A stretch of DNA of 64,000 bases from NCBI GenBank assembly GCA_000091205.1, contig AP006485.2. The stretch is one strand, 5' to 3'. This document shows positions 1-64,000 of this stretch, piece by piece. The stretch is from Cyanidioschyzon merolae (lineage: Eukaryota). Both the position numbers and the translations under genes were made by a program. How positions within the stretch are numbered: position 1 is the stretch's first letter; every line of letters begins with the position of its first letter. The notes beneath the pieces were generated by a model. That model was not told the origin of the DNA, made no database searches, and worked only from the letters and a program-made list of their open reading frames with translations.

Positions 1-2420
1 TGGATCGCTGCGACCCGTCGGCGATGGTAACATCTACATCCCCAACGCCTACGAGTACCAAACCATCCTCAAAAAGCATCTATGCGTCAAACAAGGGCGC
101 TGCATGGGCACTGTATCCGTAGTGGCCTCAACGCATCGACCAAGAGGCTTGTGCGTCAATAAAAAGGAATTTCTGGTGAGTCGCTGAAGGCGAGCGGCGG
201 GCTGGTGATGGAAGCGCTCGACGTGCTAGCGAGTCCCGATGAGATATTGCAACGAGAGCGGCATTCACCTCGTATCGTCTAGGCTCGTGGTGTTGCTGTG
301 GGCTTGGCATCGACGCGTGTCGTACACATGGGATATTTGAAACGTAGTGCCTGAATTCCTCGCATCTTGCGCCTCTCTGTTTCCCTGAACAGAGGTCTGC
401 AGAACGATGCATATGATTTCCCCAAACCCGGGCGTCCAAGTCTGCTCAAACGCTGATTCGATGTGCTTCCCACGTATCGTAACAAGTCCTATGGTGTAAA
501 CGAATACATTGGTGTACTGGAATGTATGGCCTGTTCAGTGAGCGACGGCTGATCGCTGAAGGCAAATCCGAAGTACTCGAACGGCTTCACGAAGCGCATT
601 GTCCGAGGCCGGTAAAGATTTCTCGTTTACAAGGAGAAAACGGATAGAAATCTGCATAGAGCATGCACGCCTACAGCATATGCATCTATGTGTACTTTGC
701 GAGACCTAGGCATGAGTTGCGCGGAATGGACTAATTTGCAATCGTTCAAAGCAAATGAGAAGAAGGATTTTGTGGTGAGCATGGCTCTCGTGCCGACAAA
801 CATCATGGCCGACGTCGTCCAGCTAAATCAAGGCTCGGGTGACCAAGGCCTGAATGGAAAGCACATGAAGCAGTTCAAAGATTCTGAAGCTCGTTATCAT
901 TCGAAATCGAGCACGGTGGAAGCCACGAGACTTTCCAGCAAGTGGAGCAATGGCACCAGGACCCATCTCGAAGCCCAGAGTATCATATCGCACAGAGACG
1001 GATGCTTCGTACTCGTCATTCAGAGCGTGCACGGGTGCTCAAGTGGCTCATACACACAATGTTTGGCGGGAGTACATGCGCTCGCTCTTCGGTCGCCAAC
1101 TGTTTCGACTATACCAAGACGACAATCGCGCTTTCGCCAGGTTTCTTAACGATTTCTAAAGAAGATACAGCTGAATATTCGGGTCGTTTAATGATGCCCT
1201 AGGGCGTTGAACGGGCTAGGTCGCGCAAACCCTGAACCCCTGCTCCTTCGACGAAATCGAGCACCGAGCGCAGGAAGCGGTTCTGCAGGATTCTCGTCGA
1301 TGAAGTCCGGATGACGTTCACGGAACACGTGCACAAGTACATCTTGAAGCTGGCTCAGAAAGAGATCCTGAAGCAGAGCCCCATGCACGTATTATTGTAC
1401 GGTACGCTCATCAAACGTCTGACGGGGCGTCGATCGAAGGCACGCGTGTTGCCATGGATTCATATTATCAGCAGAAATGCGCAGAAGCACTTTCAGCACA
1501 GAGACGAGAACATCTCGATCAGCACTTGGGAATATCTCGGTCTTGCACAGCGCCAACCAGTTTCGTCGAGCGAATTTCCATGGGAATCGAATAGGACACC
1601 ATGTGAGGATGAACGCGAACGCTGACGGCTTCCAGTAAAAATATTCACTGGCGAGCATCGAGGGCATGTGATTCCCGCCTGGAGCAACGCCCCGGCGTGC
1701 CATAGCTCGGCATTCTCGCAAGACCAGAGCACCGATTCTACGCATCGGACACCAGCCTCTGGACAATTCCTGAACGAGTTCTGTGCTCCATTGTTCGGTG
1801 TTCTTGTGTATTGCCATGACATCTCCTGTGGAGTCGAATGCAGCAGCGCCACGGATGTGATCACTGTGAAGATCAACCTGCTTTTCCGCGCACAATCCTT
1901 CTCATTATTGCAAGAATAGAATCCTACTGCAACCGGCCTAGAGCAAGGATCACTAGTCCGTCAGCGGTGCCTGTTGCAAGCGTTGCACGAAACCCCGGCA
2001 GCAGCTGCAGCAGCGCCTGGGACACTCGAACTGCACGAACTTTTGCACCACCGCCGCCCCTATCAACGTACCTTACCGACTACTACGGAACTCTCTGTGG
2101 CGCACCTGAGACACGATCCTGGTCGCGTGGACGCCCTTCTAGAAGCATTCGATACCAGGACGACTCGCAAAACTCGGCGTATGGACCACAAAATGCCAGC
2201 GCCTCGAAATTACAGACTAGCGCATTGAGCTGAATCCGGTGCAGCGGCAGCATCAACGTCATATTGGTCCAGGCGTTGCTGCCCGCGCGACCTTGGTGTG
2301 AACGCGCGCTCCCAGTGCCCAAGTTTGCTGTGGACGCTTGACACTGCAGTTGTCTGCTGGGATTCAGTCGTATTGCACAGGTTGAACGGTTGAGAAGCAC
2401 ACACACTCGTCGAAACTGTT

Positions 2421-4379
2421 ATGTCTTTGGAACGCTCTAGCGCACAACGGGTTGATGCTTTGCGCAAACTCCTAGCCGCTCGCGGACTCGATGCATACCT
2501 GGTCCCTTCGGAGGACGCGCATGCCTCTGAGTACGTTGCAGCTTGTTTCCAGCGGCGGGCATTTCTGACCGGATTCACGGGCTCCGCTGGTACTGCAGTC
2601 GTTACGCGCGACCGAGCTTTTCTCTATACTGACGGGCGCTACTTTGTGCAGGCGGAACGGGAGCTCGACCCCAACGTGTGGGAACTGAAGAAACATCTCA
2701 TAGATCCACCGATGGAAGAGTTTTTGGGCACTGTGCTGGCTTCCGGATCGCGCTTGGGGTTTGATCCCGAGACGCTTTCCATCAGTGCCTTCAACAGGCT
2801 GCGCAAAGCGCTGCAGCAGCACGGCATTCACCTGGTTCCTGTTACGAACGAACAGGACGGCACGGAGAGCGCTAGCACGCGCTGCAATTTAGTGGACCTT
2901 GTATGGGGAGCCGCCCGACCAGCGGAACCTCGCTCCGTCGTTTTTCCGCATGCGCTCTGTTTTGCTGGTGAGACGGCAGCGAGCAAGGTGAGCAGGGTCC
3001 TCAACGACATGGCGAAAAACCGGGTGGACTGGCTTGTTGTTTGCGCACTTGATGAAATCACCTGGCTCTTGAACTTGCGCGGAAATGACATCGAATACAA
3101 TCCGGTTTTTCTGGCGTATGTGCTCTTACATCGACGCGCTGTCTCTGAGGCCGAAAACGAGCCCGCTGGTGACTTGTACCTGTATACCGAGCAGGAGCGC
3201 CTCAACGCTGAGGCACGCGAGGCCCTCAAGGCCCTGAAAGCTCATCTAAGGCCGTATGAGGCTATCGCCACCGACCTGGAACAGCTCATCGCTCTGGGGG
3301 ATTGTGTCTGGTATGATCCGAGTCATACGAACTGTCTTATTGGACAAAAGCTCCATCTCGCGGAGTTCAGCGAAGCAACCCTGGACAGCAACCCTGCATC
3401 CGCCAAGCATGCAAGGCATTCAATTTTGGCAAAGGCAACCCCTATCGGCCTGTTCAAAGCTCGCAAGAACGAGACGGAGCTGGCTGGTATGCGCGCTGCA
3501 CACCTGCGGGACGCCGTGGCGCTCTGTCGCTTCCTGGCGTTGCTCGAGCACAAGCTCGTCGAACAGGGCACCACAATAAATGAGATGGAGGCTGCCCAGC
3601 TCCTGGACGAGTTTCGATCGCAACAGGAGCATTTTGTTTCACCGAGCTTTCCAACGATTTCGAGTGCTGGTCCGAACGCTGCGGTTATTCATTACAGGCC
3701 GTGTGCGGAGAGCGCTCGACCGATCACGAGGGATGCGATCTATCTGGTCGATTCAGGAGGTCAGTATCTGGACGGCACTACCGATGTGACACGAACGCTG
3801 CACTTTGGCACGCCTACCGCATTGGAGCGCGAGTGCTTTACGCGCGTGCTCAAAGGCTACATCCAGCTGGAGCAGGCATGCTTTCCTCCGGGTACTACTG
3901 GTCAACAGTTGGACGTTCTGGCGAGGTTGCCGCTCTGGCTCATCGGCCGCGACTATCGGCACGGTACTGGACACGGCGTCGGATGCTTCCTGAATGTGCA
4001 CGAGGGCCCGCAAATGATAAGTCCACGGTCTTCTGCCGGTGAGACGCCCCTGGAACCCGGCATGACTGTAACGAATGAACCAGGCTACTATGAGAACGGA
4101 CGGTTTGGCATGCGATTCGAGAATGTTCTGCTGGTTGTCCCGAAGCTTCATCCCGATCACTGCATGGACCGGAAAGCATTCCTGGGGTTTGAAAACATCA
4201 CGCTGGTTCCAGTAGAGCGCAAGTTGCTGGATACCAAACTTTTGACAGAACAAGAGATCGCTTGGATCGATTCTTATCATCAGAGCGTATGGAAAGCTGT
4301 GGCGCCGCTTGTTGCGGATGACCCGTTAGCAACAAAATGGTTGCATCAACAATGTCGATCATTGCGGGCGACATGTTAA
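2421..4379 (+). CDS. Xaa-Pro aminopeptidase (aminopeptidase P, M24B metallopeptidase)
   Basis: 652-aa uninterrupted ORF. N-terminal creatinase-like region and C-terminal pita-bread domain with 'HGTGHGVGCFLNVHEGP' and 'NEPGYYENGRFGMRFENV' metal-ligand motifs typical of eukaryotic XPNPEP1-type enzymes. Confidence 0.9.
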   Translation: MSLERSSAQRVDALRKLLAARGLDAYLVPSEDAHASEYVAACFQRRAFLTGFTGSAGTAVVTRDRAFLYTDGRYFVQAERELDPNVWELKKHLIDPPMEEFLGTVLASGSRLGFDPETLSISAFNRLRKALQQHGIHLVPVTNEQDGTESASTRCNLVDLVWGAARPAEPRSVVFPHALCFAGETAASKVSRVLNDMAKNRVDWLVVCALDEITWLLNLRGNDIEYNPVFLAYVLLHRRAVSEAENEPAGDLYLYTEQERLNAEAREALKALKAHLRPYEAIATDLEQLIALGDCVWYDPSHTNCLIGQKLHLAEFSEATLDSNPASAKHARHSILAKATPIGLFKARKNETELAGMRAAHLRDAVALCRFLALLEHKLVEQGTTINEMEAAQLLDEFRSQQEHFVSPSFPTISSAGPNAAVIHYRPCAESARPITRDAIYLVDSGGQYLDGTTDVTRTLHFGTPTALERECFTRVLKGYIQLEQACFPPGTTGQQLDVLARLPLWLIGRDYRHGTGHGVGCFLNVHEGPQMISPRSSAGETPLEPGMTVTNEPGYYENGRFGMRFENVLLVVPKLHPDHCMDRKAFLGFENITLVPVERKLLDTKLLTEQEIAWIDSYHQSVWKAVAPLVADDPLATKWLHQQCRSLRATC

Positions 4380-5842
4380 CATGAGCGACACTATAAATGT
4401 ATTGGTGCTGTGGATCGTACCTGCTCTGCAGACCTAGATGGTATGGGTGTATAGAGGTGTCGTTGCAACGTCCAAAACTTCGAAGCGCACGCAGACTCGT
4501 TACGGGATGCTGGAGCTCTGAACTATGTTATACATTTTCGCAGGCATCGATTCCTCTTTGAAGGCCCGCTTATGGCCACGGACGCACAGAGCGCTCCTAG
4601 TCGGGCTTTCCAGAACCAGACCACTTGCAGTTCCGAACGGCTCTGTGCACCACATAGAGACGATGCACCATCGGCCTCCAGATTCTTGTTCTTTTTCGAA
4701 AGACGACATGGTCTGCTCCGGGAATCGAATATACCGCTACCGCCCAGTGGTGTTTAGGTATGCGCTGCTTTCGAGACTCCTTCGAGAACGATACGATCCC
4801 ATACACTGCGAAGCTTTTGGAATGCCTTGTCACCTACCATAGAACATCGTTCCAGTTTGCCACTGAGCGGTGCACAGGGAGCCTGCTCATCGTTTCACCG
4901 TATGCCGCAGAAGCTAGCTCCAGCCGCAGTCAAGACGCAGCGCCTGTCCGCACCAGGGCAAGCGTTGTCCAGTACGCGGAAGCGCTTCTGCCTTTCCAAC
5001 CGGCAATACAACGCCAGTCGCTACCTGTCGAGCCAGTTCAGCAACGAAAACGTCGCTCAATCGTAGCTGCAAGCGCAGTGCAACGTACACGCCGACGCTC
5101 GCTGAAAGCATAGTAGACGGGGCTACGTGAGAGGCTCGCGAACCTCCGCTGCTCCCCAGCGCTTGACTGCTGCTTGGAGAGCGCCCGCTGGACTCATGTG
5201 CTCTCTTCCGCTTGAATCCAAAGCGTAACAATAGGTTAATCAGTTTCTATACGCTATTGATACCGGATCAGAGCCTCCAAACTGCTTTAGTTCGTCAATA
5301 GTATGCCGAGCTCCGCGTCAAATCGTCTGCCTCCAGCTTGAAGCAGAGACACCTGTGCCCGTTTTCGACCGCATAGCCCCGCAGCCACAAGGCACCTGGC
5401 GAGACCCCGACTTGAGGAGGCACTCGAGTGTCAACGCTGCGCCCCCGATACACAGCGTTATCTGTTCACCTGCTCGTGCACCACCTGCTTTCTTCCGAAT
5501 GAGCTGTCACGAACTGACGAAGACCCTCGTGCCTCAAAACCTGTGCTGCATGGAGACTCGTCAGCAACTACAATTCGCGCGTGAAGTGGCAACCTCCAGA
5601 GTTTCCCCACTCATCATAGTTCTCGATCTCTTCTTCATCCCCATACTTCTCCGTTTCAACGAAATAGAGCCTGTGGGGCACAACGAGAAACAGCCGATGA
5701 TGCCCCTGCTTCAATACCGGACCCCGGCCGACGGTCGCAGCGCACCGCTTCTCCGCAGGCTGTCTTCTAGGCAGGCTGCTTTCGTGCACAGCGGCTTGGT
5801 GCTGCGCATACGCATAGGTGTGCTGGACTGTAGAAGGCTACG

Positions 5843-7240
5843 ATGCAGGGCACACGGTCATTAGAGCCATGGGACAGTGATAAGCTCGCTTTTCTGCACC
5901 GACCTTTCCTGTCGGCTCGGCGGCGGCTGCGTTTGCAGTGCGCTCTGAACGAAACCGTACGTGTTCAGGTTCCTCGCGGAAACGGCACACTTGGTGTTAC
6001 AACTCATAGCGCTAAGTTTGCGCTGCAGACGGCTACTGGACCGGTCGAGATCAGTCCAGGGTCTAGAGGTCGAGACGGTTTTCCGGTCTGGGGGTTCAGT
6101 GCTGCAGTTGTCGCTGCAGGACTCGCTTCGACCTGGCTCTATCGCTACGTTGGCGAACGCTATAGCTTTCCGCTGCTCACAGGCACCCTGCAGGAACTTC
6201 CTGCAGCGGGCGATCGTCTTCTGCGTCTGGTCGAGCGCTTGATAGCTGCCGAGCATGAACTCTCTTTCGATGAAGCAGCGGATGCGATGCACTGCATGCT
6301 GGAAACGGTTGGTGAACATCCAGCTCGCGTCGCTGCGTTTCTGGTGCTACTACGACGAAATGGTGCTGAAACTGGCCAAGTACTCGCCGGTATGGCGGCA
6401 GCGCTTCTGGAAAGAGCGGTCCTCGTGTCGACGGGCGATCTAGCCACTTTGGACATCGTCGGCACCGGTGGTGACGGGTCCAATACTGTGAATATATCGA
6501 CTGCAGCAGCGATCGTTGCGGCTGCTTGCGGAGCACGTGTTGCCAAGCACGGTAATCGCTCTGCCTCTTCAAAATGCGGTTCAGCTGACGTACTCGAAGC
6601 GCTTGGCGTTGCAATCGATCTGGGACCTGAGCAAGTTGCTCGCTGCATCGCCGAGACTGGTATTAGCTTTCTGATGGCGCCGCGTTTTCATCCACAGTTG
6701 GCAACAGTGGCACCACTACGGCGATCGCTGCGAGTGCGCACAGTTTTCAACAACCTAGGGCCACTGCTAAACCCGGCCCGAAGCCGCTATCAAGTCATTG
6801 GGGTTGCAGCACCGGAGCTCATGGAGCCCATGGCTGAGGCTGTGGCTCGCCTCGGAACCGAGCGCTCCTGGATTGTGCACTGTGCAGGTCTGGATGAAAT
6901 GGCGCCGATCGGTGCGACAGAGGTCATCGAAGTACGAAAAGACGTGCCTCCATGCCGGTTCCGAGTCGAGCCCGAAACACTAGGCATGCCTCTGTGTACC
7001 GTAGAGGATCTCGTTGGTGACGATTGTGCAGCCAATGCGGCGACGATCACGAGTATTTTGCAAGGCGCACCAGGCCCCATTAGCAATGCGATCATTATGA
7101 ATGCCGGAGCAGGGCTTGTCGTGTACGGTCTCGCGGAGACGCTACAGGATGCCTGTGACATGGCAGCGAACGCGCTGATGAGTGGCGCGGCGTGGGAGAC
7201 ACTGGAAAAGTGGAAGTCCTTGAGCCGGCAGCTTCAATAA
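5843..7240 (+). CDS. trpD: Anthranilate phosphoribosyltransferase (TrpD) with ~95-aa N-terminal extension (possible organelle transit peptide; true start may be downstream)
   Basis: TrpD hallmark 'DIVGTGGDGSNTVNISTAAAIVAAACGARVAKHGNRSASSKCGSADVLEALG' plus N-terminal helical domain 'AAFLVLLRRNGAETGQVLAGMAAAL'. The first ~95 residues have no TrpD equivalent. Confidence 0.8.
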   Translation: MQGTRSLEPWDSDKLAFLHRPFLSARRRLRLQCALNETVRVQVPRGNGTLGVTTHSAKFALQTATGPVEISPGSRGRDGFPVWGFSAAVVAAGLASTWLYRYVGERYSFPLLTGTLQELPAAGDRLLRLVERLIAAEHELSFDEAADAMHCMLETVGEHPARVAAFLVLLRRNGAETGQVLAGMAAALLERAVLVSTGDLATLDIVGTGGDGSNTVNISTAAAIVAAACGARVAKHGNRSASSKCGSADVLEALGVAIDLGPEQVARCIAETGISFLMAPRFHPQLATVAPLRRSLRVRTVFNNLGPLLNPARSRYQVIGVAAPELMEPMAEAVARLGTERSWIVHCAGLDEMAPIGATEVIEVRKDVPPCRFRVEPETLGMPLCTVEDLVGDDCAANAATITSILQGAPGPISNAIIMNAGAGLVVYGLAETLQDACDMAANALMSGAAWETLEKWKSLSRQLQ

Positions 7241-8361
7241 TTAGACCGCGGAATGACGATTCGTCGGGAATGGCGAATACGCGGCGATACGCTTTGGACA
7301 CACGCTGGTACCAGCACACGAATCCTGTGCAGCGATGCGAAAAAACGCTCATCTGGAAGCGTACGAGTCGCTGGCACCGTCTGCCTGGAGGCGTATGCGA
7401 ATCCGACCTTGCGTGACCTACAGATGGTTTATAAACCGCTGATTCAAAGCTTTTTGATGAATACGCATTTCATCCTGTTGGGCGCTCCTATCGGAAACGA
7501 AGAATGCCTTGTCGTTGGCTGCATCCACAAGTCTAATGCGGCAGCAGTTGCAGCCAGAACCAATTGTCTGCTCCTTGAGCGCTCGCTCTTCGCTTGACCG
7601 ACTAGGGAACCTTCGACGGATCCGAGGCACAAGATGCACCTTCTGAAACCATACAAGCTACTGTCTTCGGTCTGTGACTGGTCCCAGGACTGATGATTCA
7701 GAAAACGCCTCTTATTGGAGCGTTCCGAGATACGTATCAAGCGCGAAGGCACCTGTCAATAAGCAATTGGCATCGACAGATAGACTCGTGCGCAAGTTGG
7801 AAAACACTGTGAAGCGACGCTACAAGCCCAATGTTGCATCTTGCCACCGATATTTAGAATGATGCACCAGCAGCAGCAACAGCAGCAGCCGGCCGTCTCA
7901 GCTCCAGCACACCCTAGTGGCGAAACGCGACGCTCGTCCGAACACGCGCAAGTCAGTGGGCGGAAGAGCCCTCGAGTCTCTCCGACATTTGCTGCGCTTC
8001 CCGTTTCCTGCGGATGTAGTCCTTCTGCTGGCAAACTTCGTAAGCGTGCCTCAGTTCGGTGCAGTGCCAAGGAAGATAAAAGTGTTCGCGGCGACAGCGG
8101 TTCAGTGGCACGAGAAGGTGCGCGCACCCGTCGCGCCACTCCAAAGGAACCTTATTCGCGATGCAGAAAGCCTCATCAACAGGTTTCGGATCGGTATCGA
8201 CGGATTCGACGTGTCTCCCCGTCATGGAAACCAGTAACGGGGTGCAAACAACTGCAACGCTAACGAGACGTTACCTCGTCGAAGCACTTCTACGGCGTTT
8301 CCCGCGCACCCGCGACGCAGTTGTGTGATGGAACGGCAGCGGCGATGCGTGCCGTCTCGCT

Positions 8362-9060
8362 GGCACGCATCCGAGCACATGAACTTGGAAGTCGGAGGTT
8401 TGATGGATCGTTTACCGCGCACTGAAAAAAAAAGTAAGAAGAGAAAAAGCGCACAATCGGATAACGCTGGACAAAGTAAACGTTTATTCAGTGAACGTAA
8501 AAGCATCCGTGCGCATGAACTTGGAAGTCGGAGGTTTGATGGATCGTTTACCGCGCACTGAAAAAAAAGTAAGAAGAGAAAAAGCGCACAATCGGATAAC
8601 GCTGGACAAAGTAAACGATTATTCAGTGAACGTAAAAGCATCCGAGCACATGAACTTGGAAGTCGGAGGTTTGATGGATCGTTTACCGCGCACTGAAAAA
8701 AAAAGTAAGAAGAGAAAAAGCGCACAATCGGATAACGCTGGACAAAGTAAACGATTATTCAGTGAACGTAAAAGCATCCGAGCACATGAACTTGGAAGTC
8801 GGAGGTTTGATGGATCGTTTACCGCGCACTGAAAAAAAGTAAGAAGAGAAAAAGCGCACAGTCGGATAACGCTGGACAAAGTAAACGTTTATTCAGTGAA
8901 AGTAAAAGCATCCGTGTGCATGAACTTGGAAGTCGGAGGTTTGATGGATCGTTTACCGCGCACTGAAAAAAAAAGTAAGAAGAGAAAAAGCGCACAATCG
9001 GATAACGCTGGACAAAGTAAACGATTATTCAGTGAACGTAAAAGCATCCGTGTGCATGCG
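8362..9060 (+). repeat. Tandem array of ~5 copies of a ~135-bp unit (near-identical copies)
   Basis: Unit 'catgaacttggaagtcggaggtttgatggatcgtttaccgcgcactgaaaaaaaaagtaagaagagaaaaagcgcacaatcggataacgctggacaaagtaaacg(a/t)ttattcagtgaacgtaaaagcatccg(t/a)gcg' recurs with period 132-137 bp starting at 8378, 8515, 8650, 8787 and 8919. Both-strand ORFs over it (8222-8725, 8491-8832) are repeat artefacts. Confidence 0.9.
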
Positions 9061-9149
9061 TGAGCCATAACATCATGTTTCACGTGAACCATGTTCCATA
9101 CGCAGATGCGTGGCATCATATGCTTTTTCGCGGTTTATTGCTGCTGTGT

Positions 9150-9590
9150 TCGATACCTGTGCTCATTCGAAGGAATAGAGAATCCACAGGAACAGGATAG
9201 AGATGGAACAAGGGGATTCTTGGAGTTTGCCATCCCTGGTATAAACAAAAAACGAAAGAATCCTCTTCTCCGTGATCATCGAGCGAAGAAGGGCACCTGA
9301 CGCAGACGAACGCGAGGAACAGGTGCGTTCAACCAGCGACAACGAACGTGTGGAGCTCGTGATCCGACACTTTAACGTCGTCATCAATAGCAGGAGATGT
9401 ATGGCGTTGAAGACAAGACCCGAGGAGCTGTGGCCAGCGAAATCTGTGGGGCAATCTTTCGGGCTTGACGTGTGTAGCGAGAAACCAAAGCCGATAGCAG
9501 TCGATCGGTCAAAAAAGACTGGTAGGCGTCTGTGCCTGGGTATCTAGTTACACTCCCGCGTTGCGGAACATGTTCGGTACTAGTGAACTG
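9150..9590 (+). pseudogene. C-terminal fragment of a TnpB/Fanzor-like RuvC nuclease (copy A; RuvC-III region, catalytic Asp replaced)
   Basis: ORF 9272-9547 '...ELVIRHFNVVINSRRCMALKTRPEELWP...KPKPIAVDRSKKTGRRLCLGI' aligns with the RuvC-III/C-terminal tails of the copies at 20.7, 29.3 and 61.6 kb ('RMEFVNRDFNAAINTRRC...', '...GGRSKNTGRRLRVG'). Truncated upstream by the tandem array. Confidence 0.55.
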
Positions 9591-11702
9591 CGTAGATGCA
9601 GAGGAAGGAAACACGTCGATTCATGCCAGATGGTCCGCAGGGCACGAGGCGCCTCAGCGAGCGACGGAGCACACTCCTTTCAAATACGTATCGCTTTTGC
9701 CGTGGATGTCAATTGTCTTTCCATGGACTTTTCGCAAACCAATCAGCCATGCACGTGCGCTGTGCTCGTTTCCAATTAAAATGAGAGACTGGACATCGCG
9801 CCCTGTTCCTGGTTTGAGCGTTTGCCGGACTTTTTGTTCAGAAGTGCAGACTCGACATTCGAAGTTGAACAACAGGAAATGATGGATTCATATCCGGTGT
9901 TACGATTCTCGGTCGTGTTGTCGACGTTGCTCGACTGTCTCTCTCTCTCTCTCCATCTCTCTCGCTGGAATTCTTCACGTCACCGGTATCAGGATGATTT
10001 CCGACGATCTCGAAAGGCGGTTTCGCAAGATAACCGCTCTCATGATGCAATGCGCATGCCCATGCATCCATACTCGTCCTTTCCTTACATGTACTGCAGC
10101 AAAATCGCGCATGCCTCAAGTTTCCAATCCTTGTTTCTCAAGATATCTCGGGTGCGTAGCCGTGCGAGCGCCTGGATTGAGGACCAAAACTACTCCGTGT
10201 TGTCCCTTGACGACCTGTTCACAAGCTCATGCCAAAACTTTGTTGAACTCGTTATCTCAAATAATCAATTCTGTTCCAAAGACAAACCCTCGATGCCTTT
10301 ACGTCATCCCAGGACCATCATTCTGCAGCAGCACGATACCTCTACCAGGTAATGCTCCCAGAGAGACCTATCTCTTGTGTTTGCCTGGGAAAGCTACTTG
10401 GACTCGAATCTGCGTCATCGCATCGATCGCTTCCAAAGGAACGCTTGTCACCGCTGTGCACGAAGCGAACGTACATGGATCGAAAGTCCCCGACTTTGCT
10501 TTCCAGTCTGGATTTAGCTTCCCATAGATGCTTCATCATGGACAACATCACGTGCCGCAAATTATCCATCGCATGCGAAAGCGAGCACTCGCGTGTGCAG
10601 CTGACGAAGTACACTCCCGGCGGATCGCTCGGGCCAGGCCCATGATCACAGGGCATGGTGCTGGACACGGAAACATAGGAGAGCATCGAGGTGAGCTTTC
10701 TGTACCTGTCAAGAGCGTCTGCGTTGTTCTGCAGAAAGCGTGCACACGCAGCAGACCGGCGTTCGGAGTAGGATGAGGTGCTGTGGACCTCACGAGATAT
10801 TTGACCACAATTGATAGTCTCCGCTGCGAACAGCGCACTGCGGATGTACATACAAAGTAGATCAATGTGGCAAGCGAACCGTATATCGCAACTGCTATCC
10901 GTGCATGAACGACGCTGCCAAGAAAAGCAAGATAGCAAATCATGACGTGAACGCTCCCACGAGCATCCTACAACTGCTGAAACCAGAGGCGACGGAAAAA
11001 GTAGAGAGCCGCGCATTTAAGGCTGGAAACAAGAGATAAGCAGGGGAAGCAGTCACAGAAAAATTCCGCAAAGCCCGGTACTGATGACTGCGAAAAGCGA
11101 CCAGCGTTTCTCTAGATACGCCCGAGTCAGGCAAGTGCACCCGTTCCGGTGTATTCTCCTGACACGGGTGCAATTGCCGACCCGCGGCGGTGAACCTCGC
11201 AAACACATTCCTCCGTCGGACACGTTCACGCAGTCGAGGGGCTCTCGCTCGCCAGCCATCACTCTGCGAAAGTTTTGGTGATGCAGAAAGCGCTCCCAGT
11301 TACGAAACACTGCAACCACCGCGCAGACTCTGGTAACTGTGCGTCGGTCTGTTCCCGCTTATGACGCGCAAATGGCAAGGCCGTGCTCCTCCGAAACGCA
11401 ACTCGTCGTCGTGTCTCCACCTGCACGTTGGACCTCGTTTCCCAATGTTTTTCTCTGCAATTTCGGGGATGCTCACCAACCTGTCCCGGTCTGCGTCACC
11501 CTGCCGGGCTACCACGAGATACTAGGGCACATTCCGTTGGCCATTGACGTCCGCACAACCACCGGGAAGGTGCGATCGGTTCCCGCCTTGTCGTCTACGC
11601 TTCCGCTCTTTGATAGGCTCTTTTCGCCGTGCATCCTTGCAAATCGTCTTTCAGGCTTTCTATGCGGTCACACTGACGAGCGCGCCTGCCGACGTTCGGT
11701 AA

Positions 11703-11709
11703 TCCTCGT

Positions 11710-11740
<31 letters not shown>

Positions 11741-11741
11741 C
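11703..11741. repeat. (CAG)n microsatellite, ~12 units
   Basis: 'cagcagcagcagcagcagcagcagcagcagcac' is read directly from the sequence. It produces poly-Ala/poly-Gln/poly-Ser runs in spurious ORFs (11339-11884 +, 11660-12115 -). Confidence 0.9.
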
Positions 11742-12372
11742 CTCGTGCGTGGACACGCGTCGAAGGACTCACGTCCACGCAGATGTCCACGGTATCTAGC
11801 TACTGCATCACACTCCGACGGATCCAAACTGGGCACCATGAGAACCCACGACAACATGCGCGACAGCCGGACGCAAGGACTTGACGCTAGCGAAGGCAAT
11901 TCGATCACGGAACATCGTGCACACTTTGGATGTTTGGTCTCAGCCCGAGCAGGGTTCCAGCTGGTGCCTGGTGCTCCACCAGCACTGCGGTCGCCCGCAG
12001 TACACGCCCGACGGATTGAACTACTTGCGACCTCGCCGAGTCGCCACCAGGGCATCCTCGGGAAAGCGAGCCCTGAAAGACAATGAACGCCCGCTGCCAT
12101 CGGCAACCAAATCATGCCCCGTTTTTCGGCTGAAACGCGTCTTCAGACGCCTCCGTCGCACGTCACACTCCGATTCCTTGTTCAAATGCGTCCTGAGACG
12201 TCTTCACCACCTGGTATCTGATGTGACGACGGCAAATAAAACTTCTGATCTTGAGTCGGTTGCCAGATGCCACGACAAGTGCCGTCGAGTCCCTGTGCTC
12301 GCATTCGCACGTGCGTATCTGCCTCTCAGTCGATAACCGCAAAGTAGTTTGCCCGGAATCGAGACGATCAAG

Positions 12373-15354
12373 TTAACCAGTGCGAGCGTAGAGTCCGCGT
12401 TCGTAACGAACGCAACCAGCGTCCAGCAATCTATTCAAACATGCCGCAACATCGCCGAGCGTCCCACGAAACGGTGGATCCGTACAGAACATGGTCAGCA
12501 TTTGGTGCATGCGCTCCAATGTCAGAGATTCGAAGTTGGCAAGCATGCCGAGAATATAGTTGCCAATCACCTCCTCGGTATTATCGTCCTTGTCTTGGAT
12601 CTTTTCGGTCGCAGGGCCAGGTACAGCGCTCAGCGCGTCTGCAATGGGATCTATCTGGGTAGCATCGATAGGAGACGCTTGCCATTCCCGCGTATTTGGC
12701 TCGGTTCCTCCGTGCTCAACGATTTCATAGAAATCACCTTCGTCGACGAGACGCAGGATTCCATGGCGAGACCAGAAACGGAGCGCGCCTTGGAGAAGCG
12801 CGTCATACGGCGGCAACGAAGATGCCGCATCAGGCGTAGCATCTCCGCCGGGTTCAAGCAGGAAAAGCTTCTGCCTGAGCGCATTCCGACTCCAGCGTGG
12901 TTGTTCAGCGAAAAGCTCCAAGAGCATTGCATTCAGAAGCGGGACGTTCGTAAACTCCACATGGCGGCCATCAGCAAATTCGAGCTCCAGATCGCAAACT
13001 CCTGCTACTGGAATCCAGTGCAGGACTCGGGGCGCTCGCTGGCGCGCGAAACTCTCCTGGCATAAGCGGATGAACTGCTCGAGATCCGCATTCAAGTGAT
13101 GGGCATAACTTTTGAGGGTTGCAAAGTACTCCGATCCGGTCAGATTCGGAGCAAGCAGCGACTGAGTGCGTTCAGGTGGCCCAAAGTGAGTCCCCGCCTC
13201 GGGGCACAGCAAAGGCCAATAGAGGTATGAGATGAACACTAGTTCTGTTTGCTGCTTGGAGTCTAGTTCCATGTGTTTTTCTTGGCGAATAAAATTCATG
13301 AAACGTCGGGAATCCGAGATATCCTTGAGCATAATGTCTGCATCGTTCAGGCTGGTCTCTCCGAGGCGGACCTTGAGCACCTCCAGGTTACGTACGAGAA
13401 GCTCAAACTCATAATCCATGACGGTGGTCAGTTTTCGTGCAAGGTAAAACTGAAACTCAGCTATGAAACGCTCCCGTCCTCCACACACACCCATGAGGAT
13501 GTGCAGGATATCGTGTTGGGCAAAACGATGCGCAATCTGTCCGCGGGTCTCCAGACCAGAGACGGAGAACATGCCATCGGACGAAGCTGGGTCGGCGTCC
13601 GTCTCTGACCTGCTATCGTCGGTATCGTCGGAGGAGGCATCCTCGAGGTGGGTATATGCATGGAACCTTGGGCCCGGACAATGATCTATTTGCTGTTGCT
13701 GTTGCTGTTGCTGCCCATTCAGGGCGAAAAGTTCCGCGTACTCGGGACTCGTGAACAGCTCCACCAGGCGCGTCATGGCTTCGGGGCACTGTCTACGCAA
13801 ATACTGTCGCACCAGGGTCGTAGCTCGCGCAAGCAGATATCCATGAGGATCAACCAGGAGCAAAGACTGTATCGTATTCACAAAATGGTGCAAGATATCA
13901 CTCGTAGAGGCACCAGGATGCAGGAGTCGTCGTTCCAGTTGGCTACACAAACTCTGGGTTGTTTCCTGGAGTGCATCTGTGCTCTCAAGGCACCGCCGTA
14001 TATCCAAAAGCGGTGCTTTTGAGGCTGGATATTCAACGATAAGATCAAAAAGCTGCGATAAGCGCGCATGGAGCAGCGTCTCATGGGTGAAATAACCTAC
14101 CTTGCGCTCAAACGCTGAACCACTGGTGGACTGCACGCCTTCTCTCATAGATATTTCAGCATCTGGAGGATCGAGCGGCATCACAGCTACCCATGGTTGT
14201 AGAAGCTTCTGGACCCATGCGAGCAGGTCGTCGAGAACGCCTTCGTGAAGCTCATCCCGCGCAAGCCGGTAAGCTCGCTCTTCAATAGACTCGTAGATCT
14301 GAACTACAACGAGGTCTCTCCATTGATCTAGGAGCCCCAGCACAGCAAGCTGCCTCTCGAGGTCCGCTAGCAGTAGTGGAACTGCTTGGGCGCAATCTCC
14401 TTCAGAGCGTAGGTGGCGCTGCTGTGCTCTCAGCGAGTCATACTGGCTGGGTACATGCCCGAGTTCGTCCGAGTTTCCTGTAACCACTTGTTCTTCAGCG
14501 TCCTGGAGCGCCCAAACAAACATACTGCGTACAAGGCGTCGCATCGCCGTTTGCGTCACTTGCTGTAGGATGACGGCCTGTGCATCGACGGAGAGCGCAC
14601 CCCGCCAGTAGAGCCGCCTAGATGGATCTAGACGCTCAGCCACGACGTCCATGACTTGAAGTGCTTGTTCGAGCAGTTCTGCAGCCTCCGCGATACACGC
14701 TCTCGTAGCCGCTGGGTCGAAGCTCGTCGGGGTGTCGCAGTCCGCAGTCCCGGTTAGACGCTTCCTCGAGTCGTTCCAGGGAGCGCAGGTGCTATGGGTG
14801 CACCCAAGCACCGGCTCCAGAAGCGCTTCCCAAACTTGTTCTCGCACGAATTCCTTCAAAAATAATACCGCATAGCGACAAAAAGGAACTGAGGCGCGTT
14901 GCGATGTAGACACGAGCCACCGGAGTGCATCCTTGAGCTGCTGCCTCTCCACAGTCGAGTGCTGCGTTGGGTGTCTTCGCTCCAGCAGTGCTTCCTGGAG
15001 ATGGTGCACTGCGGTCTCCCAAGCGTCAGGCAGTGATCGTGAGGTTTCTGGCAACTCCTGACTTGACTGCATCGCAGTCAGCGTCTCGTCAACGTTGCTC
15101 AGCGCAAGCGAACCGCCCGCAGCCGGCACCCGGAGCGACGCTCGTACCGGCTTGTGCTCAACGAGACCGCCTCCAGCGTGACTTTCTGACTTCCAGCGGT
15201 GTCGTTCCGGTGCTCTCACGGAAGGTGTCGGACAACAGTTCACCGTTTGGAACCAAGTTGCTCCGTTGACGCTCGAGCCGGTGCTCGATAACGTCCTCAC
15301 CTGAACCAAAGCGTGCAAACGAGTCGTTACGTTCCGGCTCGGCCGGGCAGGCAC
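12373..15354 (-). CDS. Anaphase-promoting complex subunit 2 (APC2)-like cullin-homology protein
   Basis: 993-aa ORF. The C-terminal '...VIGNYILGMLANFESLTLERMHQMLTMFCTDPP...LNRLLDAGCVRYERGLYARTG' matches the APC2 C-terminal winged-helix domain; upstream is cullin-repeat-like helical sequence. Contains an internal polyQ (Q8) tract. Confidence 0.55.
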   Translation of the reverse strand: MPARPSRNVTTRLHALVQVRTLSSTGSSVNGATWFQTVNCCPTPSVRAPERHRWKSESHAGGGLVEHKPVRASLRVPAAGGSLALSNVDETLTAMQSSQELPETSRSLPDAWETAVHHLQEALLERRHPTQHSTVERQQLKDALRWLVSTSQRASVPFCRYAVLFLKEFVREQVWEALLEPVLGCTHSTCAPWNDSRKRLTGTADCDTPTSFDPAATRACIAEAAELLEQALQVMDVVAERLDPSRRLYWRGALSVDAQAVILQQVTQTAMRRLVRSMFVWALQDAEEQVVTGNSDELGHVPSQYDSLRAQQRHLRSEGDCAQAVPLLLADLERQLAVLGLLDQWRDLVVVQIYESIEERAYRLARDELHEGVLDDLLAWVQKLLQPWVAVMPLDPPDAEISMREGVQSTSGSAFERKVGYFTHETLLHARLSQLFDLIVEYPASKAPLLDIRRCLESTDALQETTQSLCSQLERRLLHPGASTSDILHHFVNTIQSLLLVDPHGYLLARATTLVRQYLRRQCPEAMTRLVELFTSPEYAELFALNGQQQQQQQQIDHCPGPRFHAYTHLEDASSDDTDDSRSETDADPASSDGMFSVSGLETRGQIAHRFAQHDILHILMGVCGGRERFIAEFQFYLARKLTTVMDYEFELLVRNLEVLKVRLGETSLNDADIMLKDISDSRRFMNFIRQEKHMELDSKQQTELVFISYLYWPLLCPEAGTHFGPPERTQSLLAPNLTGSEYFATLKSYAHHLNADLEQFIRLCQESFARQRAPRVLHWIPVAGVCDLELEFADGRHVEFTNVPLLNAMLLELFAEQPRWSRNALRQKLFLLEPGGDATPDAASSLPPYDALLQGALRFWSRHGILRLVDEGDFYEIVEHGGTEPNTREWQASPIDATQIDPIADALSAVPGPATEKIQDKDDNTEEVIGNYILGMLANFESLTLERMHQMLTMFCTDPPFRGTLGDVAACLNRLLDAGCVRYERGLYARTG

Positions 15355-15672
15355 GCCGGAGCAGCGTTTCGGGCGCTATACCAAGCAGCGTGCCTTGCCT
15401 GTAGCGATCCTTCGATCTGATAGTTCATCTGCTTTTACTACCTATATAGAGGTGGTTACTCGTCACGTGCGTGAAGCAGCGCACAGTGCCGCTCATTAGC
15501 AACGCTGGACAGCGGCTCGGCTGAACGTTCCGGGTTCCTGGTACCCGACACGAGGTCGGTTGTTCGCACCCAGCTGTGGGGAACCGCCCGCTAACCGCTG
15601 ACGTTCGAGTCTCGTTGTGTACAGTTTCCTTAAGTAAGATTGTTGAATCTTGCTCGCACTCGTTAGAACGGC

Positions 15673-16494
15673 GTGCTCAACGCTGAAGCGTTTGGACGGG
15701 TTTCGCTTTTGCGGTACGTAGGTCAGCGATTGCTTTACCGTTGCCCTATGGAAGAAGCTACCGACGACCACGTGGAGCGTGTGGTACACATACCTGTCAG
15801 TCCAAGTGTCACTTTGCAGGCATGGTTGTTCCAGAGCAGAAGCGCTGGTGCTTCCGAACGAGGAGTCGTACTGATGCATCCCCATCCGAAACTCGGCGGT
15901 GACGCTCGTTCGAACAACGTCATGAGTGTGCTGTGTACGAGCCTGGCCAGCTCGAAAAACTATGCCCTTACTGTGCTTTCTTTCAACTCACGCGGGCATG
16001 GCGGATCAACAGGTACCGCAACCTGGCGAGGTGAAGCGGAGCGGGAGGATGTTCTCGGCGCGGCACGTTGGCTTCACGCGCGTCTTGGTGACTCGTCGGC
16101 GATCATCATCATCGGCTACTCGTTTGGTGCAGCGGTCTGTAGTTCCGCCATAGGGCAGCTGTGCAAGAATGCTGGCGGCGTACCGCCCTGGCTAGCTGCA
16201 CTGGTGGTGATCTCGTATCCGGCAGGCTTTCTCTCCCGACTCGTTTTGGGTTGTCACCTGGAGCCCACAAAATATGTCACTGTGCCCAAACTCTTCATTC
16301 ACGGTGGTAGGGATCAGTTTTGCTCCTCCGGAACGTTTGAGTGGTTGTTTGCGCAGGTTCAAGAACCCAAAGATCGTGTGTTTTTCCCTGAGGCAGATCA
16401 TTTTTGGGTTGGCATGGAGGATGAGTTGGCGCACACGGTGTGTATGTGGCTGCAAAGTTGTCTCGCTCGTCGAAATTTACGTAACTCTCAATGA
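15673..16494 (+). CDS. Alpha/beta-hydrolase fold protein (serine hydrolase)
   Basis: 273-aa ORF. 'VVLMHPHPKLGGDARSN' acyl-pocket-like segment, 'IIIGYSFGAAV' GxSxG nucleophile elbow and a downstream 'DHFW' His-containing segment. Confidence 0.45.
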   Translation: MLNAEAFGRVSLLRYVGQRLLYRCPMEEATDDHVERVVHIPVSPSVTLQAWLFQSRSAGASERGVVLMHPHPKLGGDARSNNVMSVLCTSLASSKNYALTVLSFNSRGHGGSTGTATWRGEAEREDVLGAARWLHARLGDSSAIIIIGYSFGAAVCSSAIGQLCKNAGGVPPWLAALVVISYPAGFLSRLVLGCHLEPTKYVTVPKLFIHGGRDQFCSSGTFEWLFAQVQEPKDRVFFPEADHFWVGMEDELAHTVCMWLQSCLARRNLRNSQ

Positions 16495-19400
16495 AAAGCA
16501 CCGCTCATCATGCTATTGCATCACGATTCTGCTTCTTTGAATCCGGTGGAATCGGGGCTTTTTAGTAGCTCGTGCATCCTGTTTTGGTGTTGCTGTTGCT
16601 GTTGCTCCTGGGATTCTAGCTATGTCTTCGGCGCTGTAATGACTGGTTCGTGAACGGAGAACAAATGGAGTGAGCATTCGAATGACCCGAGCACATTCCC
16701 TTTCCGACAATTGGCATTGCAGGTCCTGTGAAATTTTCCACATGTGCCACTGGTCTGAAGCTATCACGTGATGCGTGAAGGCGGGACCTCGTCAACGACA
16801 TGCGAGCGTCCTTTGGGTGAATACCCGCTGATACCGCTCAGGCGTTTGCGTGTCGTGCGACTGCCAGTTATGCGGTATTCCCTGCAGCCGTGACTGCTTC
16901 TGGTACAACGCCAACAGCTGGTTCTGCCTGCGCTGTCGTTGGTCACGTCTACCATGAATGCTTGTTCACTAACTGCCCGTTCATATGCGCGTCATGCTGG
17001 AGCAACCGCCAGAGCTAGCCCTAACGTTGCTCGCGTTCGCCATGAATACTGCTTAATCACCGTTGCGTTCACTAGGACATACTGCACTAGTTACCAGCAG
17101 TGCTGCGTTGGCTGTCGCTTGCTTCCACCGCTACTTCTGCTTCAGCTTCTTCGCAATCGAGTTTGCATAGTACAGCAGCGACCGCGGGCGCTGCCCCTGC
17201 TCTCGCGAGCGTCGAGCGTGGCTGCGCTATGGGCATGTTCGCGTTCGGATGCGCGTAGTATAGCTACATCTTCTGTTGCATGCCAAACGTCGCACGGCGT
17301 CCCAGCTTCCAAAGCAACTGATACGTGATGTTTAGGAAGCATCTGGTTGGGGTACGCGTCGAACTTCGATTGCCGTATCCGTACGCTTCGTCGGCGCAGA
17401 CACAATGCGCTCCCACGGCGTCTCCGTTTTCATGGACTTCTTCTCGTTCGCCCGGGTAATGCTGCATCCTGCATAAATATGCTTGTGCCTCTGAAACTCC
17501 TAGTGCAGTCGTAGAAAATCCGGGTCAGCATGGTGTAGCATCCCCGACATCCTACAGACAACAACGAAGCACTTCATGGAGGTCTTTCTGAACCACGAAT
17601 AACGGAGTAAATGCGTCTCATGCATCCTCAGAGGATCAAGAGCATCTCCAAACAAACGTCTGGCGCTGCGCGACGTCCATCGAAGAACTCCTGCCATACG
17701 GCAAACTACACAAAAGTATGCCGATCACATCCTTCGTATTACTTTCCAGGAATCATATTCGAACGAACCCTCTAATATCTGTCGTACGATATCGGGGCTT
17801 GATGCCCGCATCGCGAGATTCTGAAGAGAAGCGAGCGCGTTGCGAGCGCACCACGGAAACAGCGCGACGGGACACGTCACCGGACAGATTATTCCATTTA
17901 TGTCGCATATCTGATATTTGCAGCACGATGCATGACGCCTGCACGCAGCGCGATTCCCGCCTGAGACACGTGTCTGGATATCCCTTCTGGCGGCAGATCG
18001 ATTTCTCTAACAGGATTCTCACCGATGCGTCGTTGCTTTCACTTACCTGGAAAATAAGCCAACGATCTTATGCATCCGGCAACACAGATCACTTCATGTA
18101 CAGAAGTTCCATCAGTGATAGAGGTTGGATTGAGATCCACGATCCTGTCTGGGTGCGGGTACCCAGCGCAGGTGCTTGTTACGACACTGGATGCGCAATC
18201 ATCGCCCCCGTCATTGCCGGTTGGAAACCGTTCGACGAGCTATTGCCTTGGCGGGAGGCGGCTCATGGTACGTGCGTTGAATGCGCTGGTGCCTCATCTA
18301 CTCCATGTCAGAATAAATTGGAACAGGTCCCCTATCTCGGGCGTACGCGCCCATGTTCAGATCTCTCCCAATTGTCATGAATACCCAGCTTTGGAAGCAT
18401 TTTCGGCGCCTGCTCCCTCATCCACGCTCTTGTCTCTGGCCTTGCATATGCCGGTCTTCCATGTCGACAGTGCTGTTGCAAGCAGTCAAGGGATGTAGGT
18501 GAAAGCGTACGAGGCCCAATTTCGCCGCCTTAGGTTGTTGTCCGAGCATACCTTGGAGAGGCGGAGGTTGCAATGTACGGATCCTTTGTGTATATACGGC
18601 ATCTGTGCGCCCTTCGCACCAGTGACACTTGGCCGTGGTCATGCGTTCGTGACTCTCGACCGCATGTTCTTCTCTGAAGCACGCCCTGTTGCGTGGTACG
18701 GCTCCAGAAGGCTCCCTTGGATGCAGTCCTGCGTTTGGGCACTTGGCTTGGCACCCCGTGATCCTAGGCTTTCACCGGGATCTCCATCCGGCGAGCTCAC
18801 TGTCCGCTGCACGCGCAAGCGCACGCTGTTCCATTTATGATGGGTTTTCGGACCTCGATTTTGTCCATAATGGCACCAGTACCGTAGGGAATATCCAGGT
18901 AGGAGAACAAGTCGAGCACTGTCGAACGGTATACGCTCTGTTCTTGCAACGCGATACTGCACCCTGCACTGGGTGAGATCGCTGTGATGACACAAGTCCG
19001 AGTCCAGGATGCTTTTCGACATTAACGGACTAGACGACAGCATCTGGGACATGTCCCGCGAGAAGCATCATGCTGGTGCTGTCGAAAGCCATGTTGTGGA
19101 TAGCCAAAAATGTAGAGGTGGATACGCCATTCGAACAATGCCTTGAAAAAAAGGTAACTTGAAGAATGCGTGATTTGAGCGATCTACAAGTTAGTAAAGA
19201 AGAGTACTGGGTGCTTGTATGTATGGATTCGATCATGATTTGGGTCATTTGGAGAACTCTTGTTCGAGGATGTCACGAATCGTCTTCATTCCGGTTTCAT
19301 CATTAATCCTAGAGGCAGGACTTCGATATGGCTTCTCTAAAAACTCCAACGCGAATCCTGAACCAACGTGCAAATCCGTAGGCTCTTTTAGCAGCACGTC

Positions 19401-20599
19401 GAGAATCGAGATTGCATACAGAGAAAGTTCGGATATCGCCAAAAAACCAGGAAAGGAGCAAGTGTTCAAGCGCTCTCTCATATTCTGACTGATGTATTGC
19501 ATGTCTCCCGAGGCGCACTCAACGCCTGTCGGTTCACCGTCGAAATGGAATGTGTTTGTAGAGTTATGCAAGCTCTCCCGGTGATGCACATGATTTGGCC
19601 CTCATGCCCGCCTCTGGTCTTTCAACTCAGTATTGTTTCACCCCTGCTGTGGTGTATGGCAGGCGATCGAAATCCCGATGCAAAGCACTGGAGAGATCGT
19701 GGACGAACTGCCTGTAGGATATGTATTCTTCATTGAACAGTTCAAGGAGGAATGCATTCCTGCTTCCAGTCGGTCATACCGTAGTTCTCAGATAGTTGGC
19801 GAGCGACGACAGAAATAAGCTTAGAGGATCCGCCCCAAAACTGGTATTGACAAAGACTGCCTGCAGTCGATGGTAGATAACGACCCGTTGATCACGTTAC
19901 GGAAAGCAAAAGCGACTCTAGCAGACACATCGGCATGTCTGTGTGTCAACAGCTAGTTGGTGCCGTCCTGAAATCGCTCGGATACCGTCGCAAAAACAGA
20001 GTCCTAGTTCATTCACGGCCATCTTCCATTGAAGTCGCAACGACAGCCTTCTTCCTGGAACGTCGCGATCGGTATGATCCAAAAAGACGTCGGTTCGTTT
20101 TTCCACTCGATGAGACATGTTACGGAAGAAACGGTCAGAGCGTATATGTGTGTTCGCAGAAATGTCCCGTAGTGTGCACTATCGAGCTCGAAGAGATCTA
20201 TGACATCATCATCTGATCTAGCTGCAGTGGATTCCATTTGCGGCCTCAGTTCTTTTCTCTCGTAGAGAAGGCTCATACAACAGCACCCTCTTTTTGTCGA
20301 GTCATCGAAGACTGTTCCCCTGGTGTCTGGCGACGTCCTCCTATTAAAGGACATGTTATTTCACTATTCGCGTTACGGTCGAGCTGTTGCAGACTGTATT
20401 GGTTAGAGCTGGTTTCATTCCTCCGTACTCTGCGTCGTTCAATTCCGTCGAAGGAGCGTTTTCCATCGTGAGACGTAATGATCGTTTCACTGAGCGAATT
20501 GATGAAGCATTCAGCACACGGTGACATACCGGGGCTTTTTTTCTTTCTGCCTCAATTGCTGCTCGATGCGGGAAGGTCCTTATCTCTGGCTATAAACAA

Positions 20600-21045
20600 G
20601 TGCGTTCATTTTCGAAAACCACTAAGAGATGAGCTTGGATATATACTCTAGGACGTCGAGTTGTAGAGAGAGGGATGCGCAGGGCTTCTGCGATAGACTA
20701 ATACGGAGAGCTGGCAGAGCACCAAGTTCCAATGAGGACGCGAGTTCGAGGAATCCCTGCACTGGTGAGAACAACAAGACGCATCAAACGCATGGAGGTT
20801 ATGAAGCGAAACTTCGATGCCACCGTCAACGTCAGACGATGCTTGGTGCTGAAGACGATACCCGAGGAGCTGACGCGATCTACCCCTGTGGGATGGCGTC
20901 TCAGGCTCGAAATTTGCAAGGAGAAACTGAAACAGATAGCAGACGGCGGGTCAATCAAAACCGGGAGGCGTCTGCGGGCCGGTATCAATTTACCTTCCAT
21001 GCTCGTGGGACATTTTTTGTTTCACTGACATGCAAAGTCACCGTT
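20600..21045 (+). pseudogene. C-terminal fragment of a TnpB/Fanzor-like nuclease (copy B) with an in-frame stop and a mutated RuvC-III Asp
   Basis: Frame containing '...TLGRRVVERGMRRASAID*YGELAEHQVPMRTRVRGIPALVRTTRRIKRMEVMKRNFDATVNVRRCLVLKTIPEELTRS...KLKQIADGGSIKTGRRLRAG' is collinear with copy D ('CTLQTVVLEGSQRGASAIEKYGELKQHQMALKARVRGQLALVSSTRGYKRMEFANQDSNAAINIRKC...'). The TAA stop at 20699-20701 replaces a Lys codon. Confidence 0.6.
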
Positions 21046-21569
21046 AGCTAGCAGGCGCTATGCATCAGTAGCTATAGACATGCAGGGGCTACTCCTAAGA
21101 AAGTTCTGGCGCCGAAGATCCAACTTGCAGTCTATTGCGTACCAGTGCAGAGGCCACACGATGACCAGAGTCTTCTGTTACGCCGAGGCTGACGATCATC
21201 GTGTTTTATATTGCAAATACCTTTGAGCCGGTTCCAACGGACGAACTTGACACAAACTCGATAGGCGCCGCTGCATACACTGATTCGTCGAGAGCCCCGT
21301 GAGGCGCGTTCCTCACGAGCCAGCATTGCGGCAGGTTTCGTCCAGAGCGTCCACCATCAAACTCTATCACTGACCATGAAGACGGGCTTACATAAGTTCA
21401 TCGATACCTCGTTTTCTCAAGCTACGGAAGGAACAAGCTGGAAACGAAAGCGTAACGGTTCGAGGTCAGCGCATGCCCGGCAGTGAACACTTCCCAGCAA
21501 GCAGCGAACACAGCGACGCGTTCAGGCAACGTCTGCGACAGGTCTTGAAGAAAACGGTACCGATCGATG

Positions 21570-23819
21570 CTATGCATCATCATAGCGACAGATTTCGAGC
21601 TCAGGGTCAAAATAAGCGAGCCCAGCTGCCTCCAGGCGTTCTTGCTTCGCAGCAAGCCCCTTGATCCAGTTGTTGTGCAGGATCGCAGCCGCAGGGGCGC
21701 CCTGGTCCGCCCTGTTCTGCACCCAATACGTCCAGTTTGCTCCATTGCGAAAGACTCGCGGATCCAGAAAATGCGTATAGAGATCTCCATTGAAACATGT
21801 TTTGTTGTCAAGCCGATATTCACCGTGTTCTCCGCAGAGCACATCGTAGAATGATGGCTGCTCTGAGAGCTGCGAAGAAGCGGCATGCTCCAGGATGCGA
21901 CTCAAACCTGTCACCGTTGACGCAGAGCTTACCGCGTAATAGAAACCAGAATTCAGGCGACGTATACCGTTCCACGCCTGGTCCGGATCCGGCTCATTAC
22001 TCTGGAACCACACGCTCCGACCGCTGATGTTCGGTGGCGCAGCGTCGCGTGCCCGCAGCAGCTCTGGACGAACGTCACGAAACCAGGTAATATCGACATC
22101 ACTCCAGAGGACGTCATGCCCCCGTCGTAATATCTCATACACGTGTCGGGACTTGAGCTTCGAGCGGTGCCGAAAACAGGCGCTACCGAAAGCGCACTGT
22201 AGCGAATGTCGATATTGCGAATCGATTAGGGCTGGTTCCAGGTACACAGCCAAGCCTCGTGCATATGCGTATCGATAGAGGTCTTCGTCTAGCGCAGCGA
22301 CAAGCAATTTGTGAATGCGTAAACGACGCAAATTACAGACAAAGTTCATGAGCAGGAAGCGATACTCGTAGGTTGCGGCAGTCATGATCACAAGATTGGT
22401 CATCGGATCCACGACCTCCTTCAGCAATGCATCCAGCTGATGAGCAAGCTTGCCCTGAAGCGGCAGGCGGTAATCGCCAGCCTCTTCGAGGCTGCGCGAG
22501 CCACACTGCCACCATTTGTTCTCGCGGAGCACTGGATCCGTTTGTGTTCGAGGTGCAGTATTGCTGTACTCGCAGAGGCAACGCGCTGGGAAACGACGCT
22601 GTATCACACAGTACTCGTGTTCCAGGCACGGAACCAGTTTGAAGGGCGCGTGCAGCGGTGTGCCCAGTTGGCTTTCATAGGATCCGTATGCCAGCGCCAA
22701 ATGAACATTCAGAAAAGCCTCCCACGAGTGACGTTTGTTGTTCGTCCAAAAATTCCCACTCGTCGACGCATCCTCAACTTGAAGATGTGGATATGCGTGG
22801 CGAACGTGAACCAGTGTGGCGGCCTCCGTGATGTCCACAGTGAGGTTCCAGCGACGCGTCTGCAAGATTTCATGAAAGAGCCAATTATCGTACTTACCTC
22901 GGCCGAAAACGAAGCTCGGAATCCGCACTCCGATCACAGACCGATTTCCGGAGCTTGAAGCGTCGCTATCCAGCAAGTCCTGATACGAGCGCAGCGACCA
23001 TGCGAACAGATCAATGCCTCCGTAGCTGTGCAGTGTGCCGTGTTCCTGTGCGAAGGCCTCTCGGCTGTTGCCCGGGTGCAGGACGTCGACGTCCCATCGT
23101 GCGGCAACAGCGAAAAATTCCGGTGACAAAGCCAAGAGTTTTGCGAATATTTGCGGCAGATTCCGCGGCAGGTGCACGTCGGCGTTCACCAGAAGCCCAA
23201 CTACCAGCCTTGCCGATGCACCGAGACCTCGTAGTGCCAGTCGCGGTTGCAGCGCGAATGCACGATGTACCATTGCGTTGAAAAGCGGAACACCCCGGAA
23301 GTTCACGTCAATGTTGCAATCGACTGTCGCATTCCAATGGTGTGCAAGCTGCTCCAGACCTGGATCGCAGCCCTGAAAGACGATTTTGGGTGTTGGTTCC
23401 AGGTCCATCCAGGATGCAATGGCCTGTGCCTGACGCGATATCTCCGAAACTTGCGCATCCGGCCTCATGGTGGTGAAGATGACGAGTTGCGGCAGGAGCT
23501 GTGCCTCCTGCGCATGCTCGTCGCCTACACTGGTCCTATTCCGCGTCCTGGCTTGTTCGAGGAAGTTTTCCGTGGTCTCCTTGGGTGACTCCTTGCCATC
23601 CAGAGATAGGAGAGCGTTTCGCTCCGCTAGTTTTTGTCGTTGTCGCGGCATAGTTATCCAAAGGCAACCCCAAAGCACTAAACCTAGCATAATAATACCA
23701 GTAAGACGACGCGGGCACAGCCTATACCGTGCAGAACGGAACCACTTGTGCTCGGAGTGCTCACGGCAGGTGAGCAAACCCCTCAAAGCCGCTTCCCGAG
23801 CACGCGAACTCTTCGACAT
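21570..23819 (-). CDS. Type-II membrane glycosyltransferase with nucleotide-diphospho-sugar transferase (PF03407-like) domains; the ORF is open up to 24233 but the start at 23819 is preferred
   Basis: Long ORF. After 'MSKSSRAREAALRG...' comes a single TM helix 'GIIMLGLVLWGCLWI', then 'VIMTAATYEYRFLLMNFVCNLRRLRIHKLLVAALDEDLYRYA' resembling arabinosyltransferase-like nucleotide-sugar transferase domains, and a second related C-terminal domain. The longer 24233 start would overlap the divergent neighbour. Confidence 0.5.
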   Translation of the reverse strand: MSKSSRAREAALRGLLTCREHSEHKWFRSARYRLCPRRLTGIIMLGLVLWGCLWITMPRQRQKLAERNALLSLDGKESPKETTENFLEQARTRNRTSVGDEHAQEAQLLPQLVIFTTMRPDAQVSEISRQAQAIASWMDLEPTPKIVFQGCDPGLEQLAHHWNATVDCNIDVNFRGVPLFNAMVHRAFALQPRLALRGLGASARLVVGLLVNADVHLPRNLPQIFAKLLALSPEFFAVAARWDVDVLHPGNSREAFAQEHGTLHSYGGIDLFAWSLRSYQDLLDSDASSSGNRSVIGVRIPSFVFGRGKYDNWLFHEILQTRRWNLTVDITEAATLVHVRHAYPHLQVEDASTSGNFWTNNKRHSWEAFLNVHLALAYGSYESQLGTPLHAPFKLVPCLEHEYCVIQRRFPARCLCEYSNTAPRTQTDPVLRENKWWQCGSRSLEEAGDYRLPLQGKLAHQLDALLKEVVDPMTNLVIMTAATYEYRFLLMNFVCNLRRLRIHKLLVAALDEDLYRYAYARGLAVYLEPALIDSQYRHSLQCAFGSACFRHRSKLKSRHVYEILRRGHDVLWSDVDITWFRDVRPELLRARDAAPPNISGRSVWFQSNEPDPDQAWNGIRRLNSGFYYAVSSASTVTGLSRILEHAASSQLSEQPSFYDVLCGEHGEYRLDNKTCFNGDLYTHFLDPRVFRNGANWTYWVQNRADQGAPAAAILHNNWIKGLAAKQERLEAAGLAYFDPELEICRYDDA

Positions 23820-23860
23820 AACCCTTCGGTGGGAGCTGCTCTTCTGCACCACCGAAGCCT

Positions 23861-25288
23861 GTGTTGTCGCTTTTGAGCGCAAGTCCACAGAGGGCTCATC
23901 GACAAAGCGTCCCCTACCATACTCTCCGAAACGAAGCCGAAGCATACAAACAGCAACGTTGCGCCCATGACAGCTGGCCCCCCGAACATTTGAACGGGAA
24001 ACCGCAAGATTATCTGCGGTACAACACGAGCCAAGCTGCTGGCTCTGTGGGTATAGGACGCGTACCAGAGACTCCCATCGAACGCGAATTTGTAGCTGAT
24101 GCCCCGACACTTCTACGGAGGATGGACTCACACCCCCAAAATACCAGCGATGACGATGATGACGTTGAACATGTTTACATTGTGAGTAGCCCGGAAGCGT
24201 CCAGTGAAGAAGAGGGCTGGAACTTGCCAGCACCTGACGCCAACGCTGACGACGCTGTCGCGGTGCTACGAGGGCACTCCAGTGCAGTATACGCTGTAGC
24301 GATCACAGGTCAGGATGAGGTGGTGATTTCTGGAGGAGGCGATGATCGAGCGCTGGTCTGGGTGCAGCCCTTTTCAGAGGCACCGCGGCTCCTCGGCGAC
24401 TTTCATGACAGCGTCAGCGCTGTGGCGCTTACAGGATCGCGCTTAGCGCTCGGCACACTGGCGGGCGAACTACAAGTACACTGCACCCAGCAGCTGACCG
24501 AGCGCACCGAAGGAGAACAACTCGCACCGCCGCTGGCTCAGGTGGAAACTGATGTTGGCATCGAGTGCCTTCGAGGAAACAGCGAATTCTTCGCTGCCGG
24601 AACAGCGGATGGAGCACTCTGGGTCCTCGATGCGCTCTCTGGAGACTGCCTTGGGGTTGCTTACAATCACCAAGGCGCCATTAATTCGCTCGCTTTCGTC
24701 CAAGATGATACGAATGTGTCTACGACGAGCCTATTGGTGACGGCCTCGACGGATGGCACCGTGCGTTTATGGGGACCTCCGTCGCACGGCACCGTCCCGT
24801 GCCTATACGCAATGGATGGGGTATTTCACGACGCTCCTGTACTTTCGTTGGCAAGTTTTCGGGACGTGGTGCTCAGCGGCGATGAGGCAGGTCGATCGTT
24901 TCTAGCGAACTGGCGAACTGGACGTGTCTTGTGTCCGTTGAGCCAGCAGCACCAGGGGAGCGTGGAGAGTGTCGTCGCTAGTTCCGAGTTTCTGGTTACG
25001 GGCGGATCAGATGGATTTCTTCATGTGTATACACCAGATGCACGATACAGAATGAGCTTTCAGCATCGCGATGTCGTCGTTGTGGTTCGGGAAACGAAAC
25101 GATGGTCCCAGTGCTTTGTTTCTGCGTCCGTCGATCAGACAGTGTGCCTTTGGGATTTACGTTCTGGTGCCGAGCCAGTGCGATGTTGGCGTGGTCACTG
25201 CGACGCGATTCTGACCATGGATATCGGAACGGAGCTGATCGTTACCGGGAGCGACGATGCTACGGTACGATGCTTTCCTCTGCAGTAG
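23861..25288 (+). CDS. WD40-repeat protein, AAMP (angio-associated migratory cell protein)-like; likely true start near 24122 (MDSHPQNTSDDDDD...)
   Basis: Acidic N-terminal tract then WD repeats. 'GGDDRALVWVQ', 'AAGTADGALWVLDALSGDC' and 'TASTDGTVRLWG' parallel AAMP 'GGEDDKAFVWR', 'LAGTADGNTWMWKVPNGDC'. Confidence 0.65.
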   Translation: MLSLLSASPQRAHRQSVPYHTLRNEAEAYKQQRCAHDSWPPEHLNGKPQDYLRYNTSQAAGSVGIGRVPETPIEREFVADAPTLLRRMDSHPQNTSDDDDDVEHVYIVSSPEASSEEEGWNLPAPDANADDAVAVLRGHSSAVYAVAITGQDEVVISGGGDDRALVWVQPFSEAPRLLGDFHDSVSAVALTGSRLALGTLAGELQVHCTQQLTERTEGEQLAPPLAQVETDVGIECLRGNSEFFAAGTADGALWVLDALSGDCLGVAYNHQGAINSLAFVQDDTNVSTTSLLVTASTDGTVRLWGPPSHGTVPCLYAMDGVFHDAPVLSLASFRDVVLSGDEAGRSFLANWRTGRVLCPLSQQHQGSVESVVASSEFLVTGGSDGFLHVYTPDARYRMSFQHRDVVVVVRETKRWSQCFVSASVDQTVCLWDLRSGAEPVRCWRGHCDAILTMDIGTELIVTGSDDATVRCFPLQ

Positions 25289-25521
25289 AATGTCTGTCCT
25301 CCGGGGATTCCATAACTGGCTGCATGAATGTTTTATGACTTGAGCGCTGCCTATCTTGGACATGTACCTATAACTTCATGCTGCTTCGAATGCTGTTGGA
25401 CGCTATGCATGGATACATGGATGCATCGGTGCATCCAGGGATGTATATCTGTGCCCGTGTTTACACTGGTGCACGTTCACAGTTGAACATCAACATCCAC
25501 ATGCTTGCTTCCATCTGCTTA

Positions 25522-26304
25522 TCATGATCGTTGGTCAGCATTTTTTCTCGGAGCATGCTGGTGGCGTCGACGTGCCCGAGGGCGCTCTGTCTCTCGAGCG
25601 AGACGCGAGAACATGAGCATGAGGCGCTCTGTGGGAACGCTCCGCTCCGCGCCGATGGACTGTGATCTTAACATGTCTCGAGGCACCGGCTTCACCAGTA
25701 CAATATCGTCGCCATCATCTTGGTTGACCACTTTCCATTCAGAGGGAACATCCGTTGAGTTGAGTAGTTTTGCAAGCTCTGCTTTTCTTATTTTTTGAAA
25801 AGCCATTTCAACGATACTGCAGATAAAGTTTCGGACGCCGAGGTCAAAGTCTACAATGGAATCGAGCAGTTGGCCCAGTGGCGTTCCATGGGCAGCTTCT
25901 TGGCTTCTCAACCTCCAAAACTGATGGAACTGACCAGTCTCAAGGAGATCCGCTAGTTCCACAAGTTTCCGAACCAGCTCTGACTGCTCGGTCGTCTGCT
26001 CGGTGGTTCGGGTGTCAAGCGGTTTCAGCAGGAAACGACAGCAAGTGGTAGCCTCTGAAGGCAGCACCATTAACGACTTGGCGAGGATGATGCCTTTTAT
26101 GTCGTCCTTGGCTCTATCGGGGTACAGCTGATACAGTTTTAAAGTAAGCAGGTGTGTTGCAACGTCGTGCACTGCGAGGCCACCGGCCGCGTCTAACCGT
26201 ACCCGGGCTTCCAGCTCCTCGAGGCGTTGTGGGTCGTAGCGGCTGCCCCAGGGATACGTGCTCTGGGATTTCTCGATGAAAGTCACGTCCATGTGTACAG
26301 CCAC
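25522..26304 (-). CDS. EIF3K: Eukaryotic translation initiation factor 3 subunit K (eIF3k)
   Basis: 260-aa ORF. 'RYDPQRLEELEARV', 'LLTLKLYQLYP', 'LADLLETGQFHQFW' and 'VRNFICSIVEMAFQ' correspond to eIF3k 'RYNPENLATLERYV', 'LAVLKLYQFNP', 'LGDLLETCHFQAFW' and 'VRKFICHVVGITYQ'. Confidence 0.75.
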   Translation of the reverse strand: MAVHMDVTFIEKSQSTYPWGSRYDPQRLEELEARVRLDAAGGLAVHDVATHLLTLKLYQLYPDRAKDDIKGIILAKSLMVLPSEATTCCRFLLKPLDTRTTEQTTEQSELVRKLVELADLLETGQFHQFWRLRSQEAAHGTPLGQLLDSIVDFDLGVRNFICSIVEMAFQKIRKAELAKLLNSTDVPSEWKVVNQDDGDDIVLVKPVPRDMLRSQSIGAERSVPTERLMLMFSRLARETERPRARRRHQHAPRKNADQRS

Positions 26305-27289
26305 AGAAAGGCAAGAAGAGCGTTGTTTCTAGGCAAACGTAGTGCTGAACGTCGACGGCAGACCGGATTGGTTTGGCGATTTCTCACACAATCACGAAAC
26401 GTTTCCATGAACCGTAGACCCCAGAATGCGGGATGGATGGGTATTGGTAATCGAAAAAAAGTGCACATCATGCTACTGCACCAAGTTCTATTATTCATAC
26501 TTGCTTTCGAATGTGCTGGTCGTTTCGTATGTTCTATCGCGCGCCGAGTGCCTGCTGTGAGCAGCCGCCTTAGCGCCTAGACCGCTGGAACAGATGCATC
26601 ATGGAGACAAGACGGCTTTGCCGTACCAGTGAGGGCGTCGGATCGAGGAACGCTTCACCTGATACGGAGCCGGAGTACATGGTCATTCTGGGCGCTTGCA
26701 AGCTGCGCAGACAGAACGACTGCCTGCAGAAGCTCGAAGCGATATGCTAGGAGTCTACTGCGACCAGCGCGATGCTCAGAAGCAGCCGAACCGCCGCTAG
26801 TCCCAGAATGAAGTGTGTTGCGGACGAGCTGCTCAGATCTCATTACAACATCCTCCACTTTAGAGGCACACGGAGCATGAGCCACGCAGACTCGTCCGGC
26901 TTGCGGGACCTTCCGCCTGTATGGTAAAATTTTCGAAATGCGGATAGCGCTCCCCCATGCAACGTTTACCATATAGAGGAGAAGAACCTGTCCTATCGTT
27001 GTTATTTAATGGTTCGTTTCTGTTCATGGTTCTGTATAGCATATTCGATACGCGCACCTCCATGTCTGGCAGGCATGAGATGCGGCGCGCGTTTCGCAGT
27101 GGAAGAGAAACGCGATCCTCATCGTTATCATGTTGCTCTAAAGTACAAGGTGTCTTTGCGTTGCAGTCGTACCGAACCATAGATTTCAATTCAGTTGTTT
27201 TTCAACCCTCAAGCAAGTATATTCAAGTGATTTCTCGCGGTTTATAGCTGAAGCGTTCAACGTGTGTTCATTTTCAAAAAATAAAAAAG

Positions 27290-29480
27290 GGAAGTTAGCG
27301 AAAAGCAAGTTGAGGATCCCGAAGGGCTTGTGCCGCCGGCTGCCAGAAGAATAAAAAGCATGGCGGAGCAAAGAGCAACAGGAAAAGACGAAGAAGCAAG
27401 AGAAGGAGGCCCTACGCCAAAGGCTGCAAGAAAGACGACACTGCGACGGAATGGTGCTGGAAGCCTGTCTTCTTGGACATATTAATGATCCATACTAGGA
27501 AAAGTTGCGAGAGGCCATCAGAAACCGGACCGAGTCGTTCTCCAGGAGGATTATAAAGTCTTCGTCAGGGCTAATGCATTTGGTGAAGGATATGTACGAA
27601 GACGTGACGGACATCAAAAAAGTCGAGATTGCAGAAGAATTTTGCGACCAGGCCTTTATTCCTCACCTGATGCTTGGCACCGGGGAAACGTCGACGAAAA
27701 ATGAGCGAGTGTATGCCTTCCATGAAAATCACTCCGAATTCCGCTTCGACGGTACTCGACACATGCCTGACTCGAATATTTACACGTACGGAGCAATGGA
27801 GGGCCTCACGAACCTGAAGAACCATATGATCGTGAACCTCGAACGTTTCATGATACGCACCATGTTTGCGCTGAACCCCGGCCTTTCTCGCCAGTGGATA
27901 CGGGCCATCATCAATGGCATCAAGAACGCTCGCCAGAATGGACAGGAGATCGAATTCGTCGACAAAAAGACATCACACAGGAGCATGAATAATGCTTCTG
28001 TAATTCGTGCGGCTATTCAAGAGCATCGTGCGGTCTTGGGGCTTGTCAAATCCAGCTTAAACGGTATCAGATATGAAAAGAAAATGAAGAGAAACGGTAT
28101 ACCCTCGTACTGTAGTATTCCGTGTTTCTGAACAGAGACCTCGAACGCAAGGCGGAGATCGAGCAGAGTGTGAGGAGAAAAATGAAGAGTCAGCGAAACG
28201 GAACGCTGCCCTAATGGGTAAGCGCTTCAATGTCGTTCCGCTATGCAACATCGAGTCAAATGTTGTGACAGTTGGCCCGCTACGTACTTTACAGCAAAAT
28301 GAAGGAGATCTATCCGGACTTCGATGTAAGCAGCAACGAGTTTACGGGCGAAAACCGGGAGACGTACTGGGTGAATATGTTCGATTTCAAACGTCTGAAA
28401 ACGAGCAAACAAAAGTTATTTACTGAGGTGATCGAAGCCGATGGAGCAGCCGTGTGTGTACACGATCGGCGCTTGAAAGTGGATCGTCCCATTGCATCTT
28501 CATGCTTCGCCGTCGGCGAGGCATAAAGAAAAAGAGGAGGCGGATCCTGCGACGCATGCGGTGCAGGATAAAGACTTTGTTGTTGGCGCGGACCCTACGA
28601 ACACGAATATTGTTACCGTCGCTGTACCCAAACATGCGGAAGATGGTATCAACGGCAACTTCAGAAACACATGCGTCTGTTGAGGCTCTCAAGAGCTAGA
28701 GGTTACCGAGAATGCGGTATAATGAATGCGAGGAAAAAAATTGAGAAGTGGAATGCAGGAATGAAGGATCGCCTGGAAGCTATGAGGGAGGTGACGAGCC
28801 GAGAAGCGGGCTTTGAAGCTTTTATGAAATTCATGGAAGTTCGCGTGGCTCACTGGGAGGCGCTGTGGAAAGAGAATACAAAGCCCCAGTGGGCTCGTCT
28901 ACGTATGAACCTGTACCGTAACAAGTAGCATGCATTCGCGAATTTTTTCAATGAGTTGAGTGCCCTGAAGGAGGACGAGAGACAGAGGCTCGTAATAGCA
29001 TGCGGAGCAGGGCGCTGGAAGACCCAAAAAAGCGAGTGGACCAGCTCCAACGACGATGGTGTACAAGTAGTGCGCAACGCGTTTCATTACGATACCTGTA
29101 GATGAGTTTCGAGCATCGTATACGCACCATGAACTGGGATGCACACTTCAGAGAGTGGAGATGGAAAAGTGTCAGAGAAGACCTTGGGATACAGAGAAGT
29201 GCGGAGAGCTGACAGAGCAGCAAACGTAAAGAACGGCGAAAGTTCGTGGACTCCATGCATTAGTAAGTACAACCAACGGCAAGCAACGTATGGAGTTTGT
29301 GAATCGCGACTTTAACGCAGCAATCAATACCAGGAGATGTGCGGTGATGGAAAGAAGACCTCCGGAGTTGACAAGAGAGAATTTTATGGACAACCTTCTA
29401 CGATGGAATTAGATGAGGAAAGTTGAAACCAGTAGTAGGTGGCCGGTCGAGAAAAACCGACAAGGCGTCTGCACGTCGCC
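27290..29480 (+). mobile_element. Most complete copy (C) of a TnpB/Fanzor-like RuvC-nuclease element; coding region is fragmented (pseudogene)
   Basis: AT-richer block in a GC-rich region. Collinear frames 27505-28131, 28272-28526, 28492-28683, 28671-28928 and 29030-29400. RuvC-I-like 'FVVGADPTNTNIVTVAV' lies at ~28576-28625 and RuvC-III 'RMEFVNRDFNAAINTRRC' at ~29290-29340; between them is a C-rich segment 'ELGCTLQRVEMEKCQRRPWDTEKCGEL' (possible zinc-finger remnant). Several frameshifts/stops split the reading frame. K/R-rich N-terminal peptide 'KAARKTTLRR' at ~27360. Confidence 0.65.
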
Positions 29481-30247
29481 CTAAAGGCTTCCACGCTATC
29501 GGCGTGACGTATGTGCGTTCGTATACCCGTTTTCCGGGTGGCAGTTCCCGCGCACAACGTTTCGCTTGTAGCGCCGCGACTCGAATGCCGCGGTACACGA
29601 TACGGAGTCTACTCGTGTTGGGTTGTGCTTCTTTTGCTATTTACCAAACATCGGCTTCGAAGTATGAGCCTGATGGTCGCGAAAGTATAAGATCGACTCG
29701 ACAAGCGCCCGAAAGAGGGCACAGGACGCGAGCGTCACCTGAACCAGCGAACCACAGAACCGGACAGGGAGCGATCTTGTCTGCTTTGCTGAGCACTAGT
29801 ACTGAGGGCACGTTATCGAGTGCAACGAACAGTGTAGAAGGACTGCGTATTGGTCTTACGAATCAAACGGAGGCTGCTCTTGCCAGCGTTACGCCCGTGC
29901 TGCAGCCTGATGCTGCGGAACTCGAGAACGCGTGCACTTTTCAAGCACCAGAGTTGAGCGCCTTGTCCGGAACGTCAAGTCTCATGGAAGACCTGAGCAC
30001 TGGAGCGGACTCAGTTGCCGGCACTGACAATGACAGTGATCGTTCAGAACAGATGACGCGAAACAAAATTAGAGACCGCTCGTGGTCGTTGTATCGTCAC
30101 CTGATGGATCCACCAGTTGCATCGGAGGTAGGCGTTGCAACTCCCCGTTTGCGTCGCCGCATTGGGCCGAATCCGCAGGCAGTAGGAGTCAACCCCCTTG
30201 ACTCAAGCGGCGAACGTAACGAATGCAGGGCGATGGCTCCGTCCTGA
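29423..30247 (+). CDS. Hypothetical Ser/Thr/Ala-rich ORF (274 aa); its first ~25 codons overlap the frameshifted tail of the Fanzor-like copy C
   Basis: ORF only. The start region 'KPVVGGRSRKTDKASARRPKG' is homologous to the C-terminal tails of the other Fanzor-like copies ('KLKPIAGGRSKNTGRRLRVG'), so the 5' part is element-derived. No recognisable domain. Confidence 0.2.
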   Translation: MKPVVGGRSRKTDKASARRPKGFHAIGVTYVRSYTRFPGGSSRAQRFACSAATRMPRYTIRSLLVLGCASFAIYQTSASKYEPDGRESIRSTRQAPERGHRTRASPEPANHRTGQGAILSALLSTSTEGTLSSATNSVEGLRIGLTNQTEAALASVTPVLQPDAAELENACTFQAPELSALSGTSSLMEDLSTGADSVAGTDNDSDRSEQMTRNKIRDRSWSLYRHLMDPPVASEVGVATPRLRRRIGPNPQAVGVNPLDSSGERNECRAMAPS

Positions 30248-31017
30248 ATCGAGGCTCGGGATGGATACGGCTTTGGGAGTTGAGCACTTCTGCCTCCGCA
30301 AGCTGCCGTTCACGCGCGACTTGACATGGTTCGACGGCGCTGCTTGCTCACGCGTTCAACGAAGCGCGACTCGAATGATCGTGCAGGTCGCGGTCATGGT
30401 CTGTCGCGTTCCCTAAACATTTAAAAGGACGTGACGCATTGCCCTGTCGTGAATATGCTGTCCCAATGGTCTGCTCTAGGTCTATCTGTCGGCATGTCTC
30501 TCTTGCTACGAATACGGATTCGTCCTTGAGGCATCGCACGTGCGTCGCTTGAGACCCGAAGCCATTGAATGCAAGAGCAATATCCCTATCTTTTCAGTAG
30601 GCTTCTAGAACTGCAGAAAAAACTCGCGTCCGATACGATGGATTGGGCGGAGCGGTTGCAAATCCTCGAAAGCGGAAGACTTTCGTGTCCAGTGCAACAA
30701 TCCTGTGATGGTGGACGCGTTCATCCCAGGCCGCTGCTTTCACACCATTGTCCTGAATTTTCCATGTTCATGTTCAACTCCTGTTCAACTTAAAATCTCT
30801 TTGAAACTCCCCAATCAACGCTGAACCCTTGATGCTCCGTGATGGAGACCACGGATTCGCTCTACTCAAGGCAGCAACGACCGACATGGAAGTGAGCGCA
30901 GCCAGCGCAGTCGCCACTGCACCAGAATGTCGGATAGCGTTCACAAATCGCCAGGCTGTCGCTCTGCCCGAAACCGATACGGCACTTGCGCGTGCACCAG
31001 GTCCGCGACGCCTGGAA

Positions 31018-31145
31018 TCGATTTTTTTTTCATTGACAAAACGTTTCCATTGGCCAGCGTTCTCCGATTATGCGCATTTTCCTTTTCTTACTTTTTTGTG
31101 TTATTTTTTCAGTGCACTGTGAAGTATCTATCAAACACCCTACCT
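31018..31145 (-). repeat. Diverged, inverted dispersed copy of the 135-bp repeat unit
   Basis: The reverse complement of 31028-31125 ('cttcacagtgcactgaaaaaataacacaaaaaagtaagaaaaggaaaatgcgcataatcggagaacgctggccaatggaaacgttttgtcaatga') aligns with the tandem unit core 'cgcgcactgaaaaaaaaagtaagaagagaaaaagcgcacaatcggataacgctggacaaagtaaacgtttattcagtga'. Confidence 0.75.
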
Positions 31146-31331
31146 CCATGTTCCATTACCTATACTTCGTCTCGGATATTCTGGACGTTTCATACGTCCT
31201 ATCGTGCGTGGGATCGATGCTGTGCATCCGCGGCTCGCCCGCGAATGAAGCGCGATCACGACGCGCGCATCTCATGTCCGTTTTGATCAAACGGCTATAT
31301 ATATCAGATTTGACGAATTTTCGGTGGCATT

Positions 31332-31424
31332 GCGGACGTGTCCGAGTGGTTAAGGAGAACGATTAGAAAGCGCCTAGATATCGTTTGGGCTCTGCCCGCA
31401 CAGGTTCGAATCCTGTCGTCCGCG
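31332..31424 (+). tRNA. tRNA-Ser (anticodon AGA) with an ~11-nt intron 3' of position 37
   Basis: GCGGACG/CGTCCGC acceptor stem with discriminator G. D-loop 'GAGTGGTTAAGG', anticodon stem AACGA/TCGTT, loop T-T-AGA-A then the extra 'AGCGCCTAGAT'. Long variable arm GGGC-TCT-GCCC. T-arm 'ACAGGTTCGAATCCTGT'. TATATATA lies ~35 bp upstream. Confidence 0.8.
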
Positions 31425-33599
31425 CATCATTGTTTTTATTCGATACGTGTATCTGCCCTTCTTGTACAAAACAAATCAGCGGATGAAACGCGTATGGCAG
31501 GCATGCACCAATCGGGGTACCGCCCGGCGCTAGGCATCAAAAAGGACTCGAGCGGGGCCTCGCGGCGGACGAGCTCGCCGAGCGCGACACCCGCTGCTGG
31601 ATGCAGCGCTCCGAAGCTGCAGCAGCGCACGAATACGCTGTCTGTATTCGGTAGGCATGGAATATTGTACCGCTCAGATGGTTTCTGCTTTTCGACTTTT
31701 TCCGCTCTTTGCCACAGATGCACAGCGTCGACGTTGAACGCGCTGCTCTTCTGGCTTACGGATTCATTCATTGTTTGGGATTCTCGGTCGTTTATTTTCT
31801 CGGAGTCGCTCTGCTGCCCTTGGCTGGAGGGATTCCTTACGTTACCGGAACCGAGATGAATCGTTACGTCCTCGAACAAGGATCTGGATACATAACCGAT
31901 ATCATGATGCAGTCCATGAGTACGATTGCGGACTCTTCTGCTTGACTCGTGTAGAGCACGTCCAAATCACGAATGCTTCAGCATTTCTATCTCTCTGGCT
32001 CGAGCAAGTCGTGGGCGCAGCAGTGCACCCCGCCGTATTGGCGAGGAAAACGCGTAGTGTCGTTCGTTGATGACTTGCTCACAAGCTCATGCCGAACGGT
32101 CACCGAACTCGTTACGTCAAATAACCGATTCCATTCGAAAGCCAAATTTTCCTCTCTTCGAGATCATCCCTGAGACGGCACTCGGCAGCAGCACGGTAAT
32201 GCGCTAGAGGTATGCTTCAAGAGGCTCCCGTCTCTTCTGTTTACGTGGGGCAGTGGACTTTTTCCGGACCGCGGTCATCGCAGCTATCGCTTCCAATCGA
32301 CAGGGCGCAACCGCTTTGCATGAAGAGAGCGTAGACGATTCGACATTCCCTGACTTGCTGTCCCGCCCGGAATTTCGTCCTGGTACGCACTTCATTATGG
32401 ATAACAGCGCGTTCGATGAATCCTCTGTCGGGCGGCACAACAAATGCTAGCGTAAACGACGGATTCGGTATGCACGAGGCGCGGTTGCACAGAAAAAGCA
32501 GGGGATCCGAGGATGAAGCATCCGGCGCAATAGCGATGGAGAGAAGCGAGGTTAGCCTTCGCAACTAGCTACACGTATGCGTCGAGCGATGAAACAATCC
32601 TGGAAGCATGGCACGGGCGGTGCTGTAGGAAGGCATTGTGATGGGCATTCAGGAACACCTGACCACAGTTACTTGTAACAATTACGAAGGGCGCAACGAG
32701 GCTGCACGCGAACAAATTGAAAATACCAAGCACGGGTCCTAACCTCCACCTGTGCATGCAACGAATCGACAACAGCAGGATGCTGCGAAATCAAGACTTG
32801 CACAGGGCAAACGATACATTCGATTGCCGACAGTGGAGCTGGCGTCACCGGAGTGACCGACTTATGTTAGGCACGATACTAGAGAGAGAGAGCAAAAGGA
32901 TTCAGTTGCAGAAAAAACCGACACAGGCTTTTTCTCATGATAATAGTACAACCACCAGCGTTCACAATCGACGCCCGAACTCGCCGAGCGGACCTCTTCC
33001 ATGCAATGCGCTTATGAATGTACTCATGTTCGGCGCGCGAGGCCCCGATTCAAAACAGGAGCTTTCAAGTCGCTTTTCGATACCTGATTCGCCCCCGAGA
33101 TGGACCTGAAGTCACGTGCCTCTCGCGACTTTACTGCTGCATCCCAGCAATCGCTCCTCCAAGCGGTGCGTATCGCAAATCGACTCTGCACAGAAGGCGT
33201 TTTTGCACCCTTGCCCCTTTGCGTACGGGAACGCTCGCCTCTTGGCATCCTGCGCGAACGCCTCCGGACTCCTGGGCGTACACGTTTGCTCCGCGTTCCA
33301 CTGCCACGAGTCTGAAGCACCACCAAAGCCAAAAGCTGAAACACATCCATAACGAATATGACGTAGCGAGATCGCTTGCGAGATGCACAGCGTACCTGTA
33401 CCGACTTGTGCAAACAAGCCTGGCGGCGTCGTGGTGCACTGCCTCGGCACGCGCGTCCTCGAGCCGACGCCCTCTGTATTATAGAAAAGCAGTTCTGCCC
33501 TGGTGCAGCAACCGCACCGGCGCTATAGACGCCATTGCGGTCGCGTTCGGCAGGCACTAGGCAAAAGATAGGACGTATCAAACGATCAGACTATCCGAG

Positions 33600-33760
33600 A
33601 AGAGGTTTAATTCATGTAACTTGGACGAAGAGGGTTTGATGGATACCTCACCGTGCACTGGAAAAGAAAAGAAAAGAAAGAGCGCATCATCTGAGAACGC
33701 TGGCCTAAGTAAACGTTTTGTCAATGAACGTGAAAAATCGCTTGGGGCACCGCCCTGCAC
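33600..33760 (+). repeat. Diverged dispersed copy of the 135-bp repeat unit, overlapping the predicted 5' end of the downstream ORF
   Basis: 'ggtttgatggatacctcaccgtgcactggaaaagaaaagaaaagaaagagcgcatcatctgagaacgctggcctaagtaaacgttttgtcaatgaacgtgaaaaatcg' aligns with the tandem unit at ~70-75% identity. Confidence 0.75.
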
Positions 33761-35891
33761 GAGATACCCATGTTCTCGAGCTCTGTTGAAACTCGAATTG
33801 CGCTTGCCTCTGAGAATGGCGAACCAGCGACGAGCCCGTAAAAATCAAAGTAAAACAAATCAAAGGATAAACAGGGATAACAAACACAGCAGGGAAAGCG
33901 CTGAGGAAGAGGAAACGCTCAACTGTACCTGCCAGCGTCCGTACGTAGACGGAGAGCTGGTCGTCTGCTGCGACGCCTGCACGGAGTGGTTCCATCCGAC
34001 TTGTGTCGCTCTTTCGCACGAGGAAGCTGAAGCGTTACCGGTGTTCGTGTGTCCAGGGTGTTTGGAGGAAGCGGCTGCTGCCACAGCATCTGCAGAGAAA
34101 CGCAAGCTTGCGAACAAGTTTCGCGAAGCACACCTGCGCTACGTGCAGCAGAAGCGTCAACGTCGGTACGAGCACCGGCAATCCGTTGAGGCAGCAGCTG
34201 CTGCTGCTCTGCAAACGCACCAGAGCAGCTCGAGCAGTAGTAGCGGACTTGCAGAGGACCCGCTCGTCTCCAGATGTGGGGTCTCAGTACCGCCCGAGCG
34301 CGTTGTTTCGGAGACAGCGTCGGCTCCGAAGAAGCGCCGCCGTCCGAGCGCAAACGAAGCATCTCCTGCTTCTGAGCCGGGGCCGGCTCCCGAGCAGGAG
34401 TCGACGCCCGTATCCCCGAAGAAGAAGCGGGTGAGCGGGGATGGAAAACCTGTAGAGCCCATACGGCAAAAGGCACGCCAAATGCTGTATGAAGCGCTAC
34501 GTTCCCCAGTTGCCTATGAAATAGAATCGGCCTTATTTGAGCTCATGGATCACAAGGTTCACGATGACTACCGTGCTCGTTTACGGAACCTCGTGGCCAA
34601 CCTGCGCGACCAGCGAAACGACGAACTTCGCGAAGCCGTGATCAGTGGCTCGATATCTCCGTCCACACTATGCCAGATGAACTCAGAGGAGCTGGCTTGC
34701 AAGGAGCTTCGCATCAAGCGCCAAGAACAGCTAACACGTGCAGAAAAGCTCCGCGTCATTGAGAGCGCTGAACAAGTTGGTCTCATTTTCAAAGAGGTTC
34801 CGCCAGCGAATGCACGTGATTCAGATGACCCCGAAACGATTCACGCTCTTGATGCAAACATAGATACTCGAGAAAATTCGAGTGAAGCGCCCAAAGTGCT
34901 ACCATCCGCGGAAACTGCAGAGCAAGGCAGCGCGACCCGGACATTGTCTCCCGATGCGCCGCTTTCACCTGCACAGAACGACATGATCGCGCACGCCAAG
35001 GATACCACTGAACCGCTGAGCGCTGCCGATTGCCCCTCTACACAGACCGACACGACCACTGTTCACGAAACAACGTCAGCAACGACTTTGCAGGCGGAGC
35101 AGACGCATCTCCCGCCGCGACTCCCCGCAGATTTGGAACCCGTTCGATGCTTTCAGGAGAACGCTTTTACGGTCTACGAGGCGGAGCCGCTGGAAGCTGC
35201 ACACACACCGGACGACACGTCGACGCCCGAATCTGATCCATACATGCCCGTAACCCAGCCAGCACCATCATATGCAAAGCTCGAAAGCGAAACGCCTGCA
35301 TTGCCGTCATCCTTGCAGGTCTTCCAGTGGCACGGCAAGATCGCCACCGGTGCTGCCCCAGCATTTAAACCTGTTCTTTACGTGGGTCGAAACTATCCTG
35401 CGTCCATGAGCGAGCTCACCCGGCTCGCAGAGCTTCTGGGTGGCCACACCGTGCAACTCAACGAGATGGCACGAATACGTCAGCGAGACGCACTTGCCTT
35501 CATTCGCGACGTTCGGGAGCGTTCCAGCTCCCGGCGGTTGCTTTTGTTTCACGTTGGCTTGAATGCGATGGATACCGATGCCGCGGCTCGTTGCCTCAAA
35601 GCCGTGAACGAATTTCGGAAGCGAGATCGTGCTTCCTTGTTGATGCGAAATGATGTGCTGGAGTTGTACTTGTTGCCAGTCACGGACGACACCGCAGCCT
35701 ATGTAGACGAGGTCTGCAATCCGGACGGAGCGCTTCTCGCTTGTGTCGTTCGTCGAGACGCGCTCGAGGCACCGCTGCGCTCCGGAATGAATGTCGACGC
35801 GGGAGGCGCCTCAGCAGAGGTCGCTCAACCGCCGGGCTTTGACATCAGTCTCGCTTTGCAGATCCTCAGTCGACAATATCGCCCTTCATAA
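33621..35891 (+). CDS. PHD-finger plus TFIIS central (TFIIS-M) domain protein (Bye1/PHF3-like); first ~45 codons are repeat-derived, alternative start near 33826 (MANQRRAR...)
   Basis: PHD finger 'CTCQRPYVDGELVVCCDACTEWFHPTCV...CPGC'. TFIIS-M-like 'ARQMLYEALRSPVAYEIESALFELMDHKVHDDYRARLRNLVANLRDQRNDELREAVISGSISPSTLCQMNSEELACKELR'. Acidic and S/T-rich low-complexity C-terminal half. Confidence 0.6.
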   Translation: MDEEGLMDTSPCTGKEKKRKSASSENAGLSKRFVNEREKSLGAPPCTRYPCSRALLKLELRLPLRMANQRRARKNQSKTNQRINRDNKHSRESAEEEETLNCTCQRPYVDGELVVCCDACTEWFHPTCVALSHEEAEALPVFVCPGCLEEAAAATASAEKRKLANKFREAHLRYVQQKRQRRYEHRQSVEAAAAAALQTHQSSSSSSSGLAEDPLVSRCGVSVPPERVVSETASAPKKRRRPSANEASPASEPGPAPEQESTPVSPKKKRVSGDGKPVEPIRQKARQMLYEALRSPVAYEIESALFELMDHKVHDDYRARLRNLVANLRDQRNDELREAVISGSISPSTLCQMNSEELACKELRIKRQEQLTRAEKLRVIESAEQVGLIFKEVPPANARDSDDPETIHALDANIDTRENSSEAPKVLPSAETAEQGSATRTLSPDAPLSPAQNDMIAHAKDTTEPLSAADCPSTQTDTTTVHETTSATTLQAEQTHLPPRLPADLEPVRCFQENAFTVYEAEPLEAAHTPDDTSTPESDPYMPVTQPAPSYAKLESETPALPSSLQVFQWHGKIATGAAPAFKPVLYVGRNYPASMSELTRLAELLGGHTVQLNEMARIRQRDALAFIRDVRERSSSRRLLLFHVGLNAMDTDAAARCLKAVNEFRKRDRASLLMRNDVLELYLLPVTDDTAAYVDEVCNPDGALLACVVRRDALEAPLRSGMNVDAGGASAEVAQPPGFDISLALQILSRQYRPS

Positions 35892-36113
35892 TGCCGAAAG
35901 CCGGTGCGTTCGAGTCAAATAGCGACCTAGTCAAGAAGCGACTTGGACAGCATCCGCTGGGAGACCAGGTGCCCGGGTGAAGCGCACAGCGGCGTACGAC
36001 GCCAGCAGCTGTGCGCAGAACGCTCCAAAAGCCATGAACTGGTGATCGATCGCGCGCTGCACTGAACAACGATGATGAGGATGAGGATGAGAATGAGAGG
36101 CATCGAGCATTTG

Positions 36114-39100
36114 TCAACAGAACCCGGATTCGGTACATACGACATTGCACGCCCGAAGTAACGCGAGCACTTGGGACAGTTGCTTTTCTGCGGGGAGTTT
36201 TCCTGTGCCGCGCAGTAGGATTTGCGTTCCCTGGATACTCGATCGACAGGAGATATGTTCGATGTTCAGAGCTGAGAGCGCTCGCGACCTTGTACTCATC
36301 TGCCTCAGCTCGTCCAGAATCTGCTTCCAGATGTGGACTGGTGCTGGACTCTGTAGGACGGTGTCCGATCCTTCGGAGCTAATCCGCAAAACGCCCAGCT
36401 GCCGCGCATACAACCTTGTCTTCATCATTAATACAAGGTGTTGAAGAGGTTTGGGCATGGGCCGTCCGCGCAAAACGTCGGCAAATTCTTCATCAAGCTC
36501 AGATTCACTGCCCACGGAAGTGAGGTCACGGTAGACCTGGGCCCTCTGTTGCGAGTCCGGAATGAGATAACGCGGTATAGCTGGTGAGAGTCCCTGCAGC
36601 GCAAATTCGCAGACACACATGTACTCTCGAAGGGATGGCGATGGCGCCGACGAGTCGGCGAACGTCCTCTCCCTCTTCTGTTTGTACTGCAGATGCTTGA
36701 TCGCTTCTCGTAACATTTTCGTGAAGAGCTCTGGCCCCAGATTCCATTGTGTTCCAGACTGGCTTGCTCCGAGCAAGTCGCCTGCTCCGCGAATCTCCAG
36801 GTCTCTTTGGGCGATCCGCAGTCCGACAGAACGCGGGTTGCGCTTTTGTGCGGATCGCTCTTGCGTAAGTTCCCGCAAAGCCTGCAACCGCATCTGTGCG
36901 TCCTGGTTGTCCTCGATCACCCTCGAATCAAATAAGTAGAGGCAGTATGCCTGGAGATTAGCGCAGCGACCTACACGTCCTCGCAGCTGGTACAGCTGGG
37001 CGAGGCCGAACTTGTGCGCGCTCTCCACGATCATCGTTCCAGCCGATGGAATGTCGATGCCGTTCTCGACAATCGTTGTCGACAAAAGTATTCTACCACG
37101 ACCAGAAGCGAACGAAACCATGACATCTTCCAAGCGACTCGTTCGACTGTGCCCGACCAGGATCGGGTAGTGTACCACCTCCAGTTTCTTGGACGCGAGC
37201 GATGCCTTGATGCGCTCGTAGGCGGCTGGAATGTCCGCGATGCGCGGCACGACGTAAAAGACTTGACCTCCTCGTCTCAATTCATGAGCGATTGCCTTGG
37301 CTACTAGCAATTCGCTCTCCGGACCTTGCGCAAGAATGAACGTGCGGACTGGTAAGCGAGACGCCGGTGCTCGATGAATCATGCTAACATCCCGGATGCC
37401 GGAAAGCGCCATGTAGAGTGTCCGCGGAATGGGTGTTGCACTCAGAGTCAGCACATCAACGGCAATATCGTCGGCATAAAACGACCTCGTTTGATCGAGA
37501 ATTTTGATCTTTTCCTTGTGCGTTACGCCGAATCGCTGCTCTTCATCGATGACGAGCAGCAGGCCATCGCGAGCAATCCGCGGAGCATTGCCCGATGCAG
37601 GGGTCAGTGTTGGTGACCCACTCCGACTCCGAGCGGCCGCAGCTGCAGTTGCGTCTGCCGCTGTCTGCGCATCGTTCACATGCCGTCGGCGCAAATGGAA
37701 GCGCACGCGCTCATTGAGCAGGGCATGCGTCCCCACCAGAATATCTATCTTGCCTGAAGCAACGTCTTCAAGCACTTGGCGTGCCTCCCTTGTGGAGACA
37801 TCGCGATACAGGGCCCCAATACGCACGTATTCGGGCATACGTCGCCGCAGCGTCCGCAGGTGCTGGGCGGCGAGCGTTGTGGTTGGTGCCAAGACTGCTA
37901 CCTGCCGGTTGTTCAAGATTGCTAAAAATATCGCACGCATCGCGACCTCGGTCTTGCCCACACCCACATCTCCACAAATCAAGCGGTCCATCGGCAGATC
38001 CCTCTCACAAAGATCGGAGAAAACGTCAGCAACGCACCTTTGCTGATCCTCTGTGAGACCGCCCGCCCTGTTGTACTCGAAAGCGCTATCAAAATCTACG
38101 TATAACGGATCTTTCGGATCAAATCGATAACGCGGACGCTTCACCGACTTTCGAAGCGCCTCAATTTGCAGGATATCTATTGCTGCCTTTTGGACGGCCT
38201 TGAAGGCACGGTTCCGTCGCTGCTCCCAGTTACGCGTCCGGCTGATGGCGTCTAGCCGAGGTTTGCCGCCAAGCGCTCGTTTTTTCACTCTCGAGGCTTT
38301 GCCTGAGCCTGGCTTTCGACCCCGCACCGACCTTGATGTCTCTACCTCTTCGTATGGCAGTTCACTATCTTCATCAGTGTCCTCGTCGACGTCCAAAACA
38401 CCGGACTGAAGCCGAGACAACAGTTCTACTTGGTCCACGGGTACGCGAAGGATCCCGTCGGCGTACTGCAACACAATGAACTCCTGCAACTCCGTGGCGT
38501 TTCCTGTGCTGTTATTGAGAATTCGTCTTCGTAAGAACTCCAAACCGAGATACTTCCCCACGCCGTACGTGTTGTGCACAACGTAGTCATTCGGAAATAT
38601 GTCTCCGAGCGGGACTGCTCGAAGCTTTCCTTCCTCAGGGTCGCTTTCCTCTGGTTGACTCGGATGAATCGAGGGTACCACCAACGCCGACTGAACGCTC
38701 AAGCGCTTCCATAGTGCCGGCGAGCCTGTCCGTGAAAACGCTCCCCGACACAGGCGATGCACAAAGCCTCTTCGTATTGAGACGTGCCTCGTATGCCAAG
38801 CACCTACCACCGTTGCTTTGGGGCATGATACCTGCTTTCGCGAAGCTAAAGCACAGTAGAGCCACATTTCATAGCCTCCTCCGCTCGGCCACTCAATAGC
38901 CTGGAAAGGAGAAGCAGCTTGCGTTCCTTTCCAAGGCGCTCCAGTAGCACGCGTTCGAGGTCGAGTACCGGAGCGCTGCGATCGCCCAGCGCCGACGTCG
39001 GTACCAGGGCACCGCCACCGCTGGTGATCTGCGTACTGGGCATTGCGCACGAGTTGCAGCACAATGTGTATCTCTCCCTGAGTGTATGTGTGTGTGTGTT

Positions 39101-39122
39101 TGAGTTTGAGTATCGACTGCAA
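36114..39122 (-). CDS. mfd: Bacterial-type transcription-repair coupling factor Mfd (TRCF) homologue lacking the UvrB-homology N-terminal module, with R/S-rich N-terminal extension (likely organelle-targeted)
   Basis: 1002-aa ORF. RNAP-interaction (CarD/TRCF) motif 'NDYVVHNTYGVGKYLGLE'. Walker A 'CGDVGVGKTEVAMRAIFLA...VAVLAPTTTLAAQH'. Helicase C-terminal 'TTIVENGIDIPSAGTMIVESAHKFGLAQLYQLRGRVGRC'. C-terminal D7-like region. Confidence 0.85.
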   Translation of the reverse strand: MQSILKLKHTHTYTQGEIHIVLQLVRNAQYADHQRWRCPGTDVGAGRSQRSGTRPRTRATGAPWKGTQAASPFQAIEWPSGGGYEMWLYCALASRKQVSCPKATVVGAWHTRHVSIRRGFVHRLCRGAFSRTGSPALWKRLSVQSALVVPSIHPSQPEESDPEEGKLRAVPLGDIFPNDYVVHNTYGVGKYLGLEFLRRRILNNSTGNATELQEFIVLQYADGILRVPVDQVELLSRLQSGVLDVDEDTDEDSELPYEEVETSRSVRGRKPGSGKASRVKKRALGGKPRLDAISRTRNWEQRRNRAFKAVQKAAIDILQIEALRKSVKRPRYRFDPKDPLYVDFDSAFEYNRAGGLTEDQQRCVADVFSDLCERDLPMDRLICGDVGVGKTEVAMRAIFLAILNNRQVAVLAPTTTLAAQHLRTLRRRMPEYVRIGALYRDVSTREARQVLEDVASGKIDILVGTHALLNERVRFHLRRRHVNDAQTAADATAAAAARSRSGSPTLTPASGNAPRIARDGLLLVIDEEQRFGVTHKEKIKILDQTRSFYADDIAVDVLTLSATPIPRTLYMALSGIRDVSMIHRAPASRLPVRTFILAQGPESELLVAKAIAHELRRGGQVFYVVPRIADIPAAYERIKASLASKKLEVVHYPILVGHSRTSRLEDVMVSFASGRGRILLSTTIVENGIDIPSAGTMIVESAHKFGLAQLYQLRGRVGRCANLQAYCLYLFDSRVIEDNQDAQMRLQALRELTQERSAQKRNPRSVGLRIAQRDLEIRGAGDLLGASQSGTQWNLGPELFTKMLREAIKHLQYKQKRERTFADSSAPSPSLREYMCVCEFALQGLSPAIPRYLIPDSQQRAQVYRDLTSVGSESELDEEFADVLRGRPMPKPLQHLVLMMKTRLYARQLGVLRISSEGSDTVLQSPAPVHIWKQILDELRQMSTRSRALSALNIEHISCRSSIQGTQILLRGTGKLPAEKQLSQVLALLRACNVVCTESGFC

Positions 39123-39275
39123 AGCACGCGCTGCGACGCTACCCTACACCCGTGTCAGGTGAAAGGAGCATACTAAAGTGCTCGGTGTTCCTGGATATCG
39201 ATTTTGTCTGAAAGCTTTTTGGTTTGTGGAATATGTATTCTACCATTGTAACAGGAAGGGCATGAGGTTTCATAT

Positions 39276-40484
39276 GTAATTAAGGGATTCTCGGCCGTCT
39301 TTTCTGACATGCTTGTTCGACGCTCTGCCGTCGAAACGCAGGGAGGCTCGGGAGCCAAGACGATTTGCAACGAAATCGAGCTAGGGCTGGTAAAACAAGC
39401 GTTAGCACGATTTAATGCATACATACAAGCCTTTTGCATGTGCGTACCCTTCCGTGCAGCACGCTCGATTCACGCATGCTTCCAGTTTTCGACCGCTCTG
39501 TTTCAGGGCTGCTCGTGCGCGCACCAATACCTACTGCGTATGCGGCTCGGCGAAGTGCTCAACGCCATCTCTTGACGGGCTGTTCGCAAACTCGTGCCGA
39601 ACACTCACCGGACCTGTCATCTTCAGATGATCATCGATTTCGTTCGATAGACAAACTCGCACCTCGTACCCGCCATCGACGAGGCGTCATTCCGCAGCAG
39701 CTGCATATCCCGCACGGAATATGCTCACAGAAGCGCTCCCGTCTCTTCGGGTGCATCGAAGGGCGTCACGGAGTCGGACGTTGGTCGTCGCTGCGATGGA
39801 TTTCATAGGAGAGCGCGTACACGCTTTTCAGTGGGAAGGCGTCGGGCGGTCGAAGTCCTGCGACTTGTCCTCCAGCCAGGGGACTCGCTCCGGTGTATTT
39901 TGCATCGCGGATAGCATTGCATTCCAGAAACCCTCGATCGATTGGAACGTCGTTCGCCTGCGTGTCCAGCGCGCAGAGTACTCGCTGAGCGGACAGCGCA
40001 GAAGACGCCCCTAGTCGCAGGGTACGCCAACAGGCGCTGAAACGTGTGATGGCATGCGAGGGAAGCTTTCCTCGCCCGTCGAGTGCATATACCTATGCGA
40101 TGAAGCGTACCCTCCGGAGCCTCAGGGCGGTTCTCCGCGGAGGAGGTTTGGTCGACATATAGGACAACGCAACCAGGCACCAGTCGCATATCTGGAAGAA
40201 GGTGCGTCGACGCAGTGTACAACGAACGTGAGAGTGGAAAGCGATGCGTAGGACACAACCAGCGCCTGCACATGAAATGCGTCGCTCTTTGCTGCAATCG
40301 GTGAACTCGTGGCTTGAATGGTGCCAGCACCACCGTTGGACGGCTTCCAAGAGAGCTGGAGGAAAAACATGAACCATTGTATGTAAAGCCGAAGATAAGA
40401 GAGAGAGAGACAGAGTAGGGAAGCAGTCGCAGAGGAAGCCAGCAAAGGCTGGTGTCGTTGACAATTGGAAGAGACCCAAACTTT
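39276..40484 (+). repeat. 1,209-bp direct repeat, copy 1 (~99.5% identical to 48089-49297)
   Basis: Base-for-base alignment with copy 2 at a constant offset of 8,813 bp; only a handful of mismatches. Boundaries are defined by abrupt loss of identity ('catat|gtaatt...aaacttt|agaacg'). The ORFs on it (39309-39575, 39434-39808, 39803-40591) are duplicated verbatim and have no recognisable domains. Confidence 0.9.
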
Positions 40485-41766
40485 AGAACGTGCGCCCCAG
40501 TCAGGTATGCGGATCCGTTCCGTTCTATTCCCCCGTGGGTGTAGCAGGGAGGCCGTAGGAGTTCTGGTTGTTTAAAAATATTTTGATGCAAGCCGTGTGT
40601 CGCCGAGAGTTTATCCGTACTTGTTCCGTCATATGCATGCGTACCGCGGCATAGATTTCATGCGGACGTCCACAGTGCTTGCAAGTTCATGCTTCCTACT
40701 CTGGGTGTGAAACGAACCACACAACGGTACCACGGATGGCAAACGTTCTCGGAATCACCCACCCACTGAGCGGGCATCGGGTTTCAGGACGCGAGTCCAC
40801 GATTCCACACCGACTTGCGGCTCAGTCGAAGGGGCGCAACAAATACCTCGGAGGTTTTTACGGATGCATAGGATCCCCAGACTGATACAGCGACTCCATG
40901 GTACGGCCGTCTCACGTCACAAAATTGTGGAGCGGAAAACAGTCTATTGAAAGCATCAGCTTCGAAACTTGAGTTGCTGTATCCATCTGATGGCTGAAGC
41001 TATCTTGGTAATCCTTCAGCAAGCACGACAACTCTGCGATATCTCCTATGCGCTCATAGCGTTAAACAAGGCGTTGTGCATTCGAGCGGTGTTAGGTCCC
41101 CTGTCAAGGAGCCCTGTGCAGAGTACCGCGGACGCACCACACAAAGGATACTGGCAAGCCGCAGAGGACGCTACGAGCGGGCAGCGTTTAAGGCGCGAGT
41201 CGCCCGCTCACGGACGCTCGAGGCACACTTCCCGAACCGGATACGGCTGCTAGCGAAGTATCGCTCCGTCGAAGTACTATGTCGTACTGCTGCACGCTCG
41301 TTCAGTTTCTCCTTTACCAGTCTTTGGTGCCTCGGAAATCGGATCGCCTGCCTAGCGTGCCGTTTATTGTCTGATCGGGTGGCGGTCGTCGACGACTACG
41401 CCCTACTGGAAACTACGGTTGCGGCATCTGTTGTTGTGGTTGTCGACGTAGTCGTCGTCGCTCACGCTGCTCATTACCGTGGATTACTGCAGTGCACTCT
41501 GCTGCATTGCACTGCAGATCGAGCCGCTGCTGCGCGACGTAGTGCATACCAGGAGGCACGAGGCCGTCGGCGTGCGCACGAACACGAGGCTGTGCACAGC
41601 ATAACTGTTTACGTAGGGCGTTGGTGCCAGGAGCGTTGTCTCGTCCAGGTGGTGAGCGGCTGTTCGCGACACTAGGTCGAACTGGTGAAGGTCTTCTTCA
41701 TGGGCGCATACCTGGTCTCGAACCGCCCCTCTCAAGCGTGACCTTATCGCGCCTGCGACATAAGTC

Positions 41767-43506
41767 ATGAAAACCGAAGTTGTTGCTTCATGGCCGCTGT
41801 ATCTGATCAACACAAATATCGACGAATTTCTCGAAGAAGGCAGCGACACTTCACAAAACCTTGTCGAGCCTTTTCAGATCGGTAGACAGCTGCGTCACAT
41901 AGAAAGCCTGGAACCTAATGAGAGCTACACAGAAGACCTACTTCTAGAATTCGACTTTTTGCAAGGTGGCAACGCAACCGTTGCGAGTCAACTTTTTCCG
42001 TTGAAAGCGAAAGACTCAAGCATCGCAGGTGTGCGCTGGAAGGTTTCGCAGCAAGAGCTAGAAATATGGCACCGTCCACGAACTGCGCACTACGCCCACC
42101 CTGCACTAGACTCGCTTCGATACCCCGCCGCACCAGCACAGTTGACAGCTCAAGCGGAGCGCCCACTTGCAACCTCTCCACTGGCAGGTGATGCAGCAAA
42201 ACGCGTGCACCGACCGGAAGGCGATCACAGCACTAGCAGGCACCAACCCAGTCCGCTGTCTGATGCAGCAGCGAGTTCCAGCGCCCCACGAATCCACTAT
42301 TTAGCGGCCAAGCGTGAGCGTGGCGAGTACAACACCGTTCTGCTGCGAAGAGTTGTCATACCGGGCCAAGGAACTGCTTTTGTTTTGGTGCCCGTGCACG
42401 CTGTCTTGCATATGCTTCCTTCCGGTCTGGTTGATCCCTCGACATCTGGGAGCTTGCAGGGAGGTGAGCCCCTAAGTGATCACCGCGATGTACCGGTCGA
42501 AGTAGATATCGTCTTCCGAAGGAGCGAGCAGAGCAAGACGACCAACGCTAGCGACCTTCTGACGTCACAGCGACGTTTACTCGCAGGCGCAGATCCGTGG
42601 GTGCTCGTGCGTTACGAATCGACAGCAAATGAAGTGAATATTGAAGGAATAAGGCCCGAGCAACTGGATGCTCTCTCTAATGCACCACAAGCGCGTTTCC
42701 TACAGCGGGCTGAGCTCCGAGATCGCTTTGCACCAACAGCAGCGCAGCGCTGTTTCGTGTCGGAGAAATACCAGATTGATTCCGAGACTCTCGGACGGGG
42801 CATTGTGCTGGCAATGGATCGATGGACTGGTGGTCTTGAGCATCTGGGCCCGTCATCACCTCAACTTCGAAAAGCGGATCGATTGCACGCCATCAGCGAT
42901 TACATAGTGAAGCTGCTCCGTCACGCTCAAGTTGTACCGTTTGAACGCCTGTATTCAGTTGTGAATGCGCGCTTCCCTTGCGAAGAGACTGAGCTTGTCG
43001 ACATTTTAGCAGATCAGACGTTTCTTGTCCGTGGCGCTCTCGTGCTAGATAGCGAAATTTTCTTCAATGCTCCCGCAGAAGGATCCCAGTCTTTTCGGCA
43101 ATTGTCTGCGACCAGTGAGCGCGACGAGCTGGTGATGGTGAGAAATCTCGTGCTCGCTCTCTTTGATGAAGCACAGCCCGATGGCACCGTAACTTTGATG
43201 GAGCTTGCCATGCTCAGAGGTCGTACTACGCCAAAACGACTAGCTCGGATTATGAACGGCCTCGCTCGGACAGGTGCCCGTGGTGCGTTCCAATTCCTAG
43301 TCAAGAGATGCAACGACTTGGGCGAAAAATTTCCCGACACAGCCAGCAGGCTATCCGCGCGACTTCGAGGAGCTGCAGAGTTGGCTCGAGCGCGAATCTT
43401 TCTCGGTAATAACTGCAGTAGGACCCATATCCGGACCCAGGCAAAAGCTACCATGACCGCTGGCGATAGAGAGAGGCGCCCGGGTGCAAAGCGACGCCGC
43501 ACTTGA
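41767..43506 (+). CDS. Hypothetical protein (579 aa), possibly with multiple winged-helix-like domains
   Basis: Long ORF with eukaryote-like codon usage and no diagnostic motif recognised. Lies between the two 1.2-kb direct repeats. Confidence 0.3.
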   Translation: MKTEVVASWPLYLINTNIDEFLEEGSDTSQNLVEPFQIGRQLRHIESLEPNESYTEDLLLEFDFLQGGNATVASQLFPLKAKDSSIAGVRWKVSQQELEIWHRPRTAHYAHPALDSLRYPAAPAQLTAQAERPLATSPLAGDAAKRVHRPEGDHSTSRHQPSPLSDAAASSSAPRIHYLAAKRERGEYNTVLLRRVVIPGQGTAFVLVPVHAVLHMLPSGLVDPSTSGSLQGGEPLSDHRDVPVEVDIVFRRSEQSKTTNASDLLTSQRRLLAGADPWVLVRYESTANEVNIEGIRPEQLDALSNAPQARFLQRAELRDRFAPTAAQRCFVSEKYQIDSETLGRGIVLAMDRWTGGLEHLGPSSPQLRKADRLHAISDYIVKLLRHAQVVPFERLYSVVNARFPCEETELVDILADQTFLVRGALVLDSEIFFNAPAEGSQSFRQLSATSERDELVMVRNLVLALFDEAQPDGTVTLMELAMLRGRTTPKRLARIMNGLARTGARGAFQFLVKRCNDLGEKFPDTASRLSARLRGAAELARARIFLGNNCSRTHIRTQAKATMTAGDRERRPGAKRRRT

Positions 43507-44552
43507 GGATATCTTCACGTCAATATTTTCTCAGATGGATCAAACTGAACCTGGGCGGGCTCTTGGGAGGAAAGTTTCACAAGGATCCCCCACGAACGAT
43601 GTTTCGATTTCTTTTCTTGACGGATTCTGTTTCGCGGGGGGCTTGACGACGCTGATTTCGATACCGCAAAGCCCCGGGTCGCGAAAAGGACGCGCGAACG
43701 TCACACGCGTCGCACCGCCCCTGTTTTGTGACCGCAGTTGGACAGAGCGCCGGGAGTTGAAAGAAAAAGCCTTGTGTTCACATTGTGTGCATATCGGCGG
43801 CCGCGGGCAGGTTTCAATGCTTCGAAAGGCTGTTCACATTCCCTGCGCGCTTCTTTGAAGTTCACTGCGCCCTTTCGAAACGGACTCAGTTTGGCGATGA
43901 ACATACAGGAGACATCGCGAGAAACACTGGTTTTGATACGCACTCGGAGGTACAGGATTTCTTTTGCCGATGCGGCCCGTATTAGCAGCCTTTCGAAGCT
44001 GCCCGCATGGATATTCGTACATATCCATTCGCTTGCTGCAAAAAGTGAAGCAGAATCGTACATAGCTTTAGGTTAAAAACCGTCACGCTTCCCGGGAGTG
44101 ATAAGATGTATTTGGTGTCATTTCCATGAACCTACCGCATCACCACCTTGTCTAGAAGCATACGTGGTCACATTATGGAAGCAATTCTCACTGCTCCAGT
44201 GAAACCGTTTCTCCTCGGTGAGCGCATCAATGAGGTTACCCCGTTGATCACGAACTGGACAACATCTCGTCCAAATTCGGGGATGAACCCTGCGATGTAC
44301 GGTGCACTCCGTCGACTTGTGCATAAGTGCAACCAGGGGCGGCATCGCATATTCTCCGTCACCACAGTTTCAGAAAAATGTCTCGGGAATGCATATTCCA
44401 AGTCCAGCGCTTCAGCTGGTTCAATCTGCACCAACATGATGAGATACCCCAGCGCGCACATTGCACATCAAAGTCGCAAAACAAGCCACCGTGTCCAGGC
44501 AAAATGGACAGCCATAGAGGCCCAGCATCGTCCAGAGCTCTGCCTCTGTTTC

Positions 44553-45746
44553 TTACTTCCACATCTTTTCAATAGAGAGATTTTTCTCTGAGTCCTGGCG
44601 CATTACTTTTGCGACTGCCATCTCGAAATCCTCCTGAGTAACATGCGTTCGGCGCTCGCGCAGCGCAAACATCCCTGCCTCTGTGCAGACCGCCTTCAGA
44701 TCTGCACCGCTAGCCCCGTTCATTTTCGCAGCGATCGCTCGAAGGTCGATGCTCCGCACTAGGTTCATTCGTCTAGAGTGGATACGCAGAATGTCCAAAC
44801 GTGCGTCTTCATTTGGATGGGGGAATTCTATTTTCCGATCAATCCGGCCAGGCCGCAAAAGCGCCTCGTCCAAAATGTCGATCCGGTTTGTTGCCATCAA
44901 CACTTTGATGTTTGTCGTTGGCTCAAAGCCATCCAGCTGGTTCAGTAGCTCCAACATCGTGCGTTGTACTTCAGAGTCACCGCCGCCACGACTGTTGTCG
45001 ATGCGTGCGGAGCCGATGGAATCGACTTCGTCCATGAAAATGATGCTAGGAGCGTGTTCACGTGCCAACGCGAACACAGATCGAATGAGCTTGCTGCCCT
45101 CGCCGATGTATTTTTGCACCAGCTCACCACCAGACACACGGATGAAGGTACAGTCGGTATGGTGCGCAACCGCTCGAGCTAACAAAGTCTTTCCTGTGCC
45201 AGGCGGTCCGTACAGCAGGACGCCCTTGGGCTGCGCAATCCCCAACGCATCGAATAGCTCTGGATGCTTGATTGGCAGCTCGATCACTTCTTTAATCTGT
45301 TTGATCTGCTCATCGAGCCCTCCAATCATGTCATAAGTGGAGTCTGGAACTTTCTCCACCTTCATCAGAGAGACCAGAGGATCAAACTTTGACGGCAAGA
45401 CGAGGTGCAGAGCGTACGAGTCGTTTCGAAGCGCAACGCGAGCACCGGGCTTCACACTCGACGCAGCCACCTGCTTCTCCACATCAACGATATACTTTCC
45501 TTCGGGATGGACTTTCACAAGCGCTTTGTTCTTACCGACTGGCTTGACAACTTCACCCACGTAGGAGCCGGGCTCTTGAAGTAGTTGGAGTTCTTCACGC
45601 AAACCGCGAACTCTCCCATTGAGTTCATTTCTTTGCGCCTCCAAACGCCGCACTGTTTCCGCCTTTTCTTGGATTAAAGACTCAAACTCGTCGATTTTTG
45701 TCTGATAATACAAACGTAGACCAGAAGATCCAGCCGAAGTAGCCAT
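44553..45746 (-). CDS. RPT6: 26S proteasome regulatory subunit Rpt6 (PSMC5-type AAA ATPase); ORF is open to 45908 but the conserved start is '[15 protein letters not shown]' at 45746
   Basis: Coiled-coil N-terminus and OB domain. Walker A '[16 protein letters not shown]', Walker B '[11 protein letters not shown]', and a C-terminus '...SIEKMWK' matching the Rpt6 '...KKLWK' tail. Confidence 0.9.
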
Positions 45747-45854
45747 TTCGCAGGGCCGCTTGCCACAACTCCTGCACGCCCCCAGCTGAAACCGTGGCTG
45801 GAAACCGAAATCCGAATTGCCTCGTGCGCATAACACCGCAGTGCGACCTACACA

Positions 45855-47714
45855 GTGCAGGTGGTACTTGCGCGAGCAGAGGAACGCGTTTCGAAAGCGC
45901 GTGTTCATCTCTGTATGGACGCGTCGATTATTGTCTTATCTGACTCAGAGCCGGCTTCGGATGTGCCTGAATGGGTCTCTGGCGATGATGTAGCTTCTAC
46001 AATTGGCGCAGACAACGAGTCGGTCGGGTTTCGCCGCGAGCGACCCTCACCGGTGTGCCACGAGGCGCAAGTTGCGCGGTGCTCCGCAGCGCTTCGCGGC
46101 GAGTCCTCGGCAGACCAGGAGCATTTGAGGGAAGATCATCCTCGGTGGTTGACAGAATTGTCGAAACGCCTTGAACTCTACTTGAACCTGGACTTTCAGC
46201 GACGCGTCGAAGAAGACGAGCTGCCTTCCAGCGACCTCGAAGGTGAGTTTTCGGCTCTTTCGCTCGATGTGCGCCCGGAAAAAAGTCAAACGGACCAACT
46301 CGCTTTGGAACTAGCTCAGTCACGTACACAATCTGCCAGTAAGACGCAAAAGACGTATGAGTGGGAAACCGATCGCTACGAGATCAACACCGCGTTGCGA
46401 GATCGAAGCTTTTCGTCGCCCACACGCTTGGAGCATTCGCAATACACTGATACCTCTGTTGCCTTTCAACTGGGAATGTGTGAGCATGCCTCACAAGAAT
46501 CAGTTGCGAAGCGAAAGTATGCACGAGAACATTATGCGAAAGGTTGCGTACAAGAGTGCCTCGCTGGTGTCCGCAAAATTGGTACCAGGACGCCTGTTTC
46601 CGACACCAGCCTTTCCACGATGTGTCGGTCGGGGAGCATCGTCATGCCGCATACGGCAATCAGATGGAAAACTTCACACATGACCATGATCATCCGCTGC
46701 ACCGAGCCGACCCAGAAGCTTTATAAGGAACTCGTGCCTCCGACCGGATCGCGCCTCTTCATGGAACCGCTGCCAGTCGAGATGGATTCCAGCGTGGTTG
46801 CAGTAATTCAATGGCAAGCGAATGCTCTGAAAAGTGCTTCATCTTCCGCGCATGGGAGCACAAAACACGCGATCGTGGAAACCTTGCTTCCTTTCGTGGT
46901 GATCTGCGTAGAAGGCACTGGGTTCTTGGCGCGTGGCGCTGATCGAACGCACGTACGGACCCTGGTGAAGGCCGTTACGCACATGTGCGTCGAGGGCACC
47001 AAAACAGAGATACTCATCAGATATACGAATCCGAGTGAGAGTCTCGCCCGAAGTGTACAACCCCCGAGGAGAGGACGGCATGCACACCGTCAGGGGACGA
47101 GCGCCGCTCCCAGTCGGGGTTGCGGCATGACACGCCAGTTGGTCGAGATGCAGTTTGTGAAACTTTCAACCTATTTCGTTGAAGAGTGCGGCATTGATCT
47201 TACCTGTGTGACAAGCATCGACCATGAACTCGAGTATATCTCGGCGCTCTCGGAGGCGCTTTTAGAGTTGCCCCTTGAGCTGGAGCCTCAACCCAATGGT
47301 GCCTTCCGGATCCAGTACGCTCCTGAAGATCTGGACTTGCAAGCGGCCGCACGCTCTGACTCGTTGCGGCGTAAGAAGAGTGTCCTCAGGGAGAGACAGC
47401 CCTCTGAAACGGAACTGGAATGCATGCCGAACATTGACAAGCGCATATTACTGCAGCTCTTCTTGTCTTCGATTCCATTCGTCTCTGAGGACACTGCAAA
47501 CGCCATTTCAACAGCGTATCCTTCGCTGGGTGCGCTCTACAGGGCCTATGAATCGTGTCCCGATGACCAAACCAGGCGGGCGTTGCTTGCGAAGATTCCT
47601 GTCCAGAGGAGCATCGGCGCCGGGCGAGTGCGACGGATTGGCCCGGCACTTTCAGGTCGAATTTTCGAACTTATTTGGCGCAAAAGGGGGGAATCGTTGG
47701 TTTCTCTTCGTTGA
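45855..47714 (+). CDS. EME1/Mms4-like protein (non-catalytic partner of the MUS81 structure-specific endonuclease)
   Basis: The C-terminal (HhH)2 region '[48 protein letters not shown]' closely parallels the EME1 C-terminus ('...RRIGPELSRRIY...'). Upstream is an ERCC4-like segment '[14 protein letters not shown]' without an obvious catalytic motif. Confidence 0.5.
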
Positions 47715-48088
47715 CAAGTATTTGCTCGGCTCGCAAAGCACGTATTCTTGTCTGATCTAGCCTATCACGCAGCATTGCCCGAGCTCACAGAACGATTCAG
47801 TCTTGGGCGTCGGCACAAAGCATCGCCTCGAGAGCATGCGTTGGAACGCCACGTCGCTTGCGTACTCGACGAAAAGATGAAGTCGCTTGTCCTTCGCCCC
47901 ATCAGCAATGCCATGCCACAAATGGACACGTCATTTCCACAGGCAGAGCGCGTTACCTGCCACAAAGACGCAATTCTTGATCCTGCTATACATGCATTGA
48001 ACTCCACAGTACTCGGGTATTTCGAGAATAAAGTAGTTGGAAGGAGACATGTGGGCGACATGCATTGCAGCACATTTCGTATTCTTAC

Positions 48089-49297
48089 GTAATTTAGGGA
48101 TTCTCGGCCGTCTTTTCTGACATGCTTGTTCGACGCTCTGCCGTCGAAACGCAGGGAGGCTCGGGAGCCAAGACGATTTGCAACGAAATCGAGCTAGGGC
48201 TGGTAAAACAAGCGTTAGCACGATTCAATGCATACATACAAGCCTTTTGCATGTGCGTACCCTTCCGTGCAGCACGCTCGATTCACGCATGCTTCCAGTT
48301 TTCGACCGCTCTGTTTCAGGGCTGCTCGTGCGCGCACCAATACCTACTGCGTATGCGGCTCGGCGAAGTGCTCAACGCCATCTCTTGACGGGCTGTTCGC
48401 AAACTCGTGCCGAACACTCACCGGACCTGTCATCTTCAGATGATCATCGATTTCGTTCGATAGACAAACTCGCACCTCGTACCCGCCATCGACGAGGCGT
48501 CATTCCGCAGCAGCTGCATATCCCGCACGGAATATGCTCACAGAAGCGCTCCCGTCTCTTCGGGTGCATCGAAGGGCGTCACGGAGTCGGACGTTGGTCG
48601 TCGCTGCGATGGATTTCATAGGAGAGCGCGTACACGCTTTTCAGTGGGAAGGCGTCGGGCGGTCGAAGTCCTGCGACTTGTCCTCCAGCCAGGGGACTCG
48701 CTCCGGTGTATTTTGCATCGCGGATAGCATTGCATTCCAGAAACCCTCGATCGATTGGAACGTCGTTCGCCTGCGTGTCCAGCGCGCAGAGTACTCGCTG
48801 AGCGGACAGCGCAGAAGACGCCCCTAGTCGCAGGGTACGCCAACAGGCGCTGAAACGTGTGAGGGCATGCGAGGGATGCTTTCCTCGCCCGTCGAGTGCA
48901 TATACCTATGCGATGAAGCGTACCCTCCGGAGCCTCAGGGCGGTTCTCCGCGGAGGAGGTTTGGTCGACATATAGGACAACGCAACCAGGGACCAGTCGC
49001 ATATCTGGAAGAAGGTGCGTCGACGCAGTGTACAACGAACGTGAGAGTGGAAAGCGATGCGTAGGACACAACCAGCGCCTGCACATGAAATGCGTCGCTC
49101 TTTGCTGCAATCGGTGAACTCGTGGCTTGAATGGTGCCAGCACCACCGTTGGACGGCTTCCAAGAGAGCTGGAGGAAAAACATGAACCATTGTATGTAAA
49201 GCCGAAGATAAGAGAGAGAGAGACAGAGTAGGGAAGCAGTCGCAGAGGAAGCCAGCAAAGGCTGGTGTCGTTGACAATTGGAAGAGACCCAAACTTT
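48089..49297 (+). repeat. 1,209-bp direct repeat, copy 2
   Basis: See copy 1. Identical except for a few substitutions (e.g. 'gattcaatgc' vs 'gatttaatgc'; 'gtgagggcatgcgagggatgc' vs 'gtgatggcatgcgagggaagc'). Confidence 0.9.
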
Positions 49298-49427
49298 TTG
49301 TCTATCCAACCGAGTTCGTTAAGTTGACCTACTCCAGAATATTCTAATACGCTCGTATGACTGACGAGCACTCTGACCCTCTGGTGCTACTCTTGGTCTT
49401 CAGCGCCGCGCCCGTTGTCACCTTCTC

Positions 49428-50231
49428 GTGTGGAGAAAGTGTCTATTTGCAGTAATGGAAGGCCCAGCCGCGGAGTCAGCAACTGCTCGTGAAAAGCTTT
49501 CTTTCGAAAGGAGGCTCTCCCTGAGCAGGGAGGCGAAGGAACGTGGGAACGCGCTCGTCCACGAAAAGAGTTACAACGAAGCAAAGCGTGCCTACGACGA
49601 AGCGTTCGTATACATGTTCTACTCCCAAGAAGAATACGAGTACGAGTTGACTCAAACAGAAAAGGAAATTTACCAAGACTTTCTGCTAACGCTGCACCTA
49701 AACCGTGGGTTGTGCAAGCTGAAGTTGCGAGACTTCGACGGCGCCAAGTGGGACTTCGACGAGGCCCAGCGCTATGCGAAAGCGCGCTGCGTCCACGGCG
49801 GTGTGGGTCACCCGAAAGCGCTTTATCGCAGAGCCCTCACCCTAATGGAGATGGTACGAGTGGAGCTTGAAAAGGCCGCACGACGCGAGTACTGGGATGA
49901 TGATCGGACACTGCAATGGTGCAGCGCAAGCGAGACAGACCTAAGGGACGCCCTCAGCCTAGCGCCTGCTGATAGAGCCATACCATTGGCACTCCAAGAA
50001 CTCAGCAACCTACGCATGCAGATCGTAGAACTTCAGAAAGCTCAACGCGCGCGATCCAAGGCACTCTTCGCGAAACTTGGAAGCCGAACGATGAAACCAG
50101 ACAGCAATGCGCGAAAGAGCCATACATGTCCGTCGACGGATTCAGGAACGAACGCTTCCACTCAACCAGTGACAAACGAGGAATGCATACAAGCTTCTCT
50201 TCCAGCATTAGAACGCGTACGTATCTACTAA
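49428..50231 (+). CDS. TPR-repeat protein
   Basis: 'ERGNALVHEKSYNEAKRAYDEAF', 'NRGLCKLKLRDFDGAKWDFDEAQRY' and 'ALYRRALTLMEM' form three TPR-like helix pairs. Coiled-coil C-terminus. Confidence 0.45.
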   Translation: MWRKCLFAVMEGPAAESATAREKLSFERRLSLSREAKERGNALVHEKSYNEAKRAYDEAFVYMFYSQEEYEYELTQTEKEIYQDFLLTLHLNRGLCKLKLRDFDGAKWDFDEAQRYAKARCVHGGVGHPKALYRRALTLMEMVRVELEKAARREYWDDDRTLQWCSASETDLRDALSLAPADRAIPLALQELSNLRMQIVELQKAQRARSKALFAKLGSRTMKPDSNARKSHTCPSTDSGTNASTQPVTNEECIQASLPALERVRIY

Positions 50232-50731
50232 TTTTTGACATTTTTCGTGTGCTGTGGCATTCAAGAATCCATGTCTCTTCAACGCAACGAGCCGCGCATC
50301 CACGTCTCAGTGAACCCATGCTTTCCCGGACGAAGATATCCATCGCACAGTCTGGGATCCCTGGCCTGTTGAAATGCTCTGTCAAACAACACCGTGCGCT
50401 AGCCTCTCATCCGAGAGTCACTTTGTTCCATTGCACGCGCACACTTGACTCGCCCTGAGGCAGCTGCTGTGTGCGGCTATGTTGCGGCGTCATAAACGCG
50501 CTTCATGCGACATCTCTCCTCGTGGCAATCATTCAACAGCAATAGCGTTTGTTTGTATCGCAGAAAGCGTTTCAAACAGATTCTAGTGACTTATGGACGC
50601 CAGGAGCACCCTATATCTCGGATGCATAGAGCCTTATGTATCTAGGAATGCGCTGCAGTGCCTGCTTCTTGTACCAGCTGGGTGGTGATCGCGAATATCA
50701 GAGCACTACGGGACACTTTTGGGGACGCGGC

Positions 50732-52204
50732 TCAACGCGCCTTGGCTGAACGCTGCGGAGGGCTCTCCAATATCTTCATCCGGGTGGCATCCACGGGCGC
50801 GTTGGCGTCGCTAGACCTGAGATAGGAGCGTATAGCAGCAGTTTTGGCGTCGGGCATGGCATCCCTATTGGTGTGCGCGCCGGCTGTCGCGGCTGCGGAC
50901 CTCGCTCCAAGTGGCGGACATCCGAGCCATCTACGAACTCTCTGGTGTCGAAGCGCAAACGCCTGGAGCATGGAGAAGAGGTTGTTCGGTAACCAGTAGC
51001 AAAAAAGAATGGCAGGAAACTGTGCAGTCAGCGGTAGTAGGATCAGAGCGAAGATTCGCATCAAATTCAGCGCAAAAGGAGGCAGCTGGGCTCCGCCAGT
51101 CTCCGTGCCCATTTGAATCATGAATAGCATGGTGGCACTGGTCAGCGCCGGCAGTCCATAGAAGGGATCCGGCAGGGAGAGGTCTCGGAACCATCCCAGA
51201 CCGCCATTCCGTAGCTCATCTGGGTAGATCTTAGCTATTTTCCGAAGTCCCAGAAAGAATGAGATAAAAAGCGGCATCTGCACCAGAGGATTCACCAGGC
51301 TACGTAGAGGAGATATCTGGTTCTCCCGCAAGAGCCTAAAGACTTGTTGTTGAAGGGCACGGATTCGCTGCTGGTCACCACTGTGCATGGCAGCCTGCAT
51401 CCGCTCTTTGATTGCATCAACATCTGGTTTGATACTCTGCATTCGAGCAGCGTTTCGGAACGTATTCAGCGTTAGAGGTAGCACGAGTATGCGAGCGAGG
51501 ACGGTCACGGCAGCTACTGTGGCCCACCAGGGAAGATCGGTGTACTCCTGGAACATTATGATGCCTTGAACGACTGGATCGTACCAGTTCCTTTCAGCTG
51601 AGAGTGCGGCTTCCGCTGCTTCAGATGCAAGGTCCGTCGACGCAGCATTTGAAGAGGCCCGGAGATCATCAGCAATTTTCGCTGTGGCCTCCGAGTCGAC
51701 AGTGGTTGTACCAGGCCCAGTCGACTTCGGACTTTCCGCACCGAGCACTGCGGTGGCGCTTTCGGCGCGTCCAACTGCCCTCGATGACTCACTTTGGAGC
51801 CTTCGAACCTGCAGTTTTCCGAGATCTATGCAGTCCAGTCTGCGAAAAGGGTCTCGCTGTACCAACGTAGCACCGGGAGTGCTAGCTCGCGTAACAGGCA
51901 GTGCGTGTGCTGCTCGTGCGTGTATACCTCGAGCGAGGAAACGAGAGGCATTTTTGAGGCCTTGCTCACCAGAGAGGAGCCGACCCACCCCGAACAAACA
52001 CTGACGAAGCATCTCTACCTGAGAAGGGCCATGAGCAAAGACGGTATGCTGTCGCACGCGACACAAGACTGCTTGAACGAGCCTGCTGCGTACCTTGTCA
52101 CCGATGCCTTGCGGGTGGACGCGCCTTGCCTCGTGCGATCGATGATGCCGTGTGGCGGGCGTGCCGACGTTGTCCCAGTGCCGATGCTCGAACGTATCTA
52201 GCAA
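50732..52204 (-). CDS. Oxa1/Alb3/YidC-family membrane protein insertase (start uncertain; N-terminal ~200 aa may be presequence or over-extension)
   Basis: 'LPWWATVAAVTVLARILVLPLTLNTFRNAARMQSIKPDVDAIKERM...NPLVQMPLFISFFLGLR...GGLGWFRDLSLPDPFYGLPALTSATMLFMIQ' matches the conserved TM1-TM2-TM3 core of Oxa1/Alb3. Confidence 0.7.
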   Translation of the reverse strand: MLDTFEHRHWDNVGTPATRHHRSHEARRVHPQGIGDKVRSRLVQAVLCRVRQHTVFAHGPSQVEMLRQCLFGVGRLLSGEQGLKNASRFLARGIHARAAHALPVTRASTPGATLVQRDPFRRLDCIDLGKLQVRRLQSESSRAVGRAESATAVLGAESPKSTGPGTTTVDSEATAKIADDLRASSNAASTDLASEAAEAALSAERNWYDPVVQGIIMFQEYTDLPWWATVAAVTVLARILVLPLTLNTFRNAARMQSIKPDVDAIKERMQAAMHSGDQQRIRALQQQVFRLLRENQISPLRSLVNPLVQMPLFISFFLGLRKIAKIYPDELRNGGLGWFRDLSLPDPFYGLPALTSATMLFMIQMGTETGGAQLPPFALNLMRIFALILLPLTAQFPAILFCYWLPNNLFSMLQAFALRHQRVRRWLGCPPLGARSAAATAGAHTNRDAMPDAKTAAIRSYLRSSDANAPVDATRMKILESPPQRSAKAR

Positions 52205-55200
52205 GTTTTATTTCTGATCATGTACCTGGAGGGTGAGCAAATCATCGTTTCCCATTACTTCGAAGGTCAATACGGCTGCCGTTTTTATATTATCTGTAGC
52301 TGATTCAGCGCAACGAGCCGGGAAACGTTTGAGATGCTCTGTTACAACACCGCATCCGGTTCGTATTTGCTGGGAACACAGTAATATAGAATCGTGGAAC
52401 AACGATACCGTTCATCAATCGCAAAGAAGCATCATTTTCATTGTGTGTATACGTGTGTATGGTTATCCAGCGTTTCTGGATCGCTGACGGTACCATTCAA
52501 TTGTCATTTTTGATCAGCGTTTTTATGCTGCGTCCTCTTGCTTTGGACTTGCGGCGACCGCCATCATGCCTTTCAGCTCGGACCGATGAACACCTTGGAT
52601 TCCTTCTCTTCATCCGCCTTGAACGGTTCGAAATGTTTGTCGCTGCTCAACTGAGGCATACGTTTCATGAAATACATGTAGACTGATATACCATCGTGCT
52701 CACTTGTCCGTTTAGTCATCACTTCAGTTCCGCCGCGCGCACGAGAATCCTTGAACCAGTGCCGCCAATGTTCACAGCGAAGTTGTACGCATACTGCATA
52801 CCTGATCGCCGAGACCAGCAGTTGTTCAAAGAGCACGTGATGATATACAGTACGCAAGTGTCTACAGTGACATGTCGAAATGTACCATGGGAATTTGGAC
52901 AGGTGGCAGCCCTGCGCCCGGCACTCCTACAAACAGTTGCTCGACGAATTGCTTCAAGTCGAGGAAAGCTACGCGAAACATCCCAAAGCGAAAGGCTACG
53001 CGATCCCGAATGACGTTCAGCATCTCACGGTACGGAAGTTTCTCCCTGCCAGTGTGTTTCAGTGCCCAAACGACGATAACATTTTGAGATGGAATTTTTT
53101 GCCAGAACAGTTTCTCGTTCGCCGCCCTTCTTGTCCTCTGTTCCGGCGGATTTGAACCTTCTTTGTCTTGTGGATTCTTCTCCTTCTCTGCTACTTGGTG
53201 CAGTACCATGTCTACGTTCACTGGACTCTGCGTGTGCTTTCTTCCGCGGCAGTGAGAAGGCTCTGGTGGACGGTGGTGCTCAAATACGCATTCTCGATGT
53301 ATACATCTATTCTGCCTTACGTATCTTCTCGTCATATTCTCCGTGGTGAGCATGCCCACAGGCCGAGGCGAGCATTCCTTCACCTGTCCGGGCAAGAGCA
53401 CACAAGCTACAAAGCAGTTCAGGGCTGGTGAATGTAGAACAAGATTTGTGGAAAATGACACGCTGGAGAACGGTGTCATGGATGTGAACGGATCCACGAT
53501 CGATACGTGAGCGTAAAAATAGTTTTGACGACATAGAATACTCCTTCTACTGGACTGCACAGCGGAGATTACAGTGGAATGAAAAGCAGGCCAACGTCAG
53601 AGTCAGCCCCGCAATACTTGACCGTCTTTGAGTGCTGGAAAGCGACTTTGCCGTTGGGCATGATAGAAGAATGTGCGACAGTGAAGCCACTCAGTAGCTC
53701 TACGATGGATGAGGCTTTGAACGATTCGGTCTTTTGGGCGATTTGTGGTCGACTAGAGGATCGAATCGCAGCCAGGGCTGATGTTTTCGGAGTTCTCGTG
53801 CGTGCCTCCTGTGCGATTCGTATTGTCGGCTCTTCGAATGCCCGTGTACAAGTCCACCATATCTCCCGAACAATGTGTCATCAAGTGAGACGAACACAAG
53901 TCCGTCCAGCTATAAGCGTTCGCGTTTCCGCATAAGACCAATCAAGTACTCTTGGACGCACCACTGTCCAGTACAGAACCGTTTTTACTGCGTTATCCAT
54001 CGGTGTCTGTTCAGTACTGTTCTTATTAACCGAACGCAAATATGGCATCCTGTGGCCACCTCGGTAGTCTTCCGTAGAGTACGCCTGCAATGAAAGGTAT
54101 TGACGATGAGAAAGTCTTACAACAAGAGTCCAATTAGTTCTGCTTTGTGCGTATGTAGCATAGGATAAGGTCTTCGAGAACTTGAGCTCATTCACCATCT
54201 AACGGTAGGATGACTGATTTGAGTACGGAAATCCGTTTTTCGCGAAGTATGACTGACGTCTTAAAGTGCTTCTACGATATTTCTTTAATCTTTGGGACGC
54301 ATCTTTTTTTACTGGTTACAAGCGAGAGAAAAAACAAAAGCATAAAGAGCGTGCTCGTTAAGATGTTCTAAAATGCGCTGCTATGACTATCAAGTCCTGC
54401 GGTTTCTCAGCGTCTGTGTGGGAAACACACAAATTGAAAAAAAAGTGCAGTGCTAGTTGTGCAGGAGCATGCCCGGACTTGAGTATGGGTAATGCTTTTG
54501 TCGAGAAAGACAGATACGCTATTTGCCTGTTGTACGCAAGCCACATCCGGTACTGTAGGCGACAAGAAATGTAGAAACACATTTGGAGTTCGTTTGAACT
54601 TCATTGCACAACTCCAACCGACTTCTTCCTAACAAGCTGAATGGTTTTATCACCGGCATGGTGGATCAGCCTCGACTGAGCGACTCGCAAACGGATTTGG
54701 TACAGATTCGTTCACTGGAGAAACTGTCTCTTCGCTAGACGCATTATGTTCACGTTGCTGCATTTATGTATGCAATTTCACGTCCATACCCATAGCAGGG
54801 TTACTTGAGGAAGAGTCTGTTACCCAGATGGCTGGCTGCCGCCCACATGAACCCAGGGTAAGGCTCTCGATGTTGTAGGGTCGATGCAGAACTCCCCGCA
54901 TTCCTCGAGAGACACGACTGTGGCCGACAAGGAACGAATCCGCAGAAGTTGTCGCAAGCGCATGCGTTTTGCTGTTGCGTTGCTGTCCAAAGTATGCGTC
55001 CCGCCCTGTCCGCAGGGCGCTTGGACGCAGAGGGCCGCGTGCAGCTGCCTTGCCCATTGAAAGGTCCTGTCGGAAGCAGAAAAACTACTAAAATTTAGCG
55101 CGCTTCAATCCTGTCAGCTTCAGAAAAAAAAGCGACCGCAACCTGCATCGCAAGAGGTCGCCGCCAGGAGAACCGGCGAGCCTCATATCCCCCGTACTTC

Positions 55201-55346
55201 GCAGTGGAAATTCGCTGTTCGAGGCTGCGACACCGCTGGCACGACTCAGATAACTTCTGCAAAGCCATTATCTCCTGTCGAGATCTATGCTATAGCAGGT
55301 GCTCGAAGCGCCTCCGAGCGCTCACTAGAGCACAATCTTTCGCTTT

Positions 55347-56489
55347 TTATCGCTTCGTGCAAGTACGGGCACGCGAGAACGATCGACTGGGAAAATGCGC
55401 CTCGCAACAAGGCAAGGAGACATAAAATGCACCACCGTGAGCCTCGCGACGACCACAAATGCCGAGCATTGCCATCCGCTCATTGACGACCTGAGCAAGT
55501 CGAGCCTTCCGAGTACGGTTGTGGCAACCACGGCCAACGATGACGCGAAATTGAAGTGATTCGCCTCCGTGATCCAGAATCCATTGATGAGCGGCTCGAA
55601 TTCTCCTCTCAAGAATCATTTCTGCAGCCCGCATAGTCATACCGTGGAGATCCAAATCCTCATCGAGGGGCTCAAGCAGCGTAAGCTCCACAAGTTCGTT
55701 TTCAATCGCTCTCGCATGTTCTACAAATCCGTGCATTGCTTCGAGATATTTTCTCTGAGCTGCTGTAGGTCCGCCGATGGCAGCAGCTGTACGAGCACAC
55801 CGACTTGCGAGCGCAAAGCAGTCATGCATGTCGCGAAGTTTGTTGGCTCGGGCGGCCGCTCCTGTGGTTCCATGTAGCATGGCGTCAGAATTTTCTGCTA
55901 AAACTGAATTAGAATGAGCGCGAAACGCATTACGATTCCATAAACCCGACAGGGCGCGAGTCTGGCTGGCTCCATTGCACCGCGCAGTGCCGACTTCAAA
56001 CCACAACTGGCTCGGAATCAAGTCCGCATTCTGACCTGGAAAGCGCGACTCCTCACCTCCCTCTCTATTCGCAGTAGCCGCAACTGGCGGTTCAGGTATG
56101 AACGCGCAGGAGTGACCGGAAGGACGCCAGGGAGGCACCTCAAGACGTCCAGAAACGATGCTTCTTGCCGGTTGTAAAATTGTCGTTTGGGGAGCGGTAC
56201 GTTCTAGTATGCCGACTCCAGAACCTTTGTCCTTTTCCTTAACCATCTTTCGCGCAGGCCCGAGCGAAAGCACTGCTCTATACGTTTCTTTTGCAGGCCT
56301 GCTACACGTTATAGCCGACTCCGCAGCTTTCGCCGCTGCGATTTCCTCGAGAAACGAGAGCGCGTTCACATCGGGAACAGCAGCTTCCTGAAGCACTGCC
56401 CCCACAAGATCTTCTCCCAGCTGCTCACAGAGTCGCTGCAGCTCCTTCATGCTCGAGTCACAACATGGGTCGGAATGGAAAACAAACAC
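55347..56489 (-). CDS. Smr (small MutS-related) domain protein, N4BP2/CUE-Smr-like
   Basis: C-terminal Smr domain 'DLDLHGMTMRAAEMILERRIRAAHQWILDHGGESLQFRVIVGRGCHNRTRKARLAQVVNERM' (LDLHGL...VITGRG pattern). N-terminal short helical, possibly CUE-like 'MKELQRLCEQLGEDLVGAVLQE'. Confidence 0.5.
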   Translation of the reverse strand: MFVFHSDPCCDSSMKELQRLCEQLGEDLVGAVLQEAAVPDVNALSFLEEIAAAKAAESAITCSRPAKETYRAVLSLGPARKMVKEKDKGSGVGILERTAPQTTILQPARSIVSGRLEVPPWRPSGHSCAFIPEPPVAATANREGGEESRFPGQNADLIPSQLWFEVGTARCNGASQTRALSGLWNRNAFRAHSNSVLAENSDAMLHGTTGAAARANKLRDMHDCFALASRCARTAAAIGGPTAAQRKYLEAMHGFVEHARAIENELVELTLLEPLDEDLDLHGMTMRAAEMILERRIRAAHQWILDHGGESLQFRVIVGRGCHNRTRKARLAQVVNERMAMLGICGRREAHGGAFYVSLPCCEAHFPSRSFSRARTCTKR

Positions 56490-56749
56490 GTAAACCGAAC
56501 CAATAACGCTTCTTCACGCGCCGCATCAACATGCGGGACTGCATTGTATGCAGTTTCGCACCGCTCAGCTTCTCTGTCGCAGCAGGCATGATCCCTCTGT
56601 CTCACTGCACGGGCTTTCTCTGTTCCACGACCTCAATAGGTGCCTGCCGGAACCTCTTTTGTTTGGGAAACAGGGTGCCCTTTTTACAAAATCGGTGCAG
56701 CGGCCAGGAGCGCCGTCCTCAAAGAAAACGAGCGAGTTGCTATCGTGTG

Positions 56750-57526
56750 TGCTCTGGGGCAGTTCTTCAGCTTGCGATGGCCACTGACGACGAGCTCTGT
56801 ATTTACCAAACAAAAGATGCTTTGGCTGCTCGCCTGTCGAAAGAGATTCTCTCTTTAGTACAGGATTCAAGGGGTTTGCAAGCCTCCGAGAACGAACAAG
56901 TTTTTGTTGTCGCAGTGTCAGGTGGCTCAATGCCGAGCCTCCTCAGAACAGCCCTCAGTGATCAGCCGGAAGCGATGACTCGATTATCTCGTGCACTGTG
57001 GATCTTGGTAGATGAACGGGTCGTGCCCCGCGACCATCCAGACTCTAACTTCCGTGCGGTCCGGGACGCTCTAGAGGGACTAGTGTGTTCTGAACGGATT
57101 CTGGGCTTTCCGCCGGACTCAATCGCTCTTGACACGAGCTCCATTGCTGACGCGTATGCTGAGCTACTTCGCTCTAAGGGTATTAAGCCAGAGAACATTG
57201 ATTTGGTCCTTCTCGGAATGGGTGAGGACGGGCACACGGCCTCTCTCTTTCCCAACGACGAAGCAAACCTACGATCTGCACCCGAGGCAAAGTTCTACAT
57301 TGGAATCGACAACTCTCCCAAGCCGCCGCCCCGACGGATAACGCTGAGCATGACAGCTATCCAGGCAGCAAAGAGACGAATTTTTGTGGTGACAGGTAAG
57401 GGCAAAGCGAAAGCGCTGTCACATATTTTTCAGGAGGGTAACACAAAGCGTCTACCAGCTGGTCTCGTACAGAACGCGCTCTGGCTGGTAGACGCAGACG
57501 CCGCCAGTGAAATTTCATATCGTTAA
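56750..57526 (+). CDS. 6-phosphogluconolactonase; ORF is open from 56531 but the conserved start is 'MATDDELCIYQ' at 56750
   Basis: 'FVVAVSGGSMPSLL', 'WILVDERVVPRDHPDSNF', 'DLVLLGMGEDGHTASLFPN' and 'RRITLSMTAIQAAKRRIFVVTGKGKAKAL' are canonical 6PGL/DevB motifs. Confidence 0.85.
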   Translation, partial: CSGAVLQLAMATDDELCIYQTKDALAARLSKEILSLVQDSRGLQASENEQVFVVAVSGGSMPSLLRTALSDQPEAMTRLSRALWILVDERVVPRDHPDSNFRAVRDALEGLVCSERILGFPPDSIALDTSSIADAYAELLRSKGIKPENIDLVLLGMGEDGHTASLFPNDEANLRSAPEAKFYIGIDNSPKPPPRRITLSMTAIQAAKRRIFVVTGKGKAKALSHIFQEGNTKRLPAGLVQNALWLVDADAASEISYR

Positions 57527-58167
57527 TGCTGTGGAAGGCTTTTCTCTGCCAAAATGCTCGGTTTGGATATCGAGTGTATATACTTGAATCCAGCAGTGCT
57601 TGCGCATCCATGAAGAAGCAGTCCATTGGCCCGAGATGCATCACGTGCAAGTGATCGCTCCTGGGTCCGCATGTGCTTGATGCGGGTGCCGAGGAACGAC
57701 AGCGCTCACATACTTGATGAGCAACTGCCATGCTACGGAGAGGCAGACCATTCAAGGTCAGCCCGGCGCGCTGGGACTAATGCATTGGCAGCGCTAAATT
57801 CTTTTATGATATCACGGCAAATTATCATCTTTATCGGCACGAATGGGGCTATAAACATATGGTGCTCCACCGCGAGGCATTCTCTGTTTAAAAGCGTGAA
57901 ATGCTTAGAGTATGCTAGAGCTTCAGCGAGCATCGCTGGAGCAGCAATCGCTTCTGGTGCAATCGTAGGTCGCATCGTGGCCCGCAGCATACGATCTTCC
58001 GGCGAGTCAGGATACCGTTTCCAGAGAGCGACCAAACATCGTTTTTCGCTCCGAAATCCTCACATCCAGGATCGATCCAGGAAAATAAGCACAACCTTCC
58101 GGCAAGGAGCTCGTCTCGACCATCCCATACAGCGAGTTCTATGCCCCTTTTTATTGGAGAGAATTGT

Positions 58168-60195
58168 TCAGAAGAGCACCTTTTCGAGAGGACTCAAATC
58201 AAGTACTGATGCAAAGCGTGGCGCTGCCCAGTCGTAGAGTATTCTAGCGATTCGCTTAACACCGCCCTGTGTCTCACTTTCAACATTTAGCGGCAGCAGT
58301 GGATCATGCAGCGACTGACGCAGCAGCAACCAACCCGCTCTCCCGTTGCCTTCATCGACTGCCACGCGCCATCCTTCATAATTCTCTTTTTCCAAACGCC
58401 AATTTGGCGGGGCCTCTGCGCTTGTCACGAAATCATGAAAGGCCTCAACGATCATCTTACCTGTCTCCTTGTAATTTTCGGTCAGCAAGTTCAAGCGGAA
58501 TTCCTTCTCTTCCAACGGCTCCGCGAGACCATCGAGCAAACTGTCGATGCCACGGTGATCCCCCTGACGCTGCAGGTTGATAAGTTCAGACACAATCTTG
58601 ACTGCGAGGTACGCACCATCATCTAACATGTAGTTTTCGCGCATTGCTCCGTGCCCGGAGGTTTCGATTGCCAAGGGACAATCAACTCCTGACTGGTTCA
58701 GCTCGATACCCTTATCGATAATGTTCTTGTAGCCTTTGCGGTAGCGGAAGTGGTGCCCACCACGCTTTCTGATAAACTCAGCGAGGCCGTTGCTCGTCAC
58801 CGAGTCGGTGAGAATCGTCGCGCCAGGGTGCTCACGGAGAACAATGGCCGAAAGCACCGCAATCAATCGATTGCGGTTCATGGGCTTGCCGTCGCGATTG
58901 ACGAATCCACACCGATCCCCGTCGGTATCGAAGACAATACCCAGATCTGCTCCGGATTTCAAAACAGCCTCTGACGCCATCTTCATCGCCTGTTGATCCT
59001 CCGGATTCGGCACGTGATTTGGAAACGTTCCGTCTGGTTCAAGAAACTGACTTCCCTGGATGTCAGCTCCGAGTGGAGCAAGAACATCGGTCGCAAAAAA
59101 TCCAGCTGATCCGTTGCCCGCGTCAACGATAATATGCGCTCCGTCTAGCGGCTTCAATGGGTTCTTCGCATTTCGAATCCCCTTTTCGATGCAGCTTCGC
59201 AAGTATGCTGCATAGGCCGCCATCAGGTCGGCTTTCTTCGCCAGAGCGCCGCTGTGTTGTCGATTTTCAATGGAATATGCGTCTCGACTCTGCGAGTGCT
59301 CAAACGCGTTCTCGAGCAACATGCGAACCTCCCTCTTATCCGTGCCGCCGCGTTCTGTAAAGAATTTTAGGCCATTCCGATCTGGAGGGAGATGCGAGGC
59401 TGTAAGCATCAGTGCACCATCAAACTTGAACTCCTCTAACACAGTGGACATAAACATTGCCGGTGTTGTGGCGAGACCGACGTCGTAGACGTCGCAGCCC
59501 TCGCTGGCGAGCGCGAGTATCACCGCGTCGCGGAGCGCAGGACCAGAGAGCCTCGGATCGCGTCCGACAGCTACGCGAAACACACCGCCTCGTACTGCGT
59601 CGTGCTGCTCGCGTCGGTCAGTGGAAGCTTTCAACCAACGGGCAAAGGCGCCGGCGATCTCCGCAGCTCTTTCCGGTGTGAGTGTAACCAGCGTCCGAGA
59701 GCCCTCCGTGGCCAACGCAACGCCTCGCACATCACTCCCGTTTTGAAGCTCCAGATAGATCGCTTTCTCTTCGGTTTCGGTGTCTAGTGCACTGCGCAAT
59801 CCGAGCGGGCACTGACACGGAGAAGAGTCAGTGGGTACGTAGCGTTCCCGTGAAGTTCGCAGAAACGCAGTTCGAGCGCGCTGGCGAGGTTGTAGCAGGG
59901 CGGGCGCCCGTCCCTCGTAGGGCCGCGAATGCTTCCGACGTCCACCCTGGAACGATCCTGAGGTACGAGCGTGCAGATCAGTGAGCGCAATATTTTGGCA
60001 GAACATATGCTGTGCTTGCTGGAAAACTCTGACGAGCAAACAAGCCGAGGAGCTCTCTCGGGGCGAACCCAACGCTTCGGAAAGCCGAGCTCCGCGTCGT
60101 GAATCAGAAGCGCAGCATGTCCACTGCACATGCCGTTGCTGAGCGTATTCTGGTAGATGCAAACGCCTCGTCGGTCTCGTGAAAGGTTTACACAT
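58168..60195 (-). CDS. Alpha-D-phosphohexomutase (PGM/PMM, ManB-like) with ~145-aa N-terminal extension
   Basis: Active-site loop 'LMLTASHLPPDRNGLKF' (variant of TASHNPxxxNGxK). Metal-binding 'GIVFDTDGDRCGFV'. Sugar-binding 'GEQSGHG'-type 'ETSGHGAM'. Phosphate-binding region. The N-terminal R/S-rich segment precedes 'LQNGSDVRGVA'. Confidence 0.8.
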   Translation of the reverse strand: MCKPFTRPTRRLHLPEYAQQRHVQWTCCASDSRRGARLSEALGSPRESSSACLLVRVFQQAQHMFCQNIALTDLHARTSGSFQGGRRKHSRPYEGRAPALLQPRQRARTAFLRTSRERYVPTDSSPCQCPLGLRSALDTETEEKAIYLELQNGSDVRGVALATEGSRTLVTLTPERAAEIAGAFARWLKASTDRREQHDAVRGGVFRVAVGRDPRLSGPALRDAVILALASEGCDVYDVGLATTPAMFMSTVLEEFKFDGALMLTASHLPPDRNGLKFFTERGGTDKREVRMLLENAFEHSQSRDAYSIENRQHSGALAKKADLMAAYAAYLRSCIEKGIRNAKNPLKPLDGAHIIVDAGNGSAGFFATDVLAPLGADIQGSQFLEPDGTFPNHVPNPEDQQAMKMASEAVLKSGADLGIVFDTDGDRCGFVNRDGKPMNRNRLIAVLSAIVLREHPGATILTDSVTSNGLAEFIRKRGGHHFRYRKGYKNIIDKGIELNQSGVDCPLAIETSGHGAMRENYMLDDGAYLAVKIVSELINLQRQGDHRGIDSLLDGLAEPLEEKEFRLNLLTENYKETGKMIVEAFHDFVTSAEAPPNWRLEKENYEGWRVAVDEGNGRAGWLLLRQSLHDPLLPLNVESETQGGVKRIARILYDWAAPRFASVLDLSPLEKVLF

Positions 60196-60206
60196 GCTTC
60201 CTAGAA

Positions 60207-61316
60207 ATGCCCTTAAACTACTACTTCCGAGTAGAGATAGACGATAGTAGTGAGAGCAGCCAGGCTTCTCTTCAGGGTAGAGTCGAGCGTAAAGCTGCAG
60301 AGATCGAACAACGGCTGGAGAGCGTCTGGGGCTCCTGTTTCTGCGGAAGTTTCGAAGTAAGTTGTCACAAATACGCGCGTTCCGGCGAAATCTACCGGCA
60401 TCAGAGCGATATTAAGGACGTGCAACGCGAGTTGCCTGCTCTTGAGGCCTTTTACACTTTATCCGTACAACCGAGTGGTGTTTTCGCAGATCCCGTCATA
60501 GATGCCTTCGCCAGCGCTTCAGGCGCCTTGGACGGGGTTCGGCGGTCCTCGCTTGGAACAAAGCGGAACTATGCAGTTTCGCTAATCCCGACTTCTACCG
60601 AAACAGCAAAACGTGAGGGGCATAGCTTCGAACTTGCTGTTTTGGAGTGTGCGGAGAACTTCCCGGGATTCATGGAACAGTACACTGCTTCGCTTCCGCA
60701 GCGACCTCATGGCCCAGGAGACGCACAGAAAAATCTCTGGCAGATACGTATGACGAGGAGCGCCAGCATTTTCGAGTACCGCATAGAGGTAGAAAAGGAT
60801 GCTTTAGGCCCGCTCTTCTCAAGGGAGGGAAATCCGCCGTTCAGAGTTGGTCACTCGCGCCCTGAAGAAGCATGCCACCGTAGCACATGGGGCGCATCGT
60901 GTGATCATCTTCAGAGAAGCGACCTTTTCATTGCCATGATCCGCATGATATTAACTTACGAACGGCCGAGGGAGTCGGGTCGGGCATCCAGCCTTTTTAT
61001 TGAGCTGGAGATCCCGTCCCCGGAACAGGGAACCAGCTCCGGGGCTGGTCAGAAATGCGATGATATTTCGCCCGCTCCACGTCTTTGTGCCGATGGCTCT
61101 CTGGAACATCGATTCCTTAAGGCTTTCATAGATAGCATGTTACCCACACGCCTCGTCGAGTATCAGTCTACACTGCAGCTTTGTTCTCTTCGCAGAAAAT
61201 TCGCCCGCGTGCTGCTCGACTTCAAGATTGTCGATGGGAGTCATGAACTGCCCCCAGACGTGGGTCGTCCTACGCCTCTTCGCATCGCAATGTGCTGGCA
61301 GATGCTATTCAGCTAA
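60207..61316 (+). CDS. Hypothetical protein (369 aa)
   Basis: Long ORF with host-like composition and no recognisable motif. Confidence 0.25.
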   Translation: MPLNYYFRVEIDDSSESSQASLQGRVERKAAEIEQRLESVWGSCFCGSFEVSCHKYARSGEIYRHQSDIKDVQRELPALEAFYTLSVQPSGVFADPVIDAFASASGALDGVRRSSLGTKRNYAVSLIPTSTETAKREGHSFELAVLECAENFPGFMEQYTASLPQRPHGPGDAQKNLWQIRMTRSASIFEYRIEVEKDALGPLFSREGNPPFRVGHSRPEEACHRSTWGASCDHLQRSDLFIAMIRMILTYERPRESGRASSLFIELEIPSPEQGTSSGAGQKCDDISPAPRLCADGSLEHRFLKAFIDSMLPTRLVEYQSTLQLCSLRRKFARVLLDFKIVDGSHELPPDVGRPTPLRIAMCWQMLFS

Positions 61317-61429
61317 AAACTCGACGATGAACATTGACGATGGCATCGACGTGTCTCGATGCCTTTGCGGCAGCTAGTGGCACTCGAGATTGGCGTACTG
61401 GTCGCTTCCCATATCGAACATACACTCAC

Positions 61430-62640
61430 TATCAGTGAAACAAGAATCTTTTCACGACCATGGAGGGTAAATATATCTACCCACGCGCAGACGCCTCCCA
61501 GTGTTTTTTGACCGGCCTCCTGCTATAGGTTTGAGTTTCTCCTTGTACACTTCGAGCAGCAGAGGCTGGCCCACAAAGTTCGCTCTTGTCAACTCCGCGG
61601 GTCTCTTCTCCGGCACCAAACATTTCCTGATATTGATAGCAGCGTTGGAGTCCTGGTTCGCGAATTCCATGCGTTTATAGCCTCTGGTTGAACTCACCAA
61701 TGCAAGCTGTCCTCGAACTCGCGCCTTCAGAGCCATTTGGTGCTGCTTCAGCTCTCCGTACTTTTCTATCGCCGAAGCGCCCCGCTGGCTGCCCTCCAGC
61801 ACGACCGTCTGAAGTGTACACCCAAGCTCACCCCCTGGATTTTTTACTTTTGAACATGGAAGCGCATCTTCGAGGCCTAGGGTGGGGACCTTCCCGAAGC
61901 GAGAAGGTCTTGTGGAAGAAAGTCGACATGTGCCCCCAGGCTCACCGTGTACTGAATGTTTCAGCGATTCGCCCAGTGGAGTGATCATTACTTTTCAGAA
62001 TACAAAAGACTCCTTCTATGGGGATGAAACACAGAGTCTTCCGAGTAATGAAAAGCAGCTTTGCCCCGACAGAATTCGCATAAACTCGAACGCGTATGGG
62101 CTCGCGAAATGCCATGTCGTTCAATAGTAGAAAGTTGCCGGATGTAAGAGGAAAAGTCTTCAATGATTCGACAAATTGGGTGCTGTTGTATGAACCTTCT
62201 TTACGAGCGGAACTGAGGCCGCCGAAGGAATGCATTCCAGCTTGAACAGATGATGATACCCATGTTCTCTTCAAGCTCGATCGTGCATTCCACGGGCTGC
62301 CTGCTCTACGAATACCAATATACGCCTCGACTGTTTCATTCGAAGCAAGTCTCATCCACTAAAATAACAAACTGACGCTCCTCTGCTTTATTAGCCTCGC
62401 GAAGTACCAGGAACACCGTCGTTAAAATATCGGTGGAAGATGGCCCTGAATGGGATTGGACTTTTTTCGACTGTATCTAGTGATTGCATGACCGCAAGAA
62501 CATACTGTTCAGAAACAGAAACGCCCGTGGTGGCAACTACCTCGCTTTTGCTGCCTGCAATGTGATCAACGAGTCGCCTTCTAATACTCACCCGCAAGCG
62601 GTCTTTGAGAATCCCGGTTTTCGGCAATGAGCGCATCTAT
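61430..62640 (-). pseudogene. TnpB/Fanzor-like RuvC nuclease copy D (3' half is one 178-aa ORF with intact RuvC-III Asp; upstream frames are broken)
   Basis: ORF 61452-61988 '...LGCTLQTVVLEGSQRGASAIEKYGELKQHQMALKARVRGQLALVSSTRGYKRMEFANQDSNAAINIRKCLVPEKRPAELTRANF...KLKPIAGGRSKNTGRRLRVG'. Upstream ORFs 61942-62355 and 62391-62636 are in other frames. ~75% nt identity to copy C over the RuvC-III region. Confidence 0.6.
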
Positions 62641-63020
62641 TCGTTTCTTTCCGTGTTCCTCAACCACTTGCGTACCGTCGTACGACTGACCAGAATGCAT
62701 AATGTAGTTCTCGTTGCTCTTTTAGTAAAGAATATATCCTACAGGCGATGCGTCAGCGATCTATACAGTAAATTGCATTGTGATGTCGATCTCCTGCTAT
62801 ATACCACAGCAGGGATGGAACAAATCTGAGTAGAGAGTCTGTAAGCGAGCCTGTTGGCATACGAACACTATGTCGGATGCGCGAGGTATTCGCTTCCCTC
62901 AATGGTGAAACGGTTTTCGGTGCAAAGGCGTGTGTGCGCTGTAGCTCTTGCAACGGATGCGTCTATTGATTGCATGTGTGTTTACGTCACTGTCGTCGTA
63001 ACTGATTCATTGAACGCTGC

Positions 63021-64000
63021 CTAGTGCAGCGCAGAAATGGTTTCTTGGAATGGTTTCGTGAGCCGTTGACCAGCCTGGTCATAATTATGTATTTCTGATT
63101 CAAGCATTTTCATTTCAGACTCGTAATTGATCTTCTCCGCCCCGACAACCATGTGACGGAACGTCATCTCATCTTGGTAGGTATCGCTGCGGACGCGAAC
63201 ACGAAACAGAAACTCACCAAAATGTGCTTGTTCCAGGATTCTCTGGTACTCCTCAGAATCTGTTTCTTTGATTCTTTTCAGTTCCTCTGCGCTGTAGCCT
63301 CCGAAAATGATAGGACCTACTTCGTCGTAACAGTTAAGCCAGTGGCTTCCGGTAGCGTCCATTGCTTGAATGCTGAATATATAGCGGGGGGTAGGTTTCA
63401 CGAGCTTATCGCAGCGCTCACATCGATACATATCTGGAGACTCTTCAATAACTTTTTTCTTGCAGTCTGGACAGCTCAGATACCATGGTGGGCGTTCTTC
63501 ATCCTGTTTGATGTGGCTTATAGTAGCGCGAACCGTGTAGTATGACGCACCGGGTGCAGAGTGAGGATCCTCACCGATGTGCTCGCTCTGCACTTGGGCG
63601 AAGGTTTTGCGTTCACTGTTTCGGATACGACTCTCTGTTCGTGCTCCACCAAGCGGTGTGCCGCCAAGATCCTGAAACTCAGCGCCATGCCCTTCCGAAT
63701 CGAACCAGCCCCGCAGCTCGAAGGCCTCACGGATGTTAGGATTCACCTCGACGTGAGAGCTGGGTGTTGTACTGAGGCTGACGCCATTGAAATCACCGCG
63801 TTTTGCGGATTTGACGAGCAACACGGGACGGTCATCTTCATTGGAAAAGAGAGAACGAGCTCGCTCACCCCAAATCGTTAACGCAACACTGCATCCAGTA
63901 TCATCAATCAGTTTGACTTCCCGTTTTGCAACCGGCAGGCCTGTCGTCTTGGAGCTGATTTCTCCAACTTCACCGATGTCCAAAGCGATGCCAATGACAT
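63021..64000 (-). CDS. RPA1: Replication protein A large subunit (RPA70), C-terminal DBD-C portion; gene continues beyond the window end
   Basis: Zinc ribbon 'WYLSCPDCKKKVIEESPDMYRCERCDKLVKPTPRYIFSIQAMDATGSHWLNCYDEVGPIIFGGYSAEELKRI' followed by 'FRVRVRSDTYQDEMTFRHMVVGAEKINY' is the canonical RPA70 DBD-C. The upstream part matches DBD-B. Confidence 0.8.
   Translation of the reverse strand, partial: VIGIALDIGEVGEISSKTTGLPVAKREVKLIDDTGCSVALTIWGERARSLFSNEDDRPVLLVKSAKRGDFNGVSLSTTPSSHVEVNPNIREAFELRGWFDSEGHGAEFQDLGGTPLGGARTESRIRNSERKTFAQVQSEHIGEDPHSAPGASYYTVRATISHIKQDEERPPWYLSCPDCKKKVIEESPDMYRCERCDKLVKPTPRYIFSIQAMDATGSHWLNCYDEVGPIIFGGYSAEELKRIKETDSEEYQRILEQAHFGEFLFRVRVRSDTYQDEMTFRHMVVGAEKINYESEMKMLESEIHNYDQAGQRLTKPFQETISALH

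Follow-up and report, generated by a model that had tools for sequence, protein, structure and literature searches.

Introduction

An A-rich tail, 5' truncation and target-site duplications (TSDs) of variable length together form the classical signature of target-primed reverse transcription, by which LINE copies are recognised. SINEs in the strict sense have an internal polymerase III promoter in a 5' head derived from a tRNA, 5S RNA or 7SL RNA, whereas satellite DNA has long homogeneous tandem arrays as its main form. The guide RNAs of TnpB and Fanzor nucleases, another class of non-coding sequence found with mobile elements, sit at the 3' end of the nuclease ORF.

For the red alga Cyanidioschyzon merolae, 26 non-LTR retrotransposons have been counted in the genome, three of them with an intact reverse transcriptase (RT) ORF (Nozaki et al. 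2007, PMC1955436). Two other repeats of the same genome were described by Bao & Jurka (2013, PMC3627910): TE-N2_CMe, with a length of 635 bp and ~70 copies, and the Fanzor1 element CMe-1A, with a length of ~3 kb and ~150 copies. The 5' 635 bp of CMe-1A are 95% identical to the whole of TE-N2_CMe (PMC3627910). Both were reported to be without terminal inverted repeats (TIRs) and were left unclassified, and the TSDs of CMe-1A were undeterminable (PMC3627910).

The present study concerns a short tandem array in a stretch of 64,000 nt of C. merolae DNA, hereafter the window, together with two related single (solo) copies in the same window. An original prediction, made from the DNA letters without database searches, had held that the ~135-bp unit of this array behaves like a MITE, a satellite or a small structured RNA gene family. 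Our analysis indicates that the unit is very probably a dead, heavily 5'-truncated LINE 3' tail that was inserted once and then locally amplified. The feature exists, and known biology accounts for it in full as ordinary genomic debris; neither the array nor the solo copies imply a host function, and the significance for biology at large is little.

Results and discussion

Setting and structure of the array

With ~54% G+C, the window is eukaryotic DNA poor in introns. Its genes include those for aminopeptidase P (652 aa), anthranilate phosphoribosyltransferase, APC2, a TRCF-like helicase, a PHD/TFIIS_M protein, RPC5 and phosphoglucomutase, and its repeats include four Fanzor-like copies, a degenerate repeat of ~1.3 kb (repeat X) and a near-perfect duplicate of 1216 bp. 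The aminopeptidase P matches BAM79029.1 of C. merolae 10D without a difference from end to end, in keeping with a window from this strain or a nearly identical one.

Tandem Repeats Finder (TRF) reported an array at 8367-9050 with a period of 136, 5.1 copies, 96% matches and a score of 1284, as well as a row of period 270. In-register alignment resolved five units of 136, 135, 136, 134 and 136 bp, an A-run of 7-9 being the main source of the length difference, and these are 94-99% identical in pairwise comparison; the two analyses bear out the head-to-tail array of near-identical ~135-bp units that had been predicted. Each unit consists of a 15-nt spacer, GCATCCG(A/T)G(C/T)(A/G)CATG, followed by a stub of ~120 nt of LINE 3' tail ending in the A-rich run. 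A sixth copy of the spacer closes the array, giving five successive spacer-stub pairs plus a spacer, so that the 15-mer sits both 5' of the first stub and 3' of the last (Table 1). Against the consensus of the repeat family described below, the units align to positions 171-312 at 86% identity. A core sequence, GAKAACGCTGGNCNANGNAAACG, occurs exactly seven times in the window versus 0.00 expected from 100 shuffles, in agreement with the claim of a core common to all copies. The array was also correctly placed directly upstream of Fanzor-like fragment A, which lies 260 nt downstream of it.

Table 1 Repeat features of the window, with positions counted from its first letter
Feature	Position	Strand	Evidence
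Tandem array, five units and closing 15-nt spacer	8367-9058	+	TRF, register, unit identity
Array unit 1	8367-8502	+	Register
Array unit 2	8503-8637	+	Register
Array unit 3	8638-8773	+	Register
Array unit 4	8774-8907	+	Register
Array unit 5	8908-9043	+	Register
Closing 15-nt partial unit (sixth spacer copy)	9044-9058	+	
Fanzor1-like 3' fragment A, C-terminal RuvC-III region	9319-9591	+	blastn, tblastx to copies B, C and D
Fanzor-like copy B	19598-21033		
Inverted internal LINE 3' UTR fragment, forming the 5' end of Fanzor-like copy C	26481-26714	-	
Fanzor-like copy C	~26715-29507		
TSD of minus-strand solo, 3' copy, 10 bp, ATCGATTCCA on the element strand	31013-31022	-	
Single 5'-truncated LINE tail, 186 nt, ending in A9 (minus-strand solo)	31023-31208	-	blastn, consensus alignment (91%)
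TSD of minus-strand solo, 5' copy, ATCGATCCCA on the element strand	31209-31218	-	
Single 5'-truncated LINE tail, 284 nt, 87% to consensus (plus-strand solo)	33457-33740	+	Local alignment
Fanzor-like copy D	62858-61432		

Solo copies in the window

Diverged single copies had been proposed at 31018-31145 (inverted) and at 33600-33760. Their presence was borne out, although the extents were not, both copies being larger than predicted (Table 1). A blastn search with the array unit recovered them at 33613-33735 (77.8% identity, E 1e-22) and at 31153-31029 on the minus strand (75.2%, E 2e-19), values far beyond chance, and the two solos align to each other over 190 bp at 75% identity (E 1e-30). 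Both are older, independent truncated insertions of the same LINE family as the array.

Among the metagenome matches listed, the copy closest to the minus-strand solo is L038 (88%). The 10-bp TSD of this solo has one mismatch in the window and is exact in a 99.5%-identical contig (L028). The plus-strand solo begins with CCTCGAGCC, a 5' end that recurs in the family; a local alignment with a family member of 570 nt has its first position at exactly 33457, upstream of which LINE similarity scores no better than shuffles. A TSD is not recognisable around this copy; that of the minus-strand solo measures 10 bp and the array spacer 15 nt. The PHD/TFIIS_M gene has its ATG (33816) 75 nt downstream of the end of the plus-strand solo. 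We also considered the two inverted solos as the TIRs of a single 2.7-kb element (31016-33743) and rejected this, each solo being an independent tail with its own ends.

A dispersed family with LINE-type ends

Copies of the family were gathered by scanning metagenome contigs with a 23-nt pattern that lies inside the tail, and at least 120 contigs held matches. Of the 128 pattern sites among the matches listed, 118 can be aligned with the window copies for 60-190 nt beyond the pattern, with 73-88% identity. Merging of near-identical contigs left at least ~75 distinct copies among the matches listed, a count that is biased by the pattern-based sampling, as is the apparent conservation of the pattern stretch, and that is not a copy number per genome, the contigs representing mixed natural Cyanidioschyzon strains. 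With this many other genomic copies, the sequence of the array is not unique to its locus. Several contigs (L028, L057, L092, L019 and L125-L128) are the window's own loci at 99.0-99.5% identity, so strains closely related to that of the window are present in the samples.

In an alignment of 73 copies the family has a sharp 3' end, column identity dropping from 80-99% to ~35% just after ...GTTTTGTCAATGAAAAAAA, and conservation extends far upstream of this common end. The terminal A-run differs in length among copies. The 5' ends form a truncation ladder ranging from ~45 to >2800 nt: on the coordinates of a long copy, the matches all stop at 1350-1356 and start at positions 2, 79, 94, 700, 783-789, 880, 940, 1064, 1156-1176, 1202, 1215-1233, 1256 and 1271-1309. 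The recurrent ends at 783-789, 1064 and 1215-1233 are more clustered than random truncation predicts.

Flanking direct repeats of 10-26 bp (score >=10) were found in 28 of 70 copies versus 1 of 207 mismatched-flank controls, the test comparing the sequence after the A-run with the region upstream of the copy and the controls using the flank of another copy. Examples include ATGGACCAGGGGT (L025), ATCCACCGTGTGTCGT (L059) and a duplication of 23 bp (L098), as well as CATCACGCGCAT and TCGATCRGTGCAT around copies of ~570 nt. Many of the TSDs start with ATCG or ATCC. One family copy of 130 nt is inserted in a Fanzor body, for which the uninterrupted Fanzor-like copy C of the window provides the empty site; this insert is bounded by GAGCGTCGTG and GAGCATCGTG, and the duplication reads GAGCRTCGTG. 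Inverted terminal repeats of at least 10 bp were absent from the three family members searched. The common 3' end, the truncation ladder, the variable TSDs and the lack of inverted termini therefore argue for target-primed reverse transcription and not for a cut-and-paste transposon.

Continuity with a reverse transcriptase-encoding LINE

Measured from the common 3' end, the longest family copies are at least 2880 nt long, and a 2880-nt stretch of one contig (L077 12852-9973, minus strand; L077rc) was used as the LINE reference. An ORF on this contig, L077:11477-12256(-), matches the Pfam family RVT_1 (E 2.6e-23, 83 bits versus a cut-off of 29.6), and at four loci 1495-1510 nt separate the end of the RT match from the end of the tail, which lies downstream on the same strand. 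No endonuclease domain was seen on the contigs, which stop inside or just upstream of the RT region, and the sole longer ORF (L044) is without a Pfam match. As to its relatives, the L077 ORF is 85-89% identical to two proteins of C. merolae 10D annotated as 'retroelement, alive', followed by a Galdieria reverse transcriptase at 48%.

By virtue of this physical continuity between tail and RT ORF, the unit is the end of a LINE 3' UTR, namely the last ~120 nt of the ~415-nt 3' UTR of a >2.8-kb RT-encoding non-LTR retrotransposon. For the window copies the LINE assignment rests on the related metagenome contigs and not on window sequence, no RT-coding copy having been found within the 64,000-nt window. 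The family shares its 3' end with RT-encoding copies and has an A-rich terminus, TSDs and 5' truncation that are all variable. It resembles the LINEs of C. merolae 10D in the RT ORF upstream of the tail, but the window differs in holding tail stubs of 120-290 nt only, with no coding part. That the unit is non-coding, as originally predicted, and is repeat DNA of mobile-element origin is thus upheld by the LINE tail and by the RT ORF upstream of it in longer copies. Repeat X (9805-11147 and relatives) is not contained within the last 2.9 kb of the LINE.

Origin and growth of the array

Following the established LINE model, RNA of the LINE, or of a short derivative with the same tail, would have been reverse-transcribed at a nicked target from its A-rich 3' end, and reverse transcription would have halted after ~120 nt to leave a stub with an A-rich tail. 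The insertion would have been flanked by a 15-bp target duplication, GCATCCGxGxxCATG. The stub may then have been duplicated together with its spacer through unequal exchange, or through slippage during replication, involving the two 15-bp copies, and later exchange between whole units could have raised the number from two to five. Under such a course of events the pre-insertion site would read ...CTGGCAC GCATCCGxGxxCATG CGTGAGCC..., with the 15-mer present once. No empty-site allele of the array locus was found in the metagenome contigs searched. One contig (L129) was considered as such an allele and rejected; it diverges into unrelated sequence 71 nt before the array and is probably chimeric.

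The copy number of the array is polymorphic. Three contigs with flanks 99.0-99.4% identical to those of the window (L125, L126 and L127) carry the insertion at the array's site with two units and three spacers, so that near-identical wild strains have two units versus five in the window. Two arrays of the same kind, independent of this one, were also observed directly: one (L027/L070/L107) has a period of ~150 and is itself flanked by its 22-nt spacer, and the other (L051) consists of 2 x 63 nt, separated and flanked by GCTGGAATGCGCA, a spacer unrelated to the LINE. The motif ATCCGAG is contained in the spacers of both the window array and the L027-type array, and the LINE has it too, ~25 nt 5' of the point at which the stub is truncated; the array spacer may therefore derive in part from the element, or the target preference may be similar.

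The units of the window array lie 14% from the consensus but only 1-6% apart, and so the insertion is older than the expansion. Together with the diverged solos, the 94-99% identity among units fits the predicted combination of old dispersed copies and a young local expansion. The locus has the hallmarks of other arrays born from transposable element insertions, in that element and spacer alternate and a spacer closes the row, the spacer is the TSD, copy number varies between strains and the units are far more alike than dispersed copies are; it differs in being very small (2-5 units) and in showing no sign of a functional satellite. It provides a clean small case of tandem growth from a single retroposon insertion, with two units in the wild and five here.

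Alternative readings of the unit

Like MITEs, the family is short, non-coding and dispersed in gene-poor, transposon-rich patches, beside other transposon remains. A DNA transposon moved by a transposase, with the array arising through repeated insertion, is nonetheless extremely improbable: the two element ends are unrelated, with no inverted repeats of at least 10 bp in the three members searched, the TSDs are not of one fixed length, an A-rich tail and a ladder of 5' truncations characterise the family, and the array units share one truncation point at an identity that indicates duplication, not separate insertions. Nor is the unit an independent satellite or a free-standing 135-bp element, since it is the 3' end of a LINE and since the main form of the family is the dispersed single copy, the arrays having 2-5 units. 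Small structured RNA genes, such as the omega RNA of the neighbouring Fanzor nuclease, would be in keeping with the high conservation of the last ~60 nt, although the search pattern itself accounts for some of the conservation seen in the tail, and with the physical association of this non-coding sequence with Fanzor elements. This reading is highly improbable. Consistent with the original statement that no known RNA family could be assigned, an Rfam scan at gathering scores left the window without a match, and one of the array stayed empty up to E 1; folding z-scores versus shuffles were +0.5, -0.6, 0.0, +1.2 and +1.6; RNAalifold on 36 copies returned -1.0 kcal/mol and zero covarying pairs; and the sole plausible stem, of 6 bp and picked by hand, was no better than column shuffles (323/500). 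The tail furthermore lies 5' of the Fanzor ORF in the composites, the wrong side for a guide RNA, most copies are solo with TSDs of their own and the tail retroposes on its own; in the Fanzor copies the 3' region is non-coding, conserved and distinct from the tail. We accordingly rejected the unit as a Fanzor guide RNA or right end, both for its position and for its lack of structure. As for a coding exon, array unit 1 and the plus-strand solo (ATG 33639) share an open frame, the ORF of the solo continues in frame into the PHD gene, and a basic, nuclear-localisation-like peptide (MD..P.T.K..KKRKSA.S.NAG.SKR...ER.KS) could be read as the N-terminus of downstream genes such as PHD/TFIIS. We find this barely credible. 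The unit lengths (134-136) are not kept to multiples of three and the A-run of 7-9 shifts the frame between units; the minus-strand solo has ATA for ATG and a frameshift; the family consensus has a stop in the coding frame; and a manual codon comparison of array and solo gave ~4 synonymous and 11 non-synonymous changes, hence no purifying selection. The ORFs across the unit are artefacts, as had been suspected.

A further alternative leaves the insertion mechanism unchanged and differs in the source RNA alone: the array founder and the solos would stem from a discrete SINE-like element of ~290 or ~570 nt, probably TE-N2_CMe, copied by the LINE enzyme. We consider this possible, albeit doubtful. 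The recurrence of 5' ends in independent TSD-flanked insertions points to discrete short source elements, with at least eight distinct copies beginning at TACCTTCTAGG (~570 nt) and several at CCTCGAGCC (~290 nt), and the description of TE-N2_CMe as a repeat in its own right (Bao & Jurka, PMC3627910) speaks in the same direction. Many other 5' ends exist, however, and some copies reach into the RT ORF. The short classes are also without a tRNA-, 5S- or 7SL-like head in an Rfam E-value scan, which for a complete member of 420 nt gave only a chance snoRNA match (E 0.44), and they are thus not SINEs in the strict sense. The stub in the array is itself too short to separate the two source RNAs.

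Relation to TE-N2_CMe

The family is probably Repbase TE-N2_CMe, matched by its published description only. The two agree in length class, in copy number, in the absence of TIRs and in the relation to a Fanzor1 element, and the ~570-nt class is common here as a free-standing form. TE-N2_CMe was published as unclassified, whereas the free-standing copies examined here have A-rich tails, variable TSDs and continuity with the RT ORF. What is newly added is therefore a classification, in that a family left unclassified in 2013 (probably TE-N2_CMe) behaves as the 3' end of a C. merolae LINE. A candidate for an unknown RNA or MITE is thereby placed in a repeat family of a model alga whose genome is fully sequenced.

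The Fanzor neighbourhood

Fanzor-like copies were assigned by eye from D/E/D RuvC motifs and with reference to Bao & Jurka (2013). Fragment A has 48-50% amino-acid identity to the C-terminal RuvC-III region of the other Fanzor-like copies of the window. Pfam detected no TnpB domains in the Fanzor-like ORFs, and a Fanzor composite assembled by hand had no match up to E 1 when its sequence was searched against solved structures.

A connection between the repeat and the Fanzor-like copies holds at the level of the family, where the LINE tail forms the 5' part of Fanzor1 elements, but does not hold for the array, which is a separate insertion beside a 3' fragment. At four loci (L003, L023, L038 and L068) a LINE tail in direct orientation runs straight into the Fanzor body, and the four junctions are homologous, a likeness to the published structure of CMe-1A. 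Inverted LINE pieces of 175-235 nt stand directly upstream of the Fanzor body at at least eight other loci, and the inverted fragment at the 5' end of copy C in the window is of this kind, matching positions 2522-2758 of L077rc at 67% identity. The array, by comparison, was retroposed separately as a stub, has a flanking repeat of its own and lies among nested transposon remains. We also considered the Fanzor elements as retroposed cargo of the LINE and rejected this, their 3' ends being without an A-rich tail and ending in a conserved ...GAA(A/C)GGCGTTTGTTGTCGGCG.

Whether carried as a portable promoter or 5' leader, or because Fanzor1 elements depend on the LINE for expression or mobility, a functional part for the LINE tail is a candidate that we judge quite unlikely. 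The LINE-derived 5' module is nevertheless relevant to studies of the spread of Fanzor1 in C. merolae.

With regard to position, sense copies of the tail sit upstream of a Fanzor1 body (CMe-1A type), of the PHD/TFIIS gene at 33816 and of fragment A. At three loci >1.3-2.8 kb of LINE sequence precede the Fanzor body, as expected if the two were once one transcript.

Fanzor1-like copies and their flanking sequences

All four Fanzor1-like copies in the window, which are of the type of CMe-1A, the Fanzor1 family of C. merolae, are interrupted by frameshifts or stops. Searches of Pfam and of PDB sequences returned no match to these copies; RuvC-like motifs, namely DEFRTS, NRDFNAAIN and, in relatives, GADSGNTN, were read by eye. 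At the 5' end, Fanzor elements contain 3' UTR sequence of the C. merolae LINE, a non-LTR retrotransposon, which occurs in both orientations (26481-26714 in the window, as well as metagenome loci L003, L023, L038, L068 and L100). In the last three of these loci the LINE part preceding the Fanzor body exceeds 1.3-2.8 kb and includes the reverse-transcriptase region.

A non-coding stretch 3' of the Fanzor ORF is also conserved, reading ...GGAGGCGTCTGCACGTCAGTTGGAGACG...CTGTACACC...CGTTCGACTTAGAACGGCGTTTGTTGTCGGCG, with divergence beyond. This region is a candidate for a guide-RNA scaffold or for the element's right end. The 3' tail common to copies A, B and D is unlike that of copy C. In L023, an ORF of 359 aa (2943-4022) separates a Fanzor 3' end from the LINE tail that comes next; it contains a DNA-binding motif of the NUMOD3 type (E 1.5e-6).

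Coordinates of Fanzor-associated and repeated features (window positions unless a locus is named)
Feature	Location	Strand	Remark
Fanzor1-like copy A	9319-9591	+	CMe-1A-type
Fanzor1-like copy B	19598-21033	+	CMe-1A-type
Fanzor1-like copy C	26715-29507	+	CMe-1A-type
Fanzor1-like copy D	62858-61432	-	CMe-1A-type
Conserved region 3' of Fanzor ORF	29440-29507; L003 8540-8700; L023 2800-2960; 15 other loci		
Repeat X	9805-11147	+	~1.3 kb, degenerate
Repeat X	19445-18310	-	~1.3 kb, degenerate
Repeat X	31681-33000	+	~1.3 kb, degenerate
Direct duplicate	39269-40484 and 48082-49297		1216 bp, 99.4% identity

Other repeats and the array boundary

The window copies of repeat X are ~60% identical to one another, with stops in every frame. 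Its core (32060-32245) was found again near LINE tails in ~20 metagenome loci, and the last 2.9 kb of the LINE do not contain the repeat. Each copy of the direct duplicate holds an ORF of ~250-260 aa lacking a Pfam match.

Metagenome contig L129 (6238-7328) is 99.1% identical to the window except from window position 8296 on, 71 nt before the tandem array of LINE tails, where its sequence is unrelated; this break reflects chimeric assembly or else a structural variant. At the left edge of the array, visual inspection of the sequence shows a perfect inverted repeat of 10 bp, GATGCGTGCC...GGCACGCATC, with a loop of 8 nt (8345-8372). It crosses that edge and extends into the start of the first spacer.

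Surroundings of the solo LINE stubs

The plus-strand LINE stub, a 5'-truncated 3' end starting at 33457, stops 75 nt upstream of the ATG (33816) of a like-oriented PHD/TFIIS_M gene, and an open ORF runs from an ATG within the stub (33639) into that gene. Part of the gene's promoter or leader may come from the stub. About 120 nt separate the end of the minus-strand stub (31208) from the start of a 93-nt tRNA gene (31332-31424, +), which was detected by Rfam (48 bits) but missed by ARAGORN and apparently has an intron.

Follow-up and report, generated by a model that had tools for sequence, protein, structure and literature searches.

The window, a stretch of 64,000 nucleotides, was placed on chromosome 3 of Cyanidioschyzon merolae 10D by exact protein matches of its genes to BAM79029-BAM79048. 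It contained six relics of Fanzor and transposase sequence (A–F, Table 1), which made up approximately 15% of its length. A preliminary description had listed four copies of a Fanzor-like family. All four (A–D) were real, but two more relics, E and F, had been missed. Re-location of the motifs reproduced their previously given coordinates and the TAA stop of copy B (20699-20701).

Table 1. Fanzor and transposase relics and the tandem array in the window (positions on the minus strand are given in reading direction for parts of a relic).
Feature	Position	Strand	Description
Relic E	11-1565	+	divergent Fanzor1 pseudogene, cut by window start
E, RuvC-I	769-801	+	degenerate, FVVSMALVPTN
E, RuvC-II	1296-1316	+	VDEVRMT
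E, RuvC-III	1500-1523	+	RDENISIS
Tandem array	8367-9050		136 bp x 5.1, TRF, 96-97% matches
Copy A	9121-9595	+	relic of L007-type deletion derivative
A, Fanzor 5' remnant	9121-9310	+	about consensus 837-966
A, Fanzor tail	9323-9546	+	consensus 2871-3083, 68.5%
A, RuvC-III	9365-9388	+	RHFNVVIN
Copy B	19612-21046	+	complete internal-deletion derivative, ~1.4 kb
B, DDE_3 transposase relic	ATG 19678 to about 20545	+	PLDETCY, PPYSASFNSVEGAFS
B, Fanzor tail	20645-20977	+	CMe-1 aa 616-727
B, RuvC-III	20807-20830	+	RNFDATVN
B, 3' terminus	21016-21028	+	...TTTGTTTCACTGA
Copy C	26391-29477	+	CMe-1A consensus 3-3089, 82.9% identity (blastn/tblastn)
C, RuvC-I	28579-28608	+	VVGADPTNTN
C, RuvC-II	29098-29118	+	VDEFRAS
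C, RuvC-III	29305-29328	+	RDFNAAIN
Relic F	about 52576-54110	-	transposase relic and faint Fanzor traces
F, DDE_3 transposase	54110-53503	-	decayed, VSLDDTLFGRYGG, CSPVEGVFYVVK
F, Fanzor N-terminus traces	53149-52576	-	collinear, faint, tentative
Copy D	61420-62845	-	complete internal-deletion derivative, ~1.4 kb
D, DDE_3 transposase relic	ATG 62778 to about 61895	-	LVDETCF, LLLNDMAF, IPIEGVF
D, Fanzor tail	61988-61452	-	in open 178-codon frame, CMe-1 aa ~582/610-729
D, RuvC-III	61655-61632	-	QDSNAAIN
D, 3' terminus	61443-61432	-	...TTGTTTCACTGA

The references in blastn and tblastn searches were the DNA consensus of CMe-1A and the protein of CMe-1, both as published (PMC3627910 supplements). 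The tails of copies D, B and A matched them at 76.6%, 66.9% and 68.5%, respectively (last 210–350 bp of the consensus). On sequence similarity, the window segments are identified as Fanzor1 sequence of the CMe-1 lineage. The family is a known one, CMe-1/CMe-1A (Bao & Jurka 2013, Mobile DNA 4:12; PMC3627910), and its presence is no new observation. CMe-1A was reported from C. merolae in ~150 copies, each ~80% identical to a 3,169-bp consensus, with no transposase, no terminal inverted repeats (TIRs) and 'classification unknown' (PMC3627910); the identity of copy C fits the published value. CMe-1A proper accounted for one of the six relics (copy C only). With a genome size that we take to be about 16.5 Mb, the ~150 published copies correspond to an expected ~0.6 CMe-1A copies per 64 kb.

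In the PDB, a profile built from CMe-1 and homologous proteins matched SpuFz1 (8GKH) alone (E = 1.4e-5, 348 positions), with the D/E/D catalytic motifs aligned; TnpB, Fanzor2 and Cas12 chains in the PDB were not reached even at E <= 10. The top three Foldseek matches were SpuFz and GtFz (probability 0.99–1.00); the structural model was of poor quality across the RuvC half (pLDDT < 50). SpuFz1 (8GKH, 9CEU-9CEZ) and GtFz1 (9CER) were the only PDB relatives by profile and the top fold matches. They aligned with CMe-1 at RuvC-I (DPG), RuvC-II (DE(F/Y)(R/K)TS) and RuvC-III (RD) at an identity of only about 14–15%; unlike them, the window copies are pseudogenes. The C4 zinc ribbon is listed as a defining Fanzor motif, but it was absent from the whole CMe-1 clade. 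The zinc-ribbon cysteines of SpuFz1 ('CPRCSS', 'CTNPNC') had no counterpart in CMe-1, and Pfam OrfB_Zn_ribbon and OrfB_IS605 gave no match.

In a self-comparison of the window, copy B (19619-21028) aligned with copy D (62837-61432) at 68.5% identity over 1,434 nt (E = 4e-138). Copies C (29130-29476) and A (9322-9556) aligned with D at 69.6% (E = 8e-34) and 70.9% (E = 1e-25), and A and B were 66.1% identical. This confirmed four homologous segments at the places first described, and the B/D alignment extended the collinearity well beyond the short motif. The pairwise identities of 66–71% were lower than the ~70–75% given before. A C-terminal module was shared by all four copies, but the homology was not just a 0.45-kb tail, since B and D were collinear over ~1.4 kb and C spanned 3.1 kb. 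The TGRRL tail was found in A, B and D. Recent segmental duplication, or chance recurrence of a short motif, would explain the shared motif alone and can practically be dismissed, given the 66–71% identity, the unrelated flanks of the copies and E-values down to ~1e-138; moreover, related strains already hold orthologous insertions at 99% identity. The earlier view of old insertions rather than recent duplicates was upheld by the divergence of the paralogues, compared with 99.1–99.4% identity of orthologous insertions in metagenome strains (copy B in contig L023, 99.1%; copy D in L004/L005, 99.4%).

The four copies had been taken as equivalent; instead, they showed three architectures (C; B and D; A). 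Copy C had a TE-N2_CMe-like 5' region followed by a Fanzor1 pseudogene (about 27297-29488). Its reading frame contained 11 frameshifting indels and 7 stops, and it is a near-full-length but dead CMe-1A. In copies B and D, a decayed transposase gene of the IS630/Tc1-mariner type (DDE_3) was directly joined to the last 125–150 Fanzor codons. Their upstream parts, when stitched, matched the transposase P0172 at E = 2e-15. The breakpoint of the deletion can be placed only to within about 30 codons, as the Fanzor match begins, in another frame, before the transposase C-terminus has ended. Copy A aligned by blastn with metagenome elements L007/L008/L025 in two collinear blocks (69.5–70.2% and 71.3%), ended in a short 3' terminal stretch in the 3'-end alignment, and was devoid of the transposase part. 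The RuvC-I region was absent from A, B and D. None of these three is a CMe-1A element. Instead, they have a DDE_3 transposase relic or another internal deletion, and their 3' termini diverge from the consensus right after '...GGAGGCGTCTGC'.

The 136-bp tandem array occupied the expected place of the copy A transposase part. Truncation of copy A by this array, as proposed in the preliminary description, is compatible with the data but unproven, as the array stops ~70 bp upstream of the first recognisable base of the copy (9121). Units related to the array were also observed elsewhere in the window (33613-33735 and 31029-31153), and metagenome contigs L013/L015 had such units in tandem.

The intact Fanzor encoded by L017, a metagenome element, matched relic E in several frames (tblastn, aa 160-678, E = 9e-41), and relic E was ~33% identical to CMe-1 aa 425-690. 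The transposase of relic F matched P0172 in two frames (tblastn, E = 1e-13). The Fanzor matches downstream of it were weak (E = 2e-4 to 0.04), with correct order and orientation, which tentatively suggests a Fanzor part in this relic as well.

The RuvC-III Asp was kept in C and D and lost in A and B, as first described. Four equivalent, diverged copies, two of which specifically lost this residue, could hint at catalytically dead but meaningful variants, and both the common tail module and the distribution of the Asp fit such a reading. We consider it very unlikely, because A, B and D hold only the last 80–150 codons, copy C is full of frameshifts and stops, the architectures differ, and the B/D substitutions were uniform over codon positions (mismatch rates 0.312, 0.285 and 0.322 at positions 1, 2 and 3). 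The same uniformity indicated neutral decay of B and D. Since A and B also lack RuvC-I, the lost Asp is functionally meaningless, one among many random substitutions. The TAA of copy B stands at a Lys of the family consensus ('EKYG' vs 'D*YG'). Compared with the CMe-1A consensus, the copies gave a dN/dS of 0.43–0.54 rather than 1, a value that we attribute to selection in active lineages before insertion; the divergence is not purely neutral. Neither a nuclease nor a transposase can be produced from any window copy today.

Domestication of a Fanzor tail, into either a small protein of the host or a gene with a regulatory role, was considered above all for the open frame of copy D, for which metagenome gene callers give a 178-aa hypothetical protein with 29 near-identical cluster members. 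The frame is not in the NCBI annotation of the C. merolae 10D reference, however, and its counterpart in copy B has stops. All 3–4 differences from the orthologues were nonsynonymous, at the rate of the adjacent dead transposase relic, and chance suffices to explain an open frame at <1% divergence, which makes domestication highly improbable.

In many metagenome contigs, a CMe-1-like Fanzor1 lay immediately downstream of a transposase. P0172 had a Pfam DDE_3 match (5e-26) and an HTH. Bacterial TnpB (IS200/IS605, IS607) and Fanzor2 are placed in the same RuvC-nuclease superfamily by descent in the literature, but the transposase associated with CMe-1-like Fanzors is of the DDE_3 type, not TnpA. 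Three Cyanidioschyzon-like contigs (L009, L010, L031) combined a transposase relic with a full-length CMe-1, and their homology to the CMe-1A consensus started at position 876. Further Cyanidioschyzon-like contigs carried the two deletion variants (B/D type and A type). None of the Cyanidioschyzon-like contigs examined had an intact transposase. The intact family L017-L019 had TIRs of ~32 nt at the homology boundaries, with TA adjoining each end. In the window copies, TIRs and TA target duplications were not demonstrable (best 5'/3' inverted matches were equalled in ~30% of shuffles), and their mariner-type mobility therefore rests on these relatives, from which we infer past cut-and-paste movement.

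The six relics are very probably fixed, neutrally decaying remains of DNA transposons that formerly included a CMe-1-lineage Fanzor1 gene, with a mariner-type progenitor and three kinds of derivatives. The progenitor would most likely have been a two-gene element of the Tc1/mariner-IS630 type, in which Fanzor1 followed a DD34E (DDE_3) transposase responsible for the cut-and-paste movement of the element. The Fanzor1 may have been a passenger RNA-guided RuvC nuclease, an activity assumed for the ancestral CMe-1-clade protein by analogy with characterised Fanzor1 and TnpB proteins. Copy C would represent the CMe-1A form, with the TE-N2_CMe-like region in place of the transposase end. B and D would share a single internal deletion by which the Fanzor tail came to lie directly behind the end of the transposase gene, and A would derive from a different one that kept the first ~55 and last ~80 Fanzor codons.

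Characterised TnpB and Fanzor elements encode their guide RNA at the 3' end. The tails could accordingly persist because the 3' 300–450 bp of the element are required in cis, forming the right transposon end and possibly the template of the ωRNA (the Fanzor guide RNA), the derivatives being non-coding parasites of the Fanzor/transposase machinery rather than random fragments. The same 3' end was kept by two independent deletion variants, and a short hairpin-like GTGAAAC...GTTTCAC was seen by eye at the 3' terminus of D, L006 and B (for B, only when G-U pairing is allowed). Yet every cut-and-paste deletion derivative keeps both ends, which makes an RNA role unnecessary, and the B/D tail was conserved no better than the transposase part. 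No ωRNA was detected by an Rfam search or by a folding test on two elements, in which the last 300 nt at the 3' end showed no thermodynamic signal (z = +1.09 and -0.35). We regard this explanation as unlikely, though the least so of the alternatives to decaying mariner-type remains.

Among the closest known systems are Mariner-Fanzor1 elements such as PUl-1 of Pythium ultimum, with TIRs and TA target duplications (PMC3627910). The mariner transposase of PUl-1, likewise followed by Fanzor1, was homologous to P0172 (29% identity, E = 1e-22) and to the L019 transposase (28%, E = 3e-19), and L017-L019 likewise have TIRs, with TA beside each end. Decay and internal deletion set the window copies apart from PUl-1, whose Fanzor also has the CxxC...CxxC zinc ribbon ('TCSCC...LRCTNSKC' in the published sequence) that the CMe-1 clade lacks. 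The modest new point is that intact elements in metagenome relatives, with a transposase, a CMe-1-like Fanzor1 and TIRs tie the "unclassified" CMe-1 to mariner-type elements.

Four homologous segments (copies A-D) were recovered by self-comparison of the window at the positions given in the preliminary description, and the Fanzor label given to them there was right. Copies B and D were collinear over 1,434 nt (19619-21028 against 62837-61432; 68.5% identity, E = 4e-138), which extends the homology beyond a short motif. The end of copy C (29130-29476) matched D at 69.6%, and part of copy A (9322-9556) matched D at 70.9% and B at 66.1%. These identities (66.1-70.9%) were a little lower than the 70-75% first claimed. 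Homology had been reported for a tail of approximately 0.5 kb; the shared tail was real, but the part common to B and D was far longer, as was copy C as a whole. The quoted protein motifs and the TAA codon at 20699-20701 were found precisely where they had been placed. Recent duplication as the origin of the copies was ruled out by the self-comparison and by orthologues of B and D in metagenomes, at 99.1% and 99.4% identity, respectively. Eight of the ten long ORFs of the window were on record in an exact-sequence look-up. Seven of these were annotated proteins of C. merolae strain 10D (BAM79029 ... BAM79048), and the eighth belonged to a cluster shared with the shorter 10D annotation BAM79047. 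The long uninterrupted ORFs and the G+C content of 0.54 are explained by the source of the sequence, chromosome 3 of a compact, intron-poor red alga.

Copy C was conceptually translated, stitched across its frame changes and used as a query on metagenomes, where 57 homologues were found (best E = 6e-224). The paper defining Fanzor proteins (Bao & Jurka 2013, PMC3627910) describes an element of C. merolae, CMe-1A, with about 150 copies that are each ~80% identical to the consensus. The consensus is about 3 kb long, listed at 3,169 bp in a supplement, and encodes a 734-aa Fanzor1 protein, CMe-1, of which intact copies are also reported there. CMe-1A was published with neither a transposase nor terminal inverted repeats (TIRs), with target duplications undetermined and the classification unknown, and its 5' 635 bp are also present in a second repeat, TE-N2_CMe (PMC3627910). 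The published consensus, as DNA and as protein, was mapped onto the window (Table). Copy C alone matched the consensus collinearly, including the TE-N2_CMe-like 5' 635 bp. Since C represented nearly the whole published consensus and the tails of D, B and A also matched it, the family was already known and named; the observation is real, and the elements are ordinary and already published. A, B and D were limited to consensus positions ~2738-3088 and had a differing 3' terminus, so they are not CMe-1A elements. The initial view of four copies of one family therefore held for homology but not for equivalence: C is CMe-1A, B and D consist of a transposase part plus a tail, and A is a second deletion variant. 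In the CMe-1 genes of three metagenome contigs (L001, L002 and L009), one to three additional in-frame copies of a 75-78-bp unit were present at consensus positions 2117-2196, immediately before the RuvC-I motif; each unit codes for roughly 'KHEEKKEADPATQEVQENDFVV', and the number of units differed between copies.

Features of the window: Fanzor1 relics and other repeats
Feature	Position	Strand	Match or content
Copy A	9121-9595	+	CMe-1A consensus 2871-3083 only, 68.5%
Copy B	19612-21046	+	CMe-1A consensus 2799-3084 only, 66.9%
Copy C	26391-29477	+	CMe-1A consensus 3-3089, 82.9%
Copy D	61420-62845	-	CMe-1A consensus ~2738-3088 only, 76.6%
Relic E	11-1565	+	Intact Fanzor of L017 as query: aa 160-678, E = 9e-41, several frames
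Relic F	54110-53503	-	Decayed DDE_3 transposase, P0172 as query, E = 1e-13
Relic F, downstream part	to ~52576	-	Faint collinear Fanzor N-terminal traces
136-bp tandem array (x 5.1)	8367-9050		Units 96-97% identical
Single 136-bp-type unit	33613-33735	+	Adjoins TE-N2_CMe-like fragment
Single 136-bp-type unit	31029-31153	-	Adjoins TE-N2_CMe-like fragment
TE-N2_CMe-like fragments, apart from Fanzor sequence	31139-31208; 33456-33625; 50320-50364	+; -; -	CMe-1A consensus ~24-257, 73-90%
1,216-bp direct repeat	39269-40484; 48082-49297		99.4% identity, ~8.8 kb apart
tRNA (93 nt)	31332-31424	+	Rfam, 48 bits
Low-identity repeat	10197-10553; 32057-32412		67% nt
Low-identity repeat	18518-19057; 32792-32208		About 30% aa

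Ahead of the Fanzor tail, B and D had approximately 1.1 kb in common, and the translation of this part carried 'LDETC(F/Y)', 'EKEGSYNST' and 'PPYS..N.VEG.FS'. A two-sequence profile of the stitched B and D translations had a single match among 5.8 billion proteins, the metagenome protein P0172 (E = 2e-15, 97% coverage). P0172 contained the Pfam domain DDE_3 (5e-26) and an N-terminal HTH, showed DD34E spacing (34 residues between 'LLDN' and 'NPIE', counted by hand) and was homologous to the 'mariner' transposase of PUl-1, a published mariner-Fanzor1 element of Pythium ultimum (E = 1e-22). Direct BLASTP of the B and D relics against the PUl-1 transposase returned only a 20-residue match at 'PPYS..N.VE', so P0172 was required as an intermediate sequence. 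'LDETC' and '(I/V)EG' were retained in both B and D, the second Asp was left in D alone, and both genes were decayed (longest ORF ≤137 aa). By way of P0172, they were identified as genes for a DDE_3 transposase of the type with an HTH and DD34E spacing. On the P0172 contig, a CMe-1-like Fanzor1 gene started 54 bp after the transposase (30% identity, E = 1e-45).

A scan of metagenome contigs, with the alignment of this transposase as query, yielded 40 loci, with layouts falling into three groups. The first was an intact pair of transposase and CMe-1-like Fanzor1, on contigs of widely differing G+C content (0.36-0.65). The second, on the Cyanidioschyzon-like contigs L009, L010 and L031, was a full-length CMe-1 gene preceded by a decayed transposase, with homology to the CMe-1A consensus beginning at position 876, just ahead of the start codon. 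In the third, a decayed transposase was followed by a Fanzor tail only; copy D had its orthologues in this group (L004/L005, 99.4%), as did copy B (L023/L033, 99.1%). Copy A matched another deletion variant (L007/L008/L025), which keeps the first ~55 Fanzor codons (9163-9310 in A) and the tail (9324-9546). The transposase part was missing from A, and the 136-bp tandem array lay in its place, which makes the earlier suggestion that A was truncated by the array plausible. The deletion derivatives had a common 3' terminus, '...GGGTAT.TATTTAC.CTCCATGGTCGTGAAA..TTTGTTTCACTGA', which differed from that of CMe-1A. The 136-bp unit was also found in tandem in the Cyanidioschyzon-like contigs L013/L015 (at ~5.3-5.8 and ~10.2-10.7 kb), and one unit of this type directly preceded the TFIIS-like gene BAM79038, whose start is annotated at 33816.

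Element ends were defined in an intact foreign family of three metagenome loci, L017, L018 and L019, which were 98-99% identical, with homology ending at the same bases in each. Their ends formed an imperfect inverted repeat of ~32 nt (TATACTC...TGGAACACC) with TA adjoining each end, as expected for a Tc1/mariner-type element. A TIR of this length was equalled in just 2-3 of 1000 shuffles of L018/L019, and the ends of L017-L019 read ..T|TATACTC...GAGTATA|.., compatible with a TA duplication. A search for TIRs in B, D and the metagenome locus L006 gave nothing significant; the best inverted match of B and D was equalled by 149-159 of 500 shuffles. By eye, D ended in CT-TA-CAGAC...GAGTG-TA-TG, with boundaries that were not independently fixed. 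The element of L017-L019 (G+C 0.46) was 3.64 kb long, encoded two intact proteins, a DDE_3 transposase of 289 aa and a Fanzor1 of 699 aa lacking the zinc ribbon, and sat in at least two flanking contexts; it looks like a recently active transposon. A search for an ωRNA encoded at the 3' end of the element found no evidence of one: no Rfam family matched, and the 3'-terminal 300 nt folded no better than shuffled sequences in either L019 or L009.

CMe-1 was among the founding Fanzor1 sequences (PMC3627910). Pfam gave no match for single ORFs or stitched proteins, and a single-sequence phmmer query with CMe-1 retrieved nothing from the PDB. A profile of CMe-1 and twelve homologues matched one PDB sequence, the Fanzor1 nuclease SpuFz1 of Spizellomyces punctatus (8GKH and six further entries; E = 1.4e-5, 348 positions), aligning 'GADPGN' with 'VIDPNK', 'VDEFRTS' with 'LDEYKTS' and 'NRDFNAA' with 'NRDMLST'. 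The top Foldseek matches of an AlphaFold model of P0001, a metagenome CMe-1 homologue, were SpuFz and the Guillardia theta nuclease GtFz (probability 0.99-1.00, E = 3e-3 to 8e-2), with no other credible match. The nuclease half of this model was poor (mean pLDDT 48.5), so the fold matches lend weak support only. An assignment to Fanzor2 or TnpB was rejected, because the profile reached no TnpB, Fanzor2 or Cas12 chain in the PDB at E ≤10 and the neighbouring gene encodes a DDE_3 transposase, not an IS607-type TnpA. The RuvC D/E/D triad was retained in the family consensus and in intact relatives. The published Fanzor motif, D-X-[TS][TS]-X-X-[C4]-X-RD, includes a C4 finger (PMC3627910). While SpuFz1 has both CxxC pairs of this zinc ribbon, both were absent between RuvC-II and RuvC-III in CMe-1 and in all 11 aligned relatives, and the CMe-1 clade read 'TSYTHHELGC...' and 'GLLALVSTT' in this region. 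This absence is a clade-level deviation. The Fanzor1 label was kept despite the missing ribbon, since the authors of the family included CMe-1 and the profile and fold matches agreed.

No intact Fanzor1 ORF was present in the window: C was broken, A, B and D were fragments, and E was spread over several frames. Relative to the consensus ORF, C had 12 indel events, 11 of them frame-shifting, and seven stop codons. All three RuvC catalytic residues were retained within its broken ORF. A, B and D wholly lacked the RuvC-I region, and D retained RuvC-III only. The RuvC-III Asp was kept in C and D and lost in A and B, as first described. The mismatches between B and D were nearly equal at codon positions 1, 2 and 3 of the open frame of D (0.312, 0.285 and 0.322), which indicates neutral change. 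Against the CMe-1A consensus, dN/dS was 0.43-0.54, with only mild enrichment of third-position changes, a pattern that would follow from some of the divergence having accumulated in active lineages prior to insertion. The loss of the Asp in A and B, originally singled out as noteworthy, therefore counts as no more than one of numerous neutral changes, the ordinary noise of pseudogenes. Domestication could have been proposed for the 178-codon open frame of D. This frame was not in the reference annotation of C. merolae 10D, and its three to four substitutions relative to orthologues were all nonsynonymous and accrued at the rate of the flanking dead transposase; domestication was rejected on these grounds.

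Two further relics, E and F, brought the total to six, or ~15% of the window. E belonged to a divergent Fanzor1 lineage, was cut by the window start and was located just upstream of an aminopeptidase P gene. The 1,216-bp direct repeat flanked CMC113C and an ERCC4-domain gene. It had no similarity to the Fanzor elements, and neither its ORFs nor the neighbouring ones matched Pfam; it resembles a young repeat or the product of a recent segmental duplication. The low-identity repeats (10197-10553, 18518-19057 and 32057-32792) showed no relationship to the Fanzor queries or to the transposase queries. The tRNA detected with Rfam was not found by ARAGORN; its gene may therefore contain an intron or be unusual in some other way, as is known for some tRNA genes of C. 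merolae.

What the copies themselves showed directly was their homology and architecture, their neutral decay and their fixation in related strains. Their origin is a more tentative matter. CMe-1A could possibly derive from a widespread lineage combining a DD34E (DDE_3) transposase with a zinc-ribbon-less Fanzor1, one that appears intact and recently active in other microbial eukaryotes (L017-L019). In Cyanidioschyzon, this lineage would have left full-length forms and two or more non-autonomous forms with internal deletions; we hold this origin to be somewhat doubtful. Judging from the relatives and from what is established for Tc1/mariner elements, the progenitor would have moved by DDE-transposase cut-and-paste. 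By analogy with Fanzor1 and TnpB, its passenger would have been an RNA-guided RuvC nuclease. The non-autonomous derivatives may then have arisen by internal deletions that left both ends in place.

As originally posed, the observation has little importance, being the re-discovery of a published repeat family. The additions to the published record are the mariner-type transposase link, which was not found for the C. merolae family in the searchable literature, two deletion architectures, two extra relics and the clade-wide absence of the zinc ribbon. Internally deleted elements made of a transposase and a Fanzor tail, rather than CMe-1A, accounted for half of the Fanzor-like signal in the region. 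Tc1/mariner-IS630 is a plausible superfamily for a family listed as unclassified, which is of modest value for transposon annotation. The clade lacks a zinc ribbon usually taken as a hallmark of TnpB and Fanzor; should its proteins still act as RNA-guided nucleases, the clade would be a structurally reduced branch worth testing.

Follow-up and report, generated by a model that had tools for sequence, protein, structure and literature searches.

Two diverged copies of a repeated element, here called B and D, lie on opposite strands of the 64,000-nucleotide stretch of Cyanidioschyzon merolae DNA analysed in this work (the window), and both end in the same short block of sequence behind the remains of a coding region. 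A first-pass annotation, made from the letters alone, had taken the coding region for a member of the TnpB/Fanzor family. It read the end of the block as the right end of a mobile element and as the scaffold/guide junction of an omega-RNA, with the adjacent host sequence as the guide. The locus raises two questions: whether the block ends a mobile element at all, and what kind of conservation, in DNA, RNA or protein, the block reflects.

We compared B and D by blastn and found 68.5% identity over 1434 nt, with an alignment that stops exactly at 21028 in B and 61432 in D. On the plus strand, the block in B reads ...GGGAGGCGTCTGCGGGCCGGTATCAATTTACCTTCCATGCTCGTGGGACATTTTTTGTTTCACTGA, with 21028 as its last base, and the block in D, on the minus strand, has 61432 as its last base. 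The block occupies the last 67 nt of this shared sequence, terminating ...GTTTCACTGA, and the sequence past this point is unrelated (CATGCAAAG... in B and TAGTGAGTG... in D). To see more copies of the family, relatives were retrieved by protein similarity and not by terminus, and the sample is therefore unbiased with respect to the terminus. Six proteins with their contigs, together with 80 loci kept of at least 371 metagenome relatives, gave 86 loci; with the window, these collapse to 50 distinct insertions, all from the window and related public contigs. A comparison of copies across the genome had been proposed in the first-pass annotation as a check on the boundary. Carried out here on the relatives in public contigs, it placed the tail of B and D in 15 of the 50 insertions, and in all 15 the similarity is gone and the flanks are unalignable right after the ...TGA. 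Across these 15 copies, the last 40 nt have a mean pairwise identity of 46%, which falls to 26%, the random level, in the first 40 nt outside, and the terminal T, G and A are kept in 13, 15 and 13 of the copies, respectively. Closely related copies behave in the same way: L057 and L006/L085 are 98-98.6% identical up to the boundary base and diverge exactly there. With one terminal base shared by 15 distinct insertions, the boundary cannot be put down to chance in two copies, and we confirm the end of the block as the true right end of a mobile element. The shared block with unrelated flanks, as originally described, is real.

The block itself is composed of two parts. The first 22 nt (GGGAGGCGTCTGCG...) are common to all members of the family and encode ...TGRRL, the last shared codons being ...GGRSKxTGRRL. 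The remaining 45 nt are specific to one lineage, which we refer to as class i, and a profile of this tail matches class-i tails alone. The stop codon of D had been placed 25 nt upstream of the block, which proved to be wrong; the TGA (61454-61452) is within the block, with 20 nt still to follow, and this premature stop arises from an indel of 2 nt. The Fanzor frame of B continues to the terminal TGA (21026-21028), and six other copies have the frame in equal phase, with a tail peptide in all seven that reads ...(I/V)(N/Y)LPSM(V/L)V..FLFH before the stop. The coordinates of these and other features in the window are collected in Table 1.

Table 1. Features of the four related copies in the window, with the evidence on which each is placed.
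Feature	Position	Strand	Basis
Copy B, ~1.41-kb internally deleted class-i element	19618..21028	+	left-end alignment (10 copies), right-end comparison, two-block match to L029
Left terminal repeat of B, TCTTTCAACTCAGTATTGTTTCACC; TGTTTCAC at positions 17-24 from the end	19618..19642	+	left-end alignment
Decayed DDE_3 (Tc1/mariner/IS630-type) transposase remnant of B	19659..20618	+	motifs DETC.., LLLKDM.., FIPPYSASFNSVEGAFS
Fanzor1 3' coding remnant of B, ~115 codons before the tail, with stops and frameshifts	20629..20983	+	tblastn with P0009 residues 669-752
RuvC-III-like motif KRNFDATVNVRRC of B	~20804-20842	+	translation
Class-i 45-nt tail of B, reads INLPSMLVGHFLFH and stop, no codon-periodic conservation	20984..21028	+	tail alignment, profile
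Terminal hairpin of B: GTGGGACA (21005-21012), loop TTTTT, TGTTTCAC (21018-21025)	21005..21025	+	minimum-energy fold, RNAalifold, pair counts, arm-swap test
Copy D, same deleted element as B, left end within ~3 nt	61432..62838	-	blastn, left-end alignment
Conserved block of D; arms GTGAAA (61455-61450) and TTTCAC (61440-61435), terminal TGA 61434-61432	61432..61498	-	fold
Copy A, 5'-truncated fragment (last ~270 nt), divergent class-i tail ending ...CTAGTGA	9319..9586	+	blastn, tail profile
Copy C, decayed nearly full-length class-ii Fanzor1 element	26378..29478	+	comparison with class-ii copies

One explanation of the block is that its conservation is purely protein-coding, the shared sequence being the C-terminal tail of Fanzor (...YLPSMVVKRFLFH, then the stop) and the homology ending where the open reading frame (ORF) ends. 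The in-phase GRRL frame of B and the six other copies is what such a tail would give, as are the similar peptides that recur across copies and the differences between B and D at cct/ccc and ttt/ttc, which are synonymous. Variability by codon position tells against it. Over the last 48 nt of the 15 copies it is 0.28, 0.24 and 0.21 for the first, second and third positions; in the tail, third positions thus vary least, whereas in the coding part upstream, represented by the preceding 75 nt, they vary most (0.20, 0.19 and 0.28). This lack of a third-position excess supports the earlier view that the tail is conserved as nucleotides and not as protein. Distant Fanzor1 homologues, moreover, are already complete about 40 residues before this point, which places the tail outside the conserved protein, and the stem of the tail carries compensatory changes, described below. 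We regard a purely protein-coding origin as very improbable.

The coding region upstream of the tail was assigned through its better-preserved kin. Full-length relatives are 650-750 aa long, and a profile of the family (A2) matched the Fanzor1 of Parasitella parasitica in the PDB (9cf0, E=4.5e-11). An AlphaFold (AF2) model of the relative P0009, with a pLDDT of 71.5, matched the SpuFz structure 9ceu in Foldseek (E=6.9e-17, TM 0.54/0.65) and also 8gkh; against SpuFz, PpFz and GtFz the E-values run from about 1e-17 to 8e-14, with Cas12 proteins far behind. The match of the profile, taken with that of the predicted fold, identifies the gene family as Fanzor1, and the full-length relatives tested are predicted to have a TnpB/Cas12-like fold. 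The TnpB/Fanzor assignment made from the letters is borne out and narrowed to Fanzor1, by family profile and predicted fold only; Pfam scans of the raw ORF pieces from B and D gave no match, nor did single-sequence PDB and Pfam searches with a 574-aa ORF from the locus L073.

Copies B and D themselves are much reduced. The 3' translation of D corresponds to the TnpB/Fanzor-like RuvC-III region (...GYKRMEFANQDSNAAINIRKC...), and the 3' part of B is likewise RuvC-III. The two copies retain the equivalent of P0009 residues ~665-752 alone, that is, the RuvC-III region (RNFDATVNV in B, NQDSNAAINI in D). They are without RuvC-I and RuvC-II, and so without the complete set of RuvC-I Asp, RuvC-II Glu and RuvC-III Asp. 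Both are pseudogenised deletion derivatives, full of stops and frameshifts. B and D are not Fanzor genes; they keep the last ~130 Fanzor codons, with RuvC-III only.

The parent from which these derivatives arose can be recognised in one locus, L029, where a B-type left end is followed by what remains of DDE_3, by a decayed Fanzor of nearly full length and by the tail of B and D. When B, D and L057 are aligned to L029, each matches it in two blocks and lacks one and the same stretch of ~1.4 kb (L029 positions 1601-2998), with a junction common to all three. Other short copies (L086, L022 and L063) measure 1.41-1.44 kb end to end, and L049 about 1.52-1.55 kb; the left end of L085/L006 lies off the contig. 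The shared junction in B, D and L057, together with these further short copies, therefore points to one deletion derivative that spread to many sites. Some of this spread is recent, as 98-98.6%-identical copies (L057, L006/L085) sit at different sites. All class-i copies examined, L029 included, are pseudogenised. The orthologous site of D is filled, with 99% identity, in the metagenome contigs L007, L008 and L001; among the fetched loci, orthologues were found for D alone, and all of these are filled, with no empty site seen.

The first 1 kb of B and D is a decayed DDE_3 transposase. A homologous intact ORF of 255 aa in L002 has a weak Pfam DDE_3 match (E=0.006), which is below the curated cutoff, and it matches the DDE_3 protein of a distant relative, L087, in BLASTP with E=4e-16. 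The L087 protein in turn matches PF13358 (DDE_3) with 92.6 bits (E=2.7e-26) and also HTH_Tnp_Tc3_2. This distant relative, L087-L089 (NCBI assemblies GCA_013573075.1, GCA_013572825.1 and GCA_013572995.1), has a Fanzor 31% identical and carries an intact 301-aa DDE_3 gene 38 nt upstream of the 652-aa Fanzor. The element is bounded by 29-bp inverted repeats, TACTCCGACAAGGACATTTTGTTACAC, with TA on both sides, and its right end lies about 225 nt past the Fanzor stop. Judged by these comparisons, the two-gene unit of DDE_3 and Fanzor is old.

With intact relatives as a guide, the ends of the class-i elements can be interpreted more closely. The class-i left end reads TCTTTCAACTCAATTTTGTTTCAC(G), and the flank 5' to it is T-T-A-Y-R-G in most copies (G at -1 in 9 of 10, Y at -3 in 10 of 10, A at -4 in 8 of 10). 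The left terminal repeat of B resembles, by eye, the 29-bp repeat of the intact distant relatives, and the class-i left end aligns by eye with the L087 repeat, which reads TACTCC...TTTTGTTACAC after its TA. By this comparison, the 5' motif is more simply taken as a TA target that precedes the repeat's own first 3 nt than as a target-adjacent motif of a Fanzor. The left end of B is fixed to within ~3 nt; should the YRG triplet be part of the inverted repeat, B may start at 19615.

The right end bears a partial counterpart of this repeat. A 9-mer, TGTTTCACG, occupies positions 17-25 counted from either end, in opposite orientations, and left and right repeats match at 17 of 27 positions by eye; in a shuffle test of the local alignment, 27 of 2000 shuffles did as well (p ~0.014), and the repeat is partial. 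In B, the 5' arm of the terminal hairpin with the C that precedes it (21004) is the reverse complement of the left-end 9-mer, the inner part of the inverted repeat. Read toward the boundary, the right end consists of the inner 9 nt of the repeat, CGTGAAACA, then TTTT, then a direct TGTTTCAC, and then TGA. The outer half of the right repeat appears to have been replaced by a palindromic copy, and the inner 9 nt alone survive. That the block includes a portion of the terminal inverted repeat gives a reason for its conservation that does not involve RNA. Signs of a target-site duplication are missing: none of 2-6 nt was found under several boundary choices, and the right flank matches the left flank in no copy. 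A TA duplication was not seen either; among 10 copies, the bases to the left of the element are TA in 4 and NA in 8, and right flanks start with A, C or G, without the TA expected for Tc1/mariner.

These observations bring in the possibility that the block is purely a DNA-level end, made of a truncated repeat and a fold-back palindrome, and that it is a binding or cleavage site for DDE_3 or a scar of aberrant end repair, with no function as RNA. A DDE_3 gene lies within the element, both here and in the intact relatives with clear 29-bp repeats, and the left-end 9-mer recurs inverted at an equal distance from the right end. The termini read (Y)AGTC...CACTG, and ends of this form resemble the CAGT termini of Tc1-type elements. 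The right side, though, has no TA duplication, and the hairpin described in the following paragraph has changes that preserve pairing and G-T pairs on one strand, which are unexpected for a double-stranded protein-binding site. We consider a purely DNA-level end rather unlikely.

The inverted 8-mers at the right end fold into a hairpin of 6-8 bp that ends 3 nt before the boundary. RNAalifold, applied to the last 190 nt of the 15 copies, returned this hairpin and little else, at a total of -1.3 kcal/mol. Across its six pairs, 84% of cells are paired, compared with 42-54% when the partner is slid, and there are eight double-sided changes (UA to CG in four copies, AU to GC in four cells) as well as 16 G-U cells on the sense strand. 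Such pair statistics were reached by 3-5 of 500 shuffles, and related sequences can reach this level without structure. An alignment-free test in which arms were swapped between copies gave a mean of -5.6 kcal/mol for native arms and -4.2 for swapped ones, with 11 of 2000 permutations as good. On the pair counts and the arm-swap test, therefore, the hairpin appears to be selectively maintained, which we regard as moderate evidence from a small sample of 15 related sequences.

Beyond this hairpin, the class-i tail is poor in recognisable structure. The helices GCAG/CTGC, CCGGTC/GACTGG, GGGTA/TACCC and GGAGG/CCTCC showed no covariation beyond that of shuffles, and for the helices P0, P1, P2 and P2alt, 185-420 of 500 shuffles reached the observed covariation. 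Folding energies are near those of shuffled sequence, with a mean z of -0.31 over the last 130 nt and -0.34 over the last 67 nt. Rfam gave no match over the whole window at the gathering threshold, nor over the region at E<=1. A multi-helix structure with covariation was not found in the class-i tail, in which one 6-bp hairpin is supported. The covariation analysis recommended in the first-pass annotation, once run on class-i copies, thus recovered the terminal hairpin and no larger conserved structure. The idea of an omega-RNA scaffold/guide junction holds in part: the right end is real and its location fits precedent, but covariation is confined to that one hairpin.

A sister lineage of the family provides a positive control. 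Class ii comprises 35 insertions of Fanzor-only elements of at least 3.1 kb, and is not present in the window in intact form. It shares with B and D the last ~130 codons, up to GGAGGCGTCTGC, at 70-72% nucleotide identity. The class-ii ORF ends ...GRRLHVSWRRFV and a stop, and is followed by a conserved non-coding tail of about 75 nt, after which identity drops to random. Individual class-ii copies fold into a terminal hairpin of 15-19 bp with a G/T-rich 3' arm. RNAalifold on a MAFFT alignment of this hairpin returned no structure because the arms were misaligned, and it was replaced by an arm-swap test and an alignment to a covariance model. The model, built from four copies with three helices over 107 nt, found 35 copies in the loci and had no match at E<=1 in the window or in class-i loci. 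The resulting alignment, which favours structure because it was fitted to its own model, has two covarying helices, the terminal hairpin included; double-sided changes affect 23 of 34 pairs, pairing is kept in 84.6% of cells, compared with 39-51% when slid, and none of 500 shuffles reached the observed values. In the arm-swap test, which uses no alignment, 18 of 2000 permutations did as well.

The 107-nt 3' element of class ii is the family's real candidate for an omega-RNA, and B and D are without it. The class-i tail replaces the class-ii element from the loop of the first class-ii helix onward. Copy C in the window is a decayed member of class ii. The stretch of C related to B and D spans 29130-29478, with a 3' coding part common to all three up to GGCGTCTGCACGT; all RuvC motifs are present, but so are many stops, and C has neither the tail of B and D nor the structured class-ii tail. 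Two other relationships between ends were considered and rejected. The class-ii ends are not significant as inverted repeats (1144 of 2000 shuffles). The class-i tail could be aligned in consensus with the inverted class-ii left end (13 of 2000 shuffles), but this was dropped because a profile of the 15 tails found class-i tails alone at E<=10.

Taken at face value, the first-pass annotation would have B and D each encode a currently functional omega-RNA with a scaffold running to ...CACTGA, used by a Fanzor supplied in trans, and the candidate guides would be CATGCAAAGTCACCGTTAGC in B and TAGTGAGTGTATGTTCGATA in D. The family is Fanzor1, the boundary is sharp with variable flanks, and a guide-adjacent hairpin carries G-U pairs on the sense strand. 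The deletion derivative has been amplified while retaining the 3' 400 nt, like the ghost loci of SpuFz1 discussed below, and its 98.6%-identical copies at different sites point to recent mobility. Other observations tell against this reading. No intact Fanzor with a class-i tail was seen among the 50 distinct insertions (86 loci and the window), and the abundant near-intact Fanzor lineage has a different, strongly structured tail with no match in the window. Divergence is also about 30% between B and D and between either copy and the consensus, and covariation is absent beyond the one 6-bp stem. We judge functional omega-RNAs in B and D to be improbable.

The reading that we favour, and that we consider likely as a whole, takes the block for the right terminus of a family of Tc1/mariner-like transposons. 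Its full-length form, of about 2.8 kb, carries a DDE_3 gene and then a Fanzor1 gene whose frame reaches the last three bases (TGA). B and D are dead, non-autonomous copies from which one ancestral internal deletion took ~1.4 kb of the Fanzor gene, and the short form then reached new sites, presumably mobilised in trans. In active ancestors, the 3' end would have been part of the Fanzor transcript.

What such a transcript end may have done is suggested by SpuFz1, the Fanzor1 of Spizellomyces punctatus. The Fanzor1 loci of S. punctatus are bounded by 30-nt inverted repeats, the 75-nt scaffold of the SpuFz1 omega-RNA spans the 3' inverted repeat with a guide formed by the 14-15 nt beyond, and short 'ghost' loci retain the inverted repeats and the omega-RNA region (Saito et al. 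2023, Nature 620:660, PMC10432273). On this precedent, the proposed location of the junction is right in principle. Because the SpuFz1 omega-RNA spans the 3' inverted repeat, the class-i hairpin may by analogy be a relic of a guide-proximal omega-RNA stem, with the flank as guide, a tentative reading to which we give somewhat less than an even chance. Since the data examined contain no intact nuclease cognate to B and D, we take their junction to be most likely a relic. A scaffold/guide junction at this place would fit known Fanzor systems and, in the copies B and D, is probably non-functional.

Alternatively, the 1.4-kb elements may be guide-donor parasites with a minimal omega-RNA formed by the last ~100 nt (P0-P2 and the terminal hairpin). 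The hairpin would then have replaced the outer half of the inverted repeat, and a Fanzor1 supplied in trans would load the RNA and cut empty sites beside a TA(YRG)-type motif, so that the elements would spread by homing and not by DDE transposition. Homing by guide donors would explain both the absent target-site duplication and the recent 98.6%-identical copies; we nevertheless give this idea little chance of being correct.

For the window, the main outcome of the favoured transposon-end reading is a tidier annotation: it holds dead copies of a DDE_3 and Fanzor1 transposon, from an intron-poor eukaryote whose sequences turn up in several JGI metagenomes. The 107-nt 3' element of the sister lineage, outside the window, is the more useful lead for Fanzor biology. 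Were the terminal hairpin and its flank an omega-RNA after all, they would represent a very compact guide-proximal module, in which ORF, transposon end and scaffold finish within 3 nt, and a natural example of nuclease-less ghost elements that spread without target-site duplications. A literature search for work linking Fanzor to thermoacidophilic red algae found no paper.

Set beside known systems, the class-i elements combine features of several. Like SpuFz1 and its ghost loci, they have the Fanzor1 fold in their family, bounds of inverted repeats, here partial, and a right end at which conservation falls sharply, and the ends and the 3' region persist in their short non-autonomous derivatives as they do in ghost loci. 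Unlike SpuFz1, the full class-i element also carries a DDE_3 transposase, and its Fanzor ORF reaches the last base, whereas the SpuFz1 ORF stops about 80 nt before the inverted repeat. The class-i right repeat, moreover, is cut to 9 nt and a palindromic hairpin, and all copies with the tail are decayed.

Tc1/mariner (ITm, DDE_3) transposons reportedly carry Fanzor1 as a passenger. The class-i elements agree with these carriers in having DDE_3 directly upstream of Fanzor1 on the same strand, and they differ in that the window copies have no TA duplication at the right end, a partial repeat, an internal deletion and pseudogenised genes. The omega-RNA of TnpB lies at the right end of IS200/IS605 elements. 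As there, the candidate RNA region of class i would run across the 3' end of the nuclease ORF and finish at the boundary, with the flank as guide, and no duplication is visible at the insertion sites. The hallmark of an omega-RNA-type end, a conserved right end that stops abruptly at a variable flank, is present in the 15 insertions (46% to 26%). In contrast to IS200/IS605 TnpB, the lineage is that of eukaryotic Fanzor1 and the transposase is DDE and not HUH, and the class-i tail has no detectable pseudoknotted multi-stem scaffold and no Rfam match. There are precedents for Fanzor1 on Tc1/mariner-type elements, for omega-RNAs located at right ends and for derivatives that lack the nuclease; what is unusual in the class-i elements is the truncated right repeat.

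The best omega-RNA candidate within the Fanzor family is a 107-nt 3' element carried by relatives of class ii, the sister lineage of Fanzor-only elements. It starts within the ORF, overlapping its last 34 nt, and stops at the element boundary. The element contains two covarying helices, one of them a terminal hairpin of 15-19 bp with G-U pairs on its 3' arm; both sides have changed in 23 of the element's 34 pairs, and none of 500 shuffles reached the observed values. No copy of this element was found in the window. Copy C, the class-ii element there, retains the motifs GADPTNTNIVTVA, VDEFRASYTHHELGC, and VNRDFNAAINTRRC amid numerous stops, departs from its relatives beyond GGCGTCTGCACGT, and is without the structured class-ii tail. 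A further Fanzor-like fragment, also interrupted by stops, aligns with residues 478-748 of the full-length Fanzor1 relative P0009 at 31-35% identity (tblastn).

Features of the window and of related loci (L-numbers, fetched from public and metagenome contigs)
Feature	Location	Strand	Remarks
Fanzor-like fragment	window 766-1574	+	third, far more divergent; tblastn with P0009
Tandem array, 5-6 units of 135 bp	window 8291-9058	+	~260 nt upstream of copy A
Copy C	window 26378-29478	+	class-ii Fanzor1 element, nearly full-length, heavily decayed
Single units related to the 135-bp array unit	window 31029-31203; 33567-33735	-; +	
tRNA, 93 nt	window 31332-31424	+	Rfam, 48 bits
Direct repeat, 300 nt	window 39269-39568; 48082-48381		copies 99% identical, 8.8 kb apart
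369-aa ORF	window 60207-61316	+	stop 116 nt from copy D
RPA1-like ORF	window 63021-63983	-	stop 183 nt from copy D
Class-ii 107-nt 3' element	L084:1613-1719; L076:1312-1418; L038:1935-2041; L073:3333-3439		also at 31 other loci
Intact two-gene elements	L087:559-3460; L088:295-3196; L089:1-2779		distant organism; NCBI GCA_013573075.1, GCA_013572825.1, GCA_013572995.1

In class i, the lineage with the 45-nt tail of copies B and D, two short elements (nuclease-less deletion derivatives of ~1.4 kb) at separate loci are 98-98.6% identical (L057:2013-3402 against L006:1-1390 and L085:1-500), and the derivative has therefore been copied recently. At three loci (L043, L049, and L055, about 3332-3517), a class-i copy and a class-ii copy stand tail to tail with ~185 nt between their 3' parts, an arrangement that could reflect nested or targeted insertion. 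Copy D itself lies between two convergent genes (window 60207-63983), and its filled site is the same in three metagenome contigs, 99% identical.

Other repeats also occur in the window. Compared by eye, the 135-bp unit looks like a reverse-complemented left-end region of class ii, TTTTTTTTCAGTG...GGTAAACGATCCATCA...CCAAGTTCAT. Two inverted units of this type flank the tRNA, which is the sole Rfam match in the window and is long enough for an intron. The 300-nt direct repeat is unrelated to the Fanzor elements.

Beyond these relatives, intact elements in a distant organism carry a 652-aa Fanzor1 38 nt downstream of a 301-aa DDE_3 gene. They have inverted repeats of 29 bp as well as TA duplications, and their 3' non-coding sequence is ~225 nt long. 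These elements show the unit of transposase and Fanzor to be ancestral.

Follow-up and report, generated by a model that had tools for sequence, protein, structure and literature searches.

A Decayed Copy of the Transposon CMe-1A between eIF3k and CMC108C in Cyanidioschyzon merolae

We are close to certain that positions 26391-29477 (+ strand) of the window, by which we mean the whole 64,000-nucleotide stretch of DNA analyzed here, are a single copy of CMe-1A, now fixed and in neutral decay. CMe-1A is a C. merolae transposon family that lacks terminal inverted repeats (TIRs) and whose sole gene encodes the Fanzor1 protein CMe-1. Fanzor1 is a eukaryotic relative of TnpB, a bacterial RNA-guided nuclease. 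The family itself is already in Repbase and in print: a consensus of 3169 bp and a protein of 734 amino acids, placed under Fanzor1, were described in 2013, with about 150 copies that are about 80% identical to the consensus and have no TIRs (Bao and Jurka, 2013, Mobile DNA 4:12, PMC3627910). The copy in the window is therefore not new. As one of about 150 decayed copies it is of small import alone and should be repeat-masked. Even so, two short motifs were enough for an earlier tool-free inspection of the letters, here called the sequence-only reading, to recognize a Fanzor pseudogene correctly. It had also offered the copy as a near-full-length template for reconstructing the family; the copy is indeed near full length, but with consensus and protein in print since 2013 it is superfluous for that purpose.

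Extent and Genomic Setting

The window belongs to chromosome 3 of C. merolae 10D. For seven of its ORFs, both genes that flank the element among them, the product is identical to a 10D protein; one further ORF has a 10D match in its 90%-identity cluster. These matches bear out the claim of a eukaryotic nuclear context. Rfam adds a tRNA of intron length (93 nt) at 31332-31424; that ARAGORN found no tRNA in the window is a limitation of the tool. The element is flanked by eIF3k (BAM79036) and CMC108C (BAM79037) and sits in the 3.3 kb unannotated spacer between them, where GenBank has no gene. On the left, 99 bp separate it from the eIF3k ATG; on the right, 108 bp separate it from that of CMC108C.

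Aligned by blastn, consensus and window matched at 82.9% identity over 3103 columns with 21 gap openings (coordinates in Table 1), and a global alignment of the copy with the consensus gave 83.1%. This divergence of about 17% fits the published figure of about 80% identity. According to Bao and Jurka, the 5' 635 bp of CMe-1A are TE-N2_CMe (PMC3627910); homology of the intact copy L001 to the window begins at 27045. We detected neither TIRs nor flanking direct repeats at the ends of the 26391-29477 element, and no transposase ORF in or beside it. The window copy thus resembles CMe-1A in species, family, nucleotide identity (83%), its TE-N2_CMe-like 5' module and the lack of TIRs and TSD. It differs in being inactivated and in lacking the last 80 bp or so; otherwise, nothing sets it apart from the family.

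The sequence-only reading had described an AT-richer block of about 2.2 kb at 27290-29480. The composition was seen correctly, since GC is 0.445-0.505 across 27000-29400 versus 0.53-0.58 in the flanks, but the true unit extends about 900 bp further left: 27290 is where an ORF starts (the former ATG lies at 27297), not where the element starts.

Table 1. Features of the CMe-1A copy in window coordinates
Feature	Position	Strand	Basis or detail
Whole decayed CMe-1A copy	26391-29477	+	Consensus 3-3089 of 3169; final ~80 bp missing
5' module, equivalent of the separate repeat TE-N2_CMe	26391-27027	+	Consensus ~1-635; aligned
Fanzor core, non-coding leader	27028-27296	+	Consensus ~636-905; aligned
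Disabled Fanzor1 (CMe-1) coding region	27297-29477	+	Codon-by-codon comparison with consensus ORF, and indel list
RuvC-I motif FVVGADPTNTNIVTVAV	28566-28616	+	Catalytic Asp codon 28581-28583
RuvC-II region PVDEFRAS	29096-29119	+	"Alternative" catalytic Glu, codon 29105-29107
RuvC-III motif RMEFVNRDFNAAINTRRC	29287-29340	+	Catalytic Asp codon 29308-29310
Surviving 5' half of conserved 3'-terminal structured region (candidate omega-RNA scaffold)	29430-29477	+	Alignment of 57 3' ends

Lesions of the Coding Region

The window copy is dead. Compared with the consensus ORF, its start codon is lost (ATG to AGC), its frame is broken about 14 times (13-14 frameshifting indels), 6-7 premature stops interrupt it (at 27496, 28058, 28113, 28926, 29068 and 29227), and the 3'-terminal 80 bp are gone. 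The coding pieces that remain are collinear on the + strand and scattered over all three frames. Both the collinear frameshifted ORFs and the pseudogene status had been recognized from the letters alone. Whereas a functional gene would have an uninterrupted ORF and a start codon, this copy has neither, and because its ORF is destroyed, RNA-guided, TAM-dependent cleavage is impossible for it. Its ancestry is nonetheless legible: the repaired translation is 72% identical in amino acids to published CMe-1, and a stitched translation of 639 amino acids has 68 homologues, the best with E = 6e-220 and 53% identity, covering 99% of the query.

RuvC Motifs and the Absent Zinc Finger

All three catalytic codons are kept in the window copy, starting at 28581, 29105 and 29308. 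Of 126 clade members, 125 have the RuvC-I Asp, 124 the alternative Glu and 123 the RuvC-III Asp, and R-D-x-N-A-A is near-invariant across the clade. In intact family members the active site consists of an Asp (G-A-D-P-G), the alternative Glu (V-D-E-F-R-T-S) and a second Asp (N-R-D-x-N-A-A). The canonical RuvC-II strand, upstream of PVDEFRAS, reads VIACGAG in the window copy and has no Glu; nor does the clade pattern, A-Y-G. A rearranged Glu has been described for all Fanzors (PMC10530073). The sequence-only reading had put RuvC-I at about 28576-28625, some 10 nt off, and its RuvC-III at about 29290-29340 agrees with ours. It did not name the RuvC-II-type motif PVDEFRAS.

The Cys-rich segment that it described between the two motifs is not there. 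From RuvC-II to RuvC-III the CMe-1A family has just 2 Cys; across the 126 clade members that interval has 0-3 Cys and never a CxxC. The canonical C4 zinc finger (OrfB_Zn_ribbon), part of the Fanzor/TnpB signature according to Bao and Jurka (PMC3627910), is missing from the whole clade, which comprises 3415 cluster representatives at E <= 1e-3, the finger having been scored in 126. Despite the missing finger, the structure model described below retains a TNB domain, which aligns with Fz1 structures; PF07282 (Cas12f1-like TNB) gave weak, sub-threshold matches, in distant family members only (E = 6e-4). We conclude that the missing C4 finger is a trait of an entire, otherwise well-supported Fanzor1 clade and not a sign of a chance match. 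The sequence-only reading had named, as grounds for its own rejection, motifs that matched by chance and lacked RuvC-II and a zinc finger between them. Formally the absent finger triggers this clause, but as a clade-wide trait it does not point to chance.

Assignment of CMe-1A to Fanzor1

As a query against Pfam and the PDB, the stitched pseudo-protein gave no match, nor did a 12-sequence family profile against the PDB. Among the sequence queries tried, the 126-sequence family profile (A4) was the sole one to find PDB matches, and these were Fanzor1 chains only: PpFz1 (9cf0, E = 4.1e-19), SpuFz1 (8gkh, E = 3.8e-12) and GtFz1 (9cer, E = 2.8e-3). Because the translation alone and the shallow profile match nothing, CMe-1A can be tied to Fanzor1 only through a deep profile or a structure model. 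The profile search proposed in the sequence-only reading therefore fails for the translation and succeeds for the family; since single-sequence Pfam and PDB searches fail on this relic, negative HMM results on such relics are no refutation.

The structure model was built for an intact relative, P0001, whose ORF lies at L001:10001-12259, so that the Fanzor1 fold expected for the repaired protein was found in that relative, the window pseudogene itself not being the protein modelled. The AlphaFold (AF2) model has a pLDDT of 83.4 and a pTM of 0.81. A Foldseek search of the PDB returned seven significant matches, all Fanzor1 cryo-EM structures (E = 5e-15 to 4e-13; 760-887 columns, gaps included), with a target-normalised TM of up to 0.70; Cas12 and Cas12f matches had E >= 0.02, and no Fanzor2 structure was among the best 50 fold matches. 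Profile and model together uphold the earlier choice of Fanzor over bacterial TnpB, and support the view that the CMe-1A family is Fanzor1, with predicted REC and WED lobes, a split RuvC domain and a TNB domain.

Comparison with known systems is consistent with this view. CMe-1 matches SpuFz1 (8GKH, 9CEU-9CEZ), PpFz1 (9CF0-9CF3) and GtFz1 (9CER-9CET) over the full length of the fold, and shares with characterised Fanzor1 the rearranged RuvC triad, whose alternative Glu sits in D-E-[FY]-x-T-S. However, sequence identity to these nucleases is a mere 12-15%, the TNB-region CxxC...CxxC finger of SpuFz1 and PpFz1 is absent from the CMe-1 clade, and the candidate RNA is short (about 125-140 nt), lies at the extreme 3' end and overlaps the ORF tail. 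With TnpB of IS200/IS605 (e.g., ISDra2) and Cas12f, CMe-1 shares the superfamily, the RuvC fold, the R-D-x-N-A-A of RuvC-III and a guide RNA at the element's right end, in CMe-1 a candidate one; it differs in its weak fold matches to them (E >= 0.02), its replaced canonical RuvC-II Glu and its far larger N-terminal half, and the CMe-1A element lacks a TnpA partner and resides in a eukaryotic nuclear genome. Fanzor2 and IS607-type elements (e.g., mimivirus ApmFz2) likewise have the rearranged Glu and encode eukaryotic or viral TnpB homologues, but CMe-1A has no serine recombinase.

A Candidate Omega-RNA at the 3' End

The last 125-140 nt or so of CMe-1A could encode a compact omega-RNA, which we put forward as a weak candidate. 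Across 44 copies, 89% of cells in the 3'-terminal ~125 nt are paired, compared with 38-65% in slid controls. Compensatory changes occur in only 5 of 37 pairs, and the covariation score lies only marginally above shuffles (7 of 500 reach it). A divergent subfamily was also seen, at 61479-61940, 20642-20977 and 9323-9544. Folding z scores are -2.7 to -4.4 in intact copies versus -0.5 for the equivalent 125 nt of the window copy, which lacks the 3' pairing partner and the terminal hairpin of the candidate scaffold. The 3' alignment had to be trimmed to its last ~140 columns before the structure was informative: RNAalifold on all 459 columns gave an uninformative structure (-2.5 kcal/mol), and a naive all-against-all pair scan of the 3' ends was dominated by noise.

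Populations and Selection

At least 10 environmental contigs carry this dead copy at the orthologous position. To delimit the element and any TSD, we looked for an empty site between eIF3k and CMC108C in 10 such contigs and found the insertion in all 10. Relative to the consensus, the ratio of nonsynonymous to synonymous codon changes is 2.1 in the window copy and 1.1-1.8 in 11 of 12 other copies, in keeping with neutral decay of the former. The family shows purifying selection, codon positions 1 and 2 being more conserved than position 3 across about 70 copies. At least 2 of 12 environmental copies closely examined are near-intact; such copies do occur in wild Cyanidioschyzon populations.

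Alternative Readings of the Locus

Could the locus instead be an intact Fanzor gene, still functional, whose apparent frameshifts are introns? Fanzor genes of many eukaryotes have acquired introns (PMC10530073), and the ORF pieces here are collinear. Nevertheless, we give this reading almost no credence. Six stops replace conserved sense codons in well-aligned blocks (e.g., CAG to TAG in "...LYCGKQRAF..." at 28926), and the frame changes are indels of 1, 2 and 4 bp against an uninterrupted consensus ORF, with no inserted segments. Moreover, AGC stands in place of the ATG, the consensus ORF and those of the near-intact copies each run on without a break, and no GenBank gene lies between BAM79036 and BAM79037. 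Alignment to the consensus refutes the intron reading. No more credible is a bacterial IS200/IS605-type TnpB, brought in by contamination or recent horizontal transfer. The D...E...RD-x-NAA signature is common to TnpB and Cas12, and the weak PF07282 matches of distant members point the same way, but the element is set among C. merolae nuclear genes in a chromosome record of 481,791 bp, and many environmental Cyanidioschyzon contigs carry it at this very site. Its strong sequence and fold matches are all to Fanzor1, with Cas12/Cas12f at E >= 0.02; the named relatives of the family are green algae, TnpA is lacking and the canonical Glu is absent. As for the RuvC-like motifs being chance matches in non-coding DNA, the failure of the stitched translation to match Pfam or the PDB would fit, but we discount the idea altogether: it is refuted by matches to intact homologues at 6e-220 over 99% of the length and by 83% nucleotide identity to the published consensus across 3.1 kb.

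A different possibility is that the relic has been exapted, as promoter or regulatory DNA for eIF3k or CMC108C or as a still-used source of non-coding RNA, and that this explains its fixation. The element does end close to both ATGs, and it is present in every environmental contig examined (10 of 10). We nevertheless consider exaptation very improbable. Identity across environmental contigs is 97.8-99.7% for the element versus 98.8-100% for three flanking coding sequences, a divergence of 0.3-2.2% against 0-1.2% in which the comparator is coding, not intergenic, DNA. Indels within the element differ between strains (85-aa versus 68-aa ORF variants, for example), the candidate RNA scaffold is cut short and has lost its fold, and in a clonal alga drift is expected to fix old insertions. 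These observations favor a neutrally decaying copy.

Proposed Mechanism and the Wider Family

RNA-guided cleavage by Fz1 has been described (PMC11423790). By homology with SpuFz1, GtFz1 and PpFz1, the RNA partner of intact CMe-1 would be a structured transcript of the element's 3' end. As in Fz1, the flank adjoining the element would serve as the guide, matching DNA would be cut beside a short motif, and cutting would favor the element's retention or spread. The window copy can take none of these steps and is passed on as ordinary junk DNA.

At the level of the family, we suggest tentatively, and with the odds against it, that thermo-acidophilic red algae may have, in the CMe-1A lineage, a Fanzor1 that lacks the zinc finger and is still active. 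Near-intact copies together with the codon-position bias, the possible 3' omega-RNA and the copy pattern described below leave room for this. If so, the lineage would offer a eukaryotic RNA-guided nuclease that is adapted by nature to heat and acid and whose TNB domain is unusual. The leads that the family provides (near-intact copies, purifying selection, the lost C4 finger and the 3' fold) are a cheap start toward compact or thermotolerant eukaryotic nucleases.

Many environmental copies lack the 5' TE-N2_CMe module or carry another 5' module in its place. The constant 3' end, the many 5'-truncated copies and the swapped 5' modules hint that copies arise through homing or gene conversion, driven by the nuclease and anchored at the 3' end, and not through a classical transposase. 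Separately, a T-rich, "TTTC"-like sequence lies 5' of the left end of the long class of copies; it is part of the TE-N2 module and may reflect the target preference of TE-N2 itself.

The Element and Its Setting

Seven ORFs of the window, including those of both flanking genes, are identical to proteins of Cyanidioschyzon merolae 10D (481,791-bp record), and one more ORF shares a 90%-identity cluster with a 10D protein (accessions BAM79029, -30, -34, -35, -36, -37, -40 and -48-type). These matches place the window on chromosome 3 of this red alga. The neighboring ORFs are C. merolae 10D nuclear genes, eIF3k among them, so the eukaryotic setting described in a sequence-only reading was correct. 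Because BAM79036 and BAM79037 are consecutive, the 3.3-kb spacer between eIF3k and CMC108C (divergent or tandem genes) holds no annotated gene; it is almost wholly occupied by the element. The left end lies 99 bp from the eIF3k ATG (26292-26391) and the right end 108 bp from the CMC108C ATG (29477-29585). Judged by this spacing, the promoters of both genes must therefore lie in the relic or at its edge. ARAGORN missed the tRNA further right, which Rfam detects.

Read directly, the region contains pieces of one protein on the plus strand, spread across all three frames, and its GC content is 0.445-0.505 over 27000-29400 versus 0.53-0.58 on both sides. The two RuvC motifs of the sequence-only reading are both there, the RuvC-I-like one about 10 nt to the left of its estimated position; the "Cys-rich" segment between them is the sole part of that description absent from the sequence.

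Features of the window discussed in the text
Feature	Position	Strand	Remark
eIF3k	25525-26292	minus	BAM79036, left neighbor of element
CMC108C	29585-30244		BAM79037, right neighbor of element
tRNA, 93 nt	31332-31424		Rfam
RuvC-I-like peptide FVVGADPTNTNIVTVAV	28566-28616	+	direct reading
PVDEFRAS (third motif)	29096-29119	+	direct reading
RuvC-III peptide RMEFVNRDFNAAINTRRC	29287-29340	+	direct reading
3'-end fragment, 5'-truncated, CMe-1-related subfamily	61479-61940	-	67-77% DNA identity to consensus (range of the three)
same	20642-20977	+	
same	9323-9544	+	
Fragment of 5' (TE-N2_CMe-like) module only	33456-33625	-	match to CMe-1A consensus
same	31139-31208	+	match to CMe-1A consensus; 90% identical; ~125 bp upstream of tRNA gene
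same	50320-50364	-	match to CMe-1A consensus
Second, much older Fanzor1 relic, running off window left end	11-1562	+	27-36% identity to homologous proteins P0069 and P0202 (aa ~170-678)

The Element Is a Decayed Copy of CMe-1A

From C. merolae, Bao & Jurka 2013 (PMC3627910) described a single Fanzor1 family. This family, CMe-1A, has a 3169-bp consensus, a 734-aa protein (CMe-1) and ~150 copies, each ~80% identical to the consensus and a few of them still intact. It has no TIRs, its TSD could not be determined, and its 5' 635 bp are identical to a separate repeat, TE-N2_CMe (PMC3627910). With the consensus sequences (DNA and protein) given in their supplement, we found that window 26391-29477 aligns to consensus 3-3089 with 82.9% identity. 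The element therefore starts ~900 bp upstream of the start given in the sequence-only reading, which had recognized a real element but begun it at the former start codon.

The consensus ORF (consensus 906-3110) served as the reference for scoring lesions. The start codon is lost (ATG to AGC at 27297), 13 indels shift the frame, one 3-bp deletion is in frame, and six sense codons have become stops (27496, 28058, 28113, 28926, 29068 and 29227); a second alignment gave 14 frameshifts and 7 stops. The repaired translation is 72% identical to CMe-1. Introns were ruled out as the cause of the frame breaks, which are 1-4-bp indels and point-mutation stops within blocks aligned to a continuous consensus ORF. 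Consensus homology extends to 29477 (consensus 3089); the final 80 bp of the consensus, which most environmental copies have, are missing or replaced. A search at the element ends found no flanking TIR or TSD. These lesions show the copy to be inactivated, as the earlier pseudogene call had it; its three catalytic codons survive by chance. By alignment, then, it is a non-functional member of the published family, already known and rightly interpreted. What goes beyond the 2013 description is all at the level of the family, not the locus: a zinc-finger-less clade, a candidate 3' RNA, modular 5' ends and abundant near-intact wild copies.

The Family Has a Predicted Fanzor1 Fold

An HMM search of the repaired translation had been proposed with the original observation. 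Alone, the stitched 639-aa translation matched nothing in Pfam or PDB sequences; in a metagenome/genome collection it matched 68 proteins, best P0001 (752 aa; E = 6e-220, 53% identity, 99% of query), and its homologues bear only a DUF annotation (PF26935 = DUF8286). A shallow family profile also had no match in the PDB. Distant relatives were then gathered, including proteins of Chlamydomonas euryale and Chlamydomonas sp. UWO 241, to give a 126-sequence profile. The only PDB sequence groups that it matched were three of Fanzor1 proteins: PpFz1 of Parasitella (E = 4.1e-19), SpuFz1 of Spizellomyces (E = 3.8e-12) and GtFz1 of Guillardia (E = 2.8e-3). Structure prediction, likewise proposed, was run on P0001 and recovered the Fanzor1 fold. 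When the AlphaFold2 model, built on the 126-sequence alignment (mean pLDDT 83.4, pTM 0.81), was compared with the PDB in Foldseek, seven matches were significant and every one was a cryo-EM structure of Fanzor1 (E = 5e-15 to 4e-13, target-normalized TM up to 0.70), whereas Cas12 and Cas12f matched only at E >= 0.02, below Fanzor1.

The G-x-D-P-G Asp, the D-E-F-R-T-S Glu and the R-D-x-N-A-A Asp are each present in 123-125 of the 126 sequences, and the canonical RuvC-II strand reads A-Y-G, without Glu. According to PMC10530073, every Fanzor has this "rearranged" catalytic site. Profile and model together show a Fanzor1 fold and active-site type for the CMe-1 family, and the Fanzor-type assignment of the sequence-only reading stands. 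That reading had also looked to RuvC-II and a zinc finger between the motifs: the alternative Glu is present (VDEFRAS), but no CxxC occurs between RuvC-II and RuvC-III (alternative Glu to RuvC-III; P0001 residues 656-725) in any of the 126 aligned proteins. The C4 zinc finger of canonical TnpB/Fanzor has therefore been lost from this clade, although a TNB domain is still modeled. The clade is large, since a full HMMER scan returned 3415 cluster representatives at E <= 1e-3.

A Candidate Omega-RNA at the 3' End

By analogy with characterized Fz1 enzymes (PMC11423790; PMC10530073), an intact CMe-1 protein would associate with an omega-RNA made from the element end and would cleave TAM-adjacent DNA complementary to the adjoining guide. 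A conserved architecture is seen in the final ~125-140 nt of the element: a long closing stem (AGUAGU..GGC with GCC..ACUACU) surrounds three hairpins, and beyond it lies a terminal hairpin, which comes in two sequence versions, UCGUUCGA-CUUU-UCGAACGG and ACGUUUUUC-UUUU-GAAAGGCGU. Because this hairpin overruns the published 3169-bp consensus by 10-20 nt, that consensus probably lacks a few 3'-terminal nucleotides. The extension is seen, for example, in environmental loci L026:6339-6485 and L073:2523-2660, where "...GGCGTTTGTTGTCGCTGCC" pairs back to "GGCGACAACG".

Of the cells in 44 distinct copies, 89% are paired, versus 38-65% with the partners slid; compensatory changes occur in 5/37 pairs, and the covariation score was reached by 7/500 shuffles. 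As an omega-RNA candidate, the conserved fold is suggestive only. Individual intact copies have folding z = -2.7 to -4.4, versus -0.5 for the equivalent stretch of the window copy, because this stretch lacks its 3' half.

Copies in Environmental Populations

A metagenome scan found 411 relatives, from a handful of JGI samples. The near-intact locus encoding P0001 (L001) is adjoined by genes with 90% or higher identity to BAM82338 and BAM82337 of C. merolae 10D, implying that the genomes with these copies are Cyanidioschyzon. Most environmental copies contain stops or frameshifts. Among ~70 copies, conservation is higher at the first and second codon positions than at the third (e.g., 0.895/0.937/0.799), a pattern that indicates purifying selection on the family protein, as also argued by Bao & Jurka (PMC3627910).

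The window copy itself occupies the orthologous site in 10/10 environmental contigs retrieved via eIF3k (L082-L091, orthologous to window ~22000-33000). It is 97.8-99.7% identical to these orthologues, a lower conservation than that of the three flanking coding sequences (98.8-100%). It is an old, fixed relic, apparently unconstrained. Strain-specific differences in these contigs alter leftover ORFs (e.g., ORF 28671-28925: 85-aa versus 68-aa).

At L001:11223-11450 (P0001 residues ~389-469), a ~75-bp unit is repeated in tandem three more times than in the window copy, which has it once (28514-28590). The unit encodes 24-25 aa, "KHEEKKEADPxTQEVQDNDxIVD", and contains a degenerate duplicate of the RuvC-I strand start; pLDDT in the tandem region is <50.

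Modular 5' Ends and Other Relics

The 3' end is constant among copies, but the part upstream of consensus ~645 is one of at least four mutually unrelated 5' modules (loci L002-L081), TE-N2_CMe among them, all attached to a common Fanzor core at almost identical positions. This 3'-anchored pattern is compatible with copying begun at the 3' end. In long-class copies, a T-rich "TTTC"-like sequence lies immediately 5' of the left end.

The window also contains fragments of the family (see table). The three 5'-truncated ones share a 3' tail unlike that of CMe-1A, after a conserved "GAGGCGTCTGC" block. Only a single C. merolae Fanzor family appears in Bao & Jurka (PMC3627910); the second Fanzor1 relic was rejected as a CMe-1A member, being too divergent. 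It contains stops and frameshifts, its RuvC-I Asp is lost ("VVSMALVPTN"), and its other motifs have degenerated to "VDEVRMT" and "HRDENISI".

Follow-up and report, generated by a model that had tools for sequence, protein, structure and literature searches.

Why would two long, nearly identical direct repeats flank a block of ordinary cellular genes, one of which is an essential proteasome gene? We studied such a pair, R1 and R2, within a window of 64,000 nucleotides (the whole stretch of DNA that was analyzed). The original prediction offered three possibilities: a recent local duplication, two insertions of a non-autonomous element, or a recombination-prone structure that can loop out the proteasome gene. 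We think that the near-identity of R1 and R2 is probably best explained by recurrent interlocus gene conversion between two direct copies that were already in place. Gene conversion is an ordinary process, and it was not among these options. The features of the repeat itself are:

39269..40484, + strand: R1 identity block, the 99.4% core in common with R2 (self-BLAST and mismatch list)
48082..49297, + strand: R2 identity block (self-BLAST; spanned in context by contigs L001, L007, and L027)
40398..40409 in R1, equivalent to 49211-49222 in R2, no strand: (AG)6 microsatellite within the repeat (read from the sequence)

In the self-BLAST of the window, the two blocks align over 1216 bp at a constant offset of 8813, with 7 mismatches and 0 gaps (99.42% identity). 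A match like this is impossible by chance. The near-identical direct repeats and their offset had been predicted correctly, although the blocks start at 39269, or 7 bp to the left of the proposed 39276. It was also correct that the pair is young compared to all other repeats of the window, that the repeat contains an (AG)n tract, and that the open reading frames inside it have no recognizable domains (as judged with Pfam). The mismatches are at 39272, 39275, 39282, 39413, 40050, 40064, and 40178, so three of the seven lie within the first 14 nt of the block, which is its left edge. Both edges are sharp: in the 100 nt beyond each of them, no similarity is visible by eye. The length of the (AG)n tract differs among samples (+AG in contigs L001, L028, and L032; +AGAGAG in L007).

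The block between the repeats and its neighbors contain:

41033..41685, no strand: second repeat ([rep]), ending 82 nt upstream of the RPC5 ATG
41767..43506, + strand: gene for RPC5, an RNA polymerase III subunit (Pfam PF04801, 1.1e-11; the Cyanidiococcus orthologue has 39% identity)
44553..45746, - strand: gene for a proteasomal AAA ATPase of the Rpt6 type, 397 aa in the gene calls of other assemblies (Pfam AAA, Prot_ATP_ID_OB_C, and AAA_lid_3)
45855..47714, + strand: EME1/MUS81-family gene (Pfam PF21292, 4.3e-16)
36114..38867, - strand: left neighbor, gene for a helicase of the Mfd/TRCF type, 917 aa in gene calls elsewhere (Pfam CarD_TRCF_RID, DEAD, Helicase_C, and TRCF)
49455..50231, + strand: right neighbor, TPR protein gene, 258 aa (gene calls on L001; weak Pfam match to TPR)

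What had been called a hypothetical protein turns out to be the RPC5 homologue. The order RPC5-Rpt6-EME1 is the same in Cyanidiococcus and in a second relative. The identical Rpt6-type protein is found on 23 contigs that we examined, and the helicase is 100% identical to P0008. R1 sits between divergent genes, and the TPR gene starts about 95 nt past the right end of the R2 family member. The spacer between the EME1 and TPR genes is 1741 nt here versus 686-695 nt in two relatives, and therefore R2 is DNA that was added in this lineage. Two further segments of the window have near-identical second copies, namely the second repeat (41033-41685) and 52514-53490. The other copy of the second repeat lies elsewhere, between PsbQ and a Ribosomal_S8e-family gene; its matches are L014 and L017 (99.1%) and L018 (96.9%).

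Two long direct repeats around several kilobases bring to mind an LTR retrotransposon, but the original prediction argued against this from the ordinary cellular genes inside, from the absence of gag/pol, and from the ends of the repeat, and we agree on each count. The repeat begins with TTCATATG and ends with CAAACTTT, so it lacks TG...CA termini. No target-site duplication is present between the flanks GCATGAGGT / AGAACGTG and CATTTCGTA / TTGTCTAT. The interior lacks gag/pol and encodes RPC5, Rpt6, and EME1 (by Pfam), which are syntenic with the relatives. We also reject a composite transposon, as the repeat has no coding signal and the cargo is syntenic with the relatives. A search of four copies for terminal inverted repeats found no terminal pair common to the copies (a weak test at ~45% divergence), and the ends of the family are fuzzy and without duplication. 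C3 alone shows a Helitron-like 3' hairpin; it is not a conserved feature of the family.

Nor does the repeat encode a protein. We reject its minus-strand open reading frames of 262 and 251 aa as coding sequences, since they have no Pfam match and show no frame preference or periodicity: all six frames are alike in tblastx, and the 3-nt periodicity signal is 0.18 of the median. A phmmer search of 1.84 billion proteins matched only open reading frames called on copies of this same repeat. There was no match to Rfam for 39000-40700 (at E ≤ 1 or at gathering thresholds), no match in a tRNA scan of the repeat, and no match from Tandem Repeats Finder for 39000-49500.

Instead, R1 and R2 both belong to an old, abundant, dispersed, and non-coding family of about 1.4 kb in this cyanidiophycean red alga. 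With R1 as the query, nhmmer finds three more members in the window, at 9746-11170, 31752-33022, and 18299-19433 (E 3e-70 to 1e-39), and further copies elsewhere, including on contigs L011 and L040. The members in the window are:

39118..40547, + strand: R1, whole family member, reaching ~150 nt past the left edge of the identity block and 63 nt past its right edge (nhmmer, using single copies as well as a profile without R1/R2)
48075..49359, + strand: R2, left-truncated at or beside the identity edge, with its own diverged right end of ~62 nt
9745..11194, + strand: C3, old copy (nhmmer E 3e-70 versus R1; 54% identity)
31622..33027, + strand: C4, old copy (nhmmer E 8e-64 versus R1; 52% identity)
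18277..19484, - strand: C5, old copy with an internal deletion, adjoining a degenerate Fanzor-like copy (nhmmer match in two pieces)

The family occupies 10.6% of the window, or roughly one copy per 10 kb, and we estimate that it makes up about 28% of the intergenic DNA of this streamlined genome. Its members are 52-59% identical to each other (about 55%; JC distances of 0.59-0.76), and the star-like pattern of divergence suggests that they may derive from one old burst. Conservation is flat at about 55% across the entire 1.4 kb, without a conserved core. A search of ~47 kb from two related species with the family profile gave no match, and a limited check of the literature found no earlier description of the family. 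As side observations, C5 adjoins Fanzor-like copy A head to head, and C3 is 190 nt from a fragment that resembles a Fanzor 3' end. We nevertheless reject a link between the family and the Fanzor-like copies: Fanzor-like copy B, R1, R2, and C4 have no such neighbor.

Within this family, the 99.4% block stops at points that are not element ends. A profile built without R1 and R2 aligns to R1 over 39143-40541 and to R2 over 48078-49364. Just to the right of the block, there are in-register, gapless alignments of R2 to C3 (30/51 matches), of R2 to C5 (27/46), and of R1 to C3 (35/51), while R1 and R2 match each other at only 23/51 positions (~45%). Against C3, C4, and R1 together, the right flank of R2 has 78 matches out of 153. 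The null expectation is 38.7±7.4, and the best of 176,788 draws had 74 matches, so that no random 51-mer in this Monte Carlo test equaled the score of R2 (0/176,788; p < 6e-6). On the left, the flank of R1 matches C3 in register at 45/100 positions, so family homology persists there. The left flank of R2 has 25-29/100 matches to all of the copies, which is background, and the left 130-150 nt of the family are absent from R2, starting precisely at the identity edge. The high-identity tract is thus embedded in older, in-register homology on the right side of both copies but on the left side of R1 only, because the homology of R2 ends at the edge.

Because the edges of the block lie inside family homology, the near-identity did not come from two recent insertions. 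The idea of two insertions of a non-autonomous element may hold for the distant past; as a recent event it fails, since R1 and R2 belong to an old dispersed family. A simple tandem segmental duplication does not fit either: blastn aligns nothing outside of the 1216 bp, the flanks have family-level similarity at most, and they do not align as repeat-unique-repeat-unique.

Independent metagenome assemblies reproduce both copies in the same contexts, and they also show what varies between them. Contig L009 spans R1 with both flanks, three contigs span R2 (listed above), and L031 and L032 contain the entire 7.6-kb block and, on both sides of it, 127-138 nt of the repeat. A scan of metagenomes with a 22-mer from the left end of the repeat found six contigs, all of which were assigned to the R1 or the R2 site; a scan of viral contigs with the same 22-mer found no match. 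Position 40416 (T/C), position 40436 (A/C), and the length of the (AG)n tract are polymorphic in R1-flanked and R2-flanked contigs alike. These sites are 48-68 nt from the unique flank, and only sites within one k-mer of unique flank were used. So the same polymorphisms segregate in both paralogous copies, as conversion would have it, in short-read metagenome assemblies of mixed populations, where strain mixing may contribute. Also, the R1 of contig L025 has the R2 alleles at 39279 and 39282, and in the R1 of L009, three of the positions that distinguish R1 from R2 are N. Most samples have 7-8 differences between R2 and R1 within the first 150 nt, versus 4 in the window. The differences pile up at the left edge as a gradient, and the tracts vary in length.

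How would conversion produce this pattern? R1 and R2 would be resident old copies in direct orientation, 8.8 kb apart. A break in one copy would be repaired with the other copy as the template and with no crossover (non-reciprocal homologous recombination), and this exchange, or concerted evolution, would have made the 1216-bp cores nearly identical and then kept them so. The exchanged tract would stop at the left where the homology of R2 ends, because R2 is a truncated copy. On the right, it would stop inside the element, where the copies become too different to pair. A crossover would leave RPC5, Rpt6, and EME1 deleted or duplicated. Selection would eliminate such products, and therefore only conversion outcomes would be seen. 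We infer the repair mechanism itself and also how R1 and R2 first became similar enough to recombine. The Cyanidiophyceae do have very efficient homologous recombination, and intrachromosomal recombination of direct repeats is reported in two genera (PMC13353863). Also, the G+C content of R1 and R2 is 0.548 versus 0.507-0.518 in the unconverted copies; this fits GC-biased conversion, but it is only suggestive.

Some observations count against conversion. Homologous recombination needs long stretches of near-identity, and outside of the block R1 and R2 are only about 45% identical; the only hint that these unconverted parts were once more similar is the 14-nt left edge (11/14). Proximity alone does not explain the pair, because C4 is nearer to R1 (7.5 kb upstream, start to start) and in the same orientation, yet it was not homogenized with R1. 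So an initiating event is needed: the pair could have arisen by an old local duplication and have been converted continuously since, or one copy could have been replaced in a single templated event. Furthermore, a left edge that coincides with the end of R2's homology is also expected from a partial duplicative insertion. This leads to the main rival, a recent copy-paste in which 1.2 kb of one copy would have been duplicated at the site of the other, just once and with no later exchange. An internally deleted element could have transposed, a break could have been filled by templated insertion, or replication could have switched templates, and the family fragment that was already at the target would only have guided the junction or coincided with it. 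We consider this scenario unlikely, even though it would account for the sharp edges and the very low divergence, for the loss of the left end of R2 exactly at the identity edge, and for the longer EME1-TPR spacer, and even though the diverged flanks (45%) are too different for classical recombination and the nearby C4 escaped homogenization. In both copies, the right junction is in register within family homology (p < 6e-6), which would not be expected of a random insertion, and we see no terminal inverted repeats, target-site duplication, or poly-A. The polymorphisms that the copies share and the R2 alleles in the R1 of L025 both require exchange after the event. And with three of seven differences in the first 14 nt, a heteroduplex edge is a better fit than random mutation.

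Two other explanations seem far less plausible than a copy-paste. If a collapsed or mis-joined repeat, or reads mis-mapped during polishing, had made two diverged paralogues look identical, or if a chimeric join had placed R1 8.8 kb from R2, then the pair would be an artefact of assembly or polishing. Short-read contigs do stop where the repeat begins or ends (L002-L004, L006, L022, and L025), and the block contains another two-copy repeat ([rep], 41033-41685) that is crossed by contigs in all four combinations of flanks. One of these arrangements, PsbQ-[rep]-RPC5 (on L011, L015, and L016), agrees with the gene order of Cyanidiococcus. But more than 10 independent assemblies from different samples have the same near-identical sequence at both sites, with contigs that span R1 and contigs that span R2; L031 and L032 independently link the right flank of R1 to [rep], RPC5 through EME1, and R2, as in the window; and the copy-specific differences at the left edge are reproducible across samples. 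The window also crosses five family copies and two other repeats without a break, suggesting that its assembly resolved repeats. We therefore consider an artefact to be very improbable. We would be just as surprised if R1 and R2 were a regulatory module or an untranslated RNA gene that purifying selection has kept identical. The persistence of the family in the intergenic DNA of a streamlined genome would fit a functional sequence, and so would the locations of R2, just upstream of the TPR start codon, and of R1, between divergent genes. However, the flat conservation without a core, the absence of any Rfam match even at E ≤ 1, the lack of 3-nt periodicity or a favored frame, and the lack of protein homologues beyond the family's spurious open reading frames all speak against it. 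Selection also cannot account for an identity that falls from 99.4% to 45% at a single base, or for polymorphisms common to both copies.

The idea that R1 and R2 are a potential substrate for looping out essential genes stands as a potential: a crossover between them would delete RPC5, Rpt6, and EME1. Contigs with deletion-type junctions exist (L008 and L028), but these are equally explained by path errors of the assembler and are not reliable evidence. At its join, L008 shows a gap of 35 nt and an overlap of 12 nt, so we reject it as a real deletion junction; it is more likely to be an assembler chimera. A more speculative view, and a long shot, is that the family is a lineage-specific intergenic module (a promoter, an insulator, or an untranslated RNA) that is maintained partly by conversion between neighbors, or else that R1 and R2 mediate the reversible excision or amplification of an 8.8-kb RPC5-Rpt6-EME1 circle in natural diploid populations. 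If there is such a circle, then L028 and L008 would be its junctions.

With gene conversion as the preferred explanation, what looked like a mystery element around an essential proteasome gene is reduced to a known process between old copies of a repeat, and the LTR and recent-insertion readings of the pair are removed. For cyanidiophyte genomics, the result is an abundant non-coding family in a hot-spring red alga. There is a practical warning as well: short-read assemblies of this alga break or switch path at such repeats, so metagenome contigs of these algae may be chimeric there. This fits with the very active homologous recombination that is exploited for gene targeting in this group.

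The closest engineered counterpart is the direct-repeat pop-out cassette that is used to recycle markers in Cyanidioschyzon and Cyanidiococcus (PMC13353863). There too, a segment lies between direct repeats in cells with very active homologous recombination, and the predicted products are a deletion and a circle. In contrast, the R1/R2 locus is natural and encloses essential genes, whose deletion would be expected to kill haploids. The likeness to an LTR retrotransposon ends with the two long direct repeats that bracket several kilobases, as the family is mostly single copies and the interior is conserved cellular genes in the same order as in the relatives. Families of non-autonomous DNA transposons (MITE-like or larger) are similar in being abundant, non-coding, dispersed, and intergenic with star-like divergence, but here there is no recognizable terminal inverted repeat or target-site duplication, no autonomous partner was identified, and the length of 1.4 kb exceeds what is usual for a MITE. 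Interlocus (ectopic) gene conversion and concerted evolution have been described for yeast Ty elements and for duplicated genes. The R1/R2 family differs from those cases in being very old (~55% identity) and in having unconverted parts whose divergence is far too great for recombination; also, the nearer C4, in the same orientation, is not involved. Nevertheless, R1 and R2 resemble those cases in having near-identity nested within diverged homology, sharp boundaries, polymorphisms common to the paralogues, more divergence at the edges of the tract, no crossover product, and, possibly, converted copies that are enriched in G+C.

A self-BLAST of the window gave a single outstanding pair, the direct repeats R1 and R2, which match at 39269-40484 and 48082-49297 over 1216 bp with 7 mismatches and no gaps (99.42% identity, offset 8813). 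The original prediction had a pair at a constant 8,813-bp offset with few substitutions, and this was borne out, except that the repeat starts 7 bp to the left of where it had been placed. The mismatches are at 39272, 39275, 39282, 39413, 40050, 40064, and 40178; three of the seven fall within the first 14 nt. The block has abrupt boundaries at both sides, and we saw neither TG...CA nor a target-site duplication when we inspected its ends and flanks, as had been predicted.

Genes around the repeats (named by Pfam) and members of the repeat family, including the older copies C3, C4, and C5 (refined extents).
9745-11194 (+), C3
18277-19484 (-), C5
31622-33027 (+), C4
36114-39122 (-), Mfd/TRCF helicase, left of R1
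39118-40547 (+), R1, whole member
41767-43506 (+), RPC5, between R1 and R2 (formerly taken as a hypothetical protein)
44553-45908 (-), Rpt6-type AAA ATPase, between R1 and R2
45855-47714 (+), EME1/MUS81-family gene, left of R2
48075-49359 (+), R2, whole member
49428-50231 (+), TPR protein, right of R2
50732-52204 (-), Oxa1/Alb3, beyond the TPR gene

Searching with R1 and its flanks (nhmmer) found matches at 9746-11170 (+), 31752-33022 (+), and 18299-19433 (-) in the window, with E values from 3e-70 to 1e-39. Further copies are on other contigs (L011 2-902 (-); L040 4801-6191 (-), which is full, and 10-206 (-), which is partial). The element is about 1.4 kb long and accounts for 10.6% of the window, or roughly one copy per 10 kb. 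Except for R1/R2, pairs of copies are 52-59% identical (JC distances of 0.59-0.76, ts/tv of about 1), and this star-like divergence suggests one old burst. The family profile had no match in about 47 kb from two related species, and a limited literature search found no published description. The copies have no recognisable terminal inverted repeats, target-site duplications, or poly-A tails.

To the extent that it can be tested, the family is non-coding. In tblastx comparisons of the copies, all six frames score equally, and conservation is flat at about 55% over the whole element without 3-nt periodicity. The internal ORFs had been described as lacking recognisable domains, and indeed Pfam has no match to them. 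A phmmer search with the 262-aa ORF of R1 against 1.84 billion representative proteins returned only the R2 ORF, two short variants, and two further ORFs, both of which lie in other family copies. Rfam has no match in the repeat even at E ≤ 1.

The near-identical block is nested within this older homology. A profile built from the old copies only aligns to R1 at 39143-40541 and to R2 at 48078-49364. Directly to the right of the block, in register and without gaps, R2 matches C3 at 30/51 positions and C5 at 27/46, and R1 matches C3 at 35/51, as compared to only 23/51 for R1 versus R2. Against C3, C4, and R1 together, the 51-mer at the right flank of R2 matches at 78/153 positions, while random 51-mers from the window give 38.7±7.4 (maximum 74 in 176,788 draws). 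To the left, R1 retains family homology (45/100 with C3), and R2 is at background (25-29/100). From these alignments, R2 is a family copy truncated on its left, with homology reaching only as far as the edge of the near-identical block, and the ends of the 99.4% block are not the ends of the element. Each site held a separate family member with a diverged right end of its own, and near-identity is confined to the cores. Two of the suggested origins are thereby excluded: recent insertion of a complete element at both sites, and simple segmental duplication. Also, the EME1-TPR spacer is 1741 nt here and 686-695 nt in two relatives, so R2 is extra DNA that this lineage has gained, which a family insertion would be expected to leave.

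An assembly artefact had been raised as a possibility, and we reject it for R1/R2. Many metagenomes contain the same organism (about 99-99.7% DNA identity) and so provide independent assemblies of the region. One contig (L009) covers R1 with both flanks, three (L001, L007, and L027) cover R2 with both flanks, and two (L031 and L032) contain the entire 7.6-kb block with 127-138 nt of repeat at either end. Six others (L002-L004, L006, L022, and L025) end 37-321 nt within the repeat, which is how short-read assemblers behave at a true two-copy repeat. A 22-mer from the left end of the repeat is in six metagenome contigs, all of which map to the R1 or R2 site, so the available data show just two contexts for the near-identical unit rather than many. 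Two contigs have other junctions: in L008 (2409 bp) the repeat links the Mfd flank with the TPR flank, as after a deletion, and in L028 (9626 bp) it links EME1 with the right flank of R1, as in a circle or tandem. These may be real recombination products. However, they are also the two wrong paths that an assembler could take through a two-copy repeat, and the join in L008 has a 35-nt gap with a 12-nt overlap, so we do not use them as evidence of rearrangement.

The copies vary in ways that bear on how they stay alike. We compared populations only at sites within one assembly k-mer of unique flank. Positions 40416 (T/C) and 40436 (A/C) and the length of the (AG)n tract are variable in both contexts.

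Alleles at 40416 and 40436, by flank.
R1-flanked: T,A in the window and L009; T,C in L031; C,A in L032
R2-flanked: T,A in the window; T,C in L027; C,C in L001 and L007

Within 150 nt of the left end, R2 differs from R1 at 7-8 sites in most samples and at only 4 in the window. R1 in L025 has the R2 alleles at 39279 and 39282, and at three sites that differ in R2, R1 in L009 is read as ambiguity codes. Recurrent gene conversion, which we consider the probable explanation, should leave just such traces: polymorphism shared by the copies, tract ends that vary, and extra divergence at the edge. A break in one copy would be repaired by copying the other, without crossover; the tract would be limited on the left by the truncation of R2 and on the right by the point beyond which the copies are too different to pair. 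The main rival, which we think rather unlikely, is a recent partial copy-paste with no exchange afterwards. It accounts for the left edge just as well, but it leaves the in-register right edge and the shared polymorphisms unexplained. G+C is also higher in R1 and R2 (0.548-0.549 for 39118-40547 and 48075-49359) than in C3, C4, and C5 (0.507-0.518), which is only suggestive as a possible trace of GC-biased gene conversion.

Recurrent conversion does need a beginning. Outside the converted block, R1 and R2 are about 45% identical, which is too low for recombination to start, and C4 is closer to R1 than R2 is and has the same orientation, yet it has not been homogenised. So some initiating event must have made the pair similar, perhaps a local duplication long ago with conversion ever since, or else a single templated replacement. 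Homologous recombination is very efficient in Cyanidiophyceae, and in Cyanidiococcus and Cyanidioschyzon direct repeats have served to pop out markers intrachromosomally (PMC13353863), so 1.2-kb direct repeats are a credible substrate. Loss of RPC5, Rpt6, and EME1 through a crossover between R1 and R2 should kill haploid cells and be recessive in diploids, the phase that dominates natural mats (PMC13353863).

The left part of the enclosed block is less certain. A second repeat of 653 bp (41033-41685) ends 82 nt upstream of the RPC5 start codon, and another copy, 97-99% identical, lies between PsbQ and a Ribosomal_S8e-family gene (L014, L017, and L018). Contigs cross this repeat in all four flank pairings.

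Flanks of the 653-bp repeat.
R1 flank and RPC5: window, L031, L032
PsbQ and RPC5: L011, L015, L016
PsbQ and S8e: L014, L017, L018
R1 flank and S8e: L028

Two haplotypes of this repeat, 20 scored sites apart in 653 bp, are both found in every context. The gene order in Cyanidiococcus is PsbQ-RPC5; the nearest named relative of RPC5 is from Cyanidiococcus yangmingshanensis (39% identity), and its PsbQ shares 69% identity with the one encoded on a linked contig. These matches place the window in a cyanidiophycean red alga. Given the four pairings, the mixed haplotypes, and this gene order, the window's join from Mfd and R1 through the 653-bp repeat to RPC5 could be a derived rearrangement or one of two structural haplotypes; that it is an assembly join is less likely. 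This has no effect on the near-identity or family membership of R1 and R2, but it makes it less certain that the two bracket the three genes in all strains. In a relative whose Mfd is 59% identical, a 228-kb Mfd contig and the RPC5 contigs end in the spacer just upstream of these genes (the first 985 nt of L036; the first 103-296 nt of L037-L039), which suggests that the DNA upstream of Mfd and RPC5 is hard to assemble in that alga too. We found no overlap between these ends.

The window has other repeats as well. The stretch at 52514-53490 is 98.7% identical to DNA beside the S8e-family locus (L028 and L014), where it extends further to the left and forms an intact member of a different old family (with a diverged copy at 490-1811 (-)). 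In the window, this copy breaks off precisely where the identity ends, and many contigs stop at 52628-52749. It appears to be another instance of what is seen at R1/R2. A tandem array at 8367-9058 has about five units of roughly 136 bp, and single inverted units at 31010-31155 (-) and 33617-33759 (+) flank C4 and a tRNA gene, resembling long terminal inverted repeats of a 2.7-kb segment. This tRNA (31332-31424 (+), 93 nt, 48 bits with Rfam) was missed by ARAGORN and is probably intron-containing or otherwise unusual. Fanzor/TnpB-like copies at 19625-21028 (+) and 61432-62831 (-) are degenerate and frameshifted, without a long ORF, and retain a C-terminal D.NAA.NI-type motif; fragments at 9383-9556 and 29193-29476 are extra copies of the 3' end region only. 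C5 adjoins one of these copies head to head, and we found no consistent link between them and the R1/R2 family in the window.

Among known kinds of elements, the R1/R2 locus is not an LTR retrotransposon, as the original prediction had argued, given that it lacks TG...CA and a target-site duplication. It also fails the tests for a tandem segmental duplication (only the cores are alike), a TIR transposon (no terminal inverted repeats or target-site duplications were recognised), and a composite transposon. The repeat is neither an RNA family by Rfam (E ≤ 1) nor, with its frames alike and no periodicity or Pfam match, a coding gene. The finding is real, and its mechanism is ordinary: the locus behaves like interlocus gene conversion, or concerted evolution of dispersed repeats, which is a well-known process.
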